A stretch of DNA of 64,000 bases from Nibricoccus sp. (lineage in GTDB: Bacteria > Verrucomicrobiota > Verrucomicrobiia > Opitutales > Opitutaceae). Location of the stretch: contig JASGHG010000001.1 in NCBI GenBank assembly GCA_047602425.1, forward strand, positions 672,001 through 736,000, in the 5' to 3' direction. A program made the position numbers and the translations under genes. Under the pieces are notes generated by a model, which saw only the letters and a list, made by a program, of their open reading frames with translations, did no database searches and was not told where the DNA came from. This document shows, piece by piece, positions 1 to 64,000 of the stretch. Each line of letters opens with the position of its first letter. The stretch's first letter is position 1.

Positions 1-3000
1 TCTCGCGATTCAAGAACACCTGGCGGTTGCCAGCAGGTTTCGGCGGGCAACGCAGGAATGGCTTGAGCCAGCCGTTTTTCTTGGAGTGGTGCGAATGATA
101 ACCGTCAGGCGCGGGCGGCACGTCAACGGTGGGCAACGCAATTGGGTCGATGCGGCGCACCGTGTGGCGCAGGACCGGTCGACCGAAGAGCGTGATCGTG
201 TAATTGCCCGGCGTGGTCGCTCCTTCGGCGTCAATGGTGCCACCGTAGGTCGGCGTGCCGAAGGTGCGCACTGAGGGCAGGCCGGGCACGAGGAGATCGA
301 GCGAGATCATGGACCAGCCAGTGAGCAACACGTGCTCGCCCGTCAGCAGTTGAACCGAACCATCGACTTCGCCAAACAATTTTGGCGCGCGGCGCACGGC
401 GGCGGTGGCGGCGATCGACAATTCCGCGGTTGCGGTGCCGATATAGTTGGGTTCGTCGATTGTCGCGACCACATCGTAGGCGCCGGGATATGTGGGCGCG
501 TGGGCAACGCCATCATAGGTATAGACGATGTTTAGGCCAACCGGGCTTGTGGTGGCCGAGGCATTCACCGGCGACCCGGTGTAGGAACGGAGTTGATCGA
601 CCAGCGTCAGCGTCGCGAGGGCTTTTTCGATGGAGAACGTCAGCGTGACGCTGGTGGTGCCGGCAACGTTGGTCGCGCTGATCACAACGGTGTAGGTTCC
701 GGCGCCGGTCGGAGCACCCGAGATCACGCCTGTCGCCGCATCGAGTTCGAGCCCCGGAGGAAGCCCGGTCGCACTATAGGAAGTGGGCAGGTGCGTCGCC
801 TGGATTCCAATATTGAGACCCGAACCATAGACTCCACTTAGATCCATAGTGGCGATGACGGGAGGGCGGGCAAAAATATGGAGATTGACCAGACCGGTCA
901 TCGAACTGCCTTCGGCGTCCGTGACGGTGTAGCGGAATGAACCGAGTCCAATGATGTTGCGCGTCGGGACAAAAATCGCGGTTTTACCGTCAGCAGCGAG
1001 GATGACCTGGCCGTTTTGCGCGTCGAAGACGGCGTGCACGGGCCCATTGGTATAGCCGCGCGTCAGACTGCTGAGATCGATCTCAATCGAGCTGTCATGT
1101 TCAACGTCGGCGTGCGGCAAGGCGAGCCAGTTTAGATACTCCTCAAGGTTCGTGTATCCGTTATTGTCGGCATCGGCGTTGGCATCGGAGAAGTCGCCGG
1201 GAGCGGAATTCGGATTCAGGCCCTTGATCTTTTCCCACCAATCCGGAAGGCCGTCGTTATCGGAGTCGAAATCGGAGGAGCGATGGAACTCGGGATAATC
1301 CTCCCAACCGCCGACATCGTCCTGCGAGTTGGGCAGGCCGGGATAGCCGCCGAAAGGCCCGGTGCCGGTGTAGGTGTAGGTTCCGGTTAACGTTTCGCCG
1401 ATAACCCGAACATCGTGGTCGTCAATCGGAGCATTCGCACCGACGTCGGAAAGCACTCGCTTGTACGCATCGCGCGCCGACTGCGTTTCGACGTACGAGG
1501 GGAAGAAGGGAGCGTTCACGAAAGTCTCGTAGGTAGGTGGAATGACGTCGCTTTCAACGACACTGCGGCGACCGGCTTCCTGGTTGGTCTCGTCGAAACG
1601 GCCCGGCATGACATTGCCGGCGAAGTAGGCGCGCTGGGAACCTCCGGCGTTGTTTTCGTGATTCATCGTGAGCGCGTAGAAATGGCGGGAGGCCGCGCCG
1701 GGCTTGTAGTAGTTGTTGACGAAGTTGACCTCCATGGCGCCGCCATCGGTGGTGCGGCCGCGCCAGTTGTAGACAACGTTGTTGGTGATATCGAGGCGTC
1801 CGGCGAAGTTACCCGAACCATCGAGACCGCCACCGAGCGACCAGTTGCGGCCTTCGTTGTGCGCAAGGAGGTTGTGATGGAAGCTGCCAATATCGCCGCC
1901 GATCGTGGCGGCGTAGCCGTGAGCTGTACCTGGCGGATAGTTTTGGTGGCCGGCGATATTGAGAGCCTCCGAGATCAAGGTGCGCTGGAGCGTAATATTC
2001 TTCGCCGTACGCGAGCTGAATTCCTCGTCTATGGCCCAACTGATGGAACAGTGATCCATGATACTGAAATCGCAGCCGGCGAGGCCGCCACCGTCGAGCG
2101 TGACACCGGCGATGTTGCCGGGGCGGTTGCGGAAATAGCGAATGACCGAATTGCGCGCACCGCTGAAGCCAAGTGGCCACCCACGCGTCGTGATGCCCTT
2201 GCCCGGGGCCGTCTGTCCCGCGATGGTGACATAAGGCTGGCTGAGCGTCAGCCGGGACTGGAGGGTGATGAGGCCGCTGACATCGAAAACGATCGTACGT
2301 GGTCCCGTTTCCTGCTCGATCGCGTAGCGAAGCGTGCCAGGAATGGGCGTTTGGCTGGAGCCATAGTCGGCAAGAGACGTCACTTTCACGACGCGGCCAC
2401 CGCGACCGCCGATGGCGAAACGTCCATAACCTTCCGCTCCCGGGAAAGCGAGCTGCCGGGGCTTGAAGTACCAGGTCGTACCCTTGGTGACGTTGCCCAA
2501 GGTGTTGATCTCGTCGATGCGCCAGTAGTACTTCAAGTGGTTGCTGAGCCCCGAGACGGGGAAAGTGGTGGAAACTTGATTGCCCTTATATTCCGGAGAG
2601 CCACGTGTAGCGGTTTTCACCGCCTGCAAGTCGGTGCCGAAATAAACGTCGTGGGAAACAACGTTGCCACTGAGCGCGGGCAGCCAGCCTAAAGTAAGCC
2701 CTCCCTCGTCGGCATTGGCATGTTCGTCGAAATCCACCGGATAAGGCGTGTTGGCGATGCGGCTGGTATTGGGCGTGTCGATTTCGAAGCCGTTGATGAA
2801 CGGCGTGCGGCGGAGATTGACGCCGGGAGGAAGCGTGACCGAAGGAGCGGGATCAGCGCTAAAGAGAATTGTAACGACATCGCCCGGCCCACTGACGGAA
2901 AATTCAAGGTAGGCCGTGGCGGCAGCGAGGGTGGATGCGGCGCGAATGGTTTGCTGGAGATTGTCGACGACCTGGGTGCCGTTGACGAAAATATCGATTG

Positions 3001-3493
3001 GGCCAAAGAAATTTGTGGCGGGGTTGTCGACAGCGTTATGGTAGGTCAACAACGTGTGATCGCCGGGGGAAAGGCCGGTGATGGTCATCTGGATTTCGCC
3101 GCCCGCGACGGTGGCGACTGGGCCGGCGCCAATGCCGTCGCTAACGAGCTTCGCCGTGCCTTGCGCACCGACCTGAAACCAGTTGGCGATGATGCCAGTA
3201 CCGCCGCGACTGGCGGAAAGCGCCGTCTGCGCAAAACTGATTGTGACCACTTCGCCCGTGCTCGTGGTAAACGTCTGGGTCGCCGCCGCCGTGCCCGTCG
3301 TAGTCGTCCCGGGGTTTCCGCTGGGGATGATGGAGCTCCACATCGTGTAACCTGGTTCGGTTTGGCCAACTTGGTTGCGGGAGACGTTGTTAATGTCCAC
3401 TTTCAGTTCGCCCGCCAAAACGGCAGGTACGAGGGCGCAGGAAACGCCGATAATGGCGCATGCGCGCAGCAGGATGCGATGCATTGGGATCAT
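1..3493 (-). CDS. Secreted pectate lyase (PL1-like beta-helix) with N-terminal accessory domain, Ig/He_PIG and MBG-like domains and a C-terminal domain shared with the neighbouring PL4 lyase; 3' end runs off the window
   Basis: Absent from the ORF track (edge-truncated). Manual translation from ATG 3493 (MIPMHRILLRACAIIGVSCALVPAVLAG, signal-like) was in frame at every point checked down to base 2. Motifs: AFPGAEGYGRFAIGGRGG, GPRTIVFDVSG, IAGQTAPGKG, DHCSISW, HHNLLAH, NNVVYNW, DSDNDGLPDWWE, GYTNLEEYL, ATGLPPGLELDAATGVISG. Confidence 0.85.
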   Translation of the reverse strand, partial: MIPMHRILLRACAIIGVSCALVPAVLAGELKVDINNVSRNQVGQTEPGYTMWSSIIPSGNPGTTTTGTAAATQTFTTSTGEVVTISFAQTALSASRGGTGIIANWFQVGAQGTAKLVSDGIGAGPVATVAGGEIQMTITGLSPGDHTLLTYHNAVDNPATNFFGPIDIFVNGTQVVDNLQQTIRAASTLAAATAYLEFSVSGPGDVVTILFSADPAPSVTLPPGVNLRRTPFINGFEIDTPNTSRIANTPYPVDFDEHANADEGGLTLGWLPALSGNVVSHDVYFGTDLQAVKTATRGSPEYKGNQVSTTFPVSGLSNHLKYYWRIDEINTLGNVTKGTTWYFKPRQLAFPGAEGYGRFAIGGRGGRVVKVTSLADYGSSQTPIPGTLRYAIEQETGPRTIVFDVSGLITLQSRLTLSQPYVTIAGQTAPGKGITTRGWPLGFSGARNSVIRYFRNRPGNIAGVTLDGGGLAGCDFSIMDHCSISWAIDEEFSSRTAKNITLQRTLISEALNIAGHQNYPPGTAHGYAATIGGDIGSFHHNLLAHNEGRNWSLGGGLDGSGNFAGRLDITNNVVYNWRGRTTDGGAMEVNFVNNYYKPGAASRHFYALTMNHENNAGGSQRAYFAGNVMPGRFDETNQEAGRRSVVESDVIPPTYETFVNAPFFPSYVETQSARDAYKRVLSDVGANAPIDDHDVRVIGETLTGTYTYTGTGPFGGYPGLPNSQDDVGGWEDYPEFHRSSDFDSDNDGLPDWWEKIKGLNPNSAPGDFSDANADADNNGYTNLEEYLNWLALPHADVEHDSSIEIDLSSLTRGYTNGPVHAVFDAQNGQVILAADGKTAIFVPTRNIIGLGSFRYTVTDAEGSSMTGLVNLHIFARPPVIATMDLSGVYGSGLNIGIQATHLPTSYSATGLPPGLELDAATGVISGAPTGAGTYTVVISATNVAGTTSVTLTFSIEKALATLTLVDQLRSYTGSPVNASATTSPVGLNIVYTYDGVAHAPTYPGAYDVVATIDEPNYIGTATAELSIAATAAVRRAPKLFGEVDGSVQLLTGEHVLLTGWSMISLDLLVPGLPSVRTFGTPTYGGTIDAEGATTPGNYTITLFGRPVLRHTVRRIDPIALPTVDVPPAPDGYHSHHSKKNGWLKPFLRCPPKPAGNRQVFLNRE

Positions 3494-3730
3494 AGCAGCG
3501 GGGGTTTGGGATATCGATATCTGGCGGTGATGACGCCGAGTTGTGGCAGGGCAAAAAGCAGTCAACAAAGGGTTCTCCTCAGCAACGGGCTCGTTGCGCA
3601 CATCGTTGAATGGAGCGATTTTTTCCACCCATGACAACGCCCGGAGCGTCCCGTAAATACGGGACAGGGCTTCCGCGTAACGATTCCCAAGTCGGACATC
3701 GATCGATTCTGCGCCGCCAATGGCGTGTCG

Positions 3731-3767
3731 AAAATAAAATGCCCGCGGTGTGGGCGACCGCGGGCAT
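3731..3767 (-). terminator. Rho-independent terminator of the PL4 lyase gene
   Basis: 11-bp stem ATGCCCGCGGT (3739-3749)/ACCGCGGGCAT (3757-3767), 7-nt loop, followed on the minus strand by TTTATTTT; 30 nt past the stop at 3798. Confidence 0.8.
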
Positions 3768-3797
3768 GATTCTCATCGGATATTTTGCCGGTTGAGG

Positions 3798-6700
3798 TTA
3801 GTTTAAGGGCTCGGTTGATACCGGTTCCTGAAGGACGCCGTCGCCGTTGATGATCAGACGGTCGGCGATGACCTCGCCCGTAACGGTGCTGTTCGCGTTA
3901 ATGATCACGGTGCCCGTCGGAGCGATGACATAACCGTTCAATGTCGACGAAGCATTGAGGATGATGCCGCCCGCGGCGATCTTCAACGTCAGCCACTCGG
4001 GATGCGCAGCGTCGCCCACGGTCGAGCCGAAGTTGATCGCAGTGCCGTTCGCGAGCACCAGCGTGACAGGCCCAACAATTCGGAGCTGAGCCGACGCGTT
4101 GAGGATCAAGCTCTGCAGGTTGTAGACCGCCGGTTCGGTCGCACCCGCCACGCCAAGGGTGAAGCCACTGCCCGCGTTGGCGGTAAGATTGCCGTAGTTG
4201 CCCGGCGGCACGGCGACAAAACCGACAGCTCCGGTGAGGATGAGATTGCGGAGAGTGGCAAAATCACCCGGTGTCTGGCCGGCTTTGTAGATAAGAACGG
4301 TGCGCGTGCCAGTCGGCGATGGCGGAACGCTGACTGAAGGCATGGCAATCGGATCGACGCGGCGCACGAGGTAGCGGAGGACGGCGCTGTGGTTCAACGT
4401 CACGGAGTAATTCGTGGGCGTCGCGGCGCCGGTGGCATCTTGGATACCGCCGAAGGTTGGAGTACCGTTGAGACGCAAGGTGGGCAAACCAGGCACGAGC
4501 AGATCGCCCGCCACATAACCACGACTGTTGAGCGTAACGTATTCGCCATTCAGCATCTGGAGTGAGCCGTCGAGATCGCCATTGAGCACCGGCGCGTGGC
4601 GAACCAGCGCGGTGATCGAAATCACGAGCGTGCCACTAACCGATCCCGTATAGTTCGGGTCGCTGATTATGGCGACGACCTCATAGGTGCCGGGCAACGT
4701 CGGCGGCGTCGTGCTACCGTTGTAAGTAAACGTGACCGGCAAACCCGGCGGATTCGTTGTGATCACTGGCGTCTTTGGCGAGCCATCGTACGATAGACGC
4801 AACGGGTTGCGGCCCGAACCATTGCCGAAGCTAAGGACAACCGGCATTGGCGCCACCGTGATCGTGAGCGTGGAAGCGCCAGTGCCGGCGAGATTCGTAG
4901 CGCCAAGCGCGACGTTAAATGTCCCCGCCGCGCCAAGCGTGCCGGAGATCACGCCGGTGGCGGAATCGAGCGTCAGTCCCGGCGGCAACCCGGAAGCGCT
5001 GAAGCTCGTCGGCGCATTGTCGGCAGTGATCGTGTAGCTGAATGCATCGCCAAACGTGCCGCTGCGGGATGTGTCACTCGTGATCACAGGACGCGCGACG
5101 ATGGAAACACGCAACGAGTTGGCATCGACTGTCGTGACTCCCGCAAAACCGTCGGGCAACCCTGTCACCGTGAAGTCGCCCGAGGCAAACGTCGTGGAAC
5201 CAAAAGTCGCCACCGTGTAGCTGTTACCGTGAGCAAGTGGTTCGGTCGCGTTGAGCGCCAGCGACCAGCCCGCATCGGCGCCTTTGGTGAGCGCACCGCT
5301 GAGTACCAACTGATCGGATACGCCGTTGGCGCCGAGATCCAGCGAGAGCAATCCACCGCCATTCCACGCGAGCGACAAACCCGTAAGTGCACCGATTGTA
5401 ACCGGGCCAGCAGGCGCAACGCCACCACCAGCGTTGAGCGTAATCGGACGGTTGATCGTGCCAGTGCCCGCGAGGATGCCAGAACTGTTAATCATCACTC
5501 CATTAGTCGCAGTCGCGAGCGTGCTCGTGACGTTGAGTGTGCCGCTGTTGACCGTCGTGGTGCCCGTATACGTGTGCACACCGCCACCATCAAGTGTGAG
5601 CGTCCCCTCGCCTATTTTGGTGAAACCACCCGCGCCACCGACGATACCGTTGAGCGAGATATTGAAAGGTTCGTCAGAAGAATCGGCGGTTTTGATCGTC
5701 ACATTACCGCTGGCGGGCAGGTTAATGTTCAGCGCAGTCGACCAGTCGGCCTTGGCGCCGAGGATGCCGCTGCTGAAGTTGAGGTTCGTGACCAGCGTAC
5801 TCGCGCCGTTTTTCACGATACCACCGCTGCCGAGATAGAGGGTGCCGCCGTTGAGCGTGATCGTTGCCGAACCAGCTGTTACGGTCGGATCGAATCCAAG
5901 CGTGAATTTTTCCACGGTGCTCACGCCACCGGTGAAGATAGCGGTACCGACGTTGTTGGCATTGGCGCCGTTGTTGCGGCAAAGCAGCAGTCCGTACGCG
6001 GTGTCGGTCGAAATCAGAGTACCGCCAATCACGCGCAGCGCACCGCCACGAGCGCCGGTCTGTTGCCAGCCGATCGTGATCGGGCCACTCGCCGTGACGA
6101 GGCCGCCTTCGATGGACATGTTGCCGTAGGAGTTCAGCGTGCCGAGGCCGATATCGGTCGTGGCCAGCGTGCCGCCTGTGACGATCACACCGGTGCCATA
6201 GTCGGGCGCCGTGCCGGCGTTGCGCGTGACACTGACGCTGCCAGTTGTCACCGAACCGCCGCTAACAAGAAGCGTCGCTCCAAAGTTTCCGGCCGTGCGA
6301 TAGTTGCCGAGCGAAACTGCGCCATTGCTCACGATGATGCGTCCGGTGTTGTTCGTCACGAGGCCGGTCGTGGCCACCGAACCACCGCTGACCTGTAATA
6401 TAGTATTGGTCGAGAGATTGATCGCTCCTGAGCCGAGATTGAGCGCGCCACCGGTGGGCAGATCAATGTAACCGGTGTTAACGTTGAGCGCACCGGTCAC
6501 GGTGTTGGCACCGCCAAGCACGAGCGTGCCGGCGCCGTTCTTGGTCACACCGCCAGTGCCCGCGATGGAAGCGTCGACGCGTGCAATGGTCCCGTTAAGC
6601 CCGAAAGCCGTGCCGGTTCCGCCGGTGACACCATTGACCGTTAGGGTCGGCGAAGTTCCGGCGAGCGTGAGCTTGTTCGCAGCCGAGCCGTTGCCGTCGA

Positions 6701-9470
6701 GCGTCCAGTTAGCAGCGGAACTTGTCGCAACATCGCCAAACACCACGCGGTTGATCGTGCGCGGCGAGTCGAGATGCACGGTGTTGCCCGCCGTCAGATC
6801 GAGCGTGTTGAAATCAGCGGTGTTGGCCGCGCCGTCGGCCACGACAGCGTTGTTCCAATTCGATGGATCGCTCCAGAGTCCGCCCGTGATCGGCTGAATC
6901 CAAGTGCCGTTTCCGATCGAAGCGAGGACGAGGGTGTAGGACTGGCCGGCGTTGTAAGCGGCCTCCGGATTGCCTTGAGCGTCCACGACGCCGCTATTGT
7001 CAGCAAGATTGAGCCGAACCGTACCAACCCCACTAACGGCAACGCTCACGGCAAATGTGTCGCCACTGGTTGCCGAAACAGCTGTGACCGTACCAGTGGC
7101 AGTTCCAGTCGTGCTAAGCGAAAACGCCGCTGGTGTAACTCCACTCACTACATGATTGAACGCGACGCGGAAATCGACGCTGCCGATATTGGAGGGAATG
7201 ATTTGTTGGGTGGGGCTGAGGCGTTGAATGGCCACGCGCGGCGCGCCGGAAAGATTGAGAATAAACTTCGGCGAAGAACGACTCGCCTGACCGGCCTCCG
7301 TAACGGTCGCAAAGAAAGTATTCACACCATCGGGCAGAGAGACGGTCGCGTAATCGAGTAGCCAGATTCCGGTCGCATTGGCGGTCGTCGTGCCAATCGT
7401 GCCAAAACCGTTGCGCGTGATGGCCACGGTCGCTCCGGGCGCAGCTGTGCCAATGAAAACAAATACGCGGTCCGAGGTCGTTGCGCCGCTCGTGTATGTG
7501 CCGGTATCACCGACCGCCGAGGTAATCGTCGGCATGATCAGACCACTTTGGAAAGTCGCTGCGGTCGAAACCGGGCTATTGTGACCGTACGCGTCAGTCG
7601 CAACCGCGGTGACGCTGTGCAAGCCGTCGGCAAGCACGCCCGCAATCGTGATCGTCCATGTACCGTCAGCTCCGACCGTGGCAGAGCCGGCAGGAGTCGC
7701 ACCGTCGAGTGTAATAGCGACGATCCGGCCAGGTTCGGCCGTACCCGAAACCAAGAGTGGATTGGCGCCTATGTAGGTAATCGCTGGTGTGGCGATCGGG
7801 CCGTCGAGTTCCACTGCGTCGAAAACATAGCTCGCGCTCAGGAAAGGCCCGATGTCTGACGTGCCGCTGACGGGCGTGAGCGTGAGCGTATTCGTTCCGG
7901 CGACGAGCGCGCTGGCCGGAATGGTCCAACTGAAAGTGTTGTTGTTTCCACGATAGGTGCCGACCGTGATCGTGCGGGTGCCAGGCTGCGAAGGCGCAGC
8001 GGGAACGGAGGAATTCCAAACGTTGTTCACGTTCACCGTGGGACGTCCGCCCGCATAGTTGCAGGTGATCCCAACGCGAATCGTTAGATCTGTTACCTGG
8101 TTTGGCGCGAGATTGAACTTGATCGTCGTAGGACTGTTCTTGAGACGAAATTCAGCTGATGGAAAAGCCACCAGTGGATCGACACCCACCGTATAAGTGA
8201 TCGGGCCCCACGGCGTCATGCGCACATCGGTCGGATGCATGGTGGTAAGTTTGTCGGCGTTCATGAAACCCGCAGGCGTGCCATCCCATTCGCCAATGCG
8301 GAAAATCACCGAGGGAGTTGCCTCCGTTGAAACGAGATTGAGCGGAGTCGTGGCGCCAGCGGTCACCACAACATCGTTCTGCACCGCGACCTCGAACTCG
8401 CCCTTGAAAAGCGTGGCTTTATAAGTGCCCGGAAGCATTCCGGCGCAGATGTAGTTGCCGCTGTTGTTGACCGTGGCCCAATATTGGCCGGAGGGGCCGG
8501 AGAAGCCGACCACAGCCTGGAACTGTGCCGGTACTCCGGAGGCGGTACCGCTCACGCTTCCGCGTCCGGAAGCAGGAGTCCAACCGAGGAGATTCAGCGA
8601 ATCGAACCACGTGAGATCCGGCGAGACGGGAGCGGTGCCATTGTTAAAAACGTAGGTATAGGCATTGAGAATGCCGTAGCGATAGATGTCGGTTTGGGCT
8701 TCACCGTAGTTGATCATCGCATACACTTCCTGATCGCCGCCCTCCTGCGCGATCAAACACCGGTAGAAGGGGCCGCCCGACATGCCTTCGTTATTGCCCT
8801 TCACCATCCAGACGCCAACGCCGGGGCCGCTCGCGCCAATGTAGTTCCAATCCATCTGCCGCATATTCGAATAGTGTTTCGAACGCGTCGTGCCGTCGGC
8901 CATGCCAAAGATATCCGCCGATTCGATCGCACCAATATTGTCGCGGATATCCGAAGGCGCGGGACCGTCCGGCAACAGCGTCGAAGGGATGCGCATGATG
9001 TACCTAACCAATCCATGCACATCAGGCTCCGAGGTGAAGTAGTCACCCATGTAGATATTCGAGTCGCCACGACGCGCGATATAGTAATGTGTGAGATTTC
9101 CGCCGATGACAGTGACCTTGATAATGTCATTGCCTACTGTTTCGGCATTCACCGTGACCGCCGAAATACCGTTGTACAGCCAGTCAAAGCCCGAGTTGAC
9201 CTGCGAACCACGCGACTGGTTTTGGTATTCGACACCGTTGTAAACCAGACTCGCGATGTCACCGGGAGACTGCGTGCTGGAACCGCGATCGATGCGCCGC
9301 ACTTTAAAAACCAAGCCGGCGCCCGTATCGATGGTATAGAAATCCGTCGAGGTTGTTAGGCCAAACTCGGCAAAAGCCGTCGCGGGAAAAAGCGCGGCGA
9401 GAAACAGCAGGGCTGTGAATACGCGGTGCAAACCGCGGATTCGATTATTGTGGGATGTATTGTGATGCAT
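3798..9470 (-). CDS. Secreted rhamnogalacturonan lyase (PL4, RhgB-like) fused to Big/Ig domains, passenger-type beta-strand repeats, He_PIG, MBG-like and a C-terminal beta-solenoid-like domain
   Basis: 1890 aa ORF with signal peptide (..LFPATAFA-EFG). The first ~560 aa follow fungal RhgB motif by motif (FGLTTS..Y.IDT, TRSK.YS, SGGPF.R, IFRIGEWDG.P.GF.NA, MHP.D.RM..WGP.TYTVG, GTYRG, FDAVEL). GGVTKNGAGTLVL and GGFTKIGEGTLTL repeats follow. Confidence 0.9.
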   Translation of the reverse strand: MHHNTSHNNRIRGLHRVFTALLFLAALFPATAFAEFGLTTSTDFYTIDTGAGLVFKVRRIDRGSSTQSPGDIASLVYNGVEYQNQSRGSQVNSGFDWLYNGISAVTVNAETVGNDIIKVTVIGGNLTHYYIARRGDSNIYMGDYFTSEPDVHGLVRYIMRIPSTLLPDGPAPSDIRDNIGAIESADIFGMADGTTRSKHYSNMRQMDWNYIGASGPGVGVWMVKGNNEGMSGGPFYRCLIAQEGGDQEVYAMINYGEAQTDIYRYGILNAYTYVFNNGTAPVSPDLTWFDSLNLLGWTPASGRGSVSGTASGVPAQFQAVVGFSGPSGQYWATVNNSGNYICAGMLPGTYKATLFKGEFEVAVQNDVVVTAGATTPLNLVSTEATPSVIFRIGEWDGTPAGFMNADKLTTMHPTDVRMTPWGPITYTVGVDPLVAFPSAEFRLKNSPTTIKFNLAPNQVTDLTIRVGITCNYAGGRPTVNVNNVWNSSVPAAPSQPGTRTITVGTYRGNNNTFSWTIPASALVAGTNTLTLTPVSGTSDIGPFLSASYVFDAVELDGPIATPAITYIGANPLLVSGTAEPGRIVAITLDGATPAGSATVGADGTWTITIAGVLADGLHSVTAVATDAYGHNSPVSTAATFQSGLIMPTITSAVGDTGTYTSGATTSDRVFVFIGTAAPGATVAITRNGFGTIGTTTANATGIWLLDYATVSLPDGVNTFFATVTEAGQASRSSPKFILNLSGAPRVAIQRLSPTQQIIPSNIGSVDFRVAFNHVVSGVTPAAFSLSTTGTATGTVTAVSATSGDTFAVSVAVSGVGTVRLNLADNSGVVDAQGNPEAAYNAGQSYTLVLASIGNGTWIQPITGGLWSDPSNWNNAVVADGAANTADFNTLDLTAGNTVHLDSPRTINRVVFGDVATSSAANWTLDGNGSAANKLTLAGTSPTLTVNGVTGGTGTAFGLNGTIARVDASIAGTGGVTKNGAGTLVLGGANTVTGALNVNTGYIDLPTGGALNLGSGAINLSTNTILQVSGGSVATTGLVTNNTGRIIVSNGAVSLGNYRTAGNFGATLLVSGGSVTTGSVSVTRNAGTAPDYGTGVIVTGGTLATTDIGLGTLNSYGNMSIEGGLVTASGPITIGWQQTGARGGALRVIGGTLISTDTAYGLLLCRNNGANANNVGTAIFTGGVSTVEKFTLGFDPTVTAGSATITLNGGTLYLGSGGIVKNGASTLVTNLNFSSGILGAKADWSTALNINLPASGNVTIKTADSSDEPFNISLNGIVGGAGGFTKIGEGTLTLDGGGVHTYTGTTTVNSGTLNVTSTLATATNGVMINSSGILAGTGTINRPITLNAGGGVAPAGPVTIGALTGLSLAWNGGGLLSLDLGANGVSDQLVLSGALTKGADAGWSLALNATEPLAHGNSYTVATFGSTTFASGDFTVTGLPDGFAGVTTVDANSLRVSIVARPVITSDTSRSGTFGDAFSYTITADNAPTSFSASGLPPGLTLDSATGVISGTLGAAGTFNVALGATNLAGTGASTLTITVAPMPVVLSFGNGSGRNPLRLSYDGSPKTPVITTNPPGLPVTFTYNGSTTPPTLPGTYEVVAIISDPNYTGSVSGTLVISITALVRHAPVLNGDLDGSLQMLNGEYVTLNSRGYVAGDLLVPGLPTLRLNGTPTFGGIQDATGAATPTNYSVTLNHSAVLRYLVRRVDPIAMPSVSVPPSPTGTRTVLIYKAGQTPGDFATLRNLILTGAVGFVAVPPGNYGNLTANAGSGFTLGVAGATEPAVYNLQSLILNASAQLRIVGPVTLVLANGTAINFGSTVGDAAHPEWLTLKIAAGGIILNASSTLNGYVIAPTGTVIINANSTVTGEVIADRLIINGDGVLQEPVSTEPLN

Positions 9471-9880
9471 GGTCCAAATGCGGTCAGGGTTGACAGGAGA
9501 AATACGGCGTGCCCGGGCAAAACAACCGCTCGAGCAGATGCGGTGTTATGACGAAACAGGTGATAGGGGTAAGCGTTTGTGGGTATCGAAACTGGCTCCT
9601 GCCGCACGAGTAATGATGCTGCGCCTCGTGCAAGGTTTGAGCCCTTAAAATTGCACAGATGATTCATTCGGCAAATATATCAAGCCTCGCACCGCCCGCC
9701 GTCTCCAGCCTCCTAGGAGGCATCACAAGAAATAGGGATGCGTCCGGGAGGAGCTTTTACGTTCATTCCGCACAGAAAGAACCACAGGAAGTCTGCACGC
9801 TTCTTAAAAACCCGGCAAAAAAGTAACGCTATTTTTTGTCCGTTTACGGCCTCGGCGGGCCTTATAGAGTGAAAGCCACC

Positions 9881-9934
9881 ATGATGGACGATGCCGAACT
9901 CCTGCGCCGCGCAATCGAGCATCGAGAAACTTGA
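9881..9934 (+). pseudogene. Possible 5' remnant of an ECF sigma factor gene
   Basis: Short ORF MMDDAELLRRAIEHRET*. The first 10 residues resemble the 'M.DD.ELLRRY' start recalled for Verrucomicrobial ECF sigma-70 proteins, then similarity stops. Confidence 0.35.
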
Positions 9935-10028
9935 ACTGACTCGTTGTAACCAATACATTTCCACCTTTTAGATGGTTTAACTTGATCGTTTTTAGCCTCG
10001 TGGATCAAAGTATTTGTTTTCCCCGAGC

Positions 10029-11378
10029 ATGACTCCCCTACGCTGTTTCCTATTATCTTTTCTGTTTTTCCTCCCTACCGACACACTCCCGCTTCACGGC
10101 GAAGGTTCGACCTGTTCTTTTGCCGACGTTGTGAAACAAGGTTGGGGCGACTCCAGGAATAGCGGAGTAGTCGGCGCCGAAATCGATGGAACCAAAATCT
10201 CCTTCTTTGCCGCAGGAAATGTCGGCGTCGATGCGCCGCCCGAAGAGGTCATTTTCGAAATCGGCTCAATCACCAAGGTGTTCACCGGACTGTTGCTCGG
10301 TCAGGCGGTGGTGGATGGAATGGTTCGTCTCGACGATCCGGTCTCAAAGTTTTTGCCCGCCACCGTAAAGTTACATCCGTCAGTCGCGGCGGTCACACTC
10401 GAACAGCTCGCTACGCACACCTCGGGCTTGGTCAACAATCCGGACAATCTCACCAATGCCGATCCTCTGAATCCGTTCGCCGACTACACCGTTTCGCAAT
10501 TCTACGAATTTCTCGTACAGCAACAGCTCGAAGGTCCGGCACCCCACCCCTACTCCTATTCCAATGCGGGTGTCGGGCTGCTTGGTCATATTCTGGAACT
10601 GTCGTACCACAAAACCTTCGCCGAACTCGTCGCCCAAAAAATTGCCCAGCCGCTTGGCATGAATGATACGGTTGTGACGTTGAGCGACAGCCAAACAAAA
10701 CGCTTCGCAGCGCCCCACGACAAAGAAAAACCGGCCAAGGCTTGGCTCTTGCCTACGCTGGCCGGGGCCGGAGCGCTTAGGTCGACTGCGGCCGATATGG
10801 CAAAGCTCATTCAAACTTTGGCCTCCGAGAACAACCCGCTGAAAGCCGCTTGGGATGTGGCACGCGAACCTAGAATCAAAGTTCACTCCAACCAAACCGG
10901 TCTTGGCATCGCGATGGTGCAGAGATCCGGAACATATTGGTATTTCCACGCCGGAGGCACGGGGGGCTTCCGCAGCATGATCGAATTCTCTCCCGAGGCA
11001 AAACGCGGCTTCGTGCTTCTCGCCAATAATACCCAGCCCGAGCTGCAAGGACTCATTGAACGACTGCATGTCGACCCTCTCGACCCAAACCGCCCCGAGC
11101 AACCAATCGAGCCGAAAAAACTCAAGGAATATGCCGGTATTTACCGGGTCGGCGAAGAGATAGAACTGGTCGCCGCGATAGGCCGGGAAAAACGTCTCCT
11201 GGTTTGTTTCACCGGACAAGACTACGGTCCGCCTTTGTCCTATGCTGGCAACGATCGATTTTTTTCCAGGAAAGTCGCCGCTGAGTTTGAATTCAGCCGG
11301 GACGCCCATGGAAAAATCGAAACCATGACACTGATTCAAAACGGCCGCCGGCTCACGGCGCAAAGAATCGAAGAATAA
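10029..11378 (+). CDS. Secreted serine hydrolase, beta-lactamase class C/D-Ala-D-Ala carboxypeptidase family, with DUF3471-like C-terminal domain
   Basis: SxxK (FEIGSITK), LATHTSG, YSN (YSYSN), HAGGTGGF; hydrophobic N-terminus. ATG 10029 preferred over TTG 10014. Confidence 0.88.
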   Translation: MTPLRCFLLSFLFFLPTDTLPLHGEGSTCSFADVVKQGWGDSRNSGVVGAEIDGTKISFFAAGNVGVDAPPEEVIFEIGSITKVFTGLLLGQAVVDGMVRLDDPVSKFLPATVKLHPSVAAVTLEQLATHTSGLVNNPDNLTNADPLNPFADYTVSQFYEFLVQQQLEGPAPHPYSYSNAGVGLLGHILELSYHKTFAELVAQKIAQPLGMNDTVVTLSDSQTKRFAAPHDKEKPAKAWLLPTLAGAGALRSTAADMAKLIQTLASENNPLKAAWDVAREPRIKVHSNQTGLGIAMVQRSGTYWYFHAGGTGGFRSMIEFSPEAKRGFVLLANNTQPELQGLIERLHVDPLDPNRPEQPIEPKKLKEYAGIYRVGEEIELVAAIGREKRLLVCFTGQDYGPPLSYAGNDRFFSRKVAAEFEFSRDAHGKIETMTLIQNGRRLTAQRIEE

Positions 11379-11518
11379 TAATCTGCTCAGTTTTTGAAAT
11401 ATGCGGAGCCCTCACCACTCCCGGGAAGCGCACTCGTCAAAAAGGCTCTGATCACGCTGTTACTTGTCGGGTGAATAATCTTGTGCAGTCTGTATACCTA
11501 ACAAGCCCAGCCATCACG

Positions 11519-12148
11519 ATGAACTCCGAGTCTGAAATGCAATTGATCGCGTTCGCCTCAGTCGAAAAATGGGAGCAATGGCTCGCGGCAAACCATAAGC
11601 TTAGCGATGGCATCTGGATTAAGTTTGCCAAAAAGGCCTCGGGCATTCCGTCCATCACTTATGCCGAGGCGCTCGAAGTGGCACTGTGCCATGGCTGGAT
11701 CGACGGGCAGCTCAAATCGATCGACGCCGTTTTCTTTAGACAACGCTTCACTCCCCGCCGGCCGCGCAGTCTCTGGTCGAAGCGCAACATCGAAAAAGTA
11801 GCTGCGTTGATTGCCGCCGGCCGGATGAAACCCGCCGGACAGGAACAAATTGATGCCGCCAAAAGCGATGGCCGTTGGGCTGCCGCGTATGATTCGCCGT
11901 CGACCATGCAAGTGCCTTCCGATTTTCAAACCGCCCTCGACGCGAATCCCAAGGCCCGCGCCTTTTTCGCCAGCCTCAAACGCAGCAACGTCTACGCCTT
12001 TCTCTACCGGCTCCAAACCTTGAAGCGCCCGGAAACCCGCGCCGCCCGAATCAAGGAATACATTCGTCTGCTCAAGGCCGGAAAAGTACTGCACCTCTTC
12101 GCGCCGAAGAAAGAGCCCGCGGTCAAACCGCAGAAAAAACGAGCGTGA
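11519..12148 (+). CDS. YdeI/OmpD-associated (bacteriocin-protection) family protein
   Basis: ALCHGWIDG, FTPRRPRSLWSKRN, GRMKPAG, DGRWAAAY, KRPETRAARI. Start at ATG 11519 or 11537 (track starts 11471). Confidence 0.88.
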   Translation: MNSESEMQLIAFASVEKWEQWLAANHKLSDGIWIKFAKKASGIPSITYAEALEVALCHGWIDGQLKSIDAVFFRQRFTPRRPRSLWSKRNIEKVAALIAAGRMKPAGQEQIDAAKSDGRWAAAYDSPSTMQVPSDFQTALDANPKARAFFASLKRSNVYAFLYRLQTLKRPETRAARIKEYIRLLKAGKVLHLFAPKKEPAVKPQKKRA

Positions 12149-12224
12149 TTTCGGGAGATGTTTGCTCGATATAGGCACGCGGTCTTGTTGCGCCCTGGGT
12201 GGAAAGCTAACGTGCGCGGAGCGC

Positions 12225-13463
12225 TCACGGGCCACGCAATAGCACTTTCCCGGTCGGCGAAGCCGGAACGGCCCCTTTGGGTTCGCGGGTGATGAGGATT
12301 TCCGCGGGAGCCTGACTCGTGGAAGGCAAGGTGTAGGACACGCTGCCCGATCCGCCATAATACTGGGACGGAATCGTGCCAACATTCTGATACGAACCCG
12401 AATCCGGTTGCTTGACCCAAAGTTGAAGCGTCTGGTCCGCTGGCGTCGCCGGCAGGTTGTAGAGATTGAGATATCCGCGCTGCGCAGTTTCGTCGTACAC
12501 CGACCAAGCATAAGGTTCCGGCGTGGTGGTTGTGGGTGGCACCGTGGGCGTCTGAGCTGATGGCTGTGGTGGCGACGGCGCTGGTGTTGGTGACGGTGGC
12601 GTCAAAATAGTGGCGCCAGGCCCTGTAGATGGCGGCGGTGTGATGGAGGGAACAGGCGGTGTGGTATCGGTTGGAGGCGTGGTGTCGGTCGGCGGAATGG
12701 TCTGAGTGGGTGTTGGAATGGCCGGACTGATGGCGACGATGCCCGGCTCCGTCAGTATGCCACGCGCTAGGTCCACGAGACCTTTGTGTTCGCCGCGCTC
12801 ATAACTTTGAGAATCCACCAACTCGATTGCGGTCAGACGCCCGCCGTCGGCACCGATGAGCGAGAGCTGACGTTGCATGATGGCATATTTTGCCCGCAAT
12901 TCTTCATGGGCACGTTCAAGTGCGGCATGCTCGCTGCGGAGCCGCTCGATCTGCTTTGCCTCTTCTAAAATTTTTTCGCGAACTGCTGCGTTTTCCGAGG
13001 AGACGATTTTTTCGGCAGTCGTAGGAATCTTGGCCGTTTCACCCTGAGACTTGTTTTCCGGATTCACCGCCACCGTTGCGTTGTTCCTCGTGCTCGGTTC
13101 TTTCGAGGCTTCCCTGGTAGACGGGCTGGAAATCGGCAGCAAGCGAGCAATCAAAAATCCAAACGCCACCGCCGCCGCAAGCGGCAGTAGGAATCTCCAT
13201 GATTTCCAGCGTGAGCGTGCGCGGCGAGGTTCCTGTGCGATTTCGGTCAACACATCGGAAAGTATCGAGCGCTGGATTGGCGGTGGCAGGGCCTCAGCGG
13301 GCGCTGTTTCACAGGCAAAACGCGCAACGGCGTCGGAACACAGTTTGAGTTCGTTCTGAGCCGCGGGATCCTGGGCGAGCCTTTCCTCAAAAGCCGCGCG
13401 CGCCTCGGCGTCGAGTTCGCCGAGAAGATAGCGCAGGGCATCTGTTTTAAATTCGTCAGTCAT
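12225..13463 (-). CDS. Membrane anti-sigma factor (RskA-like) with coiled coil and Pro/Thr-rich insert
   Basis: N-terminal YLLGELDAEARAAFEERL, single TM (FLLPLAAAVAFGFLIA), C-terminal LP...DQTLQLW..ILITREPKG..SPTGKVLL. ATG 13463 overlaps the sigma stop. Confidence 0.8.
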   Translation of the reverse strand: MTDEFKTDALRYLLGELDAEARAAFEERLAQDPAAQNELKLCSDAVARFACETAPAEALPPPIQRSILSDVLTEIAQEPRRARSRWKSWRFLLPLAAAVAFGFLIARLLPISSPSTREASKEPSTRNNATVAVNPENKSQGETAKIPTTAEKIVSSENAAVREKILEEAKQIERLRSEHAALERAHEELRAKYAIMQRQLSLIGADGGRLTAIELVDSQSYERGEHKGLVDLARGILTEPGIVAISPAIPTPTQTIPPTDTTPPTDTTPPVPSITPPPSTGPGATILTPPSPTPAPSPPQPSAQTPTVPPTTTTPEPYAWSVYDETAQRGYLNLYNLPATPADQTLQLWVKQPDSGSYQNVGTIPSQYYGGSGSVSYTLPSTSQAPAEILITREPKGAVPASPTGKVLLRGP

Positions 13464-14052
13464 GGCTCGTGACAATCTGTCGGAGTTTGGCGAGTCCGCG
13501 GCGCAGGTGATTTTTCACATTACCCACGGGAGTCTGCATGGCGGAAGCGATCTCCGCCTGCGAACAGCCGGCAAAGAACGCGAGTTCGAGTGCGCGCCGT
13601 TGGGCTGGTGACAATTGGGCAAGGTCGTTGGCGAGGCTGTCCTGCATCTCGATTTCGACTGCGGGCGATTTGCCGGTTTCTTCCGGTTGTTTTTGCAGCA
13701 CTTCGTAAACGAGCCGCCGGCGGGCTCCCTGGCGCACCCGGTCGATCGCCACGTGTCGCGCCATGAAGACGAGCCAGGAAACCACCTCGCCTTTCTCAGG
13801 ACGGTAGGAACCCGCCTGTCGCCAGAGTTTGACGAATGTATCCTGCACTGCTTCACGCGCATCCTCGGGGTCTTCCAGCACACGACGCACCACACCGTGA
13901 ACGATTCCTCCAAACTCGAGGTAAAGCAGTTGCATCGCCTCGGTGTCGCCCGCAACAAGACGGGCGACGAGCCGGCGGTGACTGGCCTGAGCTTCTGCAT
14001 CAAAAGGAACCACGGCGCTGGAAAGGAAACAATTCCGAGGCGGCAAACTCAA
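13456..14052 (-). CDS. ECF RNA polymerase sigma-70 factor (SigK-like)
   Basis: Region 2 DAREAVQDTFVKLW...SWLVFMARHVAIDRVR; region 4 LSPAQRRALELAFFAG.SQAEIA...PVGNVKNHLRRGL. Exact start uncertain. Confidence 0.92.
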   Translation of the reverse strand: MSLPPRNCFLSSAVVPFDAEAQASHRRLVARLVAGDTEAMQLLYLEFGGIVHGVVRRVLEDPEDAREAVQDTFVKLWRQAGSYRPEKGEVVSWLVFMARHVAIDRVRQGARRRLVYEVLQKQPEETGKSPAVEIEMQDSLANDLAQLSPAQRRALELAFFAGCSQAEIASAMQTPVGNVKNHLRRGLAKLRQIVTSHD

Positions 14053-14072
14053 GATTTGCCGCCAGGCAGTAG

Positions 14073-14771
14073 TTAAAGGTTCCAGCGCAAAGTCGCAAAC
14101 ACCTCGTGCGCATCGCGGGCGAAGCTCGGGTTGAAGTTCACGTACTTGTAGCGCACCGAAAGCTGCAGTTTTTCCGTCAGCCCAAGCACCAGGCCGGCGG
14201 TGACGCCTGCGCTCACTTTGTCGTCAGTTTCTGAATACATCAGGTGCTGCGTTGGAGACAGCGATACAAAACGTTCGTGCACCTGCCGGCGCAATCTCAC
14301 CCAGTTGACCTCCGGACTCAGCATGACGCTCAGTTTGCCCACCAGAGGGAGAATTGCTTCAGGACCGACACTAACCACATGGAGATTATCCTCGATCGTC
14401 GTGTAGAATGAAGGCGGAGCCACCAGCAGGATATCGACTGGCATGCCGCCGACATACTGCGCTTCCCAGGCGGTTTGCGCCGTGAGATTGCGCACCGATT
14501 GATAAGACACGTGAATGCCGAACCGTTCATCAAATCTATAGCCCGCCGATAACACCGGAAAATTTTTGGTTTTCTGCTCGCTGGTCAATTTACCCGACCA
14601 GCGGTAAATCGCGGGAAAGGCGAACTGGGCAAAAAGTCGCGGCATGGCCGCGGTGGCGTCGGAATTGCTGAACGAAGCGTGTCCACCGCCGGCCTCGACG
14701 TAAAAACCCGGACTAGCCGAAACAGGTCCCATAACCAGCAGCGCAACCAAAAGACAAAGCAGCGTTTTCAT
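14073..14771 (-). CDS. Small outer-membrane beta-barrel protein (OmpA-like/porin family)
   Basis: Signal peptide, GFYVEAGGGHASF first strand, AGYRF, alternating strands, C-terminal ATLRWNL. Confidence 0.7.
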   Translation of the reverse strand: MKTLLCLLVALLVMGPVSASPGFYVEAGGGHASFSNSDATAAMPRLFAQFAFPAIYRWSGKLTSEQKTKNFPVLSAGYRFDERFGIHVSYQSVRNLTAQTAWEAQYVGGMPVDILLVAPPSFYTTIEDNLHVVSVGPEAILPLVGKLSVMLSPEVNWVRLRRQVHERFVSLSPTQHLMYSETDDKVSAGVTAGLVLGLTEKLQLSVRYKYVNFNPSFARDAHEVFATLRWNL

Positions 14772-15103
14772 GATACAAAGAGAAGGAAAAGGAGGAATTT
14801 ATGGATTGTTTGAGACAGAGTTGATTGACGCGTCTCCTTTAATACGGTCGCGGACTCGCAAAAGAATCACCCGCCACAAAAATTTCCGACCCGTCGCTAG
14901 TCTCCATTCCGGAGTATCTTCCGCATCCGCCGTGCGGCCAAGACCGAGCCAAATGAGCATTCGGACCAAAATCGCGCGGTGTTGCGGGAAAAACCAGGAT
15001 TGCGGTGTTATGCTTTATAACGACGTCAGCGGCCTGCCTCTTGACGTTCTGATATGCCCAACCGGTTGCGGCTGACGTCGTCTTTCGGAAAACCACGAAA
15101 GCG

Positions 15104-16204
15104 ATGTCATTTGCCCGTTTCCTCGTCGCATGGCGAATCTTTTCCCGCACGTTGCTCGCGGGAGTATGGCTCTTGTCACTGGTTGTGACACCTGCGCGCG
15201 GAACAACTTCAGAGCCCACGGCCGAAACCGTCGACACGGTCGCAGCTTATCGCCTGCCTGACGACCCGAACGACCTCCTTCGGATCGACAATGAAATGAA
15301 GGCCTTTTTCGAGGCGAGGATTCAGCGGAGCGCATCGGTCGACGCCAAACTTGACGATATAATCGACGCCATTTTCGGCGAAAAAGGCCTGCATTTCCGC
15401 TATGAGTCCGACGGTGTGTATAGCGTGGGCGAGGCCTTTCGCCGCCGCAGAGGCAACTGCCTAACCTTTTCGTTCCTCGTGGTCGCGGTGGCTCGGGAAT
15501 TCGGGATTCCCGCAAAGTTCAACGAAGTCACCGTCGAGCCGCGCTGGATGCGTACCGGCAAAATCGTGATCGCAAGTCGCCACATCAACGTGATCGTCGA
15601 AATAAAAAACACCTCGTATGAACTCGACGTAAAGCTGGACGACGAATTGCCGGTGTCACGTCGTTCGGCTTGTCCAGTGACCGATATCAGGGCGTTCGCC
15701 GGTGCCTACAACGGCGTGGGAGTGCAGCAACTCGCCTTGGGCAACTGCGACGACGGGCTGAAGCTAATCGAAAAAGCAACATTCGTCGATCCAACCTATG
15801 TCGCTGGCTGGACGAATCTGGGTAACGCCCTGGTTTTTGTGGACCGACACGAGCGTGCGCAGCAATGTTTCCAGCGAGCTTTGACCATCGAACCAAAGTC
15901 CCTCGCAGCGCTGAGCGGGCTGGCCTCCGTCTGTCGAAAAACAGGACGCATCTCCGAAGCGAAGAAATTGGAGCGCATGGTGATCCGCTACCGCGAGCGC
16001 AATCCCTACTATTTGCTCAGTCTCGCACGCGACGAACTGGCGAAAGGCAAATTCGACACCGCCCGCAGTTACCTCAAACGCGCCCTCAACCTCAAGGACA
16101 ACGAAGTCGAGTTCTACCAACTCATGGCCGAAGTCGCACGAGGACAGGGACACGAAAAAGAAGCGAAGCGATGGCTGGAGAAATCGAAGAAGGTCAATTC
16201 GTAG
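15104..16204 (+). CDS. Exported transglutaminase-like domain + tetratricopeptide-repeat protein
   Basis: Signal peptide; RRGNCLTFS (Cys), HINV (His), ELD (Asp); C-terminal TPRs (AGWTNLGNAL, FQRALTIEP, YLKRALNL). Confidence 0.75.
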   Translation: MSFARFLVAWRIFSRTLLAGVWLLSLVVTPARGTTSEPTAETVDTVAAYRLPDDPNDLLRIDNEMKAFFEARIQRSASVDAKLDDIIDAIFGEKGLHFRYESDGVYSVGEAFRRRRGNCLTFSFLVVAVAREFGIPAKFNEVTVEPRWMRTGKIVIASRHINVIVEIKNTSYELDVKLDDELPVSRRSACPVTDIRAFAGAYNGVGVQQLALGNCDDGLKLIEKATFVDPTYVAGWTNLGNALVFVDRHERAQQCFQRALTIEPKSLAALSGLASVCRKTGRISEAKKLERMVIRYRERNPYYLLSLARDELAKGKFDTARSYLKRALNLKDNEVEFYQLMAEVARGQGHEKEAKRWLEKSKKVNS

Positions 16205-16500
16205 CGTGCAAAGGCGTCAGGCACCCACAAAGAAGACCGAACGAACAGCCAGAAAGAAAGATTTGTTTAAAAACCACTCGCAATCGGTAGTCGATTTGCA
16301 CGAACACCTGCCATTTTTGAGTAAAAAAGAACGAAGATTGGCGTGACCATCACCATCGGAAAGAAAGGTAATTTGCATCTAGAAAACTGTATCGCGGTTG
16401 AGGAAGAAATTCTCTGAAGGGCTATCTTGAACATACTTTTCAGAGCCACCTTTTCGAAGCGCCGAGACAGGAAGCGCAAATAAACATACCCTATCATAAT

Positions 16501-16878
16501 CTGAGTATATCCGAACCTCTGTATCTGGCGCCTGAAACACTCTACCGAATCGGTAACGCCACGTCCCCGCTCCTGACAAAACTGCGCCCCCATGAAATCG
16601 ACATCACGCCGATTAATGGCGTCCCCACCATCATCGCCAATGGCAAGGGCGTGAGCCTCTACAATAAAAAAGGCCTCGATCTCGCTCCACTGAGTGGCTG
16701 GGTTTGGGAAATCAGGGCAACAACCGCTTTCCCCTTGGGGCTAAAACTCACTCGCGATGACAGTCCTGAAGGGCACTATACCCTTTGCCCCACCCAGAAT
16801 ATTTCCGTGCATGAATTCGTCGCCCTGCTGGAAAAGGTGGTCATTCACTGCCAGAAGGTGTTTAAGAAAACCGCCTGA
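16501..16878 (+). CDS. Tse2-like ADP-ribosyltransferase-fold toxin; start codon non-canonical or lost
   Basis: The frame of track ORF 16651-16878 stays open back to 16402 and reads LSISEPLYLAPETLYRIGNATSP..GKGVSLYN..WEIRATTAFPLGLKLTRDD..GHYTLCP. This matches the Tse2 pattern LYR / GxS / IP.GT..P..L...D / HYT..P. Confidence 0.7.
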   Translation: MSISEPLYLAPETLYRIGNATSPLLTKLRPHEIDITPINGVPTIIANGKGVSLYNKKGLDLAPLSGWVWEIRATTAFPLGLKLTRDDSPEGHYTLCPTQNISVHEFVALLEKVVIHCQKVFKKTA

Positions 16879-16883
16879 TCACC

Positions 16884-17141
16884 ATGAAGCACGTACAACT
16901 GAAACTGGACGAAAAGACCTTCAACCTCCTTTGGCGGTCACTGCACGATCGGGAAACCGTCTTGCTCGAAGCGATCGCAAACGAACCTAAGGATTCCGAT
17001 GAAGCCGCGTTGGTGAGCAACGACCTAGTCTATCTTCGCCTGTATAAAGCCGAACTAGAAAAAACCGGCCAGCAGGCAAAATTTCCAAGTAGTGCATTTT
17101 CGTTGGACGACGGCACGATAGACCTGAAGTCGTTCACATAA
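16884..17141 (+). CDS. Small helical protein, putative cognate immunity/antitoxin
   Basis: 85 aa, ATG 5 nt after the toxin stop; two amphipathic helices joined by an acidic turn (NEPKDSDE), the layout known for Tsi2. Confidence 0.6.
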   Translation: MKHVQLKLDEKTFNLLWRSLHDRETVLLEAIANEPKDSDEAALVSNDLVYLRLYKAELEKTGQQAKFPSSAFSLDDGTIDLKSFT

Positions 17142-17171
17142 CAAAGCCCGCACGGATCGTGCGGGCTTTGT
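17141..17171. terminator. Probable bidirectional terminator between the immunity gene and aspS
   Basis: Perfect 14-bp inverted repeat ACAAAGCCCGCACG-GAT-CGTGCGGGCTTTGT between convergent genes. Confidence 0.8.
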
Positions 17172-17217
17172 GAGAGTCGAACTAACGCGTTGAGGTCTGT
17201 TCCACCTTTGGAGTGGC

Positions 17218-19035
<1,818 letters not shown>

Positions 19036-19175
19036 CGGAAAAGAGGGTCAGAAAAAGGCACGGGAGGCCGGGGGCGCAAGCCTCTTATGGGGAAGATAAG
19101 TCCCGCGGGACCGTCAGGCGGGGAAACACCATCGACAGCGGGGCGGTTTTTCTTCTATTTTTCCCGTCCAGCTCA

Positions 19176-20942
19176 ATGACTCCGACCCTCGAAACCTGGC
19201 CTGCCATCACTTGGTTGTGGCTCGTGGAAGGCATAGCCTTTTATGCACTTCTGCAATGGAGTTGGGCGCGCAATGTTCCCGGGGCACAGGCCTTTCGCGG
19301 GCTGGCGTTTGGATCGATGCTGTACGTGGCGGCGGAGGCGTTTTGTCTGGTGTTTGCCGAAGGCACGGCGCGATTTGCGCTGAGTTGCGTTTCCTTTTTT
19401 GGCGTCGGCTTGATCATGCCCAATTTGACGACGCTGTTCGCTGACTTCACCGGAAAAAACGAATGGCTCACAAAACGAACCCGAGTCGTCCTGTACGCTA
19501 CAGGCCTGACGCTCGGCCTCGCCCGCTGCACCGATCCGTACTGGGGGCTGATCTATAAGACTGAAACGATCGTGCACGAGCACGGCATGTATTTGAGCCG
19601 CTATACACAGGGGATTCTGCATTACTTTCTGATGGCGGGCATCGTGGCGGCCATGCTGCTCGGCCTGGTGAATATCGCGCTGGCCTGGCGCGAGGCCAAT
19701 CGCCTGATGAAACGGCAACTCGTGGCCCTCGCGGCCTCTTGCCTCTTTCCCGTGGTTGCGGCAGTGCTGTTCAACGCCGGCGTACAGCCCCTGGGCACGC
19801 TCGATCTGACGCCGTTCGCGTTGATCGGCACGACGGTACTGACCACCTGGGCAATTTTTCATGACCGCCTCGTCGAAGTCGTGCCCATAGCCCGCAACTA
19901 TCTCGTCGATCATTTTCAGGAAGGCGTGCTCGTGGTCGATGAAACCGGCACGGTCGTCGATTCCAACCCGGCCCTGCGCCGCATGCTCGGCCTCAGCGAA
20001 AAAGGCACCTTGGGGCAGCCCGTGGGCGAAGTTGTCAAAAACTGGCCTGCCCTCGCGGAAATTTGCGCGAAGGCATTGCCCGGCCAGATCGAACTCCAGC
20101 CGGCGATCGGCGGGGAAATCTTCTGGGAGGCCACGTGGCAGCCGTTGACCACGCCCCGGGATAACAAGCGGCGCGGTTGGCTATTGGTCCTCATGGATGT
20201 TTCGGCACGCAAACGCACCGAAAGCCAGCTACACGATCTCGTGGCCGAGCGCACCAAGGAATGGCGCGACGCCACCCGGAATCTGCTGCGCGCGGCTGAC
20301 GAGGAAAAACGCAGGCTCGGCCAGAGCCTGCACACAACTTTCAGCCAGGAACTCGACCGCATTCTCAAGGACGCCGTGGCCCTGAGTGGCGCGTCGACGG
20401 ACACCATCGATCCCGCGAAGCAAGGGGAAAAGCTCAACCAGCTCGTCCGGCTTATTGCCGATACCAATCATCGTATCCAAGATTTTGCCAGTTTGCTTGA
20501 AGGCCCCGACCTCGCCCATCAAACCTTCAAGGAAGCCCTGGCAGCCGCCCTCGAACACCTGCAAGCCGCCCTTGGGGTTCGCTGCAAGCTGGAGATCGCG
20601 GCCGATTTCCCCCTGCCCAGCCGCGAGCGAGCCCGACACCTGATCGAAGCCGTGCGCGAGGCCGTAATCGGCAGCGCCCAACCGGGGGAAGCCCATCTCG
20701 TCGAGGTGATTCTCCAGAACCAGCCCGCGGGACAAACTGTTGTGATTCGCGATGACGGTCGTCCGCGTTCCGAAAAGGATTTGTCGGCAGACGGCCGCGG
20801 TGCCTCGCAACTCCGTCTGCGCACCACCCTGCTCAACGGGCGGCTCACGGTGCGCCCGGGAAAAACCAGCGGAACCACCATCGAGTTATTTGTCCCACCG
20901 CAACAAGGCTCGGATACCGCGCCGGGATTTTTCGCAACTTAA
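19176..20942 (+). CDS. 7TM (HisKA_7TM-like) + PAS + degenerate HisKA_3/HATPase sensor protein
   Basis: Seven hydrophobic segments ending DLTPFA..IF..RL.EVVPIAR; PAS GVLVVD..G.VVD.NPA; H-box-like EEKRRLGQSLHT; eroded ATP-binding boxes. Confidence 0.8.
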   Translation: MTPTLETWPAITWLWLVEGIAFYALLQWSWARNVPGAQAFRGLAFGSMLYVAAEAFCLVFAEGTARFALSCVSFFGVGLIMPNLTTLFADFTGKNEWLTKRTRVVLYATGLTLGLARCTDPYWGLIYKTETIVHEHGMYLSRYTQGILHYFLMAGIVAAMLLGLVNIALAWREANRLMKRQLVALAASCLFPVVAAVLFNAGVQPLGTLDLTPFALIGTTVLTTWAIFHDRLVEVVPIARNYLVDHFQEGVLVVDETGTVVDSNPALRRMLGLSEKGTLGQPVGEVVKNWPALAEICAKALPGQIELQPAIGGEIFWEATWQPLTTPRDNKRRGWLLVLMDVSARKRTESQLHDLVAERTKEWRDATRNLLRAADEEKRRLGQSLHTTFSQELDRILKDAVALSGASTDTIDPAKQGEKLNQLVRLIADTNHRIQDFASLLEGPDLAHQTFKEALAAALEHLQAALGVRCKLEIAADFPLPSRERARHLIEAVREAVIGSAQPGEAHLVEVILQNQPAGQTVVIRDDGRPRSEKDLSADGRGASQLRLRTTLLNGRLTVRPGKTSGTTIELFVPPQQGSDTAPGFFAT

Positions 20943-21088
20943 ACGAAACACGGACAATCGTCGGGTCGCAGACAAAAACTTCGCTATCGACGGCCCATTT
21001 CGTGCTTCCCGGTATGGACAAACTGTACCGGCACAGCCAACTTCCTGCGCTGTACCCCCACCCGCATCACGAACCGTCCATCGTATCC

Positions 21089-22603
21089 ATGAATCTCCTA
21101 CGCCGTAAGTCCGTCGCCGCCTTGCAGGCCGAAGCCGCTGCCGAGCATGAGCATAGTTTGCACAAGGCCCTGACTGCGACCAACCTCATCAGCCTCGGTA
21201 TCGGCGCAGTGATTGGAGCGGGGATTTTTGTGCTCACCGGCCAGGCGGTCGCGCAATATGCCGGACCTGCCATCGCGATTTCGTTTATTATTTCCGGTCT
21301 TGGATGCCTTTTCGCCGGACTTTGCTACGCGGAGTTTGCCTCGATGATTCCCATCGCCGGCAGCGCCTACACCTACTCCTATGCGACCATTGGCGAATTC
21401 ATGGCGTGGATCATCGGCTGGGATCTGATTCTTGAATACCTCTTTTGCGCGCCGACGGTGGCAGTCGGCTGGTCGGGGCACTTTGTGGCCTTTCTCAAGG
21501 AATTCGGCCTAACCATTCCCGAACACCTAACCAAGGCGCCTTTCGAAATAGACCTCAGTCAAACCGTCACCACCAATCTGTATTTTCTCTCTTTCAGCCA
21601 CCATCCTGTCGTCTTGAGCGGTGCATGGATGAATCTGCCCGCCGTTTTCATCATTCTTCTGATTAGTGCGCTGCTTGTCATCGGGATCAAGGAATCGGCC
21701 ACGTTCAACAACCTTATGGTGGTGACAAAAGTTTCGGTTCTCCTCGCCGTCATTGCCTTTGGCATCTGGTACCTGCTGAAAAACCCCGGTTTGGCGGCGA
21801 AAAATTGGACCCCGTTCATTCCGGAAAACACCGGCGAAGGCCATTTTGGCTGGAGCGGCATCATGCGCGGGGCGGGCGTGATTTTCTTCGCGTATATTGG
21901 CTTCGATGCAGTTTCGACTTCGGCGCAGGAGGCAAAAAATCCCGCGAAAGACATGCCAAAAGGCATTCTCGGATCACTGGCGATTTGCACGGTCATCTTC
22001 ATTTCACTCTCGCTCGTGCTGACGGGTATCTCGAAGTACACCGAGCTCAACAACCCCGCCCCGGTCGTCAATGCGTTGCAGTTTGCCGGCGCGCCCGCCG
22101 CGCTGCGCTACGTGGTGGAGATTGCCGCTCTGGCCGGACTTAGCTCCGTCATCCTTGTGATGCTCATGGGACAGCCTCGCATCTTTTTTTCCATGGCGAA
22201 CGATGGCCTGTTGCCGGCGGTTTTCGCCAAGGTTCATCCCAAGTTCCGCACGCCCTACATTACCACCATCGTCACGGGCGCCGTGGCGGCGGTCATCGGC
22301 GGTATTTTGCCGCTGAGCCTGTTGGGGGAACTGGTTTCCATCGGTACACTGCTGGCTTTCGTGATCGTATGCGTCAGCGTGGTCGTGCTGCGGTACACCC
22401 AACCGGATGTTCCACGCCCCTTCAAAACGCCGTTTGTGCCGATCGTACCTGCGCTTGGGGCAATCATTTGTTTCATGCAGATGAAATATCTTCCCGCTGA
22501 CACCTGGTTCCGCCTGATCGTCTGGATGGCGATCGGCATTGTGATCTATTTTGCCTACAGCAGGCGCCGCTCGAAGCTAAACCAGCCGACCGCGGGCAAC
22601 TAG
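21089..22603 (+). CDS. APC-family amino acid permease (cationic amino acid transporter-like)
   Basis: GIGAVIGAGIFVLTG, CYAEFASMIPIAGSAYTY, FFAYIGFDAVST.AQEAKNP, RPFKTPFVP. ATG 21089 preferred over 21002. Confidence 0.93.
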   Translation: MNLLRRKSVAALQAEAAAEHEHSLHKALTATNLISLGIGAVIGAGIFVLTGQAVAQYAGPAIAISFIISGLGCLFAGLCYAEFASMIPIAGSAYTYSYATIGEFMAWIIGWDLILEYLFCAPTVAVGWSGHFVAFLKEFGLTIPEHLTKAPFEIDLSQTVTTNLYFLSFSHHPVVLSGAWMNLPAVFIILLISALLVIGIKESATFNNLMVVTKVSVLLAVIAFGIWYLLKNPGLAAKNWTPFIPENTGEGHFGWSGIMRGAGVIFFAYIGFDAVSTSAQEAKNPAKDMPKGILGSLAICTVIFISLSLVLTGISKYTELNNPAPVVNALQFAGAPAALRYVVEIAALAGLSSVILVMLMGQPRIFFSMANDGLLPAVFAKVHPKFRTPYITTIVTGAVAAVIGGILPLSLLGELVSIGTLLAFVIVCVSVVVLRYTQPDVPRPFKTPFVPIVPALGAIICFMQMKYLPADTWFRLIVWMAIGIVIYFAYSRRRSKLNQPTAGN

Positions 22604-22816
22604 CCACGCCGCAGTCCAGCCCGACCGTCCATCACAACATAAACAGTCGAGCAATGGCCCTCCCAGAAACTGCTTCGTCCTTCTGCCTTTTCGCTCGAAA
22701 TCAGGCCGACTACTCACCACCGTTACATTCACCGAACTAATATTCGGCGATAACTGCAATTTATCCGCTACAAGTTTCGTTTCTGAGGGTAGAACATAGG
22801 AAGTTCAATCCAGCAA

Positions 22817-25800
22817 ATGACAACAAACTTGGGTGAGGGAACTGGTTTAGTTCGCATTGCAATTCTGGCTCTCGGACTGGCCGTGGCTAGCGTGCCTGCT
22901 CTGGTCGCCGACGAAATGAACCGCCGGAACGAAGCACTGCCGAATTTCGACGCCAGAGTTTTAAGCGACTCCAGCGAGGTGAAGGCCAAGGCCGATACAA
23001 CCGGTGCACCTAAAGCAGCGGCCATTAAAATGCTCCGAGATCGCGTACGTAACTTGCAAGTTGACCGCGATGCCGTCACCGGCTCCCCGGCTTTCATCCG
23101 CTCGACCGATTTTTTTTTGACTGGCCCTGCTGGCAGGGGCGGAGCCACGAACGATGCCCAGCTTCAAGCCATTCCCGTCGGCGATCCCAATCGCACCGTA
23201 AAAGCGTTTATCGACAGCAATGCGGACGTTTTTGGTCACAACTCATTCGTCCTGCAAGGCACACGCGTGCGCCGCGACTATGCCACTGCGCACAACCATA
23301 CACGAACCATCGTCCTAGAACAACAATTGGGCGGCATTCCCGTCTTCGAAGCTTTCCTGCAGGCCCATTTCACCGAAAAAGACGAACTTATCAATATCTC
23401 CAGTACCCTGATGGCCGATCCCACAGCCGCCGTGCAAAATGGCGCGCTCGACGCCGCTTCGCGCCAGGGCACGCCGAAAATTGCCGCAGTCACCGCCGTG
23501 GTCGCAGCAGCCAGAAATATCGCCGAATCGATCACGGAACTCGACCTCTCGACAGCCAGCGCGCCTGTCGGAGCAAATTTTGTGCAACGTTTTAATGCCA
23601 CTGCCCTCAGCGATATCAGCGTCAGCCTCACCTGGCTACCGCTCAACAGCTCCTCGTTACGCCTCAGCTGGGAAGTGCTGCTTTTCAGCAAACGTCAAAA
23701 CGCGATGTACCGCGTGCTTGTCGACGCGGTTAGCGGTGAGTGTTTAGTTCGTCATTGCCTCACCGACGACATCAGCCCGGCCACCTATAACGTTTTTACC
23801 GGCGACAACCCCTCGCCTTTTTCGCCTGGATATTCAGTTCCAACGAGCACCCAGCCTTCCACCGTTTCCCGTACGCGCGTCACGCTTTCCGCCCTCGATA
23901 CGACCGCCTCGCCCAACGGCTGGATCGACGATGGGATAACCGAAACACGCGGCAACAACGTCAATGCCCACACCGATATCAACGCCGATAACCAGCCCGA
24001 TTTGCCTCTCCCCCAATCCAGCGGCAGCGATCGCGTCTTCGACTTCCCGCTCGATCTTGCCAAATCGCCAGACACCTACAAAGACGCCGCCGTGGTGAAC
24101 CTTTTTTATTGGTGCAACTGGATGCATGATCGCCTCTACCAGCTCGGTTTCACCGAAGCCGCGGGAAATTTCCAAAACAACAATTTCGGACGCGGCGGCA
24201 TCGGCAACGATGCCGTCCAAGCCGATGCCCAGGATGGCTCCGGCCGCGATAACGCGAACTTTTCCACACCGCCAGACGGACAGCCAGGTCGCATGCAAAT
24301 GTACATTTTCAGCTCTCCAACGCCCAACCGCGACGGCGACTTGGACGCGGAGATTATTCTCCATGAATACACCCATGGCCTGAGCAACCGCCTCGTCGGT
24401 GGCGGTGTTGGCTTGAGCGCCCTTCAATCGCGCGGCATGGGCGAAGGCTGGTCGGACTTCTACGCCCTCACCCTCCTGAGCCAGCCCGGCGACGACATCA
24501 ACGGCTGTTATGCCTCCGGCGCGTACGCCTCCTACCTGCTCGACGGGAGCTACGACCAAAATTATTACTACGGTATCCGTCGCTATCCTTATACGACCGA
24601 TATCTCTAAAAATCCGCTCACTTTTAAAGACATCGATCCTACGCAAGCCAGCGCGCACACTGGCGTTCCACGCAGCCCGATCATTGGCAACACCGCCAAC
24701 GAAGTCCACAACATGGGCGAAGTCTGGTGCGTCACACTCTGGGAAGCTCGCGCCAACCTCATCGCGAAGCACGGCTATGCCACCGGTAACCAGCTGATCC
24801 TTCAACTGGTGACCGATGGCATGAAACTCGCGCCGGCGAATCCCACTTTCCTTCAAGCTCGTGACGCCATTCTTCAAGCGGACCTGGTCAACAATGCTGG
24901 CGCCAACAAAAACGCGCTATGGGCCGCCTTTGCCAAACGCGGCTTGGGCGCTGACGCCTTTTCGCCTGCGAGCAGCACCAGCACCGGAGTAGCGGAGGAT
25001 TACAATTTGCTCGACGATCTTGCCCTTACGCCGGTGACCGCCACCACCGCCACGGGACCCATCGGCGGACCTTTCAGCCCAGTCGATCAGACATTCACCC
25101 TAACCAACATAGGCACTACCACGCTAACGTGGGCCGTCAGCAAAACTCAAAACTGGCTGACGCTTAGCCCTTCTTCCGGCTCCCTGGCTCCTGGAGCAAG
25201 TGTCTCTGTCGTCGCCTCGATCAACACTACGGCAAGATCCCTCACCGCAAATACGTTTACCGAGACCCTCTCATTTACCAATTCTTCCAGTTCTGCCGTC
25301 CGAATCAGGAAAATCACTCTCGATATCCAACCACCGCGCATCGCTATTTTTCCCCTCGATAGCAACCCCGGCTGGGCCACGTCCGGCGAATGGGATTTCG
25401 GCCGTCCCACCGGACAAGGCGGCGTTTACGGTTTTCCCGATCCATCGAGCGGAGCCACCGGCGCCAACGTTTTCGGCGTCAATCTCAATGGCAACTATTC
25501 CACGGCCTACGGCGATCCTTACTACCTAACCGCCGGTCCTTTTAACTTCACTGGTATCACCGGCGTACGCCTCCAGTTCCAGCGCTGGCTCAACAGCGAT
25601 TACCAGCCGTGGGTCTATGACACCGTCGAAGTGTCGAATGACGGCACCACATGGACCGAGCTATGGAACAATGGCACCGTCCCTATCACCGATTCGAAGT
25701 GGGCCAAATACCAGTACACCATGGCCGCCGTGGCCGACAACCAGCCCACCGTCTACGTCCGTTGGGGCTATCGCATTGGCCGGACTTCAGGTGCCTTTCC

Positions 25801-28800
25801 CCTCTCAGGTTGGAACATCGACGACATCGAACTACTCGGCACTCCCGCCATTGCCGCTACTCCCAACGTCACGATCACTCCATCGACCACCAGCCTTCCT
25901 CTCGGTAAAACCGCCAGCTTCACTGTCACCGCCACCTGCAGCGCCAATCTCGGCGAAGTCGGCCTCGAAGCCTGCGATTCCTCCGGCACACCCACTGCCG
26001 TGCTGAACACAACCACCCTCTCCGCCCAATATACCGGGCAAACCTACACTTGGACACCCACGGTCGCCGGTACGTACTATTTCCGCGGATACGCCAAGGA
26101 TGCATCGCTCTCCCAGACCGTCCGCACCGTACCTATCACCACCGTTACAGTCGCCCCGCAGATCGAACCTCCCTCTTTCTCCCCTCCTGCCGGATCGTAC
26201 ACGAGCGCACAGTCAATCACTATCAGCACAGCATCTACTGGAGCATCCATCCGATATACCAGCGATGGAACGACTCCTACTGCCACCACAGGCACCCTCT
26301 ACACCGGTCCCATTGCTATCGCCAACACCACCACCTTGAAGGCAATTGCCTATGGCAACGGAATGCTCGACAGCCAGACAAGCACCGCCACCTACAAGAT
26401 TCTGATTCCTCCCAACAATCTCGCCACCGTCTCAGATCGGACGGTCCAGGCTGGAGGCACCGCCTCTTTCGTTGGTTCGGCATCCGGTTACCCACCGCCC
26501 ACCATTAAATGGCAGCTCTCCCTCGATGGCGGTATTTCCTGGTCGGACCTGACTAACACCGCTCCCTACTCTGGGGCAGGCAGTCCCCAACTCGTCGTCA
26601 GCAGCGTGCCCCTCTCGCTCAGCGGAAGCCAATATCGCTTTGTCGCGATAAACTCCCAGGGCACCGGCGTCAGCAATGTCGCGACCCTCACGGTGACCCC
26701 CACCACTTCCGGGCCTCCCGTATTCTCGATCCAACCGCCCGATACCACGGCGCTCGAAAGCACTGTCCTCAATCTTTACGGCAGCGCCACCTCGTCCACC
26801 GCGATCACCTACCAATGGTACAAAGATGACATCGTCATCCCAAACGCTACCCTGCCTTCTTTCGCAAAAACCGCGCCGAATTCCACCGACAGCGGGACCT
26901 ACAAACTGGCGGCCACAAACGCTGCGGGCACCACCTTTAGCCGCAACGCCACCGTCGTTATCACTCCTGCCACACCGCCGGTCTTTGTCGTCCAGCCCAT
27001 AAGCCCGCACGCCTACGCAGGCGACGACCTGACCTTGATCGCCTCCGCTGCCGCACAACCATCCGCAACCTACCAATGGTACAAAAACGGCGCGGCGATT
27101 TCCGGGGCCACAACCAACACTCTGGTCTTGCTCAACCTTTCCGCGGCCAATGACGGCGAAGTGTATACCGTTAAAGCCACGAACGTCGCGGGCACCGCCA
27201 CCAGCAACGAGGCCACGCTGACCGTCTACGCCGCGGACAGCGGCAAAGCCCTCGGCATCGCGCCAGCCACCCGCACCGTCGGCCCCGGACGCGTCGTTTA
27301 TCCCATCACCCTCCGATCCAATAACACTTGGACAGCGACAACAAATGTTAAGTGGATCGCTCTTTCCCTAACCAGCGGAAAATATAGCCGCACCCTGGAG
27401 GTAACGGTATATCCAAATCCTTTTCCTGTGGAACGCACTGCCACGATCACCATCGGCCAGCAAACACACACGTTGACGCAGCGCGCGGCTGGCACACCCA
27501 TTCGAGAACTCTGGGCGACTGGGGCGAACGATTTTGGCCAGCTGGGCGATTATCGCGTGCCTCCACTCATCTATCCCGGCAAATTCGACAATTCGGTACA
27601 AGCCGTCGCCGCTGGCATGGATCATACTCTTTACGTGAAAACGGACGGCACTCTCTGGGTTACCGGCTCCAATCTCCTTGGACAGCTCGGTACCGGCCTT
27701 ATCATCGATCAAGCGTTCCCCACCCAAATTGCCACCAACGTCAAAGCCGTCGCCGCCGGTTACTACTTCAGCCTGTTCCTGAAAAAAGATGGCACGCTCT
27801 GGGGTTGCGGTGACACCTCGAAAGGCCAGCTCGGCACCTCAGCACAACTCAACTACCCCAGACCCGTGCAGTTTGCCTCCAACGTCACTGCGATCGCCGC
27901 AGGCAGCTACCAGACTTACTTCATCAAGACCGACGGCACACTCTGGGGCTGCGGTTTCAATAATTACGGCCAGCTTGGCGATGGCACCAAAACGGACCGT
28001 TCCACCCCAATGCAGATCGCAACCGATGTTGTGTCGGTAGCATCTGGTTTTGGTCATGCTCTGTTTGTGAAGTCCGACGGCACGCTCTGGTCCATGGGCT
28101 ATAACTCCAGCGGCCAGCTCGGCGACGGTACCCAAACAAACCGATCCACGCCCTATCAGGTAGCCACAGACGTAGCGACGGTGGCGTGCGGTAACTATCA
28201 CACCCTGTTCGTTAAAACCGACGGCTCGCTCTGGGTCATGGGTTACAATGCCTACGGGCAACTCGGCGACGGCTCCTTCGCCAACCGCCTCACACCCATC
28301 AGCATCACCACAAACGTTCAATCCGTGGCCTGCGGCAAATACCACTCCATCTTCATCAAAACCGACGGCTCGCTCTGGACCACGGGCGAGGACTTCTACT
28401 ACAAACTCGGCGACGGGCGTACGACCTCACAGCCAACGCCCGTCAACGTGGCAACCAACGCCCAACTGGCTGCCGCCGGTCAAAACCACACCCTTTTTAT
28501 TAAAACCGACGGCACACTCTGGGCCGTAGGTGCCAATAATAAAGGTCAGCTCGGATATGCCAGCCCTGGCATGGAGTTGCGCGCCACTCCGATTTGCATC
28601 GCCTCCGAGGTTCTCACCGCTGCCGCAGGCGATAATCACACGCTTTATATAAAAACCGACAACACGTGTTGGACGGTCGGCGAGAACAGCGCCGGACAAC
28701 TTGGCGACGGCAGCACCCTCGTCCGTTGCGATCCAGCCCAAATCGACAACAATGCGAAAGCCGTCAGCGCCGGCCTGAATCATAGCCTCCTGCTCAAATC

Positions 28801-30001
28801 GGACGGCACGCTGTTCACCTTTGGAAACAATAACTCGGGCCAACTCGGCGACGGCACCAGTCAAAATCTCCGTCCATCGCCAACCAAGATCACCACCAAC
28901 ATCGCTGCTGTCTCCGGAGGAGCTTTGCACAGCCTCATGCTGAAAACCGACGGCTCGCTTCTGGCCACTGGCCACAATTTTTATGGGGAGCTTGGCGATG
29001 GTTCGACGATGGATAAAACCCGCCCGGTCCAAGTCGCCACCGACGTCCAGTCCTGCGCAGCCGGGAGCAGTCACAGTGTCTTTGTGAAATCGGATGGCTC
29101 CCTCTGGGGCATGGGTTTCAACTACGACGGCGAACTGGGCGATGGCACCCTCTCGCCACGCTCCAGCCCTGTCCAGATCGCTGGTTCCTTCCTTGCGGCC
29201 GCAGCCGGAGCTTCACATAGCCTCTTTTTAAAAGACGACCACACCGCCTGGTCGACCGGCGTCAACTTATATGGACAACTTGGAGACAGAACCAGCACCT
29301 CGCGATTCACACCCGTCTCAGTCCTCGCCAACACCCAAGCCATGGCCGGAGGACAATATCACAGCCTCTGGCTAAAAATGGACCACACCCTCTGGGGTTG
29401 TGGCGACGGTACTTCCGGGCAATTGGGCACTGGCGCTACCAACATTCAGCCCTCCGCCCCCATTGTCCTCGCATCGAATGTCGAGTCGGTCTTTGCAGGC
29501 AGCACTCATACCCTCTTCATCGCCAATGGCGACATCCGCACGACACCTCCACCTATTCCCACTGTAGTCAGTTTCACACCGACAAAATTCACCGCTGGCA
29601 GCAACGTAACCATTTCGTGCGCAGGTTTGGGCAGTAACCCCGTGTTCTACTTCAACGGCGTGGAAGCGGCCGCCACCTATGTCACCTACAATCCCAGCGT
29701 GTTCACTGCCACTGCTCCCGCCAACCTCACCGAAGGTAAAATCACGATCAGCACAGTGGACGGCTATGGCCTCAGTTCCACCAGCTACACCGTCGGCAGC
29801 GATTCCTCTTCATCTTCCTCCAGTAGTTCCAGTTCGTCGGGTAGTGGTTCGTCATCCTCGAGCTCCGGGTCCCCGCAGCCTCCGGCTCCGAATCCAGGCG
29901 GTGGCGGTGGTGGTGGAGGCGCTCCCGGTCTAGCCTACTTGGTCGCACTCGCCGTTGCAGGTGTAGCCCGTGGTTTTTCACTCTGGGCTCGCCGACGTTG
30001 A
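22817..30001 (+). CDS. Giant secreted M36 (fungalysin) metalloprotease paralog 1: propeptide, M36, BACON, beta-sandwich and chitobiase-C-like domains, 3 Ig, 14 RCC1 repeats, IPT, Ser linker, GlyGly-CTERM-like tail
   Basis: 2394 aa; signal peptide; ETRGNNV, GFTEAAGNFQ, HEYTHGLSNRL, GMGEGWSDF, GIRRYPY, EVHNMGEVW; 14 counted 'DGTLW..G.N..GQLG' repeats; ends GGGGGGGAPGLAYLVALAVAGVARGFSLWARRR. Confidence 0.9.
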   Translation: MTTNLGEGTGLVRIAILALGLAVASVPALVADEMNRRNEALPNFDARVLSDSSEVKAKADTTGAPKAAAIKMLRDRVRNLQVDRDAVTGSPAFIRSTDFFLTGPAGRGGATNDAQLQAIPVGDPNRTVKAFIDSNADVFGHNSFVLQGTRVRRDYATAHNHTRTIVLEQQLGGIPVFEAFLQAHFTEKDELINISSTLMADPTAAVQNGALDAASRQGTPKIAAVTAVVAAARNIAESITELDLSTASAPVGANFVQRFNATALSDISVSLTWLPLNSSSLRLSWEVLLFSKRQNAMYRVLVDAVSGECLVRHCLTDDISPATYNVFTGDNPSPFSPGYSVPTSTQPSTVSRTRVTLSALDTTASPNGWIDDGITETRGNNVNAHTDINADNQPDLPLPQSSGSDRVFDFPLDLAKSPDTYKDAAVVNLFYWCNWMHDRLYQLGFTEAAGNFQNNNFGRGGIGNDAVQADAQDGSGRDNANFSTPPDGQPGRMQMYIFSSPTPNRDGDLDAEIILHEYTHGLSNRLVGGGVGLSALQSRGMGEGWSDFYALTLLSQPGDDINGCYASGAYASYLLDGSYDQNYYYGIRRYPYTTDISKNPLTFKDIDPTQASAHTGVPRSPIIGNTANEVHNMGEVWCVTLWEARANLIAKHGYATGNQLILQLVTDGMKLAPANPTFLQARDAILQADLVNNAGANKNALWAAFAKRGLGADAFSPASSTSTGVAEDYNLLDDLALTPVTATTATGPIGGPFSPVDQTFTLTNIGTTTLTWAVSKTQNWLTLSPSSGSLAPGASVSVVASINTTARSLTANTFTETLSFTNSSSSAVRIRKITLDIQPPRIAIFPLDSNPGWATSGEWDFGRPTGQGGVYGFPDPSSGATGANVFGVNLNGNYSTAYGDPYYLTAGPFNFTGITGVRLQFQRWLNSDYQPWVYDTVEVSNDGTTWTELWNNGTVPITDSKWAKYQYTMAAVADNQPTVYVRWGYRIGRTSGAFPLSGWNIDDIELLGTPAIAATPNVTITPSTTSLPLGKTASFTVTATCSANLGEVGLEACDSSGTPTAVLNTTTLSAQYTGQTYTWTPTVAGTYYFRGYAKDASLSQTVRTVPITTVTVAPQIEPPSFSPPAGSYTSAQSITISTASTGASIRYTSDGTTPTATTGTLYTGPIAIANTTTLKAIAYGNGMLDSQTSTATYKILIPPNNLATVSDRTVQAGGTASFVGSASGYPPPTIKWQLSLDGGISWSDLTNTAPYSGAGSPQLVVSSVPLSLSGSQYRFVAINSQGTGVSNVATLTVTPTTSGPPVFSIQPPDTTALESTVLNLYGSATSSTAITYQWYKDDIVIPNATLPSFAKTAPNSTDSGTYKLAATNAAGTTFSRNATVVITPATPPVFVVQPISPHAYAGDDLTLIASAAAQPSATYQWYKNGAAISGATTNTLVLLNLSAANDGEVYTVKATNVAGTATSNEATLTVYAADSGKALGIAPATRTVGPGRVVYPITLRSNNTWTATTNVKWIALSLTSGKYSRTLEVTVYPNPFPVERTATITIGQQTHTLTQRAAGTPIRELWATGANDFGQLGDYRVPPLIYPGKFDNSVQAVAAGMDHTLYVKTDGTLWVTGSNLLGQLGTGLIIDQAFPTQIATNVKAVAAGYYFSLFLKKDGTLWGCGDTSKGQLGTSAQLNYPRPVQFASNVTAIAAGSYQTYFIKTDGTLWGCGFNNYGQLGDGTKTDRSTPMQIATDVVSVASGFGHALFVKSDGTLWSMGYNSSGQLGDGTQTNRSTPYQVATDVATVACGNYHTLFVKTDGSLWVMGYNAYGQLGDGSFANRLTPISITTNVQSVACGKYHSIFIKTDGSLWTTGEDFYYKLGDGRTTSQPTPVNVATNAQLAAAGQNHTLFIKTDGTLWAVGANNKGQLGYASPGMELRATPICIASEVLTAAAGDNHTLYIKTDNTCWTVGENSAGQLGDGSTLVRCDPAQIDNNAKAVSAGLNHSLLLKSDGTLFTFGNNNSGQLGDGTSQNLRPSPTKITTNIAAVSGGALHSLMLKTDGSLLATGHNFYGELGDGSTMDKTRPVQVATDVQSCAAGSSHSVFVKSDGSLWGMGFNYDGELGDGTLSPRSSPVQIAGSFLAAAAGASHSLFLKDDHTAWSTGVNLYGQLGDRTSTSRFTPVSVLANTQAMAGGQYHSLWLKMDHTLWGCGDGTSGQLGTGATNIQPSAPIVLASNVESVFAGSTHTLFIANGDIRTTPPPIPTVVSFTPTKFTAGSNVTISCAGLGSNPVFYFNGVEAAATYVTYNPSVFTATAPANLTEGKITISTVDGYGLSSTSYTVGSDSSSSSSSSSSSSGSGSSSSSSGSPQPPAPNPGGGGGGGGAPGLAYLVALAVAGVARGFSLWARRR

Positions 30002-30047
30002 TCCTGCGCGCATGGTGGAAGCTCACCTTCTTTCCATGCGCGAATAG
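29861..30047 (+). repeat. Direct repeat copy 1 (sorting tail plus downstream hairpin); copy 2 at 37763-37951
   Basis: Near-identical ~187 nt, including an exactly identical 81-nt run (29944-30024 = 37849-37929). Confidence 0.95.
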
Positions 30048-30144
30048 GGCGCTGGTTATGTTGATTGGTTCTGCCATCGAACGCGCACAGAAAAATTCAG
30101 TCACAGGGCACGCCTCATCCAATCCATTGTCGTCAGCGCCGCGC
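30036..30144 (+). pseudogene. Rhombosortase gene remnant
   Basis: ATG CGC GAA TAG (intact copy ATG CGC GAA CAG at 37940), then a segment similar to 38152-38246 (LVMLIGSAIERAQK vs LFVLIGWALERTQK), with an internal deletion and indels. Confidence 0.85.
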
Positions 30145-30220
30145 CCGTTCAAAACGCCGTTTGTGCTGCTCGTGCCTGCGCGCCGATCGAAACTAAAACA
30201 GCCGTCCGCGGCAAACAACC
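30139..30220 (+). pseudogene. Remnant of the 3' end of the amino acid permease gene
   Basis: RPFKTPFVLLVPA matches permease RPFKTPFVPIVPA (22412-22454). It is joined by a deletion to RRSKLKQPSAAN, matching RRSKLNQPTAGN* (22564-22603). Confidence 0.85.
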
Positions 30221-30430
30221 GTGCGGGATAGGTCGTCCTTCCGCCAACCTCCCACTTCCGACACGATTCTCCTCCAGAGGTCCCTGGGCATTTTATCGTG
30301 GGTATTCCCGGCCTAGTCCGATTAGTATATCTTCACAACGCAATCATTTACCTAATATTCCATCTATAGAGTAGTTTGGTAGGTACAAAGCCCCTCTGCG
30401 GGAGCAGTGTTTTCACGTTCTATCCAGCAA

Positions 30431-33400
30431 ATGAATATCTCCTTGGGTGAGGGAAAACGTAGTTGCCTCGCAATTCTGGCTTTGAGCCTGGCCGCTTTCG
30501 GCGCGCCGATTTTGAACGCCGCCGAAAAAGACACCATATACAAGGCCCTGCCGAATTTCGACCTAAGGTCCGAAGCCACCGCCGGTCAGGCCACAGCCAG
30601 AGCCGAAACCATGGAAGGCACCAAGACAACAGCAGCTGTCGAGGCACTCAAAAGCCGCGTGAGCAAAGTTCAGGTCGATCATCACGCCATTACTGGGGCC
30701 CCCTCCTTCATTCGCTCGACCGACCATTTCCTTACCGGACCTGCCAGCCGAGGAAGCGCCGGCAGCAACGCTCCTCTCCAAGCTATTCCCACCAGCGATC
30801 CATACCTTCCGATAAAGGCGTTCATCGACGGGAATCCCGAGCTCTTCGGTCATTCCTCCTCCCTGCTCGCCGGCACTCGCACCCGCCGCGACTATGTCAC
30901 CCCGCATAGCCGAACCAGAACTGTCGTATTGGAACAAGTTTTCAACAACATCCCCGTCTTCGAGGCGACGCTCCAGACCAGTCTCACCCATAACGACGAA
31001 CTCATTAACATCTCCAGTTCGCTCCTCGCCGATCCCGCCCAAGCCGTCAAAACCGGCACCCCCGAAACCTCCGCGCGTCAAGGCACGCCAACGATCGCCG
31101 CCGTCGCAGCCATCGTTGCCGCCGCCGCCAACATCGGTGAAGTCATCAACGAACTCGACCTCACCCGCACCAGCGCCACCGTCGGCAACGAACAACTCCA
31201 GCGGTTCCACGCCATTCGACTCGGCGACACCAAAGCCAGCCTGACTTGGCTCCCGATGAACGCCTCCTCTCTGCGCCTCTGCTGGCAGGTCGAGCTCACC
31301 AGCAAGACCCAGGGTGCCATGTACCGTCTCCTCATCGACGCCATCACCGGCGACGCCCTTCTCCGCCACTGCCTCACCGAGGATATCTCCCCCGCCTCCT
31401 ACAACGTCTATTCCGCCGGCAGCCCATCGCCGTTCATGCCCGGTCATTCCACACCTTCCAACGTCCAGCCCACCGTCGTCCCTCGCACGCTCGTCACCCT
31501 CTCCGCCCTCGATACCACCGCCTCCCCCAACGGCTGGATCGACGACGGAATCACCGAAACCCGCGGCAACAACGTCGACTCCCACGCCGATGCCAACGCC
31601 GACGACGCCCCCGACCTCCCACGCCCGCAATCCACCGGCGCCAACCGCGTTTTTAATCCCGCCCTCGACCTGAACCAATCACCATCGACCTACAAGGATG
31701 CCGCCGTCGTCAACCTTTTCTACTGGTGCAATTGGATGCACGACCGCCTCTACCAGCTCGGCTTCACCGAGGCTGCCGGCAACTTCCAAAACGACAACTT
31801 CGGCCGCGGCGGTCTCGGCAATGACGCCGTCCAAGCCGACGCCCAGGATGGCTCCGGCACCAACAACGCCAACTTCTCCACCCCTTCCGATGGCTCCCCC
31901 GGACGCATGCAGATGTTCATCTTCAATTACGCCGCGCCCAACCGCGATGGTGACTTCGACTCCGAAATCGTCCTCCACGAATACACTCATGGCCTCTCCA
32001 ACCGCCTCGTTGGTGGCGGCGTCGGCATGAGCGCACTTCAATCACGCGGCATGGGCGAAGGCTGGTCCGACTTCTACGCCCTCGCACTCCTCGCTCCACC
32101 CTCAGCCGACATCAATGGCGTCTATCCCACCGGCGGCTACGCCACCTACCTCCGTGGAAACATCACTGAAAACTACTACTACGGCATCCGCCGCTACCCC
32201 TATTCCACCGACCTCCTCAAAAGCCCGCTCACCTACAAAGACATCGACCCGAACCAGGCCAGCCCGCACACCGGCGTCCCGCGCAATACCGCAACACCCA
32301 CCACCGCCAATTCCGTCCATAACATAGGCGAAGTCTGGTGCAACATGCTCTGGGAAGCCCGCGCCAGTCTCATCGCCAAACACGGCCATGCCATCGGCAA
32401 TGAACTCATGCTCCAACTCGTTACCGACGGCATGAAACTCGCCCCCGCCAATCCCACCTTCGTCCAAGCCCGCGACGCCATCATCCAGGCCGACCTCGCC
32501 AAAACGTCCGGTGCCAACAAAAGCGAACTCTGGACCGCCTTCGCCAAACGCGGTCTCGGCGTCGACGCCACCTCCCCCTCCAACGCCACCACCACCGGCG
32601 TCTCCGAAAGCTACGACGTTCCCGACGACCTCTCCGTCACCCCCGCGACGCCCTCCATCTCCGGCGGCGCAGCTGGCGGACCCTTCACCCCTGCAACCAT
32701 CACCTACACCCTAACCAACAAGGGCACCGCCAACCTCAACTGGACCGTGTCCACCACGCAGCCTTGGGCCCATTTGGACCTGACAAGTGGTTTACTGGCT
32801 CCCGGCGCCACGGCCACCGTCACCCTGACAATCAACGCCTCCACGCTCGCCAATGGCGTCTACATCACCAACACAACCTTCATCAATGCAACCAGCACGG
32901 CCACTCGCAGCCGCCAGACAACCCTCACCGTCATTCCGCCTCCAGTCTTTTCCTCCCACCCCGCCAACGTCAGCACCTACGCAAGCAACTTCTTCTCGCT
33001 CTCCGCCTCCGCCACCTCCACCGCTGGCACCCTCACCTACCAGTGGAAAAAAGACGGCGTCCCCGTCGTCAACAACACACGTATCTCCGGAGCCACCACC
33101 ACCTACCTCAACGTCACCAACGCCAAGGTCTCCGACTCCGGCTCATATACCCTCGTCGCCTACAACGGTGCCACCAGCACCAGCAACGCCGCCGCTGTAA
33201 CCATTACTCTGCCTCCCCCGCCCACCATCACCACCCAGCCCAACAGCTTCACCATCTACGCCAGTAACAGCCTTAGCCTTTACGCTTCCGCCAATAGTGT
33301 CACTTCTGCCACCTACCAGTGGTTCAAAGACGGTGTCGCCATCTTCGGAGCCTCCTCCGGCAGTTACTACAAATCTCCTGCCACTACCGCTGACGCCGGC

Positions 33401-36400
33401 ATCTACACTTTCGTTGCCACCAACGCTGGCGGCTCCACTACCAGCTCACCGGCCACCATCATAGTTAACACCGCCTCGACTCCGGTCATCAACAGCCAGT
33501 CCACCAACCAGACCGGCTATATCGCCAATACCCTCAATATTAGCGCAACCGTTACCTCCAACATCACGGCGACCTACCAATGGTACAAAGACGGCGTCGC
33601 ACTCGTCAACGCCACCAGCCACATTTCCGGTGCCACCAGTACCGATCTCTATCTCTCCAATCTTCAGGCCTCCGACGCCGGCACCTACACCTTCATCGCC
33701 ACCAACGCCACCGGTTCCACCACCAGCGCTCCCATCGTCGTCACCGTCATTTTGCCGCCGCTCCCCACCATCACCACCCAGCCGTCCAACCAAACCCTCT
33801 ACGCCGGCGCCAACCTATACCTTTACCTCGGCGCCTCCACCAATGGCCCCGCCACCTTTCAATGGTACAAAGACGGCGTCGCCCTCGCCGACGCCACCGG
33901 CCACATCTCGGGAGCCACGACAAACTACGCCACGATCTCCCCCACCCTTGCAGCCGACGCCGGCACCTATACCTGCACCATCACCAACGCCGCCGGTTCC
34001 GTCACCAGCACCGGCGCCACCATCACCTTCAACATACCAGCCGCACCCACGCTAAACTCCCAAAGCACCGCCAGCATCACCCAGCAGGCAGGCACCTCCT
34101 TCAGCCTTTCGGTCTCCGCCAGCGGCAACGGCTACCTTGCCTACCAGTGGTACAGAAACGGCGTCGCCCTCGTCGGCGATTCTCGCATCTTCGGCGCTAC
34201 CGCCAGCAACTGCTTTATCCACAGCAGCCGCGTGGCCGATTCCGGCAGCTATACCTGCACCGTCACCAATGCCGGCGGCTCCGTCACCACCCTGCCCGTT
34301 TCCGTCACCATCACGCCGCCTCCTGCCCCCACCATTTCCTCCCAACCAGTCACCACCTACTCCGCCTACGCTGGCAATACCTTAACCAGCTACTACATCT
34401 ACGTCAACGCCAGCGGTACCGACCCTCTCGCCTACCAGTGGTACAAGGACGGCGCTCCTCTCGCGACCGACACCCGAGTCACTGCCAATACGTTCCAACT
34501 CACCATAAAAAACCTGCAAGCTTCCGACGCCGGCGTGTACCGCGTCGTCGTATCCAACGACGGCGGTTCCGTCACCAGCACCAACTGCACGATCACCATC
34601 GTTGTCCCCGCCGCCCCGGTCTTCCTCACTCATCCGTCCAACATGACGGTCCTTGAGGGCACCACCAACTCCATCGGCTGCAACGTCAACGCCAATGGAA
34701 CCATCACCTACCAGTGGTACAAGGACGGCGCCGCCATCCCCGGAGCGACCACCAACACCTACACCAAAGCTGCCGCCCTCACCGATGCCGGCCAATACTA
34801 CGTCACCGCTACCAACGCCGGCGGCACCGCCACCAGCAACACCGCCACCCTCACCGTCACCCCCGCCACCGCGCCTATCATCACTCTTCATCCCCTTTCC
34901 CAAGCCGTCTATGCCGGTGACAGCCTGAACCTCACCGCCGCCGCCATCGGCGCACCCTTGCCCACCCTCCAATGGTACAAAAACGGCACCGCGATTAGCG
35001 GCGCCACCACCAATACCCTCTCACTCACCAACCTCACCGCCGCCAGCAACGGCAACACGTACCACCTCGTCGCCACCAACGTCGCCGGCACCGCCACCAG
35101 CACCCCCGCCACCCTCACTATCGAATCATCAACCAGCACCAAAGTTCTCTTCCTACGCCCCGCCACGCGCACCGTCGGCTGCGCCCGCGTCACCTACCCA
35201 CTCGCCATCTACACCAAGGCCCCGTGGACCGCCTCGTCCGATGCCGCTTGGGTAAAACTCAACGTCACCAGCGGCGCCCGGGGCCGCGGTATTGAAATCA
35301 CCGTTGCGCCCAACCCATACCCCGTCGAGCGCACCGCCACCGTCACCATCGGCGAACTCACCCACACCCTCACCCAGCGCGCCGCCGGCACCCCCGTCAC
35401 CGAACTCTGGGCCACCGGTGCCAACGACCTCGGACAACTCGGCGACCACCGTCACCCACCCGTCACCTTGCCCGCCATCGTCGACAGCGACGTCATTGCG
35501 GTCTCCGCCGGCCGCTCCCACACCCTCTATATCAAATCCGACAACACTCTCTGGGGCATTGGCCACAACAACTCCGGCCAACTCGGCCTCGGCAACACCA
35601 CCAGCCAGCAGTTCCCCGTCCAGATCGCCACCGGCGTCAAAGCCATCGCCGCCGGCTACTACCACTCCGCCTTCATCAAAACCGACAACACCCTCTGGAC
35701 CTGCGGTGCTAATATCTACGGCGAAATTGGCGACGGCACCACCCTCGTCCGCACTTCTCCCGTCCAGATCGCCACCGACGTCAAAGCCGTCTCCGCCTGC
35801 GGTCTCTTCACTCTCTTCATCAAAAACGACAACACCCTGTGGGGAACCGGCCATAACAGCTACGGCCAGCTCGGCGACGGCACAGGCGAAAACCGCAAGA
35901 CTCCCTGGCAAATTGACACCAATGTCGCCCACATTGCCGCCGGCTATGTCCATACCCTCTACGTAAAAATCGACGGCACCCTCTGGGCCACCGGCTACAA
36001 CAACATGGGCCAACTCGGCGACGGCACCAACGTCGACAAAAATACGCCCACCCTTATCACCACCGACATCGCCAAAGTTTACGCCGGCTATTACCATTCC
36101 CTCATTCTGACAAAGGATTCCTCCCTCTACAGCTGCGGCTATAATTTCGACGGGCAGCTTGGCATCGGCGGCTACTCCAGCGCCAACACCCCGACCTTCG
36201 TCGCCTCCTATTTCGCCTCCGCCGCTGGGGGTGCCTACCATACGTTGTTCCTCGCAGCCGACGGCACTACCCAGTCCTCGGGCGAAGGCAGCTACTACAA
36301 ACTCTGCACGGGCGGGACCACAACCAACTCCTTCCGCTACACCGTCGCCAGTGGCGTCAAGGCCGTCGCCTGCGGCCGCGACAATTCCTTCCTCCTCAAA

Positions 36401-37906
36401 ACCGATGGCACTCTCTGGGCCGTCGGCGACAACGAATACGGCCAGCTCGGCTATGCCAGCCCCGGCAACGACACCCGATTCACCCCGGTCAGCATCGCCT
36501 CCGACGCCGCCACCGCCGCCGCTGGAGACAACCACACCCTCTTCCTCACCACCGGCGGCACCCTCCTCTCCGCTGGCGATAACACCTACGGCCAGCTCGC
36601 CAACGGCTCCATTCTCGGAACCAGCAGTCCCGTCCCCGGTTTCACCGGCCTGAAGGCGCTCGCCGCCGGTTACAACCATACCCTGCTCCTAAAAAACAAT
36701 GGCGACCTCTGGGCTGCAGGCTGCAACAACTACTACCAGCTCGGCGCCGGTTACTCCAGCTACACAACGCTCCCCGTCCAGATCACCACCGACATCGCCG
36801 CCCTCTCCGCCGGCTACCACCACAGCCACTTGCTCAGGACCAACAACAACCTCCTCGGCATGGGCCGAAACGACTACGGCCAGCTCGCCAACAATTCCAC
36901 CGCCAACCTCATACGCCCGACCCAGGTCGCCACCGCCGTCTCCTCTGTCGCCGACGGCGCCTATCACACCCTCGTCATCAAAAACGACGCCACCCTCTGG
37001 GCTGCCGGCGACAACACCTATGGCCAGATCGGCAATGGTACCAACACCACCGCCTATACCCCCGTCCAGATCGCCGGCAGCTACCTCGCCGCCGCCGGAG
37101 GCAACAACCACTCACTCTATCTCAAATCCGACAACACCGCCTGGGCCGCCGGTGACAACAGCTCCGGCCAGCTCGGTGACGGCACCTACACCGACCATCC
37201 CTCCCCGGTTCAGGTCCTCACCAACGTAAAAGCAATCGACGCCGGCCGGTACCATAGCCTTTGGCTCAAAACCGACAATACCCTCTGGGCCGCCGGCGAT
37301 GGCTCATCCGGCCAGTTCGGCAACGGCAGCACCAGCTACCGCAGCACCCCGGCCAAAATCGCGGCCAATATCCAGTCCTTCAAGGCCGGCGGCGCCCATA
37401 CCCTCTTCATCGCCAGCGCCGACTACCGAACCAACATTATTGCCCCAACCATCACAGCCGTCGCTCCCGCCACCTTCGCCGCCGGAGCCCAGGTCACCAT
37501 CACCGGTTACAACTTCAATAACATCCTCAGCGTCACCTTCAACGACACCGACGCCACCAGTTATACAACCAACTCCTCCACTCAAATCACCGCGGTGGTC
37601 CCCGCCGTCGACACCACCGCCTGCATCATCAAGGTCGCCAACTTCGAAGGCATCGGCACTTACCCGCAAAGTTCCAGCTCCTCATCCAGCAGCAGCTCCT
37701 CCTCCTCATCTTCCTCAAGTAGTTCGTCATCTTCCTCCTCCAGTTCCTCTTCGAGTTCCTCCAGCTCCGGATCCCCGCAGCCTCCGGCTCCGAATCCGGG
37801 CGGTGGTGGTGGCGGCGGCGGTGGCGCTCCCGGTCTTGTCTACCTGGCCGCACTCGCCGTTGCAGGTGTAGCCCGTGGTTTTTCACTCTGGGCTCGCCGA
37901 CGTTGA
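30431..37906 (+). CDS. Giant secreted M36 (fungalysin) metalloprotease paralog 2: propeptide, M36, BACON, 8 Ig, 14 RCC1 repeats, IPT, 33-Ser linker, GlyGly-CTERM-like tail
   Basis: HEYTHGLSNRL/GMGEGWSDF; 8 counted QW.K/R.G Ig repeats; 14 RCC1 repeats; ends GGGGGGGGAPGLVYLAALAVAGVARGFSLWARRR. ATG 30431 chosen because its context atccagcaaATG matches paralog 1 (track starts 30407). Confidence 0.9.
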   Translation: MNISLGEGKRSCLAILALSLAAFGAPILNAAEKDTIYKALPNFDLRSEATAGQATARAETMEGTKTTAAVEALKSRVSKVQVDHHAITGAPSFIRSTDHFLTGPASRGSAGSNAPLQAIPTSDPYLPIKAFIDGNPELFGHSSSLLAGTRTRRDYVTPHSRTRTVVLEQVFNNIPVFEATLQTSLTHNDELINISSSLLADPAQAVKTGTPETSARQGTPTIAAVAAIVAAAANIGEVINELDLTRTSATVGNEQLQRFHAIRLGDTKASLTWLPMNASSLRLCWQVELTSKTQGAMYRLLIDAITGDALLRHCLTEDISPASYNVYSAGSPSPFMPGHSTPSNVQPTVVPRTLVTLSALDTTASPNGWIDDGITETRGNNVDSHADANADDAPDLPRPQSTGANRVFNPALDLNQSPSTYKDAAVVNLFYWCNWMHDRLYQLGFTEAAGNFQNDNFGRGGLGNDAVQADAQDGSGTNNANFSTPSDGSPGRMQMFIFNYAAPNRDGDFDSEIVLHEYTHGLSNRLVGGGVGMSALQSRGMGEGWSDFYALALLAPPSADINGVYPTGGYATYLRGNITENYYYGIRRYPYSTDLLKSPLTYKDIDPNQASPHTGVPRNTATPTTANSVHNIGEVWCNMLWEARASLIAKHGHAIGNELMLQLVTDGMKLAPANPTFVQARDAIIQADLAKTSGANKSELWTAFAKRGLGVDATSPSNATTTGVSESYDVPDDLSVTPATPSISGGAAGGPFTPATITYTLTNKGTANLNWTVSTTQPWAHLDLTSGLLAPGATATVTLTINASTLANGVYITNTTFINATSTATRSRQTTLTVIPPPVFSSHPANVSTYASNFFSLSASATSTAGTLTYQWKKDGVPVVNNTRISGATTTYLNVTNAKVSDSGSYTLVAYNGATSTSNAAAVTITLPPPPTITTQPNSFTIYASNSLSLYASANSVTSATYQWFKDGVAIFGASSGSYYKSPATTADAGIYTFVATNAGGSTTSSPATIIVNTASTPVINSQSTNQTGYIANTLNISATVTSNITATYQWYKDGVALVNATSHISGATSTDLYLSNLQASDAGTYTFIATNATGSTTSAPIVVTVILPPLPTITTQPSNQTLYAGANLYLYLGASTNGPATFQWYKDGVALADATGHISGATTNYATISPTLAADAGTYTCTITNAAGSVTSTGATITFNIPAAPTLNSQSTASITQQAGTSFSLSVSASGNGYLAYQWYRNGVALVGDSRIFGATASNCFIHSSRVADSGSYTCTVTNAGGSVTTLPVSVTITPPPAPTISSQPVTTYSAYAGNTLTSYYIYVNASGTDPLAYQWYKDGAPLATDTRVTANTFQLTIKNLQASDAGVYRVVVSNDGGSVTSTNCTITIVVPAAPVFLTHPSNMTVLEGTTNSIGCNVNANGTITYQWYKDGAAIPGATTNTYTKAAALTDAGQYYVTATNAGGTATSNTATLTVTPATAPIITLHPLSQAVYAGDSLNLTAAAIGAPLPTLQWYKNGTAISGATTNTLSLTNLTAASNGNTYHLVATNVAGTATSTPATLTIESSTSTKVLFLRPATRTVGCARVTYPLAIYTKAPWTASSDAAWVKLNVTSGARGRGIEITVAPNPYPVERTATVTIGELTHTLTQRAAGTPVTELWATGANDLGQLGDHRHPPVTLPAIVDSDVIAVSAGRSHTLYIKSDNTLWGIGHNNSGQLGLGNTTSQQFPVQIATGVKAIAAGYYHSAFIKTDNTLWTCGANIYGEIGDGTTLVRTSPVQIATDVKAVSACGLFTLFIKNDNTLWGTGHNSYGQLGDGTGENRKTPWQIDTNVAHIAAGYVHTLYVKIDGTLWATGYNNMGQLGDGTNVDKNTPTLITTDIAKVYAGYYHSLILTKDSSLYSCGYNFDGQLGIGGYSSANTPTFVASYFASAAGGAYHTLFLAADGTTQSSGEGSYYKLCTGGTTTNSFRYTVASGVKAVACGRDNSFLLKTDGTLWAVGDNEYGQLGYASPGNDTRFTPVSIASDAATAAAGDNHTLFLTTGGTLLSAGDNTYGQLANGSILGTSSPVPGFTGLKALAAGYNHTLLLKNNGDLWAAGCNNYYQLGAGYSSYTTLPVQITTDIAALSAGYHHSHLLRTNNNLLGMGRNDYGQLANNSTANLIRPTQVATAVSSVADGAYHTLVIKNDATLWAAGDNTYGQIGNGTNTTAYTPVQIAGSYLAAAGGNNHSLYLKSDNTAWAAGDNSSGQLGDGTYTDHPSPVQVLTNVKAIDAGRYHSLWLKTDNTLWAAGDGSSGQFGNGSTSYRSTPAKIAANIQSFKAGGAHTLFIASADYRTNIIAPTITAVAPATFAAGAQVTITGYNFNNILSVTFNDTDATSYTTNSSTQITAVVPAVDTTACIIKVANFEGIGTYPQSSSSSSSSSSSSSSSSSSSSSSSSSSSSSSSSSGSPQPPAPNPGGGGGGGGGAPGLVYLAALAVAGVARGFSLWARRR

Positions 37907-37951
37907 TCCTGCGCGCATGGTGGAAGCTCGCCTTCTTCCATGCGCGAACAG
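37763..37951 (+). repeat. Direct repeat copy 2 (sorting tail plus hairpin over the rhombosortase start)
   Basis: Matches 29861-30047. Confidence 0.95.
37912..37946 (+). promoter_or_regulatory. RNA hairpin sequestering the rhombosortase start codon
   Basis: CGCGCATGG (37912-37920) pairs perfectly with CCATGCGCG (37938-37946), extended by GGAAG/CTTCT; ATG 37940 lies in the 3' arm; no U-tract. Confidence 0.55.
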
Positions 37952-38599
37952 ATTAAAGACATCCTCGACCCCAAACGGCTGCCCTGGCTTTACCTCGCGA
38001 TCTGCGTGGTGGCGACGTTTGCCGTCGCGATTCCGTCAATTCGGCCCGCGCTTGTCTACAATCGCGCCGCCATCGCCCAGGGCGAATTGTGGCGCATCTG
38101 GACCGGGCATCTCGTGCATTTCGGCTGGCCGCACGGCCTCGCCGATGGATCGCTGTTTGTGTTGATTGGTTGGGCTCTCGAACGCACCCAGAAAAAATTC
38201 AGCCACTGGTCGCTACTCATCCAGCCCGTCATTATCAGTGCCGCGCTCTTCTGGTTCGACCCCAAGATGAACATCTATGGCGGCCTCTCCGGCCTCAACG
38301 TCGGCCTGCTCGTTTTTCTCGCCTGCCGCGGCTGGCACAAAGATCGCCTCGATTGGTTCTGGCCTGCGATTCTGCTCATCCATGTTGTCGAAATCTTCCT
38401 CGAAATCCGCAACCAAGGTCACGGCGGCGGCGCCATTCGTTTCGACGATTCGTCCATCCGCGTGGCGACGATCGCGCACATTGGCGGCGCGCTCTACGGC
38501 GTGGCCAGTTGGGGCGTTCTTGCCTTGCAAAGACAGAAACCAAAAGACGCTTCGTCCGACAACAAAACGCCAGGCGACGACAATTCTAGGGGCGCGTGA
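37940..38599 (+). CDS. Rhombosortase-type rhomboid intramembrane serine protease
   Basis: 219 aa; Y.R.AI.QGELWRIWTGHLVH..W.H, catalytic YGGLSG (Ser) and AHIGG (His); directly downstream of two poly-Gly-tail proteins. Confidence 0.88.
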   Translation: MREQIKDILDPKRLPWLYLAICVVATFAVAIPSIRPALVYNRAAIAQGELWRIWTGHLVHFGWPHGLADGSLFVLIGWALERTQKKFSHWSLLIQPVIISAALFWFDPKMNIYGGLSGLNVGLLVFLACRGWHKDRLDWFWPAILLIHVVEIFLEIRNQGHGGGAIRFDDSSIRVATIAHIGGALYGVASWGVLALQRQKPKDASSDNKTPGDDNSRGA

Positions 38600-40309
38600 T
38601 TACGACAAATCCGGCGGCACTGTCGCAATCGCTTCTTCAAGCGTGGTCAGGCCTTCCTTGACCTTGAGCAAACTGTCTTGATGCAGCGTCTTCATGCCAT
38701 TCTTCATGGCGATTTTCTTTAGTTCGGCAGATTCCATGCCCTTGTTGATGCCTTCGATCAGCTCTTCGCTGATGATCATCAACTCGTGAATACCGAGACG
38801 GCCCTTGTAGCCGCTGCCGCTGCATTTTGGGCAACCCCTTGGACTGGCCTTGTAGATCTGCCCGCTCCAGCCAATTGCCTTTTCGAAAATTTCCTTTTCG
38901 CGGTCGTGCATGTCCGCATGAACACGGCAGGATTTGCAGACGCGCCGCATAAGACGCTGCGCGCACACGCAGAGCAGCGAGGACGAAATCATGAAAGGCT
39001 CGATGCCCATGTCGGTCAGACGGGCAATCGTGCTCGGCGCATCGTTCGTGTGCAGCGTACTGATCAACAAGTGACCGGTCAGCGCGGCCTCAACGGCGAT
39101 GTTCGCGGTTTCTTTGTCTCGAATTTCGCCCACGAGAATGATGTCGGGATCTTGGCGCAGGAACGCGCGCAGCGCCGTGGCAAACGTCAGGCCGATTTGC
39201 CGGTGCATCTGCATCTGGTTGATACCGGCAAGCGTGTATTCGATCGGATCCTCAGCGGTGCGAATGACGAGTTCCGGCGAATTGATTTCGTTGAGCGCCG
39301 AGTAGAGGGTCATCGACTTACCCGAACCAGTCGGACCGCAATGCAGGATCATGCCGTAGGGCTGGCGGATCACGTCGCGGTATTTCGCAAGATTCTCCTC
39401 GGAGAAACCGAGCATCGGCAGCGGCAGTGTGGATTTCTGCTTGTCGAGAATACGCATGACCACACCTTCGCCGTGATTGAGCGGCGCAGTGGAGACACGC
39501 AAATCGATATCGATCGATTTTTTCGTGAACTGCTTGAAAACAATGCGTCCGTCCTGCGGCATGCGACGTTCGGCGATGTCGAGGTTGCACATGATCTTGA
39601 GGCGCGCGACCAAGGCCGGGCCCACCTTTGAGGGAAGGCGCAGCTTTTCCTGGCAAATGCCGTCGATGCGGTAACGAACGACGACTTCTTTCTCCCACGG
39701 CTCAATGTGAATATCGCTCGTGCCTAGGTAAAACGCGTCCTCAATAATACGGTTGGCCAGCTGGATGATGGGGCCGGAATCTTCAGCTCCCTCCTCGCCG
39801 TCTTTAATTTCGATGTCAGTAACGCCAAATTCCTCGCCGATCTGCTCAACAACGTCCTCGAAACCGGCAGACTGTGCGGACGCGGCGAACTTATCCTTGA
39901 GGTCCTTCTCGCGTGCGAGAACGCGCAGAACGCGCATGCCGGTCATTTCCTGAATCTTGACGGGCAGTGAAAGTTCAAACGGATTCGAAAACGCGACGAT
40001 CAGATAGTCACCCACCACACCGACCGGAAGGATCTGGTGCTCGGCGCAAAAATCCTGCGGCACGCGTTCGAAGGTCGATTGCGTGACTTTGTATCGAGCC
40101 ACATGATACGGAGCGAGGCCAAAGGCCTTTCCCTTGGCCACCAAAAGCTGGAGTGACGAAATTTTGTACTCTTCCTGGAGCAGCTTGTCCAAGGCATCGC
40201 CGGTCAATTCGTCCGGCGACGATGCGATTTTTTCGTGATCCGCCTCCGAAAGGCGCTCCATTTGCTCGAGCGCGCTGATGATCTGGAGTTGAAATTTTCC
40301 GAGTGCCAT
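38600..40309 (-). CDS. GspE/PulE/PilB-family secretion or pilus-assembly ATPase
   Basis: [19 protein letters not shown], Walker [47 protein letters not shown] zinc motif. Confidence 0.95.
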
Positions 40310-40324
40310 GGCGGTGGTGAGAGG

Positions 40325-40855
40325 TTAGGATTCGGGCGCCGGGATGGGCGAACGCGAGTTCGTCCGCACGCCGGTCGCCACTTCGAGCTTTTCAATGTAA
40401 TCGCCAATTTGCTCCAGGGTCGCGCCATACCAGACGATCGGACCATCGAGCTGTTTCTCCCAAAAAGTGCGGACGGCCGGACTCATATAGTAAGCCGTCG
40501 CCAGAAAATAAAAACCTTCGTCCTGATCGAATGGCACCGTCCAGGTGGCCCAGCAGGCGCCCAGATCGATTTTTTTCTTCAACTCTTCCGAGCCTTCGTA
40601 GTTGTGCAGATCGACCAGGCCCATGCTGTGATCTTCAACCAGATGATGCAGCACGTCCTCCTCTTTGACGACTTTCATCTCGAAGGAAAGGACGCTCAAT
40701 ACGCTGCATTGACGCGGATTGTCCTCATTGGCGATCTCGAGCAGCCGTTCGTTGGCGGTCTCCAAATCCTCGATCTTGATGAGATTCATCTCGACCAAAT
40801 TTGCGCCAAGCAAACGGTTGGCGCGCATCATCAGGGAACGGTGTTCGTTGGCCAT
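40325..40855 (-). CDS. Stand-alone protein resembling the GspE/PilB N-terminal (MshEN-type) domain
   Basis: 176 aa; RLLGANLVEMNLIKIEDLETA resembles RLGxxLVxxGLI..xxLxxAL; tightly spaced between obgE and the ATPase. Confidence 0.6.
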   Translation of the reverse strand: MANEHRSLMMRANRLLGANLVEMNLIKIEDLETANERLLEIANEDNPRQCSVLSVLSFEMKVVKEEDVLHHLVEDHSMGLVDLHNYEGSEELKKKIDLGACWATWTVPFDQDEGFYFLATAYYMSPAVRTFWEKQLDGPIVWYGATLEQIGDYIEKLEVATGVRTNSRSPIPAPES

Positions 40856-40866
40856 GGATTAAGGAT

Positions 40867-41884
40867 TCAGGAAGTGGAACGGGACGTGCGTCGACGTCCA
40901 CGAATGCGTTTATGAAGCGTTTTCTTGAGTTCGTCGAGCCCATCGCCGCTCAAGCAGGAGATCTCAATGAGCTCGCCTTTGTACTTCCGGCAAAACTTGG
41001 TGAGATTGGTGGCGGCTCCTTCGAGATCCATTTTGTTGGCCACAATCAAACGAGGCTTCTCGACGAGCGCCTTGTCGTAGAGTTCGAGTTCGTTGAGCAA
41101 GGTTTTGTAGTCCTCGCGCGGATCGCGTCCGTCGACACCCGCCATGTCGATGAGAAACATCAGGAGCGAGCAACGCTCGATGTGCCGGAGAAAACGATGG
41201 CCGAGGCCGCGATTCTCGCTGGCGCCTTCAATCAGTCCGGGCACGTCGGCCAGCAGCAGCCGATCGTCGTGTTCCGGGTATTCGATCACGCCAATCTGCG
41301 GGTGCAACGTGGTAAAAGGATACGCCGCCGTCTTCGGATGAGCTTTGGTGATGCAGCCGGTGAGCGATGACTTGCCTGCGTTGGGAAAACCGACCAATCC
41401 AATATCGGCAATCGTTTTTAGAATGAGCCGGTAGTTGCCATGCTCGCCGGGATGCCCGGGATTCGAGCGTTTGGGCGCACGGTTGGTGGACGACTTGAAA
41501 TGAGTATTGCCCCAGCCGCCGTTGCCGCCCTTGCAAAGCACGATTTGCTCGCCGTCCTTGATCACCTCGGCGACAACCTTGCCCGTCTCTTCGTCGATCA
41601 CGATTGTGCCCAGTGGCATCTTCAAAATGCGGTGTTCGCCATCGCGGCCATGCTGGTCGGAGCCTTGACCGTGTTCGCCGCGCTCGGCGTTCCAGTGCGG
41701 TTTGTATTTATAGTCGATGAGGTTGTTGGTATCATCGTTGCCGACGAGAATGACATCGCCGCCGCGACCGCCATCGCCGCCGTTGGGCCCGCCCCAAGGC
41801 TCATACTTCTCGCGTCGGAAGCTGATGCAGCCGCGGTCCGCCGTCACCGGCTTGAACTTTTATGACACATTCGTCGACAAACAT
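40867..41884 (-). CDS. obgE: GTPase ObgE/CgtA with an apparent +1 frameshift near 41837
   Basis: ATG 41884 gives MFVDECVIKVQAGDGG; the conserved continuation RGCISFRREKY..GGPNGGDGG, GFPNAGKS, YPFTTL, DVPGLIEGA, NKMD lies in another frame (track ORF 40867-41847). Confidence 0.93.
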
Positions 41885-42020
41885 GAGGCGAGATTTACAG
41901 AGAGTGTTTTAAAATACGAGGATACACTGACAATTCGAGACCAGCGGCTGGCCGCAACGGATAGCCAGGTTCGCAGGCAAGCGAAAGAGAACAGCTTGAC
42001 CGAACACTTACATCGGTCCG

Positions 42021-43334
42021 TCAAATGGAAATCTTGATGCCTTTTCGGAGGTACGTCGGCACATCGAGGTCCTGTCCTTCGAAGAGATTGCGGTCGGTTT
42101 TATCGAAAAATCCGCGACTCTCGATTTCGCCGAAGGCAAACAATTCCTCCTGATCGGCCGTTGCTTTCGGCTGCGATTTGGAGGCGGTGGTTTTGCCAGC
42201 CGTGGCAGGCGCAGGCGTCACCGTGGCGGTAGCTGCGACGGCGGTGGACAAGCGCGGCTGCTCTTCAAAGGGGAAACTCGTGGGCGATGCAGACGCTTTC
42301 GGTTTCTGCGCCGATGCTGGACGCCGTGCCACTACGCCGCGTCCGCCAATCTCGGTTGTGCCGAGCACGCAGACTTCGACTTGATTTTGCAGACTCTCGT
42401 CGATCACGGCACCCATGATGATGTGCGAGTCGCGGCCAAATTGCTCGGTCACAGCCGTCATGATCTCGTTGACCTTCGGAAGCGTCAGATCGGTGCCACC
42501 CACGATGTTGACGAGGATGCGGTCGGCCTTGCGCGAAAACTCCGGCGTGTGCAGCAGCGGGCAGAGTTTCAAACTCTCGATCGCCTGCGAAACGGCGTTT
42601 TCGCCCGAACCATTACCCAGGCCGAAAAGGGTTTTACCACCGCGCTGATAGAACGCCTGACGCAGTGTCGCAAAGTCCAGATTGATCAAGCCGGTGCGAA
42701 ACATCATCGCCCAGATCGAACGGACCGCGCGGCCAATCCATTCGTCGGCGCGGGCGAAGGAATCAAGCGCCGTTTCATTTTCCTCTGCCTCTTGAAGAAG
42801 CATGTCGTTGGGCAGCGGAATAACGGCGTCGCAACAGCGCCGCAGCGCTTGCAGCCCTTCTTCGGCTTGTTTCACGCGACGTCCGCCTTCAAAGGTGAAT
42901 GGCATCGTCACAAACGAAATCACAAGTGCGCCCGCCTCCGACGCCACTTCGGCCACGACCGGTGCCGCACCGCTGCCAGTGCCGCCGCCCATGCCGGCAA
43001 TGAGAAATACGAGATCGCAGCCTTTCACGATCGCGGCGATTTTTTCGCGATCAGCCTCAGCCGCTTCGCGTCCAAGATCAGGATCGCCACCGGCGCCCAG
43101 GCCGCGGGTCACGGAGGTGCCGATAAGGACTTTGTCCTGCACCGGCGACGTGGAGAGGGCCTGATAGTCGGTGTTGATCACCGCCATTTGCAGGCGCTCA
43201 AGATTTTCCATCTTGAGTCGGTCGACGGCATTGGAGCCGGCGCCGCCTACGCCGATCAATTTGATCGCGATGCTGCGGTCGGCCAGCGCCTCGGTGGTCA
43301 GGGGAAGCTCGTTGGGATTCATGTTCGATTGCAT
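42021..43334 (-). CDS. ftsZ: Cell division protein FtsZ
   Basis: GVGGAGSN, GLGAGGDP, GMGGGTGSG, PFTFEG, C-terminal DLDVPTYLR. Start 43322, 43334 or 43343. Confidence 0.96.
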   Translation of the reverse strand: MQSNMNPNELPLTTEALADRSIAIKLIGVGGAGSNAVDRLKMENLERLQMAVINTDYQALSTSPVQDKVLIGTSVTRGLGAGGDPDLGREAAEADREKIAAIVKGCDLVFLIAGMGGGTGSGAAPVVAEVASEAGALVISFVTMPFTFEGGRRVKQAEEGLQALRRCCDAVIPLPNDMLLQEAEENETALDSFARADEWIGRAVRSIWAMMFRTGLINLDFATLRQAFYQRGGKTLFGLGNGSGENAVSQAIESLKLCPLLHTPEFSRKADRILVNIVGGTDLTLPKVNEIMTAVTEQFGRDSHIIMGAVIDESLQNQVEVCVLGTTEIGGRGVVARRPASAQKPKASASPTSFPFEEQPRLSTAVAATATVTPAPATAGKTTASKSQPKATADQEELFAFGEIESRGFFDKTDRNLFEGQDLDVPTYLRKGIKISI

Positions 43335-43339
43335 GGCGC

Positions 43340-44551
43340 TCAAGCGTTGGCGAACAGGCGGCTGAAGAACCCTGCGCTGCGACGACGGCTGGACGAAGCA
43401 GCCGCCTCGGCGCTGGAGTTAAGTCCGAAATACAGCAATCCGAGCGCCGTACTGAAGCCCGGGTCACGCAGGTTTTCGTTGATGTAACCGGGCGTTTCGC
43501 CCAACCGGGCCGTAGTACCAAAAACCTTGGCCGCGGCCTCGGCGATGCCGGGCAGTTTCGAGGTGCCGCCGGTCAGCACCACTCCCGCCGCGGTGCGTTC
43601 GGGCACAAAGGTCATGCCGAGTTTTTTCTTCACGACTTCAAAAATTTCCCAGACGCGCGCCGACGTGATCTGTTCGATCGCCTGGCGCGGAAATTGCCGG
43701 TCGCCGATGGCGAAATCGCCATTGAGCCAGACTTTGTCGCTCTTGTCGCGGGCGGTGACGGTGCCACGGCCAAAACGGATTTTAAGTTTTTCCGCCTGTC
43801 CCTCGGTTAGACGCAAACCGAGGCTGAGATCGTTGGTCACATGACCGCCGCCGACGGAAACCACGCCGGTGGTGTAAGCGCAGCCGTCGTAATAGAGCAC
43901 ATAGTCGGTCGTACCGCCGCCGATATCGATGACGAGCACACCATTTTGCCTGTCTTCCGCGGAGGTCACCATCGTGCCCGTGGCGAGGCTGGACAAAATC
44001 AGTTCCGCCACCGGGACGTTGAAGCCGCGGATCACATGAATGTTATCGGCGATTTTATTTTCCTGACCATGAACCGTCCAATATCCTACCTCCAAACGAT
44101 GCCCGACCAAATGCTCCGGATCCGGCACGAGACGCCCATCGAGGCGGAATGGCCGGCGGATGTTGTGCACGACCATGCGCCCCTCGGGCAGCGCCTTGCC
44201 TTTCGCAAGGCGACAGACGGTGTCGATATCGACGGTGCTCACCATGTTGTCGGCGGCGGAAACGTTAACCGCAGCCTCATTGTAGAAGCCTTCCAGGTGG
44301 CCGCCGGTTTGGGCGAGATAAACCTCGTCGATGCGGACGCCTGCGTTGCTCTCAGCCGCGAGAAGTGCGCTGTGCGTCGCGTCGCTTGCCGAGCGAAAAT
44401 CCATGACCGAGCCCTTGACTACGCCACGCGACTGGCATTCGCCAAAACCGATGATGCTGAGACTGCGGCCTTGCGACAGCTCGCCGATCAGCACGGTGAC
44501 TTTCGAGGTGCCGATTTCGACGGCACCGATGTATTTGGTTCTAGAGCTCAC
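43340..44551 (-). CDS. ftsA: Cell division protein FtsA
   Basis: EIGTSKV, IDIGGGTT, VGGGHVTNDL, AEKLK, VLTGGTS; GTG 44551 is the probable start. Confidence 0.95.
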   Translation of the reverse strand: MSSRTKYIGAVEIGTSKVTVLIGELSQGRSLSIIGFGECQSRGVVKGSVMDFRSASDATHSALLAAESNAGVRIDEVYLAQTGGHLEGFYNEAAVNVSAADNMVSTVDIDTVCRLAKGKALPEGRMVVHNIRRPFRLDGRLVPDPEHLVGHRLEVGYWTVHGQENKIADNIHVIRGFNVPVAELILSSLATGTMVTSAEDRQNGVLVIDIGGGTTDYVLYYDGCAYTTGVVSVGGGHVTNDLSLGLRLTEGQAEKLKIRFGRGTVTARDKSDKVWLNGDFAIGDRQFPRQAIEQITSARVWEIFEVVKKKLGMTFVPERTAAGVVLTGGTSKLPGIAEAAAKVFGTTARLGETPGYINENLRDPGFSTALGLLYFGLNSSAEAAASSSRRRSAGFFSRLFANA

Positions 44552-45593
44552 GAGAGGGAAAAGTAATGGCGGTGAAAAGTACGTTGCGCGGCGGCGTGGC
44601 GCGGACAGAGGGCGCCTCCACCGGCGGTCTTGTCGGTGCCGAACGGTTTGTGCCAGTGCCTGCCGGCTGGACGGCTGGCGTGCCGAAGACGACAGGGACC
44701 TGTGCCCCACCCTTCATTTCGCCAAGCGCGAGGTTGACCGATACGGCTGGGTTCTCCGCCTGAATGCGGCCTTCGGCGACGATCATGTCGAGCATGGCGA
44801 TCTGCCGGTGAAAATCCCCAACCTTGTCGCGCGTACCAAAAACGATCTCCTTGATTTCCTTTGAACGCACGATGATGAAACCGTCGGCCTCGAAGCGCGC
44901 AAGCGATACAACCGACCAGTTTCGGAAAAGCGCCGGAATATTCACCTGGGCGTTCATCAATAGATCAGCCACCTTGTCCATTCCGGGAACGGGCTGGAAC
45001 TGACCTTTCGTACGCTTCAGACCCACGTCGGCCAGATAAGGCAGCGAACCAATCATAGCCGGGTCGTAACAGCTGCCATCGTAAATCACGCCATCGCGGG
45101 CAACGAGCAAGTCCTTCGGCGCCGCGTCGCCCAATTGGGCATGCACACGAACCACCGGCCAGCGCTCCTCGATCATCACGACCAGAGTCGCGGGAAATTT
45201 TCTCGTGAGCACGGCGTTGCGCACCTGTCCGGTGCTCAGCAAACGCGCCTGCAACGCTGGCAGATCCAGATCCATCAGGCCGGCGTTTTTCGGGAGCGCG
45301 AGCACGCGTGTGACCCAGGCCTTGTCGAGCACGCCGTCGGAACGGGTCTCAACTGACTTGATCGGTTCGCTCTTCACCGGCGATTTGATCGCCATGGGAT
45401 TTCGTTCCCATGTATTGAAAAGTTCATACGCGCCCCACCCGCCGAGTCCGAGCGCAAACATCGCAGCCAGACTTTTCACCGTCCTCACGAGCAGACGCTT
45501 GCGACCTTCCGACGACATGGCCTTGGGCGCGATCGACTGTTGGATGTCGCGCCAGGTTCGGACTGCGGGAGAAGATGTGATGACGGTGCTCAT
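44541..45593 (-). CDS. ftsQ: Cell division protein FtsQ/DivIB
   Basis: Single TM, POTRA-like ..RKFPATLVVMIEER.P; position between ddl and ftsA. Confidence 0.85.
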   Translation of the reverse strand: MSTVITSSPAVRTWRDIQQSIAPKAMSSEGRKRLLVRTVKSLAAMFALGLGGWGAYELFNTWERNPMAIKSPVKSEPIKSVETRSDGVLDKAWVTRVLALPKNAGLMDLDLPALQARLLSTGQVRNAVLTRKFPATLVVMIEERWPVVRVHAQLGDAAPKDLLVARDGVIYDGSCYDPAMIGSLPYLADVGLKRTKGQFQPVPGMDKVADLLMNAQVNIPALFRNWSVVSLARFEADGFIIVRSKEIKEIVFGTRDKVGDFHRQIAMLDMIVAEGRIQAENPAVSVNLALGEMKGGAQVPVVFGTPAVQPAGTGTNRSAPTRPPVEAPSVRATPPRNVLFTAITFPSREL

Positions 45594-45597
45594 GGGC

Positions 45598-46527
45598 CTA
45601 CGATTGTGCTTTTGCGGCGTGAAAACGTTTCAAGGCGGGAGAAACCAACTCTCGGACCAAGGCTGAAAAATCGAGTCCGACACATTTCGCGCTCATCGGC
45701 AGCAGGCTGGTCTCTTTCATGCCGGGCAGCGTGTTGATTTCGAGTAAAAACAATCCGTTTTTCTCAGAAAAAATAAAATCGACGCGCGCATAGTCCCGAC
45801 AACCACACGCAGCGAACGCGGCTTCAGCTGCCGAACACACTTGCGCGGTCTGTGCGTCGCTCAAATTTGCGGGCGCGCTGTATTCCGTCATGCCCTTCGT
45901 GTACTTGCTCGTAAAATCATAGACGCCGGACTTCGGTTTAATCTCCACGATGCCCATCGCGCGACCGTTGAGCACGCCAACCGAAAGTTCGCGACCGAAA
46001 ATCCGCTGCTCGATAATCCAGTTGCCGCTCGTCACGGTCACGAGCGCTTTTTCCAGTTCCACGCGTCCGGCGATGATATGAAGCCCCACGCTGCTGCCCT
46101 GGTCGGTCGGTTTGAGCACGAGTTGCTCGTTGAGCGTAGCCAAGACTTCGTCCGCCGAAGGTTTTTTGTCAGCCGAGAAAACCATATCCTTCGCTCCGCC
46201 CACGCCTCGCTTCGCCGCGGCGCGCTTGGTCAGGACCTTGTCCATGGTCAAAGCGCTTGAGGCTGCGTCACAGCCCGCATAGTGCACACCGGCAGAATCG
46301 AGCAGGCGCTGCATGCCGCCATCTTCGCCGAATGTCCCGTGTAGGGTTGAAAACACTACATGGCGGGCCGGATTGAGTTCGTCGGGCAACTCCTCGCTCT
46401 TGATATCGAAAAGCTTCGTCGGGAAATGCCGGGCCAGCGCAAGCGCACTCGCCGCGCCGGAACCCAGGGAAACTTCGCGTTCAGCGGAAACTCCGCCGGA
46501 AAAAACAGCAATGATCGGTTCATTCAC
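45598..46527 (-). CDS. ddl: D-alanine--D-alanine ligase
   Basis: GGVSAEREVSL, LHGTFGEDG, MDK, GSSVG, YDFTSKY, RVDF, LEINTLPGM. GTG 46527 overlaps the upstream stop (ATG 46542 is an alternative). Confidence 0.96.
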   Translation of the reverse strand: MNEPIIAVFSGGVSAEREVSLGSGAASALALARHFPTKLFDIKSEELPDELNPARHVVFSTLHGTFGEDGGMQRLLDSAGVHYAGCDAASSALTMDKVLTKRAAAKRGVGGAKDMVFSADKKPSADEVLATLNEQLVLKPTDQGSSVGLHIIAGRVELEKALVTVTSGNWIIEQRIFGRELSVGVLNGRAMGIVEIKPKSGVYDFTSKYTKGMTEYSAPANLSDAQTAQVCSAAEAAFAACGCRDYARVDFIFSEKNGLFLLEINTLPGMKETSLLPMSAKCVGLDFSALVRELVSPALKRFHAAKAQS

Positions 46528-48857
46528 AGGACATCTCTCCATTCTTTTCCGTACAACAAAACCTCCGGCTCCAACCGGACACCCTTCGTCGCTTCGACGC
46601 GGGCGCGGACCCGCCGCATGAGTTCGATGATGTCCGAACTCGTGGCGTTGCCGCGGTTCACTATGAAATTTGCATGCACCGTCGACACCTCGGCGCCACC
46701 GACGCGCTCGCCCTTCAAACCAGCGGCATCGATCAACCGGCCGGCCGAATCTCCTTCGGGATTTTTGAAAACGCAGCCTGCACTCGGTTCGCGCGGTTGG
46801 CTCTTTACCCGCTTGTCACGATAGACGTCGATCTGGCGCGCGATCGCGTCGCTCTCGGAAGCCGACGCCGAACGGATCAGCGCACCGAGCGCGATCGCCT
46901 CCTGCAACTCGTCGCAATGCCGATAACCGACGTGAAGATCGGCCTTTTTCAAAATCCGCGCATCGCCGTCCCGCGTCATGAGTTGAACTTCCTCAACCAC
47001 ATCAAACATCCAGCCTCCCATGGCGCCGGCGTTCATGCGGAGCGCGCCGCCCACGTTGCCCGGGATGCCTTCAAGAAATTCGAACCCGGTCAATCCGGCC
47101 TTCGTCGCCAGGCCGCAGAGATTTTTCAAACGCAGGCCCGCGCCAACCCACACGCGACCGTTGCCCATCGGCTCGAAGGTCTGCCATGCGGGATTACCCA
47201 GTGAAATCACAAGGCCTTCCACGCCTTCGTCGGGCACGATCAAATTCGAACCGCGGCCCAGGATAAAAATCTCGATTCCACGCGTCTTCGCCTCGCGCAG
47301 TAAACCGCTCAGGTCGTCCGGCGTCGCCGGTTCGGCGTAAATGCGGGCGGGGCCGCCGACGCGCATCGTGGTTTTTTCCGCGAGCATTTCCTCACGCTTG
47401 ATTTTCGTCGCGGCGGAAACGCGCGCGCGCAACACATCGGCCAGTGCGTCCCAGCGTTTCACCGCGCGCACTTGCTGCTCGACGAGTTCGAGCCATTCGC
47501 GCGCCTGCTGGTCAATATCACCCGCACCAACAAACGCCACTAAATCGCCGCTTTTGATGTCGCTCTTGAGTCCATCGAGCATAAACGCGCCATGCCCCGG
47601 ATAATAGGCCACCGGAAGCGCGGACGCGTTGCGGCGCAATTCCGCATAGAGATCCGCGGTCGTGCCGCCTTCGACGTGCGCCTCACCCGCCGAATATACA
47701 TCCAATAGGTACAAACGGTCGGCCTGGGCCAGCGCCGCCGCAAATTCCACTTTGAATTGCGCAGTCCGGCTAAAACGGTGCGGTTGAAACACCACAAGCA
47801 GACGCCCTTTTGCCCTGCGGCGCAAACTTGTGAGCAAGGCCCGGATTTCCGCCGGATGATGTGCGTAGTCCTCAATCACCGTCAGGTCCTGCGTCGCATG
47901 CAGCACCGATTGGCGGCGCCGCACTCCCGGGTATTGCGCCAGTAGATTCTCCGAAAATTCCGCGCCCATCAAGTGGAGGGCCGCCAGCGCCGCAGTGGCA
48001 TTGCTGGCATTGAAATCGCCCATGGCCTGAACCGCGGCTTGTTTGAGCGGGAAAAGTCCGTTTAAAGCCAACTTAGTCGAACCATCGGTTTCCGACAAAA
48101 TGCTTGCGCGGTATCCACCGCTGCGCCCAAAGGTAATCACCGGGGTCGATTTGAGCTGCGCCGTCGCCCGGGCCGACAGCGCACAGGCATCGCTGACCAG
48201 CACAGCCTGGCGCGTGCGGCCGAAGAGCGCCACAAATGTGGCCTCCAGATCCTCCAATTGGCGATAGTGGTCAGGATGATCCCAATCGAGGTTCACCGCC
48301 ACGGTGATCTCGGGGGAAAACCGCTCGATCGTGCCGTCGCTCTCGTCGATTTCCGCAACAACCCATTCATTAGAACCAATGCGGGCCGGAGCCACATTCT
48401 CGTCGTTAAACAGGCCGCCCAGCACGTAACCCGCGGAGAAACCAGCCCGGCGCAGCGCCGTGACAAGCATCGCGCACGTGGTCGTTTTGCCATGGGAACC
48501 GCATACGGCCACTAGCTTCTTCTCGCGCACGATTTCCGCCAGAAATTCACCGCGGCGCACGAGTTGAATTTGTCTCTCGCGAGCCGTGATATGCGTCGGG
48601 TGTTTCGGCGAGATGGCCGAGGAGCACACGACCAATTCGCATTTCTCCGGCAATCCTCCAGCGGGAGTCAGGGTGATTTTTTCCCGTTCGAGCTGCAACA
48701 GCATCGCCTCGGTCATGCCATCGTCTTCGCCACTGACTTGAAAACCGAGCTGAGCGACATAGATCGCCAACGGTCCCATGCCCATTCCTCCGATGCCGAC
48801 GAAATGAACCGACGCTATGTCGCGGGAATAGATTTTCGGCAATGGTATGCGTCTCAT
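46524..48857 (-). CDS. murC-murB: Fused MurC (L-Ala ligase)-MurB (enolpyruvate reductase)
   Basis: N-terminal HFVGIGGMGM, GSHGKTTT, EIDESDG, DYAHHP, FQPHR; C-terminal TTMRVGGPA, GRGSN, GIPGNVGGALRMNAGA, SAGCVFKNP, HANFIVN, LEPEV. Confidence 0.95.
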   Translation of the reverse strand: MRRIPLPKIYSRDIASVHFVGIGGMGMGPLAIYVAQLGFQVSGEDDGMTEAMLLQLEREKITLTPAGGLPEKCELVVCSSAISPKHPTHITARERQIQLVRRGEFLAEIVREKKLVAVCGSHGKTTTCAMLVTALRRAGFSAGYVLGGLFNDENVAPARIGSNEWVVAEIDESDGTIERFSPEITVAVNLDWDHPDHYRQLEDLEATFVALFGRTRQAVLVSDACALSARATAQLKSTPVITFGRSGGYRASILSETDGSTKLALNGLFPLKQAAVQAMGDFNASNATAALAALHLMGAEFSENLLAQYPGVRRRQSVLHATQDLTVIEDYAHHPAEIRALLTSLRRRAKGRLLVVFQPHRFSRTAQFKVEFAAALAQADRLYLLDVYSAGEAHVEGGTTADLYAELRRNASALPVAYYPGHGAFMLDGLKSDIKSGDLVAFVGAGDIDQQAREWLELVEQQVRAVKRWDALADVLRARVSAATKIKREEMLAEKTTMRVGGPARIYAEPATPDDLSGLLREAKTRGIEIFILGRGSNLIVPDEGVEGLVISLGNPAWQTFEPMGNGRVWVGAGLRLKNLCGLATKAGLTGFEFLEGIPGNVGGALRMNAGAMGGWMFDVVEEVQLMTRDGDARILKKADLHVGYRHCDELQEAIALGALIRSASASESDAIARQIDVYRDKRVKSQPREPSAGCVFKNPEGDSAGRLIDAAGLKGERVGGAEVSTVHANFIVNRGNATSSDIIELMRRVRARVEATKGVRLEPEVLLYGKEWRDVL

Positions 48858-49987
48858 GTCGTCAAGCGGGGGGTTGGTCGCGCGAGTTCGGGTCCGGTTC
48901 CGCGAGAAGTCATCTCTTCAAGGTCATTGAGCATTTCGTCGATGGCGTTCGCACGATCCATGCGTTCCAGGTTCGCGCGAAATTTGTTCATCAACCAGTC
49001 GTTGAAAAGCACGTCTTTCACCTCGCCGTGCAGGTCATTCATGCGCTCCTGCGCGATCACAAGGCCGCCGCCCTGCATTTCGAAATAGCGGGCGTTTGCC
49101 CACTGGTGATTGTCGGCAGCGTGTGGATAGGGAATGAGAATAGCCGGCGTGGTGCAGCGAATGAGCTCGGCAATGGTGCCGGCGCCAGCACGGGAAACGA
49201 CAAGGTCCGACGCCGACATCAACGCGCCCATCCGATCGCAAAAAGGTATGAACAGCGCCTTGATCGGTTCACCGGTGCGTGTGCGCAATTCGCGCACTTC
49301 CGCCTCGCGCTTTCCCAAACCGGTTACGCAGCAGACTTGCACGCCCTCAAGCGCCAGCGCCTCGGCTTGTTCATAGGCCCAATTGTTGAGCGATGTCGCA
49401 CCCTGGCTGCCGCCGAGAATGGTGAGCATCTTGAAACGTGGATCGAGACCGAAACTTTGGCGCGCCGTTTCAAGGGGCGTGCGCTCAATTTCCTTCCTCA
49501 CCGGCAAGCCCATGTGGCGTATCGCCGCCGGCGAAACAGCGCCCATGTGAATGCCCGGTGGCAAATACACGCGACGTGCCAGCCGTCCGAGCAGCCGGAT
49601 CGCACGGCCTGGCACACGGTTCGCCTCATGCAGAACCACCGGTACTTTGAACATTGCGCCCGCGACGATCACGCTCGCCGTGGTAAACCCGCCGAAGCCC
49701 ACGACGCCGTCGGGGCGTTGCTTGCGCACCAGGTTGATCCCGATAAAGAACGCCGACGTCTGCTTGAAGACGAACCGGAAAAAACCGACAGGATGCAGCG
49801 AAAAAGGCGCGCTGGGAATGCGCCGGAATGTGAGGTGCGAATATTTTTCGATCAGCCGCGCGTCGACTTTTTTGTTCGAGATCAAAAGGGTCGCCTGATG
49901 CCCCCGCGCGACCAGCGCCTCGCCGAGCGCGATGCCCGGCGAAAGATGTCCACCCGTGCCGCCGCAGGAAATCAGGAATCGCTTCAC
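48854..49987 (-). CDS. murG: Lipid II GlcNAc transferase MurG
   Basis: GGTGGHLSP, GFGGF, HEANRVPG, GGSQGA, SRAGAGTIAE, HQ..NA. Confidence 0.96.
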   Translation of the reverse strand: MKRFLISCGGTGGHLSPGIALGEALVARGHQATLLISNKKVDARLIEKYSHLTFRRIPSAPFSLHPVGFFRFVFKQTSAFFIGINLVRKQRPDGVVGFGGFTTASVIVAGAMFKVPVVLHEANRVPGRAIRLLGRLARRVYLPPGIHMGAVSPAAIRHMGLPVRKEIERTPLETARQSFGLDPRFKMLTILGGSQGATSLNNWAYEQAEALALEGVQVCCVTGLGKREAEVRELRTRTGEPIKALFIPFCDRMGALMSASDLVVSRAGAGTIAELIRCTTPAILIPYPHAADNHQWANARYFEMQGGGLVIAQERMNDLHGEVKDVLFNDWLMNKFRANLERMDRANAIDEMLNDLEEMTSRGTGPELARPTPRLTT

Positions 49988-49988
49988 C

Positions 49989-51149
49989 TCAGGTGACCTC
50001 CGTCATTCTGCGGTCCTGGCCTGACAACGCGCGTGGCCAGGAACGCTGGGTGTTGACGATTATTCCCACGAGAAGCCCCATGAGGAGTAGATTCGAAAGT
50101 CCCGCGCTGACGAACGGCAGCGACATGCCTTTCGTGGGAAAAATCCCCGTGACGACACCCAGGTTGATGATCGCCTGGATGCAGATGAGCAGCAAACAAC
50201 CAGTCACAAGAAGGAATTGGAAAAGGTTCGGCGCGCGACGCAGGTGGATGAGTCCTGCGACAAAAATGACCGCGAACAATCCCACCACCGCGAGCGTGAA
50301 GCACAATCCGAGTTCTTCGCCCATCACCGCAAAAATGAAGTCGGTATGAGCCTCGGGGAGGAAGTTGAGCTGCTGGCGCCCCTGCCCCAGCCCGACACCC
50401 GTGGTGCCGCCCGCGGCAAATGCCGCAAGCGATTGGTAAAGTTGATAAGTGCCTGCGCTCTTGTTGCCTTCAACGTCGAGGAAGGCCACAAAACGGCGCA
50501 AGCGATTTGGATTGTGAATGACCAGCACCGCAAACACCACCGCGGCCGAGGCCACTGTCGGCAAAATGTACCGCCAATGCGCGCCGGCGAGAAACAGGAG
50601 AATCAGGCCGATCGAAAGAATCAGCGCCGCCGTGCCAAAGTCGGGTTCGAGAATAACCAGTCCCGCAAAAGCTCCGACTATAACCAGCGGATAGATATAG
50701 CCACGCTTCAACTCGTGAATTTTCGTCTGATTGATCGCCAGGTAGTGTGCGAGGCAGAACACCATCGCGAGCTTGGCGAACTCCGAAACCTGCAATCGGA
50801 GCGACCCATAGCCAAGCCAGCGACGGCTGCCTTTCACGGAAATTCCCAGATGCGGAACCAAAACCAGCGCGAGCAACACGAGCGAGACAATGCCAATCGG
50901 CCACACGTGCTTACGCAGCGACTCAAGATCGACGCGGCTCACCACAAAGGCCAGCACCGTGGCCAACACAAGGCCTATCACCTGTTTGTTCAGATAGTAG
51001 TATGGCCCCTGCTTAAACCATGCACTAGCACTAAACAAGGTGATGAGCCCGAGGATGGCCAGGCCGATCACGCACACCACGATCACCGCGGCGGGATTGA
51101 TCTGAAACCGTCCACGAGGTTGCTCCTCGGTCAGGGTGATGCTGGTCAT
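49989..51149 (-). CDS. ftsW: SEDS glycosyltransferase FtsW
   Basis: GSRRW, QVSEFAK, EPDFGT, LPEAHTDFIF, GEELG, PTKGMSLPFVS.G. Confidence 0.95.
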   Translation of the reverse strand: MTSITLTEEQPRGRFQINPAAVIVVCVIGLAILGLITLFSASAWFKQGPYYYLNKQVIGLVLATVLAFVVSRVDLESLRKHVWPIGIVSLVLLALVLVPHLGISVKGSRRWLGYGSLRLQVSEFAKLAMVFCLAHYLAINQTKIHELKRGYIYPLVIVGAFAGLVILEPDFGTAALILSIGLILLFLAGAHWRYILPTVASAAVVFAVLVIHNPNRLRRFVAFLDVEGNKSAGTYQLYQSLAAFAAGGTTGVGLGQGRQQLNFLPEAHTDFIFAVMGEELGLCFTLAVVGLFAVIFVAGLIHLRRAPNLFQFLLVTGCLLLICIQAIINLGVVTGIFPTKGMSLPFVSAGLSNLLLMGLLVGIIVNTQRSWPRALSGQDRRMTEVT

Positions 51150-51173
51150 CGGCGTGGGATCGTCGTGTTGAAA

Positions 51174-52238
51174 TTACGGATTCGGAGCAACGGGCGTGAC
51201 AGGGGTGGATTCCTCCACTTTCACGACCGGCGGCGCTTCGGCCGGCGCCACAGGGCTCGCCTCGGAGGCGGGCGGCGGAGTGACGGGATTCTCAACCGGC
51301 GTGGCCGGAGCCACCGGCGTCTGTTCGGCCGGCGGAGTCACCGCGGGTTCCGCAGCTCCCGGCGTTTTCACACCGGGAATGATCAATTTCTGGCCAGCAC
51401 GAATATTTTTTGGATCAGAAATCTGGTTCGCAAAGGCGATTTCGCGCTGCGGCACGCCGTACTTACGCGCAATTTGCTGAAGGCCTTCGCCGGGCAACAC
51501 GATGTGTTCGACGCTGCCGGTGGGCGCGGCCACCGTTGAACTTGGAACAACCGGCGGCGCAGAGACCGTCGACGCGGTGGAGCCCGCACTCTTTCCAGAA
51601 GCCGGAAGAACGAGTTCCTGGCCGGCGCGCACGGTGTCGCTTTTGAGATCGGGATTGAGCGAACGAATATCCGCCACCGTGGTGCCCTGCTTGCGGGCAA
51701 TCACGCCCAGCGAATCGCCCGCCTTCACCGTGTACATACGAGTGCCGGAAGGCGCCGCACCTGCTTTGGGGGACTTACCGGGGACGATCAGCTTCTGACC
51801 GACCTTGAGCGGCGTGTTCGGACGCAGACCATTGGCCTTGGCAAGGTCTTCAACGCCCAAACCGTGCTTTTTCGCAATCTTCCAGAGGCTGTCGTTGGGT
51901 TGGACTTTGTAGGTGGAGGCTGGTGTCACACCGGTAACCTCGGAACTTTGCAGAACGCCGGCGGCGGAGGAGCCGGGCCGCGTCGGATTGTAACGCTGGC
52001 TGTTGAAGGATACCTGGGGCATTCCTTCGGGCGCGGGAGTTTCGGTGCCAGCCACCGCGCCAGCAGAATCGACCGGAGCGCCGGGATAGCTCACGCTGGG
52101 TGCGGCCGTGCCGGTTTCCGGCGCGGGCTCCTTGGGAGCGGGACGCGATTTGGTGCTGCACCCCGGAATCGCGAAGACGAACATGAAGACGGCGGCATGG
52201 ACGGCCACGACAACGCCGAATATTTTCAGGATTTTCAT
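51174..52238 (-). CDS. Membrane-anchored or lipoprotein with three LysM domains
   Basis: N-terminal hydrophobic segment ending IPGC; YKVQPNDSLWKIA, YTVKAGDSLGVIA, HIVLPGEGLQQIA; Pro/Ala-rich linkers. Confidence 0.9.
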   Translation of the reverse strand: MKILKIFGVVVAVHAAVFMFVFAIPGCSTKSRPAPKEPAPETGTAAPSVSYPGAPVDSAGAVAGTETPAPEGMPQVSFNSQRYNPTRPGSSAAGVLQSSEVTGVTPASTYKVQPNDSLWKIAKKHGLGVEDLAKANGLRPNTPLKVGQKLIVPGKSPKAGAAPSGTRMYTVKAGDSLGVIARKQGTTVADIRSLNPDLKSDTVRAGQELVLPASGKSAGSTASTVSAPPVVPSSTVAAPTGSVEHIVLPGEGLQQIARKYGVPQREIAFANQISDPKNIRAGQKLIIPGVKTPGAAEPAVTPPAEQTPVAPATPVENPVTPPPASEASPVAPAEAPPVVKVEESTPVTPVAPNP

Positions 52239-52269
52239 AGGCAGGTTTTGGGTTTAAAAATTGGTTCGT

Positions 52270-53568
52270 TTATTTTTTGGCTGGCGGCTGTGCGCCGAGC
52301 GACCTTACCAGCTGTTCAAACTGGTCGCCCCGATCTTCGTAGCTCTTGAACATGTCGAAACTCGCAAAGCCCGGGCTGAGCAGCACGTTGTCGCCTTCGG
52401 CGGCTTGGTCGGCGGCTTTTTGCACCGCGTATTCAAGTGTCGCGCAGACCGTGTGCGGCACCTGCCGGCCAGCGAAGGCCTCGGCCAGAGCATGCTTCGT
52501 TTCACCGATAAGGAAAGCGTGTTTTATCCGCGGCGCAATCCGCCCTGCGAAACTCGCAATGTCTCCACCCTTTGCGCGGCCTCCCAGAATGATCAGAACT
52601 GGCGCGGCGAAGCCCCCCAGTGCCGCTTCCACCGCGTGGAAGTTCGTGGCCTTCGAGTCGTTCCAAAAGGTCACACCTTTGCGCTGGCCCACGCTCGCGA
52701 GGCGGTGCCGCCCCAGTCGGAAGCTTTGCGCCGCCGCGTAAAGTGTCGTTTCCGGCAGCCCCGCGTGGCGCCACCAAGCGGCCGCCAGGATAAAGTTTTC
52801 GCGCTGCGGGTAATGTTCGAAAATCGTTCCGCTCAACAAAATGTCCGCCGGCTGGTCCTCCGTGGGCACGCAGGCGTCGGGCGGCAGCGTGCGGCCGATG
52901 CCCACGGCATACCTCTGAACCGAACTACCAACAAGAACCACGCCGCCCACCGTGCGATCCAGCAGGCGCCATTTTGCGTCAAAGTATCCGCGCATTCCGG
53001 GATGCCGTTCAAGATGGTCCTCCGCGAAATTGGTCCAGAGCGTGGAATCCGCCCGGAAATGCATGAAGGTCTCCGACTGGAACGAACTGACTTCGCATAC
53101 GGCCACATCGTCGAATACGCCTCCGGAGTGGTCCGAAACCAGCTGCGAGAAGGAATGACCCACGTTGCCCGTCGCGTAGGCTTCGCGCTTTGCCTGTCGC
53201 AGAGCATGGGTCAAAAACTCGGTCAACGTCGTTTTACCATTGGTGCCCGTGACGGCCACCACCGTACCGCGCCAGAAAAGCGCGGCAAAATCGAGTTCGC
53301 CGAGGCAGAGACAGCCGCAAGTCCGCGCGGTCACCAGCCAGCGATGGTCGGGCGGGAAACCGGGGCTGAAAACCACCAGCCGATGCGCCGCCGCATCCGT
53401 CGGGGTGAAGGTGTTGCGCGCGCCTTGCTGTTTCTCGTCGAAGAGCACGCCTGTGGCCTCGATCTTTTCCAGCAGGCCAAGCACCGCGCGGCCGCTCACG
53501 CCTCCACCCAGCACGGCCACCGGGTATCCGAGAAGTGGATTCAAAATTTCTGGAATGCGAAGTGCCAT
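52270..53568 (-). CDS. murD: UDP-MurNAc-L-Ala--D-Glu ligase MurD
   Basis: GGGVSG, VTGTNGKTT, EVSSFQ, DHLERH, NDSKATN, LLSPGFASFDMF..YEDRG; ATG overlaps the mraY stop (TGATG). Confidence 0.96.
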   Translation of the reverse strand: MALRIPEILNPLLGYPVAVLGGGVSGRAVLGLLEKIEATGVLFDEKQQGARNTFTPTDAAAHRLVVFSPGFPPDHRWLVTARTCGCLCLGELDFAALFWRGTVVAVTGTNGKTTLTEFLTHALRQAKREAYATGNVGHSFSQLVSDHSGGVFDDVAVCEVSSFQSETFMHFRADSTLWTNFAEDHLERHPGMRGYFDAKWRLLDRTVGGVVLVGSSVQRYAVGIGRTLPPDACVPTEDQPADILLSGTIFEHYPQRENFILAAAWWRHAGLPETTLYAAAQSFRLGRHRLASVGQRKGVTFWNDSKATNFHAVEAALGGFAAPVLIILGGRAKGGDIASFAGRIAPRIKHAFLIGETKHALAEAFAGRQVPHTVCATLEYAVQKAADQAAEGDNVLLSPGFASFDMFKSYEDRGDQFEQLVRSLGAQPPAKK

Positions 53569-54680
53569 CAGCGGAGTTTGAGTGTCGCGAGCCCGGCCAG
53601 GGCGCACATGAGGGAAATGATCCAGAAACGGGCCACGACTTTTGTCTCGGGCCAGCCCATCTTTTGGAAATGGTGGTGAATCGGCGCCATTTTGAAAAAG
53701 CGCCGGCCTTCGCCAAAACGGCGGCGCGTGTATTTGAAATATCCAACCTGCATCATCACCGATAACGCCTCCGCGACAAATACGCCGCCGACGAGCACCA
53801 GGGTCAGGGGTTGTTGCACCATGAAAGCGATCATGCCGATCAAACCTCCCAGAGCCAAAGATCCCGTATCGCCCATGAACACTTCCGCCGGATACGAATT
53901 GAACCAGAGAAACGAAACGCCGCCGCCCACGATCGCGCCGCAGATCACCGCGAGTTCGTTGGTGCCGGGCACATAGCTGATCAGCAGATAGTCCGCGATG
54001 CGTGAATTGCCCGACGCATAAGCCATGAGTCCGTAAACAAGCGCCACGGTGATGGTGCAGCCGACCGCCAAGCCGTCGAGGCCATCGGTGAGGTTGATGG
54101 CGTTGCTGAAACCCACCAGCCAGAAAAACACCATCAGGAACAGCATCCCCAACGGCATCGAGACAAGCACGGGGTGCTTCATGAACGGCACCCAGAGTTC
54201 ACGAATTTTCGCCGCGCTTTTCGGATCCAGCATAAGCAGGCCGATCGCGCACAACGTGATCGCCGTCTGCCAGAACATTTTTTCCCTCGAAGAAATGCCG
54301 TCGCGGCTCTTGCGCACCACCTTCAGGTAATCGTCGCGAAAGCCGACGGCCGTCAGGCATGCATAGACAAACATGGCAACGAAAACCCATACGTTGGGTT
54401 TCGCCCAAAGCGCAGTGCTCAGAAAAACCGAACCAAAGATCAGAAGCCCGCCCATGGTCGGCGTATTCTTCTTGTCGAACTTTGTCGCCAGATCGCCCGT
54501 GCGGTCGTCGTCGTAGTGCTGGCCGAATTTCAGGACCTTCAATTTGTGAATCACCCATGGCCCGAGAATAAATCCGATCACGGTCGCCGTGATGATCGCC
54601 ATGAGCATGCGAAAGCTGTGGTACTGCAGCAAACGCAGGAACCCATAATGTTCTTCAAAGTTGGCGAGATAACTGAGCAT
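53568..54680 (-). CDS. mraY: Phospho-MurNAc-pentapeptide transferase MraY
   Basis: KKNTPTMGG, DDYLK, NAINLTDGLDGLA, FMGDTGSLALG, MAPIHHHF. Confidence 0.98.
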   Translation of the reverse strand: MLSYLANFEEHYGFLRLLQYHSFRMLMAIITATVIGFILGPWVIHKLKVLKFGQHYDDDRTGDLATKFDKKNTPTMGGLLIFGSVFLSTALWAKPNVWVFVAMFVYACLTAVGFRDDYLKVVRKSRDGISSREKMFWQTAITLCAIGLLMLDPKSAAKIRELWVPFMKHPVLVSMPLGMLFLMVFFWLVGFSNAINLTDGLDGLAVGCTITVALVYGLMAYASGNSRIADYLLISYVPGTNELAVICGAIVGGGVSFLWFNSYPAEVFMGDTGSLALGGLIGMIAFMVQQPLTLVLVGGVFVAEALSVMMQVGYFKYTRRRFGEGRRFFKMAPIHHHFQKMGWPETKVVARFWIISLMCALAGLATLKLR

Positions 54681-54689
54681 CGAAATTTT

Positions 54690-56205
54690 TTATAGAAAGA
54701 AAGGGGAATGACTCTGGCGGACAGTGCGCGCTGCGCTTGGTGCCGGGAAATGCCAGCCTGATGGCAAGACCGAGCAGCTGTACCCGGCCGAGAACGCACT
54801 GAAAGGCGAACCGTGCCCCTTGCCACCACCGCCGGAGGATGGGAAAGATTTCGCCGACGGAGCTAAAACTTTTTCCAACCCGTAACGACGGCTGCCTTTG
54901 ACAAACACCGCACCACGAAAGGCGGCAATGGCCCCGGCCACCGGTTCCAAAACATCCACACATTTGATCCGCTCGGACCGGCACGCCGGCTTCGATCGCT
55001 CCTGCAAGCACCGAGCCCGCCTCGCTGCCGATCACAAAAGCCCGATCCTGCTCTCGCAATTGCAACGAACGACCCAACTCGCGGTGGTAACCAGGTGCAT
55101 CCGGTCCGAGTTCCTCCATGCAACCGAGGACAAACAATCGCGGTTCGTCCACTGGTGCGATGGCATAAAAAGTTTCAAGCGCGTCCGCCATCGAAGCGGG
55201 ACTCGCGTTGTAGAGATCGAGATAAAGCATCCGCGAACCGTCGCGACGGAACTCGCCCCGCCACTTGGCCGCCTGCCAGTTTTCCAGCGCCTGCTGGATC
55301 GCGGTATCTTTCACGCCCAACTCCGTGGCGAGCACGATGGCGAGCGCGGCGTTTTGAGCCATGCCACGAGTCACGCGGCGAAAACGAAAAACGCGCTGTC
55401 CGATCGCAAGCTCGGTGCCATTTTCGCCAAACGAAACTTTGTAACTCACCACGCGCGACGCCGCGGGCTCCGCACCAGCCGGCGCAACCACGATGCTCGT
55501 CTGCGGCAAATCGCGGAACGGCGGAAAATCCCAGCATTGCTTCGGGAAAACCGCCAGCCCACCCGGCCGCACATATTGCAATAAAACGGATTTCTCGCGT
55601 GCCACACCATTCAACCCACCTAATTCCTGTGTGTGGGCCGGTGCCACGAGTGTAATGACCCCATGGTCGGGCAAAATCATTTCGGCCAGCTCCTTCATTT
55701 CGCCCGGCCCGCTGATTCCCGCCTCGATCACCGCGTATTCGTGCTGGCTCGGCACGAGTTTCGTGAGCGTGAGCGGCACGCCCAGGTGATTGTTGAGATT
55801 TCCCTCGGTCGCGAGCACGCGTTCGTCACCGCCGAGCAATTGCGCGAGCAAATTTTTCGTCGAGGTTTTTCCACAACTACCGGAAACACCCACAACGGTT
55901 CCGCGAAACTGTTTGCGATGCTCCCGGGCGATCGCCTGAAATGCCTTCAATGTGTCCTCGACTACCAGCTGTGGAAGGATCAGCGAAGGATTCGGCTTGC
56001 TGACAATCGCCGCGCTCGCACCGGCGGCCAGCGCCGTCTCCAAAAAATCGTGGCCGTCGCGCTTGTCGGTCTTCAGCGCGACAAAGACCTGTCCCTGCTT
56101 CAACTGCCGCGTGTCCTGCGTAAACCCACACAACGGCGAAACCGGCGCCGACAGCCAGTGGCCACCGGTCCAATTCGCGAGATAAGTGGGTGCAAACGAG
56201 AACAC
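54690..56205 (-). CDS. murF: MurF ligase with an apparent +1 frameshift near 54977
   Basis: DTR, DGHDF, GSCGKTSTK, GNLNNHLGVP, YNASPASM, LGCMEELG in the track ORF. The conserved terminal VFVKGSRRYGLEKV is in the neighbouring frame (ORF 54690-55007). Confidence 0.92.
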
Positions 56206-56228
56206 GGAGATTTTTTATAGTTCGGCTT

Positions 56229-57821
56229 TTAGCTTTGATTTTTCAGGGTCTTGATGCCGATAAGTTCGCGCACGACCTGCCGGTCATCAAACGGGATCAC
56301 TGTATCGGCAAATTCCTGGTAGGATTCGTGGCCTTTGCCGGCGATGAGCAGGCAATCGCCTGGACCGGCGGCGTCGAGCGCCAGGCTGATCGCGCGCCGG
56401 CGATCTTCGATCCACGTGATTTTTTCCGGCGCCGTCACACCGATCTTCATGTCGGCAAAAATCTGGCTGAGCGCCTCGCCGCGGGGGTTGTCCGCCGTCG
56501 CAAAAGCATGGTCCGCGAAAGCCTGCACAGCCTTCGTCATAAGCGGGCGTTTGGCCCGGTCGCGATTGCCGCCACAACCATATACTACAAACAATTTTCC
56601 GGGTGTGATCGTCCGCAGCATCCCGAGCGCGTTGCGCAACGCGTCGTCGGTGTGCGCATAATCGACCAACACGTTGAACGGCTGGCCTTCCTCGATGCGC
56701 TCCATGCGCCCGGCCACGCCTTTGAAGTTTTTCAAACGCGGCAGGAATACCACCGGATCGCGACCCAGCGCCCATGCCGTCGCAATCGCGGCGAGGACAT
56801 TGCTCACGTTGTAACGACCGATCATCGGACTATCGACCATCATCGTGCCGCCCGGCCAGACCAACTTGAAGGTGGTGTTCTTGAAATTCAGCGCCACTTC
56901 CTCAGCCCGCACCTGAGCGCGCGGATTTTCGCCGTAAGTCACAAGTTGCATGCGTTCCGAAACCATTGTCGCCAGTTTCTCACCGTGCGCATCATCGAGG
57001 TTCACGACGCCGATCTTTGGTTCCGTGCCGCTTCGGCCGGTGAAGAAGCGCGATTTCACCTCGAAATACGCATCGAGCGTCTTGTGATAGTCGAGGTGAT
57101 CCTGTGTCAGATTCGTGAATACAGCGGCGGCAAACTGCATGCCGAGCACGCGTTGCTGATCGATGCCGTGCGAACTGACCTCCATCACCGCCTGCCGGCA
57201 ACCCGCGTCGCGCATCTGGGCGAGCATGCCGTAAATATCCACCGACTCAGGCGTGGTCTTGAAAGATGGAACCGTGCGCGTGCCGAGATCGTAGTTGATC
57301 GTGCCAAGCAAACCGACGCGCTGATCGTCATTGAGGAAATGTTTCACCAGATGCGTGACGGTGGTTTTGCCATTGGTGCCAGTCACGCCCACGACCGCCA
57401 TGTCGCGATCAGGAAAACGATAGAAACGTTGCGCCACGCGCGCGAGCATCGCCCGCGGATCGGTAACTTGGATAAAAGTGACTTTGCCCGGCGCGTGCAT
57501 CGGTAGTTTCGCCGTCACTACAGCCACCGCGCCGCGATTGATTGCCTCGTCGATGAAACCGGCACCGTCGGTGCGGAGGCCCGGCATCGCAAAAAACAAA
57601 GTGCCAGGAACAACCCGACGGCTATCCATCACGATACCGGAGATGGGAAGGTCGAGATTGCCCTTGTGGGCGACGATTTCGCCGTCGCGGAAGAAGTCGG
57701 ATATTTTGGGTGCCATTTTGAATACGCGCTGTTCGATAGCGCCGCGTTTTTTGCTCCTGCCCATGGTCCTCGTCTGAAACGCGTCGATCAGAACGTGATT
57801 TTGAGTAAGATAACCGATCAT
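56229..57821 (-). CDS. murE: MurE ligase (meso-DAP-type)
   Basis: DSRRV, GVTGTNGKTT, TTPES, MEVSSHG, FTNLTQDHLDYH, VDYAHT, GCGGNRD, DNPR specificity motif, AGKGHE; ATG overlaps the ftsI stop (ATGA). Confidence 0.97.
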   Translation of the reverse strand: MIGYLTQNHVLIDAFQTRTMGRSKKRGAIEQRVFKMAPKISDFFRDGEIVAHKGNLDLPISGIVMDSRRVVPGTLFFAMPGLRTDGAGFIDEAINRGAVAVVTAKLPMHAPGKVTFIQVTDPRAMLARVAQRFYRFPDRDMAVVGVTGTNGKTTVTHLVKHFLNDDQRVGLLGTINYDLGTRTVPSFKTTPESVDIYGMLAQMRDAGCRQAVMEVSSHGIDQQRVLGMQFAAAVFTNLTQDHLDYHKTLDAYFEVKSRFFTGRSGTEPKIGVVNLDDAHGEKLATMVSERMQLVTYGENPRAQVRAEEVALNFKNTTFKLVWPGGTMMVDSPMIGRYNVSNVLAAIATAWALGRDPVVFLPRLKNFKGVAGRMERIEEGQPFNVLVDYAHTDDALRNALGMLRTITPGKLFVVYGCGGNRDRAKRPLMTKAVQAFADHAFATADNPRGEALSQIFADMKIGVTAPEKITWIEDRRRAISLALDAAGPGDCLLIAGKGHESYQEFADTVIPFDDRQVVRELIGIKTLKNQS

Positions 57822-59617
57822 AGACGTCCCCCCAAGGCCGCGATGGGCCGGTTGTAATCCATGACCGGCTTGATATCGAGATACTGGATCAGCTGTTCGC
57901 CAATCCGTTTGAAACTGGGGGCGGCGACCAATGCGCCCGAGGCCATGCCGCCTGTTGGCAGATGGCCGTCGTCGACGATGACAGAAATCAAAACCTGTGG
58001 CCGGCTCGCCGGGAAAAAGCCCACAAACGAACCCACGTGATGCGTACTAGAATATTGTCCGTTGATCAGTTTCTGCGCCGTGCCGGTTTTGCCGGCGACT
58101 TCATAGTTCGGTATCGCCGCGTCCCGCGCCGTGCCTTCGATCGATGCCACTTTGGTCAACAAAACAGCCATCGTCTCCGCAGTGGCCGCGGAAATCACCC
58201 GACCGCGCGACGTCGGGTCGAAACGGTAGACGCGCTCGCCCCGGGAATCCTTTACCTCCCGGATGATCTGGGGACGCATCAGCAGACCGCCACTCGCCAC
58301 CACACCCATGGCGTAGTGAATCTGCAACGGCGTGGCCGCGACCGACTGCCCCATCGGCATGCGCGTGATGGTAAGCCCATCCCACTTGTTGGGCGGAGCG
58401 ATTTCGCCGTCGATCTCGCCTGGAATGGGGAACCCGGTCTTTTCGCCAAAACCAAACTTGCGCGCGTAGTCATAGAAACGTTGTTCGCCGAGCAGCATGG
58501 CCAGCTGGGCGGCGCCCTTGTTGCTGGAGTGGCTGACAATTTCGCCCACCGACAAAATCGGATTTGCAAAAGGATGCGACTCGCGCGGCAAACCGCGAAC
58601 CTTGCCCCTGTAGTCGATTTGGGAGAGGCCGCAGTCGAATTTGGTGGTCGGCGTGACGAGCTGCTCGTTCAACGCGGCGCTTGCCGCCACAATTTTGAAG
58701 GTGGAGCCGGGTTCCAACTGGTCGCAGATTGCGATGTTACGCTGCGCGGAAAGTTCGGCCTTGTTGAATTCGTTGAGGTTGAACGTCGGGTAATTTGCCA
58801 TCGCCAGCACGAACCCCGTGCTCGGTTCGGAGACGATGATGGTGACCTTCTGGGGGGTGAACTTCTTCACGATTTCATCCACTTCCCGTTCAACCATGTG
58901 TTGAACCGCCGAATCAATGCTAAGAACTAAATTAAAACCATTGGTCGCCGGTACTTCGCGCGTGCGGAATTGCGCCATTTCGCGCTGGCGTCCGTCCTTC
59001 TCCGATTCGCGCCAGCCATCCTGGCCGCGCAGGTAAAAATCCGCATAGCTTTCGATGCCGGCCGCCGGAGCTCCCTCCTTGTTCACGTAACCAACGATAT
59101 GCGCCGCGAGTTGATTCTGGGGATAGGTTCGGCAATAAGTGCGCTCGCCGTAGACGCCTTTTACCTTCAGCGCCATTATCTTTTCGTAGTTTTCCTCAGT
59201 GACATTTTCGTTGAGCTTCGCCCAGCGAATATCGCGCTCCTCCTCAGTCTGGTCATCCGGCGAGGGCTGACGGACTTTGGTACACATGATTTTTTGGAGC
59301 TGTGCCAGCGGCAGGTCGAGCAACGCCGCCAGCTCCGGCCATTTCGCTTCGTCCTCCTTGCGCAGCACTTGGGGATCCACGCCGACCACCACAAGGGAAC
59401 GGCTTGTTGCAAGGACGTTCCCGCGTGTATCCAAAATATCACCACGGCGGCCTTTTTCCGGAATGATCTGCCGGCGGGCCTTGTCGATATAACGGACAAG
59501 CTGATCGCGATCGATCACATGCAAAAAGAAAAGGCGCACCCCCACCCCGCCCAAGCATACGAAAATGCCTGCGGCGAGCACCACTATCCGGTAGTTGGAG
59601 GCAAAACCTTTCGACAT
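57818..59617 (-). CDS. ftsI: Class B penicillin-binding protein FtsI/PBP3
   Basis: RGDILD, R.YP, EPGSTFK (SxxK), SSN (SxN), GKTGTAQK; position in the dcw cluster. Confidence 0.94.
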   Translation of the reverse strand: MSKGFASNYRIVVLAAGIFVCLGGVGVRLFFLHVIDRDQLVRYIDKARRQIIPEKGRRGDILDTRGNVLATSRSLVVVGVDPQVLRKEDEAKWPELAALLDLPLAQLQKIMCTKVRQPSPDDQTEEERDIRWAKLNENVTEENYEKIMALKVKGVYGERTYCRTYPQNQLAAHIVGYVNKEGAPAAGIESYADFYLRGQDGWRESEKDGRQREMAQFRTREVPATNGFNLVLSIDSAVQHMVEREVDEIVKKFTPQKVTIIVSEPSTGFVLAMANYPTFNLNEFNKAELSAQRNIAICDQLEPGSTFKIVAASAALNEQLVTPTTKFDCGLSQIDYRGKVRGLPRESHPFANPILSVGEIVSHSSNKGAAQLAMLLGEQRFYDYARKFGFGEKTGFPIPGEIDGEIAPPNKWDGLTITRMPMGQSVAATPLQIHYAMGVVASGGLLMRPQIIREVKDSRGERVYRFDPTSRGRVISAATAETMAVLLTKVASIEGTARDAAIPNYEVAGKTGTAQKLINGQYSSTHHVGSFVGFFPASRPQVLISVIVDDGHLPTGGMASGALVAAPSFKRIGEQLIQYLDIKPVMDYNRPIAALGGRL

Positions 59618-59621
59618 GATC

Positions 59622-60020
59622 TCAGTGCGTGGCTCCCAGGGCGAAGGTCACCGGCTGCACCGTTGTCTGAGGGTTGAAAATTTCCCGGTTGCGACGGGCA
59701 GCCAGACGCTCTTCCGGATTTTCACTGATGCGCACGATCTGCGTGCGGTAATCCGGAGAGGCCAGACCCAGACGCCATTCCTCGTTGCGTCGAAGGAGGG
59801 TTTCGGTGGATTGCTCGACACCAATCATCGCCGTTGTTTCGGCGAGGCGGCGTTCCACCTCCGCAGTACGGTACTCATAGGATTTGATGCTGTTAGCCGT
59901 CTGCGCCATTTGATTGCGCAGCCAGACCGTGCCGAGCCCGATTGAGCCGGTGAAGCAAATCATGACCAGAGTGTAAACGAGAAGCTGGTTCACGAAGGCG
60001 TTCCTGTCGTTTTTATGCAT
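59622..60020 (-). CDS. ftsL: FtsL-like cell division protein
   Basis: Short cytoplasmic N-terminus, one TM, coiled coil, ..LGL..P; located between rsmH and ftsI (largely a positional call). Confidence 0.65.
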   Translation of the reverse strand: MHKNDRNAFVNQLLVYTLVMICFTGSIGLGTVWLRNQMAQTANSIKSYEYRTAEVERRLAETTAMIGVEQSTETLLRRNEEWRLGLASPDYRTQIVRISENPEERLAARRNREIFNPQTTVQPVTFALGATH

Positions 60021-60035
60021 GGGGGTACGAAATGG

Positions 60036-60956
60036 TTAAAGTTTGCGAAGAGCGCGCAACTTGGCGGAGCGGCTGCGCGGATTGAGGGCAAGTTCTTCGT
60101 CGCCTGGAGTGAGCGGGCGGCGAGTCAACGGTTCGGCCAGCACCGTACGGAATTGTTGTGGCGTGTGATCGTCGGCGCTCTCGGGCTGGCCGCATTGCCG
60201 ACGGAAAAACTGTTTTACCAAACGATCCTCCAGCGAATGGAAGCTGATCGCACAAAGCACCCCACCCTTCGCGAGCGTCGCAAAAGCCGCGGGCAATGCA
60301 CGCTCGATCGCGCCAAGTTCGTCATTCACCGCAATGCGGATGCCTTGGAAAGCCCGCGTGGCCGGATGGATTTTTGACATGGCTCGTTCCCGCGCCGGGA
60401 TTGCCTCGGAAATGATTTCGGCCAACGAAGTCGTCCGCGCCAACGCGCCGGTGCCGCGCGCGGCCAACAAGGCACGCACCACACGACGCCAGTTGTGCTC
60501 TTCGCCGTACTCGCGAATCGCTCGCACCAACATTTCTTCGGTGGCCGTTTCCAGCCACAGGGAAGCAGGCACGCCCGCGCGCGTATCCATGCGCATATCG
60601 GCCGGAGCATCGTTGCGAAAGGAAAACCCGCGTTCGGCTTCATCGAGTTGAAATGACGAAAGTCCCAGATCGAACAACACGCCGTCATAGCCCGTGCCAG
60701 CGAATTCGCCGAGCTGGCCAAAGTCCGCACTGATCAATTGAAAACGTTCGCTGTATTCAGATTTTAACGACGCCGAACGTTCCAGCGCCGCCGGATCGCG
60801 GTCAAACGCCGTCACGCTTGTCCCCGGAGCTGATTCAAGAATCGCCCGGGTGTGTCCACCGCCGCCGAAGGTCGCGTCGAGATAGCGCCCGCCCGGCCGC
60901 GGTGCGAGGAGGCTCAGCACCTCGCGCAGCAGGACCGGTTTATGTCCGGGCGTCAT
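60036..60956 (-). CDS. rsmH: 16S rRNA m4C1402 methyltransferase RsmH/MraW
   Basis: [56 protein letters not shown] 60956. Confidence 0.97.
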
Positions 60957-60972
60957 GATCTCGTTCGCGTCT

Positions 60973-61191
60973 TCAAGCAGCGTGAAAAGCATCGGCGGTT
61001 CTCCTCGGGTCGCTGAAGGACGACGCGCCGCGTTCCCGCGGAAGGGGGTGCAAAACGAGCTCTGCACAAAGCCGTGGCTGCACCTTGGTGATGAACTGAG
61101 CCCCTGTCTTCGCCATGCGGCGGTGCCAGAGGCTCGCGGCTGCGAAACCCGTGAGTCGGGTCGCGCTATGATGAGTCGGGATGGTACTCAT
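60973..61191 (-). other. 72-aa small ORF and/or structured RNA between mraZ and rsmH
   Basis: ATG 5 nt after the mraZ stop, stop 16 nt before rsmH; the same stretch can fold into four consecutive hairpins. Confidence 0.45.
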
Positions 61192-61196
61192 GGTGG

Positions 61197-61649
61197 TTAA
61201 ATTCCAATGCGACGCATCAGGTCGCCGAAGTTTTCGCCCGCCGTCCGCGTCTGAACCTTCTGCCAGCGTTCAGGGCTGTAGATGGCGAACTTGTTTAAAG
61301 AACCAACGAGGACCGCATCTTTCGCGAGTCCTGCGTGCTGAAGCAGCTCATCGGACAGGCTGATGCGCCCTTGCTTGTCGAAAGTGAAAGCCAGCGTCTC
61401 CGAGAAGAACCGCTGGAACGCATCCTGAGCGTCGCGATCGGTCAGGGCCTTCTGCGCAATTTTCTCGTGTAATTTTTCAACTTCGGCGGGTGGAAGGACG
61501 GCCACGTAACCATCCGGATGCGGCGTCGCGAGGAACGTATCGTTTTCCCCGTGCGCGGACCTCCACGACGACGGAATCGTCAGCCGATTCTTGTCGTCGA
61601 GCGAATGCCGGTACTGGCCGGTGTAGAAAGCTTTGCCGAGTGTTGCCAC
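61197..61649 (-). CDS. mraZ: Division/cell-wall cluster regulator MraZ
   Basis: HSLDDKNRLTIPS.WR and DKQGRI motifs; first gene of the dcw cluster. Confidence 0.96.
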   Translation of the reverse strand: MATLGKAFYTGQYRHSLDDKNRLTIPSSWRSAHGENDTFLATPHPDGYVAVLPPAEVEKLHEKIAQKALTDRDAQDAFQRFFSETLAFTFDKQGRISLSDELLQHAGLAKDAVLVGSLNKFAIYSPERWQKVQTRTAGENFGDLMRRIGI

Positions 61650-61669
61650 AGAGATACGGTAAGGGTTGC

Positions 61670-61713
61670 CCCATTACGCCCCATTTCAACCCAATTTCCC
61701 CCACAACAGTCAA
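61670..61713 (-). promoter_or_regulatory. MraZ-binding direct repeats in the dcw promoter
   Basis: Minus strand GTGGG-N5-TTGGG-N5-ATGGG-N5-ATGGG (exact 10-nt period, 61704 to 61670), preceded by a TTGACT -35-like hexamer (61713-61708); matches the known TGGG-repeat MraZ operator. Confidence 0.8.
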
Positions 61714-62127
61714 GCAAACTCCCCCACTAAACCCCGTTTCTTACAAAAAACTTATTCACAACTTCCGGGGTTGTCGCCGGCTTGAGCTCTTCCCAGTTCA
61801 GCAAACTCAAGCAAACGGCTTGCATCTACATGTATTCACCCGCCCTCGAACCGTTGGCGTGGCACAAACTGGTGAACGCCCCGTTTCGTCGCTTGCCCAA
61901 AACAAATCGGGGAAAATTTATAGCGAGCGATCGGGATTGACGACTCCAGTCCAGTAAGCCGTCACGCGATTTATCACCCCGCTGAGCGACGTTCGCCAGT
62001 GAGCACAGGCTGCTGGCAATCGTTGCGAAGCAAAATTGGGATGGATTCCTGCTTGAAGGTGGTTTGGTAGAGGCGACCGCGGATGGGAGCCCAAAATCTC
62101 TTCAAGACACCCTTTTTAACGCGCAAA

Positions 62128-64000
62128 TCATACGATGTCTGGAAGCCCGTTGAGCAATTTGTCCAACGTAATGGGATAATCGCGGACGCGAACGCCCGTC
62201 GCGTTATAGACCGCATTGGCCACAGCGGCAGCCACACCGCAGATTCCGAGTTCGGCGATGCCTTTGGCTTTCATCGGCGACGAAATCGGATCGGTTTCGT
62301 CGAGGAAGATCACTTCTTGGTGCGGAATGTCCGCGTGCACGGGCACTTCGTAGGATGCAAGATCGTGATTAATAAAAAGGCCGTGGCGTTTGTCGACGAC
62401 GAGTCCTTCAGAAAGTGCCGCGCCTGCTCCCATCGTCATCGCTCCGATTACCTGGCTGCGCGCGGTCTTGGGATTGAGAATCCGGCCCGCCGCACAAACC
62501 GCGAGCATGCGGCGGATACGCGTTTCACCGGTAACAGCGTTCACTGCGACTTCCACGAAGTGGGCCCCGAACGTCGATTGCTGGTATTTTTTATCGAGAT
62601 CGCCGTATTCGATGCCGTCTTCTGCAACGAGACCCATGGGCCCTGCGGCTTCACCGAGCGGCACGCGGCGACCACCACTCGCGATATGACCGTCAGCGAA
62701 AGTCGTTTCCTTCGCCTCGAAGCCAAGCTTCTGCGCCATCGTTTCGCGCAACTTCATGCACGCCGCAAAGACGCCGGCGGTGGAATTATTGCCGCCAAAT
62801 TGTCCACCTGAACCGCATGACACCGGGAAATTGGAATCTCCCAGTTTCACCACAACCTGGCTCAGCGGAACGCCCATCGTCTCGGCCGCGGTCTGAGCAA
62901 TAATGGTATAGCTGCCCGTGCCGATGTCGGTCATATCGGTCTCAACCGTCACCACACCGCGATGATCGAGGCGTACGCGCGCCGCAGATTTCATGAGCAG
63001 GTTATTGCGGAACGCCGCCGCCATCCCCTGGCCGATTAGCGAGCGGTCTTCACGGATTTGCGCGGGCTTGGGATTTCTTTTGTTCCAAGCAAAGCGTTCG
63101 GCTCCAAGCCGCATACATTCGATGAACTGACGTTTTGAAAACGGCGGATGGGGATCGTGTTTCTCCTGCGATTTTTGTGCCTGCGGATCGTCGGAGCCGC
63201 CTTTGGCCGGATTGTCCGGAGCCACTTGTGTGTCGTTACGAATGCGAAACTCCACTGGATCGAGACCCAGTTTCTCGGCCATTTCGTCCATCGCGATTTC
63301 GAGCGCCATCATGCCCGATGCTTCACCGGGAGCGCGCATCGCGTTGCCTTCCGGCAAATCCATTTCGGCCAGCCGCATCGAAGTCATGCGGTGCTCGCCC
63401 GCATAGAGCAATCGGGTTTGATTAACGGCTGTCTCGACATCGCCGTCGGGTTGATCGCCCGACCAACTTTCGTGCGCGATGGCGGTGAGCTTGCCGTCCT
63501 TCGTCGCGCCAAGCCGGATGCGTTGAATCGTCGCCGGCCGATGCGTGGTGTTGTTCGCCATGAGCGGTCGTTGCAGGGCCACTTTTACGGGCCGGTGAAC
63601 TTCGCGCGCGGCCAGCGAGGCCAACAGCACGTCGGCACGCAGAAACAATTTACCGCCAAAGCCACCGCCAATGTAGGGCGAGATCAAACGTACCTTGTCT
63701 TTAGAGATACCGAGCGTTTTGGCTAGGTCGCCCACGCCCCAGGCGACCATTTGATTCGAGGTCCACACGGTCAGCTTGTCGCCTTCCCACTTCGCGATCG
63801 ATGCGTGCGGCTCCATCATCGCGTGCGATTGATCCGGTGTGGTGTAGGTCGCGTCAAACTTTACCTCAGCCGTGGCATAAGCTTTCGCAAAGTCACCCAC
63901 CGAAGAATCCGGCGGACCGCCGAAACCGGGCTTCGGCTTTGTGGCTCGATCCTTCTCAGCCGCAAGATCGAAGCGTCCTGTTTGGTGTTGGTACTTCACC
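62128..64000 (-). CDS. paoC: Xanthine dehydrogenase-family molybdopterin-binding subunit (PaoC/YagR-like), 5' end outside the window
   Basis: HAMMEPH, IGGGFGGK, AMRAPGE, DIGTGSYT, GSGGQFG, GRILNPKTARSQ, KAKGIAELG. Confidence 0.88.
   Translation of the reverse strand, partial: VKYQHQTGRFDLAAEKDRATKPKPGFGGPPDSSVGDFAKAYATAEVKFDATYTTPDQSHAMMEPHASIAKWEGDKLTVWTSNQMVAWGVGDLAKTLGISKDKVRLISPYIGGGFGGKLFLRADVLLASLAAREVHRPVKVALQRPLMANNTTHRPATIQRIRLGATKDGKLTAIAHESWSGDQPDGDVETAVNQTRLLYAGEHRMTSMRLAEMDLPEGNAMRAPGEASGMMALEIAMDEMAEKLGLDPVEFRIRNDTQVAPDNPAKGGSDDPQAQKSQEKHDPHPPFSKRQFIECMRLGAERFAWNKRNPKPAQIREDRSLIGQGMAAAFRNNLLMKSAARVRLDHRGVVTVETDMTDIGTGSYTIIAQTAAETMGVPLSQVVVKLGDSNFPVSCGSGGQFGGNNSTAGVFAACMKLRETMAQKLGFEAKETTFADGHIASGGRRVPLGEAAGPMGLVAEDGIEYGDLDKKYQQSTFGAHFVEVAVNAVTGETRIRRMLAVCAAGRILNPKTARSQVIGAMTMGAGAALSEGLVVDKRHGLFINHDLASYEVPVHADIPHQEVIFLDETDPISSPMKAKGIAELGICGVAAAVANAVYNATGVRVRDYPITLDKLLNGLPDIV

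Follow-up and report, generated by a model that had tools for sequence, protein, structure and literature searches.

The locus raises the question of whether two giant secreted proteases with the same unusual tail, and a rhomboid-type protease encoded directly behind them, make up a surface-sorting system, and of how far such a system reaches into the rest of the genome. Within the window (the whole stretch of 64,000 nucleotides that was analysed, from a Nibricoccus genome of the family Opitutaceae, phylum Verrucomicrobiota), the first protease, M36-1, is a fungalysin-type metalloprotease encoded by ORF P0001 (22817-30001, plus strand; 2394 aa on translation), with a signal peptide, an M36 domain containing HEYTHG, and a C-terminus in which a Ser-rich linker is followed by PQPPAPNPGGGGGGGGAPGLAYLVALAVAGVARGFSLWARRR. 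Its sorting tail (29867-29998, plus strand) consists of GSPQPPAPNP, eight Gly, APG, a 13-residue hydrophobic core and RGFSLWARRR. The second, M36-2 (ORF P0002, 30407-37906, plus strand; 2499 aa on translation), is a paralogue with 8 Ig repeats that probably starts at the ATG at 30431, judging by its alignment with M36-1; the two are 64% identical over the N-terminal 817 aa and 51% over the C-terminal 1144 aa, each scores 413 bits for Peptidase_M36, and both bear Ig/BACON domains and ∼12 RCC1 repeats. In M36-2, a linker of 37 Ser is followed by PQPPAPNPGGGGGGGGGAPGLVYLAALAVAGVARGFSLWARRR, and the tail (37769-37903, plus strand) has the same parts with nine Gly. The preliminary description gave this build correctly for both proteins (poly-Ser, PQPPAPNP, poly-Gly, AP, hydrophobic helix, RGFSLWARRR), but the Gly runs number 8 and 9 rather than 7 and 8. 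The rhomboid ORF (37940-38599, plus strand; 219 aa, six predicted transmembrane helices) begins 33 nt after the M36-2 stop at 37906, as had been described, and carries its predicted catalytic residues in GLSG (Ser117, codon 38288-38290) and AHxxG (His180, codon 38477-38479).

The identity of this rhomboid was evaluated by HMM scoring, a check set beforehand. On TIGR03902, the curated NCBI model for rhombosortases, the protein scored 101.9 bits (cut-off 84; 102.9 bits in a six-frame search), and on the GlpG model TIGR04239 it scored 24.4 bits (cut-off 250), in keeping with the earlier impression that it is rhombosortase-like. Relatives at up to 82% identity carry the name rhombosortase in NCBI and JGI, and among 91 related rhombosortases Ser117 is kept in 100% and His180 in 98%. 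An AF2 model (pLDDT 90, pTM 0.84) has six long helices, and its closest PDB folds are those of E. coli GlpG (Foldseek E 2.4e-6, TM 0.64/0.76), although a sequence search of the PDB with phmmer gave 0 matches. We take Ser117 and His180 to be the equivalents of GlpG Ser201 and His254, in line with the title of PDB entry 2XTU, an S201T active-site mutant. As in GlpG (PDB 2XOV, 2IC8), the modelled protein would have the six-helix rhomboid fold with Ser at the start of TM4 and His in TM6; unlike GlpG, to which it is 21-24% identical in structural alignment, it has no cytoplasmic N-terminal domain. The window's enzyme is a rhombosortase, as opposed to a GlpG-like enzyme, with a rhomboid fold and a Ser/His dyad, and it is predicted to be active in cleavage.

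The tail reaches well beyond the M36 pair. A strict tail pattern was found at 18 of the 29,450 ORF ends in the genome, with an identical build in all of them, and a tail profile (A1), trained on the tails of this same genome, detected 30 ORF ends at E <= 1.7e-4, with a best value of 9e-15; the M36-1 and M36-2 tails score 1.7e-4 and 8.9e-8, respectively. Shared by ∼30 otherwise unrelated secreted proteins, the tail occurs far above chance expectation. The locus had been proposed as a sorting system in its own right, and it does contain two tail proteins and a rhombosortase, but it is only a part of one, the M36 pair being 2 of the ∼30 carriers in the genome. The consensus is a poly-Ser linker, often with a Pro-rich stretch, then G2-9, A-P-[S/G], 13 hydrophobic residues, and Arg with further basic residues. 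All 29 aligned tails have 2-9 Gly, 3 + 13 residues, Arg, and 3-7 basic residues; the Gly run is 4-9 long in 27, exactly 16 residues separate the last Gly from the first basic residue in 26, and acidic residues past the transmembrane segment are present in only 4. The poly-Ser stalk ahead of the Gly run spans 20-40 residues. Carriers are spread over many unrelated Pfam families and comprise pectin- and arabinan-degrading enzymes, metalloproteases, beta-propeller proteins, and one VIT-VWA protein. By a simple hydropathy rule, used in place of SignalP, 27 of 29 carriers have an N-terminal hydrophobic, signal-like segment, and in 28 of 29 the mid-protein 19-residue hydropathy maximum stays below 1.8. 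A relaxed tail rule also picked a DUF1501 ORF (C1:5045554-5047137), which is likely a false positive, with a different build and without a Ser linker.

This build recalls the RrtA (TIGR03902)/GlyGly-CTERM (TIGR03501) system, which was defined in silico (Haft and Varghese, 2011; PMC3237569). The likenesses are that the enzyme passes the curated model, that a Gly motif abuts a Leu/Ala/Phe-rich transmembrane segment followed by a basic cluster, that the carriers are mutually unrelated proteins with predicted N-terminal signal peptides, one enzyme apparently serving many targets, that proteases are prominent among these targets, and that tail and enzyme co-occur strictly. The hydrophobic core here (29% Leu, 20% Ala, 10% Phe, 7% Val, 5% Gly) is, like the GlyGly-CTERM segment (34% Leu, 13% Gly, 10% Ala, 8% Phe; PMC3237569), rich in Leu and low in Val/Ile, with more Ala and less Gly. 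Where the classic motif is often SGGS, however, 27 of 29 tails here have 4-9 Gly followed by A-P-[S/G], with the 20-40-residue stalk in front. On TIGR03501 (cut-off 15.5 bits), neither M36 tail gave a match at E <= 10, and the genome-wide search returned 16.6 bits (583275-583334), 14.5 bits, 11.3 bits and nothing further, that is, one ORF end above cut-off. HMM scoring thus upheld the view that the tail departs from the classic motif, since the model misses both M36 tails and nearly all of the ∼30 carriers. Neither the tails nor 28 tail proteins matched any sorting-domain model of NCBIfam or Pfam, and the sole match in a tail region, at chance level (E 0.24), was to the last part of the SVAGG GlyGly-CTERM family. 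The tail is a GlyGly-CTERM-like family signal, in a divergent and lineage-specific variant.

We then compared the distribution of the tail with that of the enzyme. Among 301 genomes sampled across the phylum, the tail was found in 12, all of them Opitutaceae with a rhombosortase above cut-off (12 of 28 genomes with the enzyme vs. 0 of 273 without), and among 121 genomes of the family it was found in 33 (33 of 67 with the enzyme vs. 0 of 54 without); as the sampled genomes are related, these counts exaggerate the number of independent events. Profile A1 overlooks some divergent tails that can be seen by eye, for example upstream of the rhombosortases in genomes G156, G285, G341, and G373. When the family sample was divided by rhombosortase paralogue, the tail was present in 27 of 29 genomes with clade A, to which the window's enzyme belongs, in 6 of 9 with sister or unresolved rhombosortases, and in 0 of 29 with only clades B/C. 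The association between tail and rhomboid clade that had been put forward for checking is therefore borne out: no sampled genome lacking a rhombosortase has the tail, whose presence follows the paralogue clade of the window's own enzyme.

Gene order points the same way. A poly-Gly/AP tail gene lies directly upstream, on the same strand, at 18 of 91 non-redundant rhombosortase loci, and 13 of these 18 fall in the 31-row clade A (SH-aLRT 100). Tail-protease genes are found directly upstream of clade A in several genera; among the upstream tail proteins examined, 8 of 11 are M10 metalloproteases and 1 of 11 is an S53/S8 protease. At 17 of the 31 clade-A loci there is no upstream tail gene, and because these include the 83%-identical orthologue from the same genus, the M36 adjacency is peculiar to the window's genome. 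The two other clades have different neighbours. Clade-B enzymes are encoded directly behind a VIT-VWA-type tail at 17 of 26 loci (the copy in the window's genome, L020, scores 204 bits on TIGR03788, under the cut-off), and at the clade-C loci checked (2 of 2) the protein just ahead of the enzyme reaches 394 and 340 bits on TIGR04179 (cut-off 150). In this respect they resemble the dedicated pairs described previously, the rhombotarget lipoprotein (TIGR04179) and the VIT-VWA "vault-like" proteins with alternative sorting tails (TIGR03788, marine proteobacterial sortase target) (Haft and Varghese, 2011; PMC3237569), in that both clades lie directly downstream of such proteins. The window's enzyme, in contrast, belongs to neither clade; its own clade is tied to the many-member poly-Gly/AP tail and adjoins proteases, which are of type M36 in this genome and of type M10 or S53 in other genera. 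A tail of the rhombotarget-lipoprotein type (class C) was not found in the window's genome.

That Opitutaceae possess rhombosortases has been known in silico since 2011, and annotation pipelines already use the name. The phylum is not new to the system, since the 2011 survey listed an adjacent rhombosortase/GlyGly-CTERM pair in Opitutus terrae and one Verrucomicrobiae genome with a rhombosortase but no recognizable target ("orphan"), both in silico (PMC3237569). What is new here is the tail variant, its expansion, and the pairing with a paralogue. Verrucomicrobiota contributed one single-target and one orphan genome to that survey, in which the largest number of targets was 13, against ∼30 here and up to 40 matches in a relative (PMC3237569). 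Targets adjoined the enzyme in none of the surveyed genomes with more than two targets, except one with two rhombosortases that each lay beside a target, whereas here they adjoin it despite being many; and two rhombosortases were present in 1 of 104 genomes, whereas the window's genome has three paralogues above the TIGR03902 cut-off (PMC3237569).

Taken together, the enzyme scores, the shared tail, the co-occurrence, and the gene order make it probable, in our estimate, that the locus encodes a rhombosortase together with two of its predicted substrates, that the poly-Gly tails are cut, and that the whole is a divergent, lineage-specific system of the GlyGly-CTERM type. The steps of cleavage, lipid anchoring, and surface display are modelled on the experimental case, VesB of Vibrio cholerae (Gadwal et al., 2018; PMC6219818). 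By this analogy, the tail proteins would be exported by Sec, with the tail lodged in the inner membrane, the Gly run at its periplasmic face and the Arg cluster in the cytoplasm. Rhombosortase would cut where the Gly run ends, the new C-terminal Gly would probably be coupled to an ethanolamine-containing lipid, and a type II-like secretion system, whose genes would lie elsewhere in the genome, would probably carry the protein to the cell surface. The constant spacing of 16 residues from the end of the Gly run to the first Arg would place the scissile bond at a constant depth, and the long Ser linker would serve as a stalk.

Cleavage need not lead to anchoring, and an unlikely but arguable alternative is that rhombosortase merely frees the enzymes from the inner membrane for secretion into the medium, and that neither lipid re-attachment nor display follows. 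Many carriers are polysaccharide lyases or hydrolases, which are often free exoenzymes, and in V. cholerae VesB is reported to be partly released, and VesB cleaved by GlpG to be released unmodified (PMC6219818). With the only characterized rhombosortase, however, the C-terminal Gly ends up modified and the protein stays at the surface (PMC6219818), a poly-Ser stalk of 20-40 residues makes more sense as a spacer on a tethered protein than as part of one meant for release, and for simple release a plain signal peptide would suffice, leaving a costly conserved tail and a dedicated enzyme superfluous. Least probable, to the point that we give it little weight, is that the tails are uncleaved anchors by which the enzymes stay bound to the inner membrane on its periplasmic side, the rhomboid being unrelated. 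A hydrophobic stretch with a basic cluster is a stop-transfer anchor by itself, yet a generic anchor would need no invariant Gly run, no A-P-[S/G] and no exact spacing of 16 residues (26 of 29), would not be expected to be confined to genomes with one rhombosortase clade or to lie directly upstream of the enzyme in several genera, and, with a core of 13 residues, would be short for a stable span of the bilayer; pectin- and protein-degrading enzymes would also be of little use locked in the periplasm.

The tails might also be cut by a different enzyme (one of the exosortases, the genus-specific third rhombosortase, or the paralogue linked to VIT-VWA proteins), with the window's rhomboid serving only the adjacent M36 pair or something else. 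The assignment of enzyme to tail rests on co-occurrence and adjacency, not on exclusion, because the genome has three rhombosortases and four exosortase homologues; in addition, A-P-[S/G] stands just ahead of the transmembrane segment, in the position of P-E-P in PEP-CTERM, and over half of the clade-A loci (17 of 31) have no adjacent target. We nevertheless regard this reading as quite improbable. An exosortase is present in 117 of the 121 family genomes irrespective of the tail (33 of 121), and exosortase as the specific partner was rejected, since its presence does not discriminate even though this genome holds four copies. The PEP-CTERM model TIGR02595 gave 4 matches in the genome, all in other ORFs and none in the poly-Gly tails. 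The tail is absent from all 29 genomes with only clade B/C, vs. present in 27 of 29 with clade A, and the third rhombosortase (C1:2898994-2899455), which has no adjoining tail gene, belongs to a paralogue clade (3 rows) seen only in the window's own genus, whereas the tail occurs in 18 of 63 sampled genera. A structure prediction of the rhomboid with the tail, fed with alignments built in the present analysis, lends slight further support to the pairing with the window's enzyme (ipSAE 0.49, median of three runs; best of three controls 0.00). Its runs shared at least 88% of contacts, with a partner pLDDT of at least 67. Of 157 solved complexes, 116 reach the mark that it passed, and of 215 mismatched pairs, 2 do so; at values up to 0.60, however, the solved complexes that reach it number only 18, and both passing mismatches fall in this range. 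The pass may echo known structures, because GlpG-peptide complexes have already been solved.

To our knowledge, Vibrio is the only genus in which sorting by rhombosortase has been studied experimentally, and for a few other Proteobacteria there are bioinformatic or proteomic hints. Pipelines name the Opitutaceae rhombosortase, but its clients here escape them, since the curated model does not recognize their tails, and recognition of the tail re-annotates ∼30 proteins per genome as predicted to be surface-anchored. In the tail-bearing Opitutaceae of soil and freshwater (33 of 121 sampled), the predicted anchored set includes much of the enzymes for pectin and arabinan degradation, which bears on how such polysaccharide degraders retain enzymes and products at the cell surface. 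A wider reading, which we offer tentatively and at somewhat less than even odds, is that Opitutaceae use a three-channel rhombosortase code, in which three clades would each read their own tail (rhombotarget lipoprotein, VIT-VWA, and poly-Gly/AP). Clade A would then be a housekeeping sorter that lipid-anchors 30-40 pectinases, arabinanases, and giant proteases as a whole surface "degradome" on long poly-Ser stalks, and the variable Gly run might be a register-tolerant site of cleavage and transamidation, measured by a 16-residue ruler from the cytoplasmic Arg. If true, Verrucomicrobiota would thereby have their own equivalent of sortase-anchored cellulosomes or T9SS-anchored CAZymes. Three paralogue clades with distinct adjacent clients also offer a natural system for studying substrate choice by rhomboid proteases, and the exact 16-residue spacing and variable Gly run are determinants open to direct testing.

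The gene on the far side of the rhombosortase does not belong to the system. The PilB/GspE-type ORF (38600-40309, minus strand) abuts the rhomboid stop with zero gap, as the preliminary description stated, but a functional link is not borne out. The two genes are convergent, the ORF is the last in an mraW...ftsZ-obg (dcw-obg) string, it reaches neither the GspE cut-off (TIGR02533, 544.8 vs. 630.25) nor that for PilB (575.5 vs. 675.65), and it adjoins the rhombosortase in 2 of 31 clade-A loci, both from the window's own genus; we therefore rejected it as a member. No secretin or other type II secretion gene was found within the 64-kb window, the secretins of the genome being located elsewhere, among them a GspD-like cluster at C1:2844689-2848403.

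Peptidase M36 is uncommon in Opitutaceae (4 of 121 genomes); in another genome of the window's genus, the M36 giant has a C-terminus made up of GG-AP, a transmembrane segment, and a basic cluster, and the M36 giants of two rhombosortase-free genomes have no tail of such build. M36 as a client of rhombosortase is already a curated concept, because the family NF038111 (rhombosortase-dependent M36 family metallopeptidase) exists; the sister families NF038112 and NF038113 are myxosortase- and T9SS-dependent. The window's proteins share with NF038111 the M36 catalytic domain, the large secreted form, and a C-terminal sorting signal, and differ from it in their Ig, BACON, and RCC1 repeat architecture and in the tail. 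On the NF038111 model, M36-1 and M36-2 scored 325.1 and 320.1 bits, over the catalytic region only and short of the cut-off of 1700. Lastly, 34 nt past the M36-1 stop lies a relic of a rhombosortase gene start (ATG GCG GAA TAG, 30036-30047, plus strand). The relic is part of a 188-nt block (29860-30047) that matches 37762-37951 at 174 of 191 alignment columns (91% identity).

The 219-aa rhomboid encoded at 37940-38599 (+), 33 nt downstream of the second of two giant M36 protease genes, passed the curated rhombosortase model, TIGR03902, with 101.9 bits (cut-off 84) and reached only 24.4 bits on the GlpG model (cut-off 250), bearing out the suggestion in a preliminary description of this DNA that the protein is rhombosortase-like. 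An AlphaFold2 model built with 31 relatives in the alignment (pLDDT 90) had the GlpG proteins of E. coli and H. influenzae as its top fold matches in the PDB (E 2.4e-6, TM 0.64-0.76), and a PDB sequence search returned 0 matches. Among 91 related rhombosortases, Ser117 in the motif Y-x-G-L-S-G is invariant and His180 in A-H-x-x-G is 98% conserved. The enzyme is not new, since it passes the rhombosortase model and public pipelines already annotate relatives, at identities of 82% or less, as 'rhombosortase' (Nibricoccus sp., Opitutaceae bacterium) or 'rhomboid family GlyGly-CTERM serine protease'. The phylum guessed earlier, Verrucomicrobiota, was correct.

The ORF map and translations agree with the layout described previously for the two proteases, their tails and the rhomboid. 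M36-1 (22817-30001, +) encodes 2394 aa, and M36-2 lies in tandem with it (30407-37906, +; 2499 aa), probably starting at the ATG at 30431. Domain scans found in each protein a signal-peptide-like N-terminus, an M36 domain of the fungalysin type (413 bits in both, with HEYTHG), BACON and Ig domains, and approximately 12 RCC1 repeats. Both end with a Ser-rich linker, PQPPAPNP, a Gly run, APG, 13 hydrophobic residues and RGFSLWARRR; the tail is thus built as claimed, except that the Gly runs are 8 and 9 residues long rather than 7 and 8. GC skew is negative (-0.20 to -0.40) at 24000-38000, across both M36 genes, far exceeding the rest of the window and presumably reflecting a coding strand rich in Thr, Ala, Ser and Pro codons.

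When the two proteases were aligned, identity was 64% in the 817 aa at the N-terminus and 51% in the 1144 aa at the C-terminus. At the DNA level, 29860-30047 and 37762-37951 are 91% identical (174/191 columns), a block that runs from the last 140 nt of the M36 coding sequence across the spacer into the first 9-12 nt of the rhombosortase gene, and that is flanked by approximately 50% identity just upstream and 18% just downstream. Because this block is present in both copies, the four codons ATG-GCG-GAA-TAG at 30036-30047 (+), 34 nt past the M36-1 stop, are a relic of the rhombosortase start, and the tail-to-rhombosortase junction was copied or converted as one unit, likely by gene conversion or at a duplication boundary.

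To determine how widely the tail is used, all 29,450 six-frame ORF ends of at least 80 aa were searched in the window's genome (5.16 Mb, one contig). A strict tail pattern selected 18 of them, every one of identical build, and a relaxed rule followed by inspection raised the count to 30, from which a DUF1501 protein was removed. A profile made from the remaining 29 tails, A1, recovered all 29 and one extra ORF end at E ≤ 1.7e-4, with one additional candidate at E 0.014. Family scans showed the carriers to be mutually unrelated: they include glycoside hydrolases (two GH43, GH44, GH53), a PL11 rhamnogalacturonan lyase, two pectinesterases and two pectate lyases (one protein having both domains), four metalloproteases with a reprolysin-like domain (one weak) besides the two M36 proteins, four delta-60/DUF5122 propellers, one VIT-VWA protein, one esterase, two 'choice-of-anchor Q' proteins and several proteins lacking a family match. 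By a simple hydropathy rule, 27/29 have an N-terminal hydrophobic segment. The tails begin with 20-40 residues of poly-Ser, often followed by a Pro-rich stretch, continue with 2-9 Gly (4-9 in 27/29) and an A-P-[S/G] position that reads APS or APG in 15/29, and end with 13 hydrophobic residues, Arg and 2-6 further basic residues. The first basic residue follows the last Gly at a distance of exactly 16 in 26/29 tails, which is more regular than a generic anchor would be. Two other giant surface-type proteins are encoded in the window (3798-9470, -; 2-3637, -). One, 1890 aa long, combines a PL4 rhamnogalacturonan lyase domain with Ig domains, PATR repeats and MBG domains, and its C-terminus (...EPVSTEPLN) lacks the poly-Gly tail; that of its companion lies beyond the window edge.

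The tail has the same architecture as GlyGly-CTERM, yet fails the corresponding model (TIGR03501, 22 positions, cut-off 15.5), which matched neither M36 tail even at E ≤ 10; it is a divergent variant. Of the two curated models that the earlier proposal named for scoring, the rhombosortase model is passed by the enzyme and the GlyGly-CTERM model misses the M36 tails. Over the whole genome TIGR03501 detected three ORF ends only (16.6, 14.5 and 11.3 bits). The remaining NCBIfam sorting-domain models did not match the tails, and the PEP-CTERM model found four ORFs in the genome, all of them other than tail carriers.

We then examined the distribution of tail and enzyme. In a phylum sample, 28/301 genomes had a rhombosortase above cut-off, 20 of the 28 in Opitutaceae; tail matches (E ≤ 1e-5, at most 25 candidates per genome scored) occurred in 12 genomes, all Opitutaceae and all with a rhombosortase, and in 0/273 genomes without one. 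In a family sample, 66 of 121 genomes had 1-3 rhombosortases above cut-off, and 33/121 had tail matches (E ≤ 1e-4), with as many as 40 in one genome. The 91 non-redundant rhombosortases were then classified by the same-strand ORF immediately upstream, giving 18 loci with a poly-Gly/AP tail (class A), 17 with a VIT-VWA-type tail (class B), 16 with a tail after H-K-P-G-Y-T-G (class C), 32 without a tail protein and 8 in which the upstream protein was unclear. Class C corresponds to the curated 'rhombotarget lipoprotein' TIGR04179 (2/2 tested, 394 and 340 bits). In a quick maximum likelihood tree (SH-aLRT only, midpoint root), the window enzyme falls in a clade of 31 rows (clade A, support 100) with 13 class A neighbours and none of B or C, class B is concentrated in another clade, of 26 rows (support 99), 17 of which are B, and class C lies mostly in two further groups. 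Neighbour labels required 30 changes on this tree, compared to a mean of 51.3 when shuffled, and 0/200 shuffles were as low.

In the co-occurrence test that had been proposed earlier, tail matches were found in 27/29 genomes with clade A, 6/9 with sister or unresolved rhombosortases only, 0/29 with clades B/C only and 0/54 without rhombosortase, counts that rest on related, non-independent genomes and on a profile trained on the window's genome only. One of the two clade A genomes lacking a match (G156) has a class A tail visible immediately upstream of the enzyme, and the other is 76% complete. Exosortase, the other sorting enzyme that comes first to mind, does not discriminate, since it is present in 117/121 family genomes. 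The window's genome itself carries two further rhombosortases. One lies immediately downstream of a 674-aa VIT-VWA protein with its own tail flavour (G6-ALD and a longer hydrophobic stretch), at C1:2688086-2690766 (L020, L002, L037), a pairing found in 17/26 loci of this enzyme's clade. The other, above cut-off at C1:2898994-2899455 (L001, L038), belongs to a small clade seen in the window's genus only (3 rows, SH-aLRT 98) and has no adjoining tail-bearing gene.

Of 11 class A proteins examined upstream of clade A enzymes, 8 had an M10 matrixin metalloprotease domain, mostly in proteins of ∼480-500 aa that also have PPC and Ig domains; the others were one S53/S8 protease and two NHL-repeat proteins. 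Two loci have tandem rhombosortase genes whose members belong to different clades (L076/L134, G117:C23:273812-280700; L062/L073, G390:C6), the former downstream of a pair of genes for poly-Gly-tailed M10 metalloproteases. Since M10 and S53 tail proteins occupy this place in other genera, a protease gene followed by a clade A rhombosortase is a recurrent arrangement, with the giant M36 pair filling the upstream position in the window's genome. There the arrangement is not old: an 83%-identical orthologue of the enzyme in the same genus lacks an upstream tail gene while retaining the downstream pilB-obg-ftsZ synteny. M36 is rare in the family (4/121 genomes). In the same-genus M36 protein, GG-AP is followed at the C-terminus by a TM segment and a basic cluster, the plain 'GlyGly' form of the tail. 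Two rhombosortase-free genomes encode giant M36 proteins (L143, G385:C16, ORF of 4280 aa; L144, G339:C63, 3135 aa) that have no TM tail and end instead in tandem copies of an Asp-rich module, dockerin- or EF-hand-like. Present with rhombosortase and absent without it, the M36 tail behaves as the suffix expected of a sorting signal.

An earlier survey (Haft and Varghese, 2011, PMC3237569) describes the GlyGly-CTERM signature motif as 'often SGGS', one target beside the rhombosortase of Opitutus terrae, a Verrucomicrobiae genome with a rhombosortase for which a target could not be recognised ('possibly a divergent form'), one genome only with two rhombosortases, and many-target genomes in which targets never adjoin the enzyme. 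With the Opitutus terrae case, the system had already been noted in silico in this phylum. Full-text searches that paired rhombosortase with Opitut* or Verrucomicrobi* led only to this paper and to a 2023 preprint by Haft, in which the phylum appears a single time and in a different context. New findings are the tail variant, spaced in a ruler-like way; the growth of its client set to ∼30-40 proteins, among which pectinolytic enzymes are well represented; the link between this tail and one rhombosortase paralogue clade out of three; and the copied junction.

Enzyme identity, the tail family, tail-enzyme co-occurrence, gene adjacency and suffix behaviour are established by these analyses. By analogy with V. 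cholerae VesB, as described in PMC6219818, tail proteins would be exported by Sec, their tails would be seated in the inner membrane and cleaved to expose a C-terminal Gly, this Gly would be joined to a glycerophosphoethanolamine-containing moiety, and the product would reach the surface by a translocation step that depends on type II secretion. The main alternative is that cleavage is followed by free release rather than anchoring. A prediction of the enzyme-tail complex scored 0.49 (ipSAE, median of 3 runs; best control 0.00), with at least 88% contact agreement among runs and partner pLDDT of at least 67. The mark for such predictions was reached by 116/157 solved complexes and 2/215 mismatches, and scores of 0.60 or less that reached it came from only 18 of the 157 solved complexes plus both passing mismatches; the predicted complex weakly supports the pairing.

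For the surface anchoring reading, an outer-membrane route is available elsewhere in the genome, because three secretins were found genome-wide along with four large ATPases of the GspE/PilB type, including a secretin-ATPase pair at C1:2844689-2848403 that matches GspD best, at 298 bits against a cut-off of 351, and we infer that the tail proteins may use it. The PilB/GspE-type ATPase gene of the window (38600-40309, -) touches the rhomboid stop with zero gap, as had been noted, but it is convergent on the opposite strand, scores under both the PilB and GspE cut-offs, and adjoins a rhombosortase in 2/31 clade A loci only, both in the window's genus; no pilus or secretion genes adjoin it. This convergent contact recurs in G168, a genome of the same genus, and not in other genera. 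The ATPase gene closes a minus-strand dcw string in the order mraW, ftsI, murE, murF, mraY, murD, LysM protein, ftsW, murG, murC-murB, ddl, ftsQ, ftsA, ftsZ, obg and a hypothetical gene. Within this string, murC-murB is a single 777-aa ORF (46524-48857, -) that fuses a MurC-like Mur ligase (three domains) to MurB (FAD-binding and C-terminal domains), and a 354-aa protein with three LysM domains is encoded between ftsW and murD (51174-52238, -).
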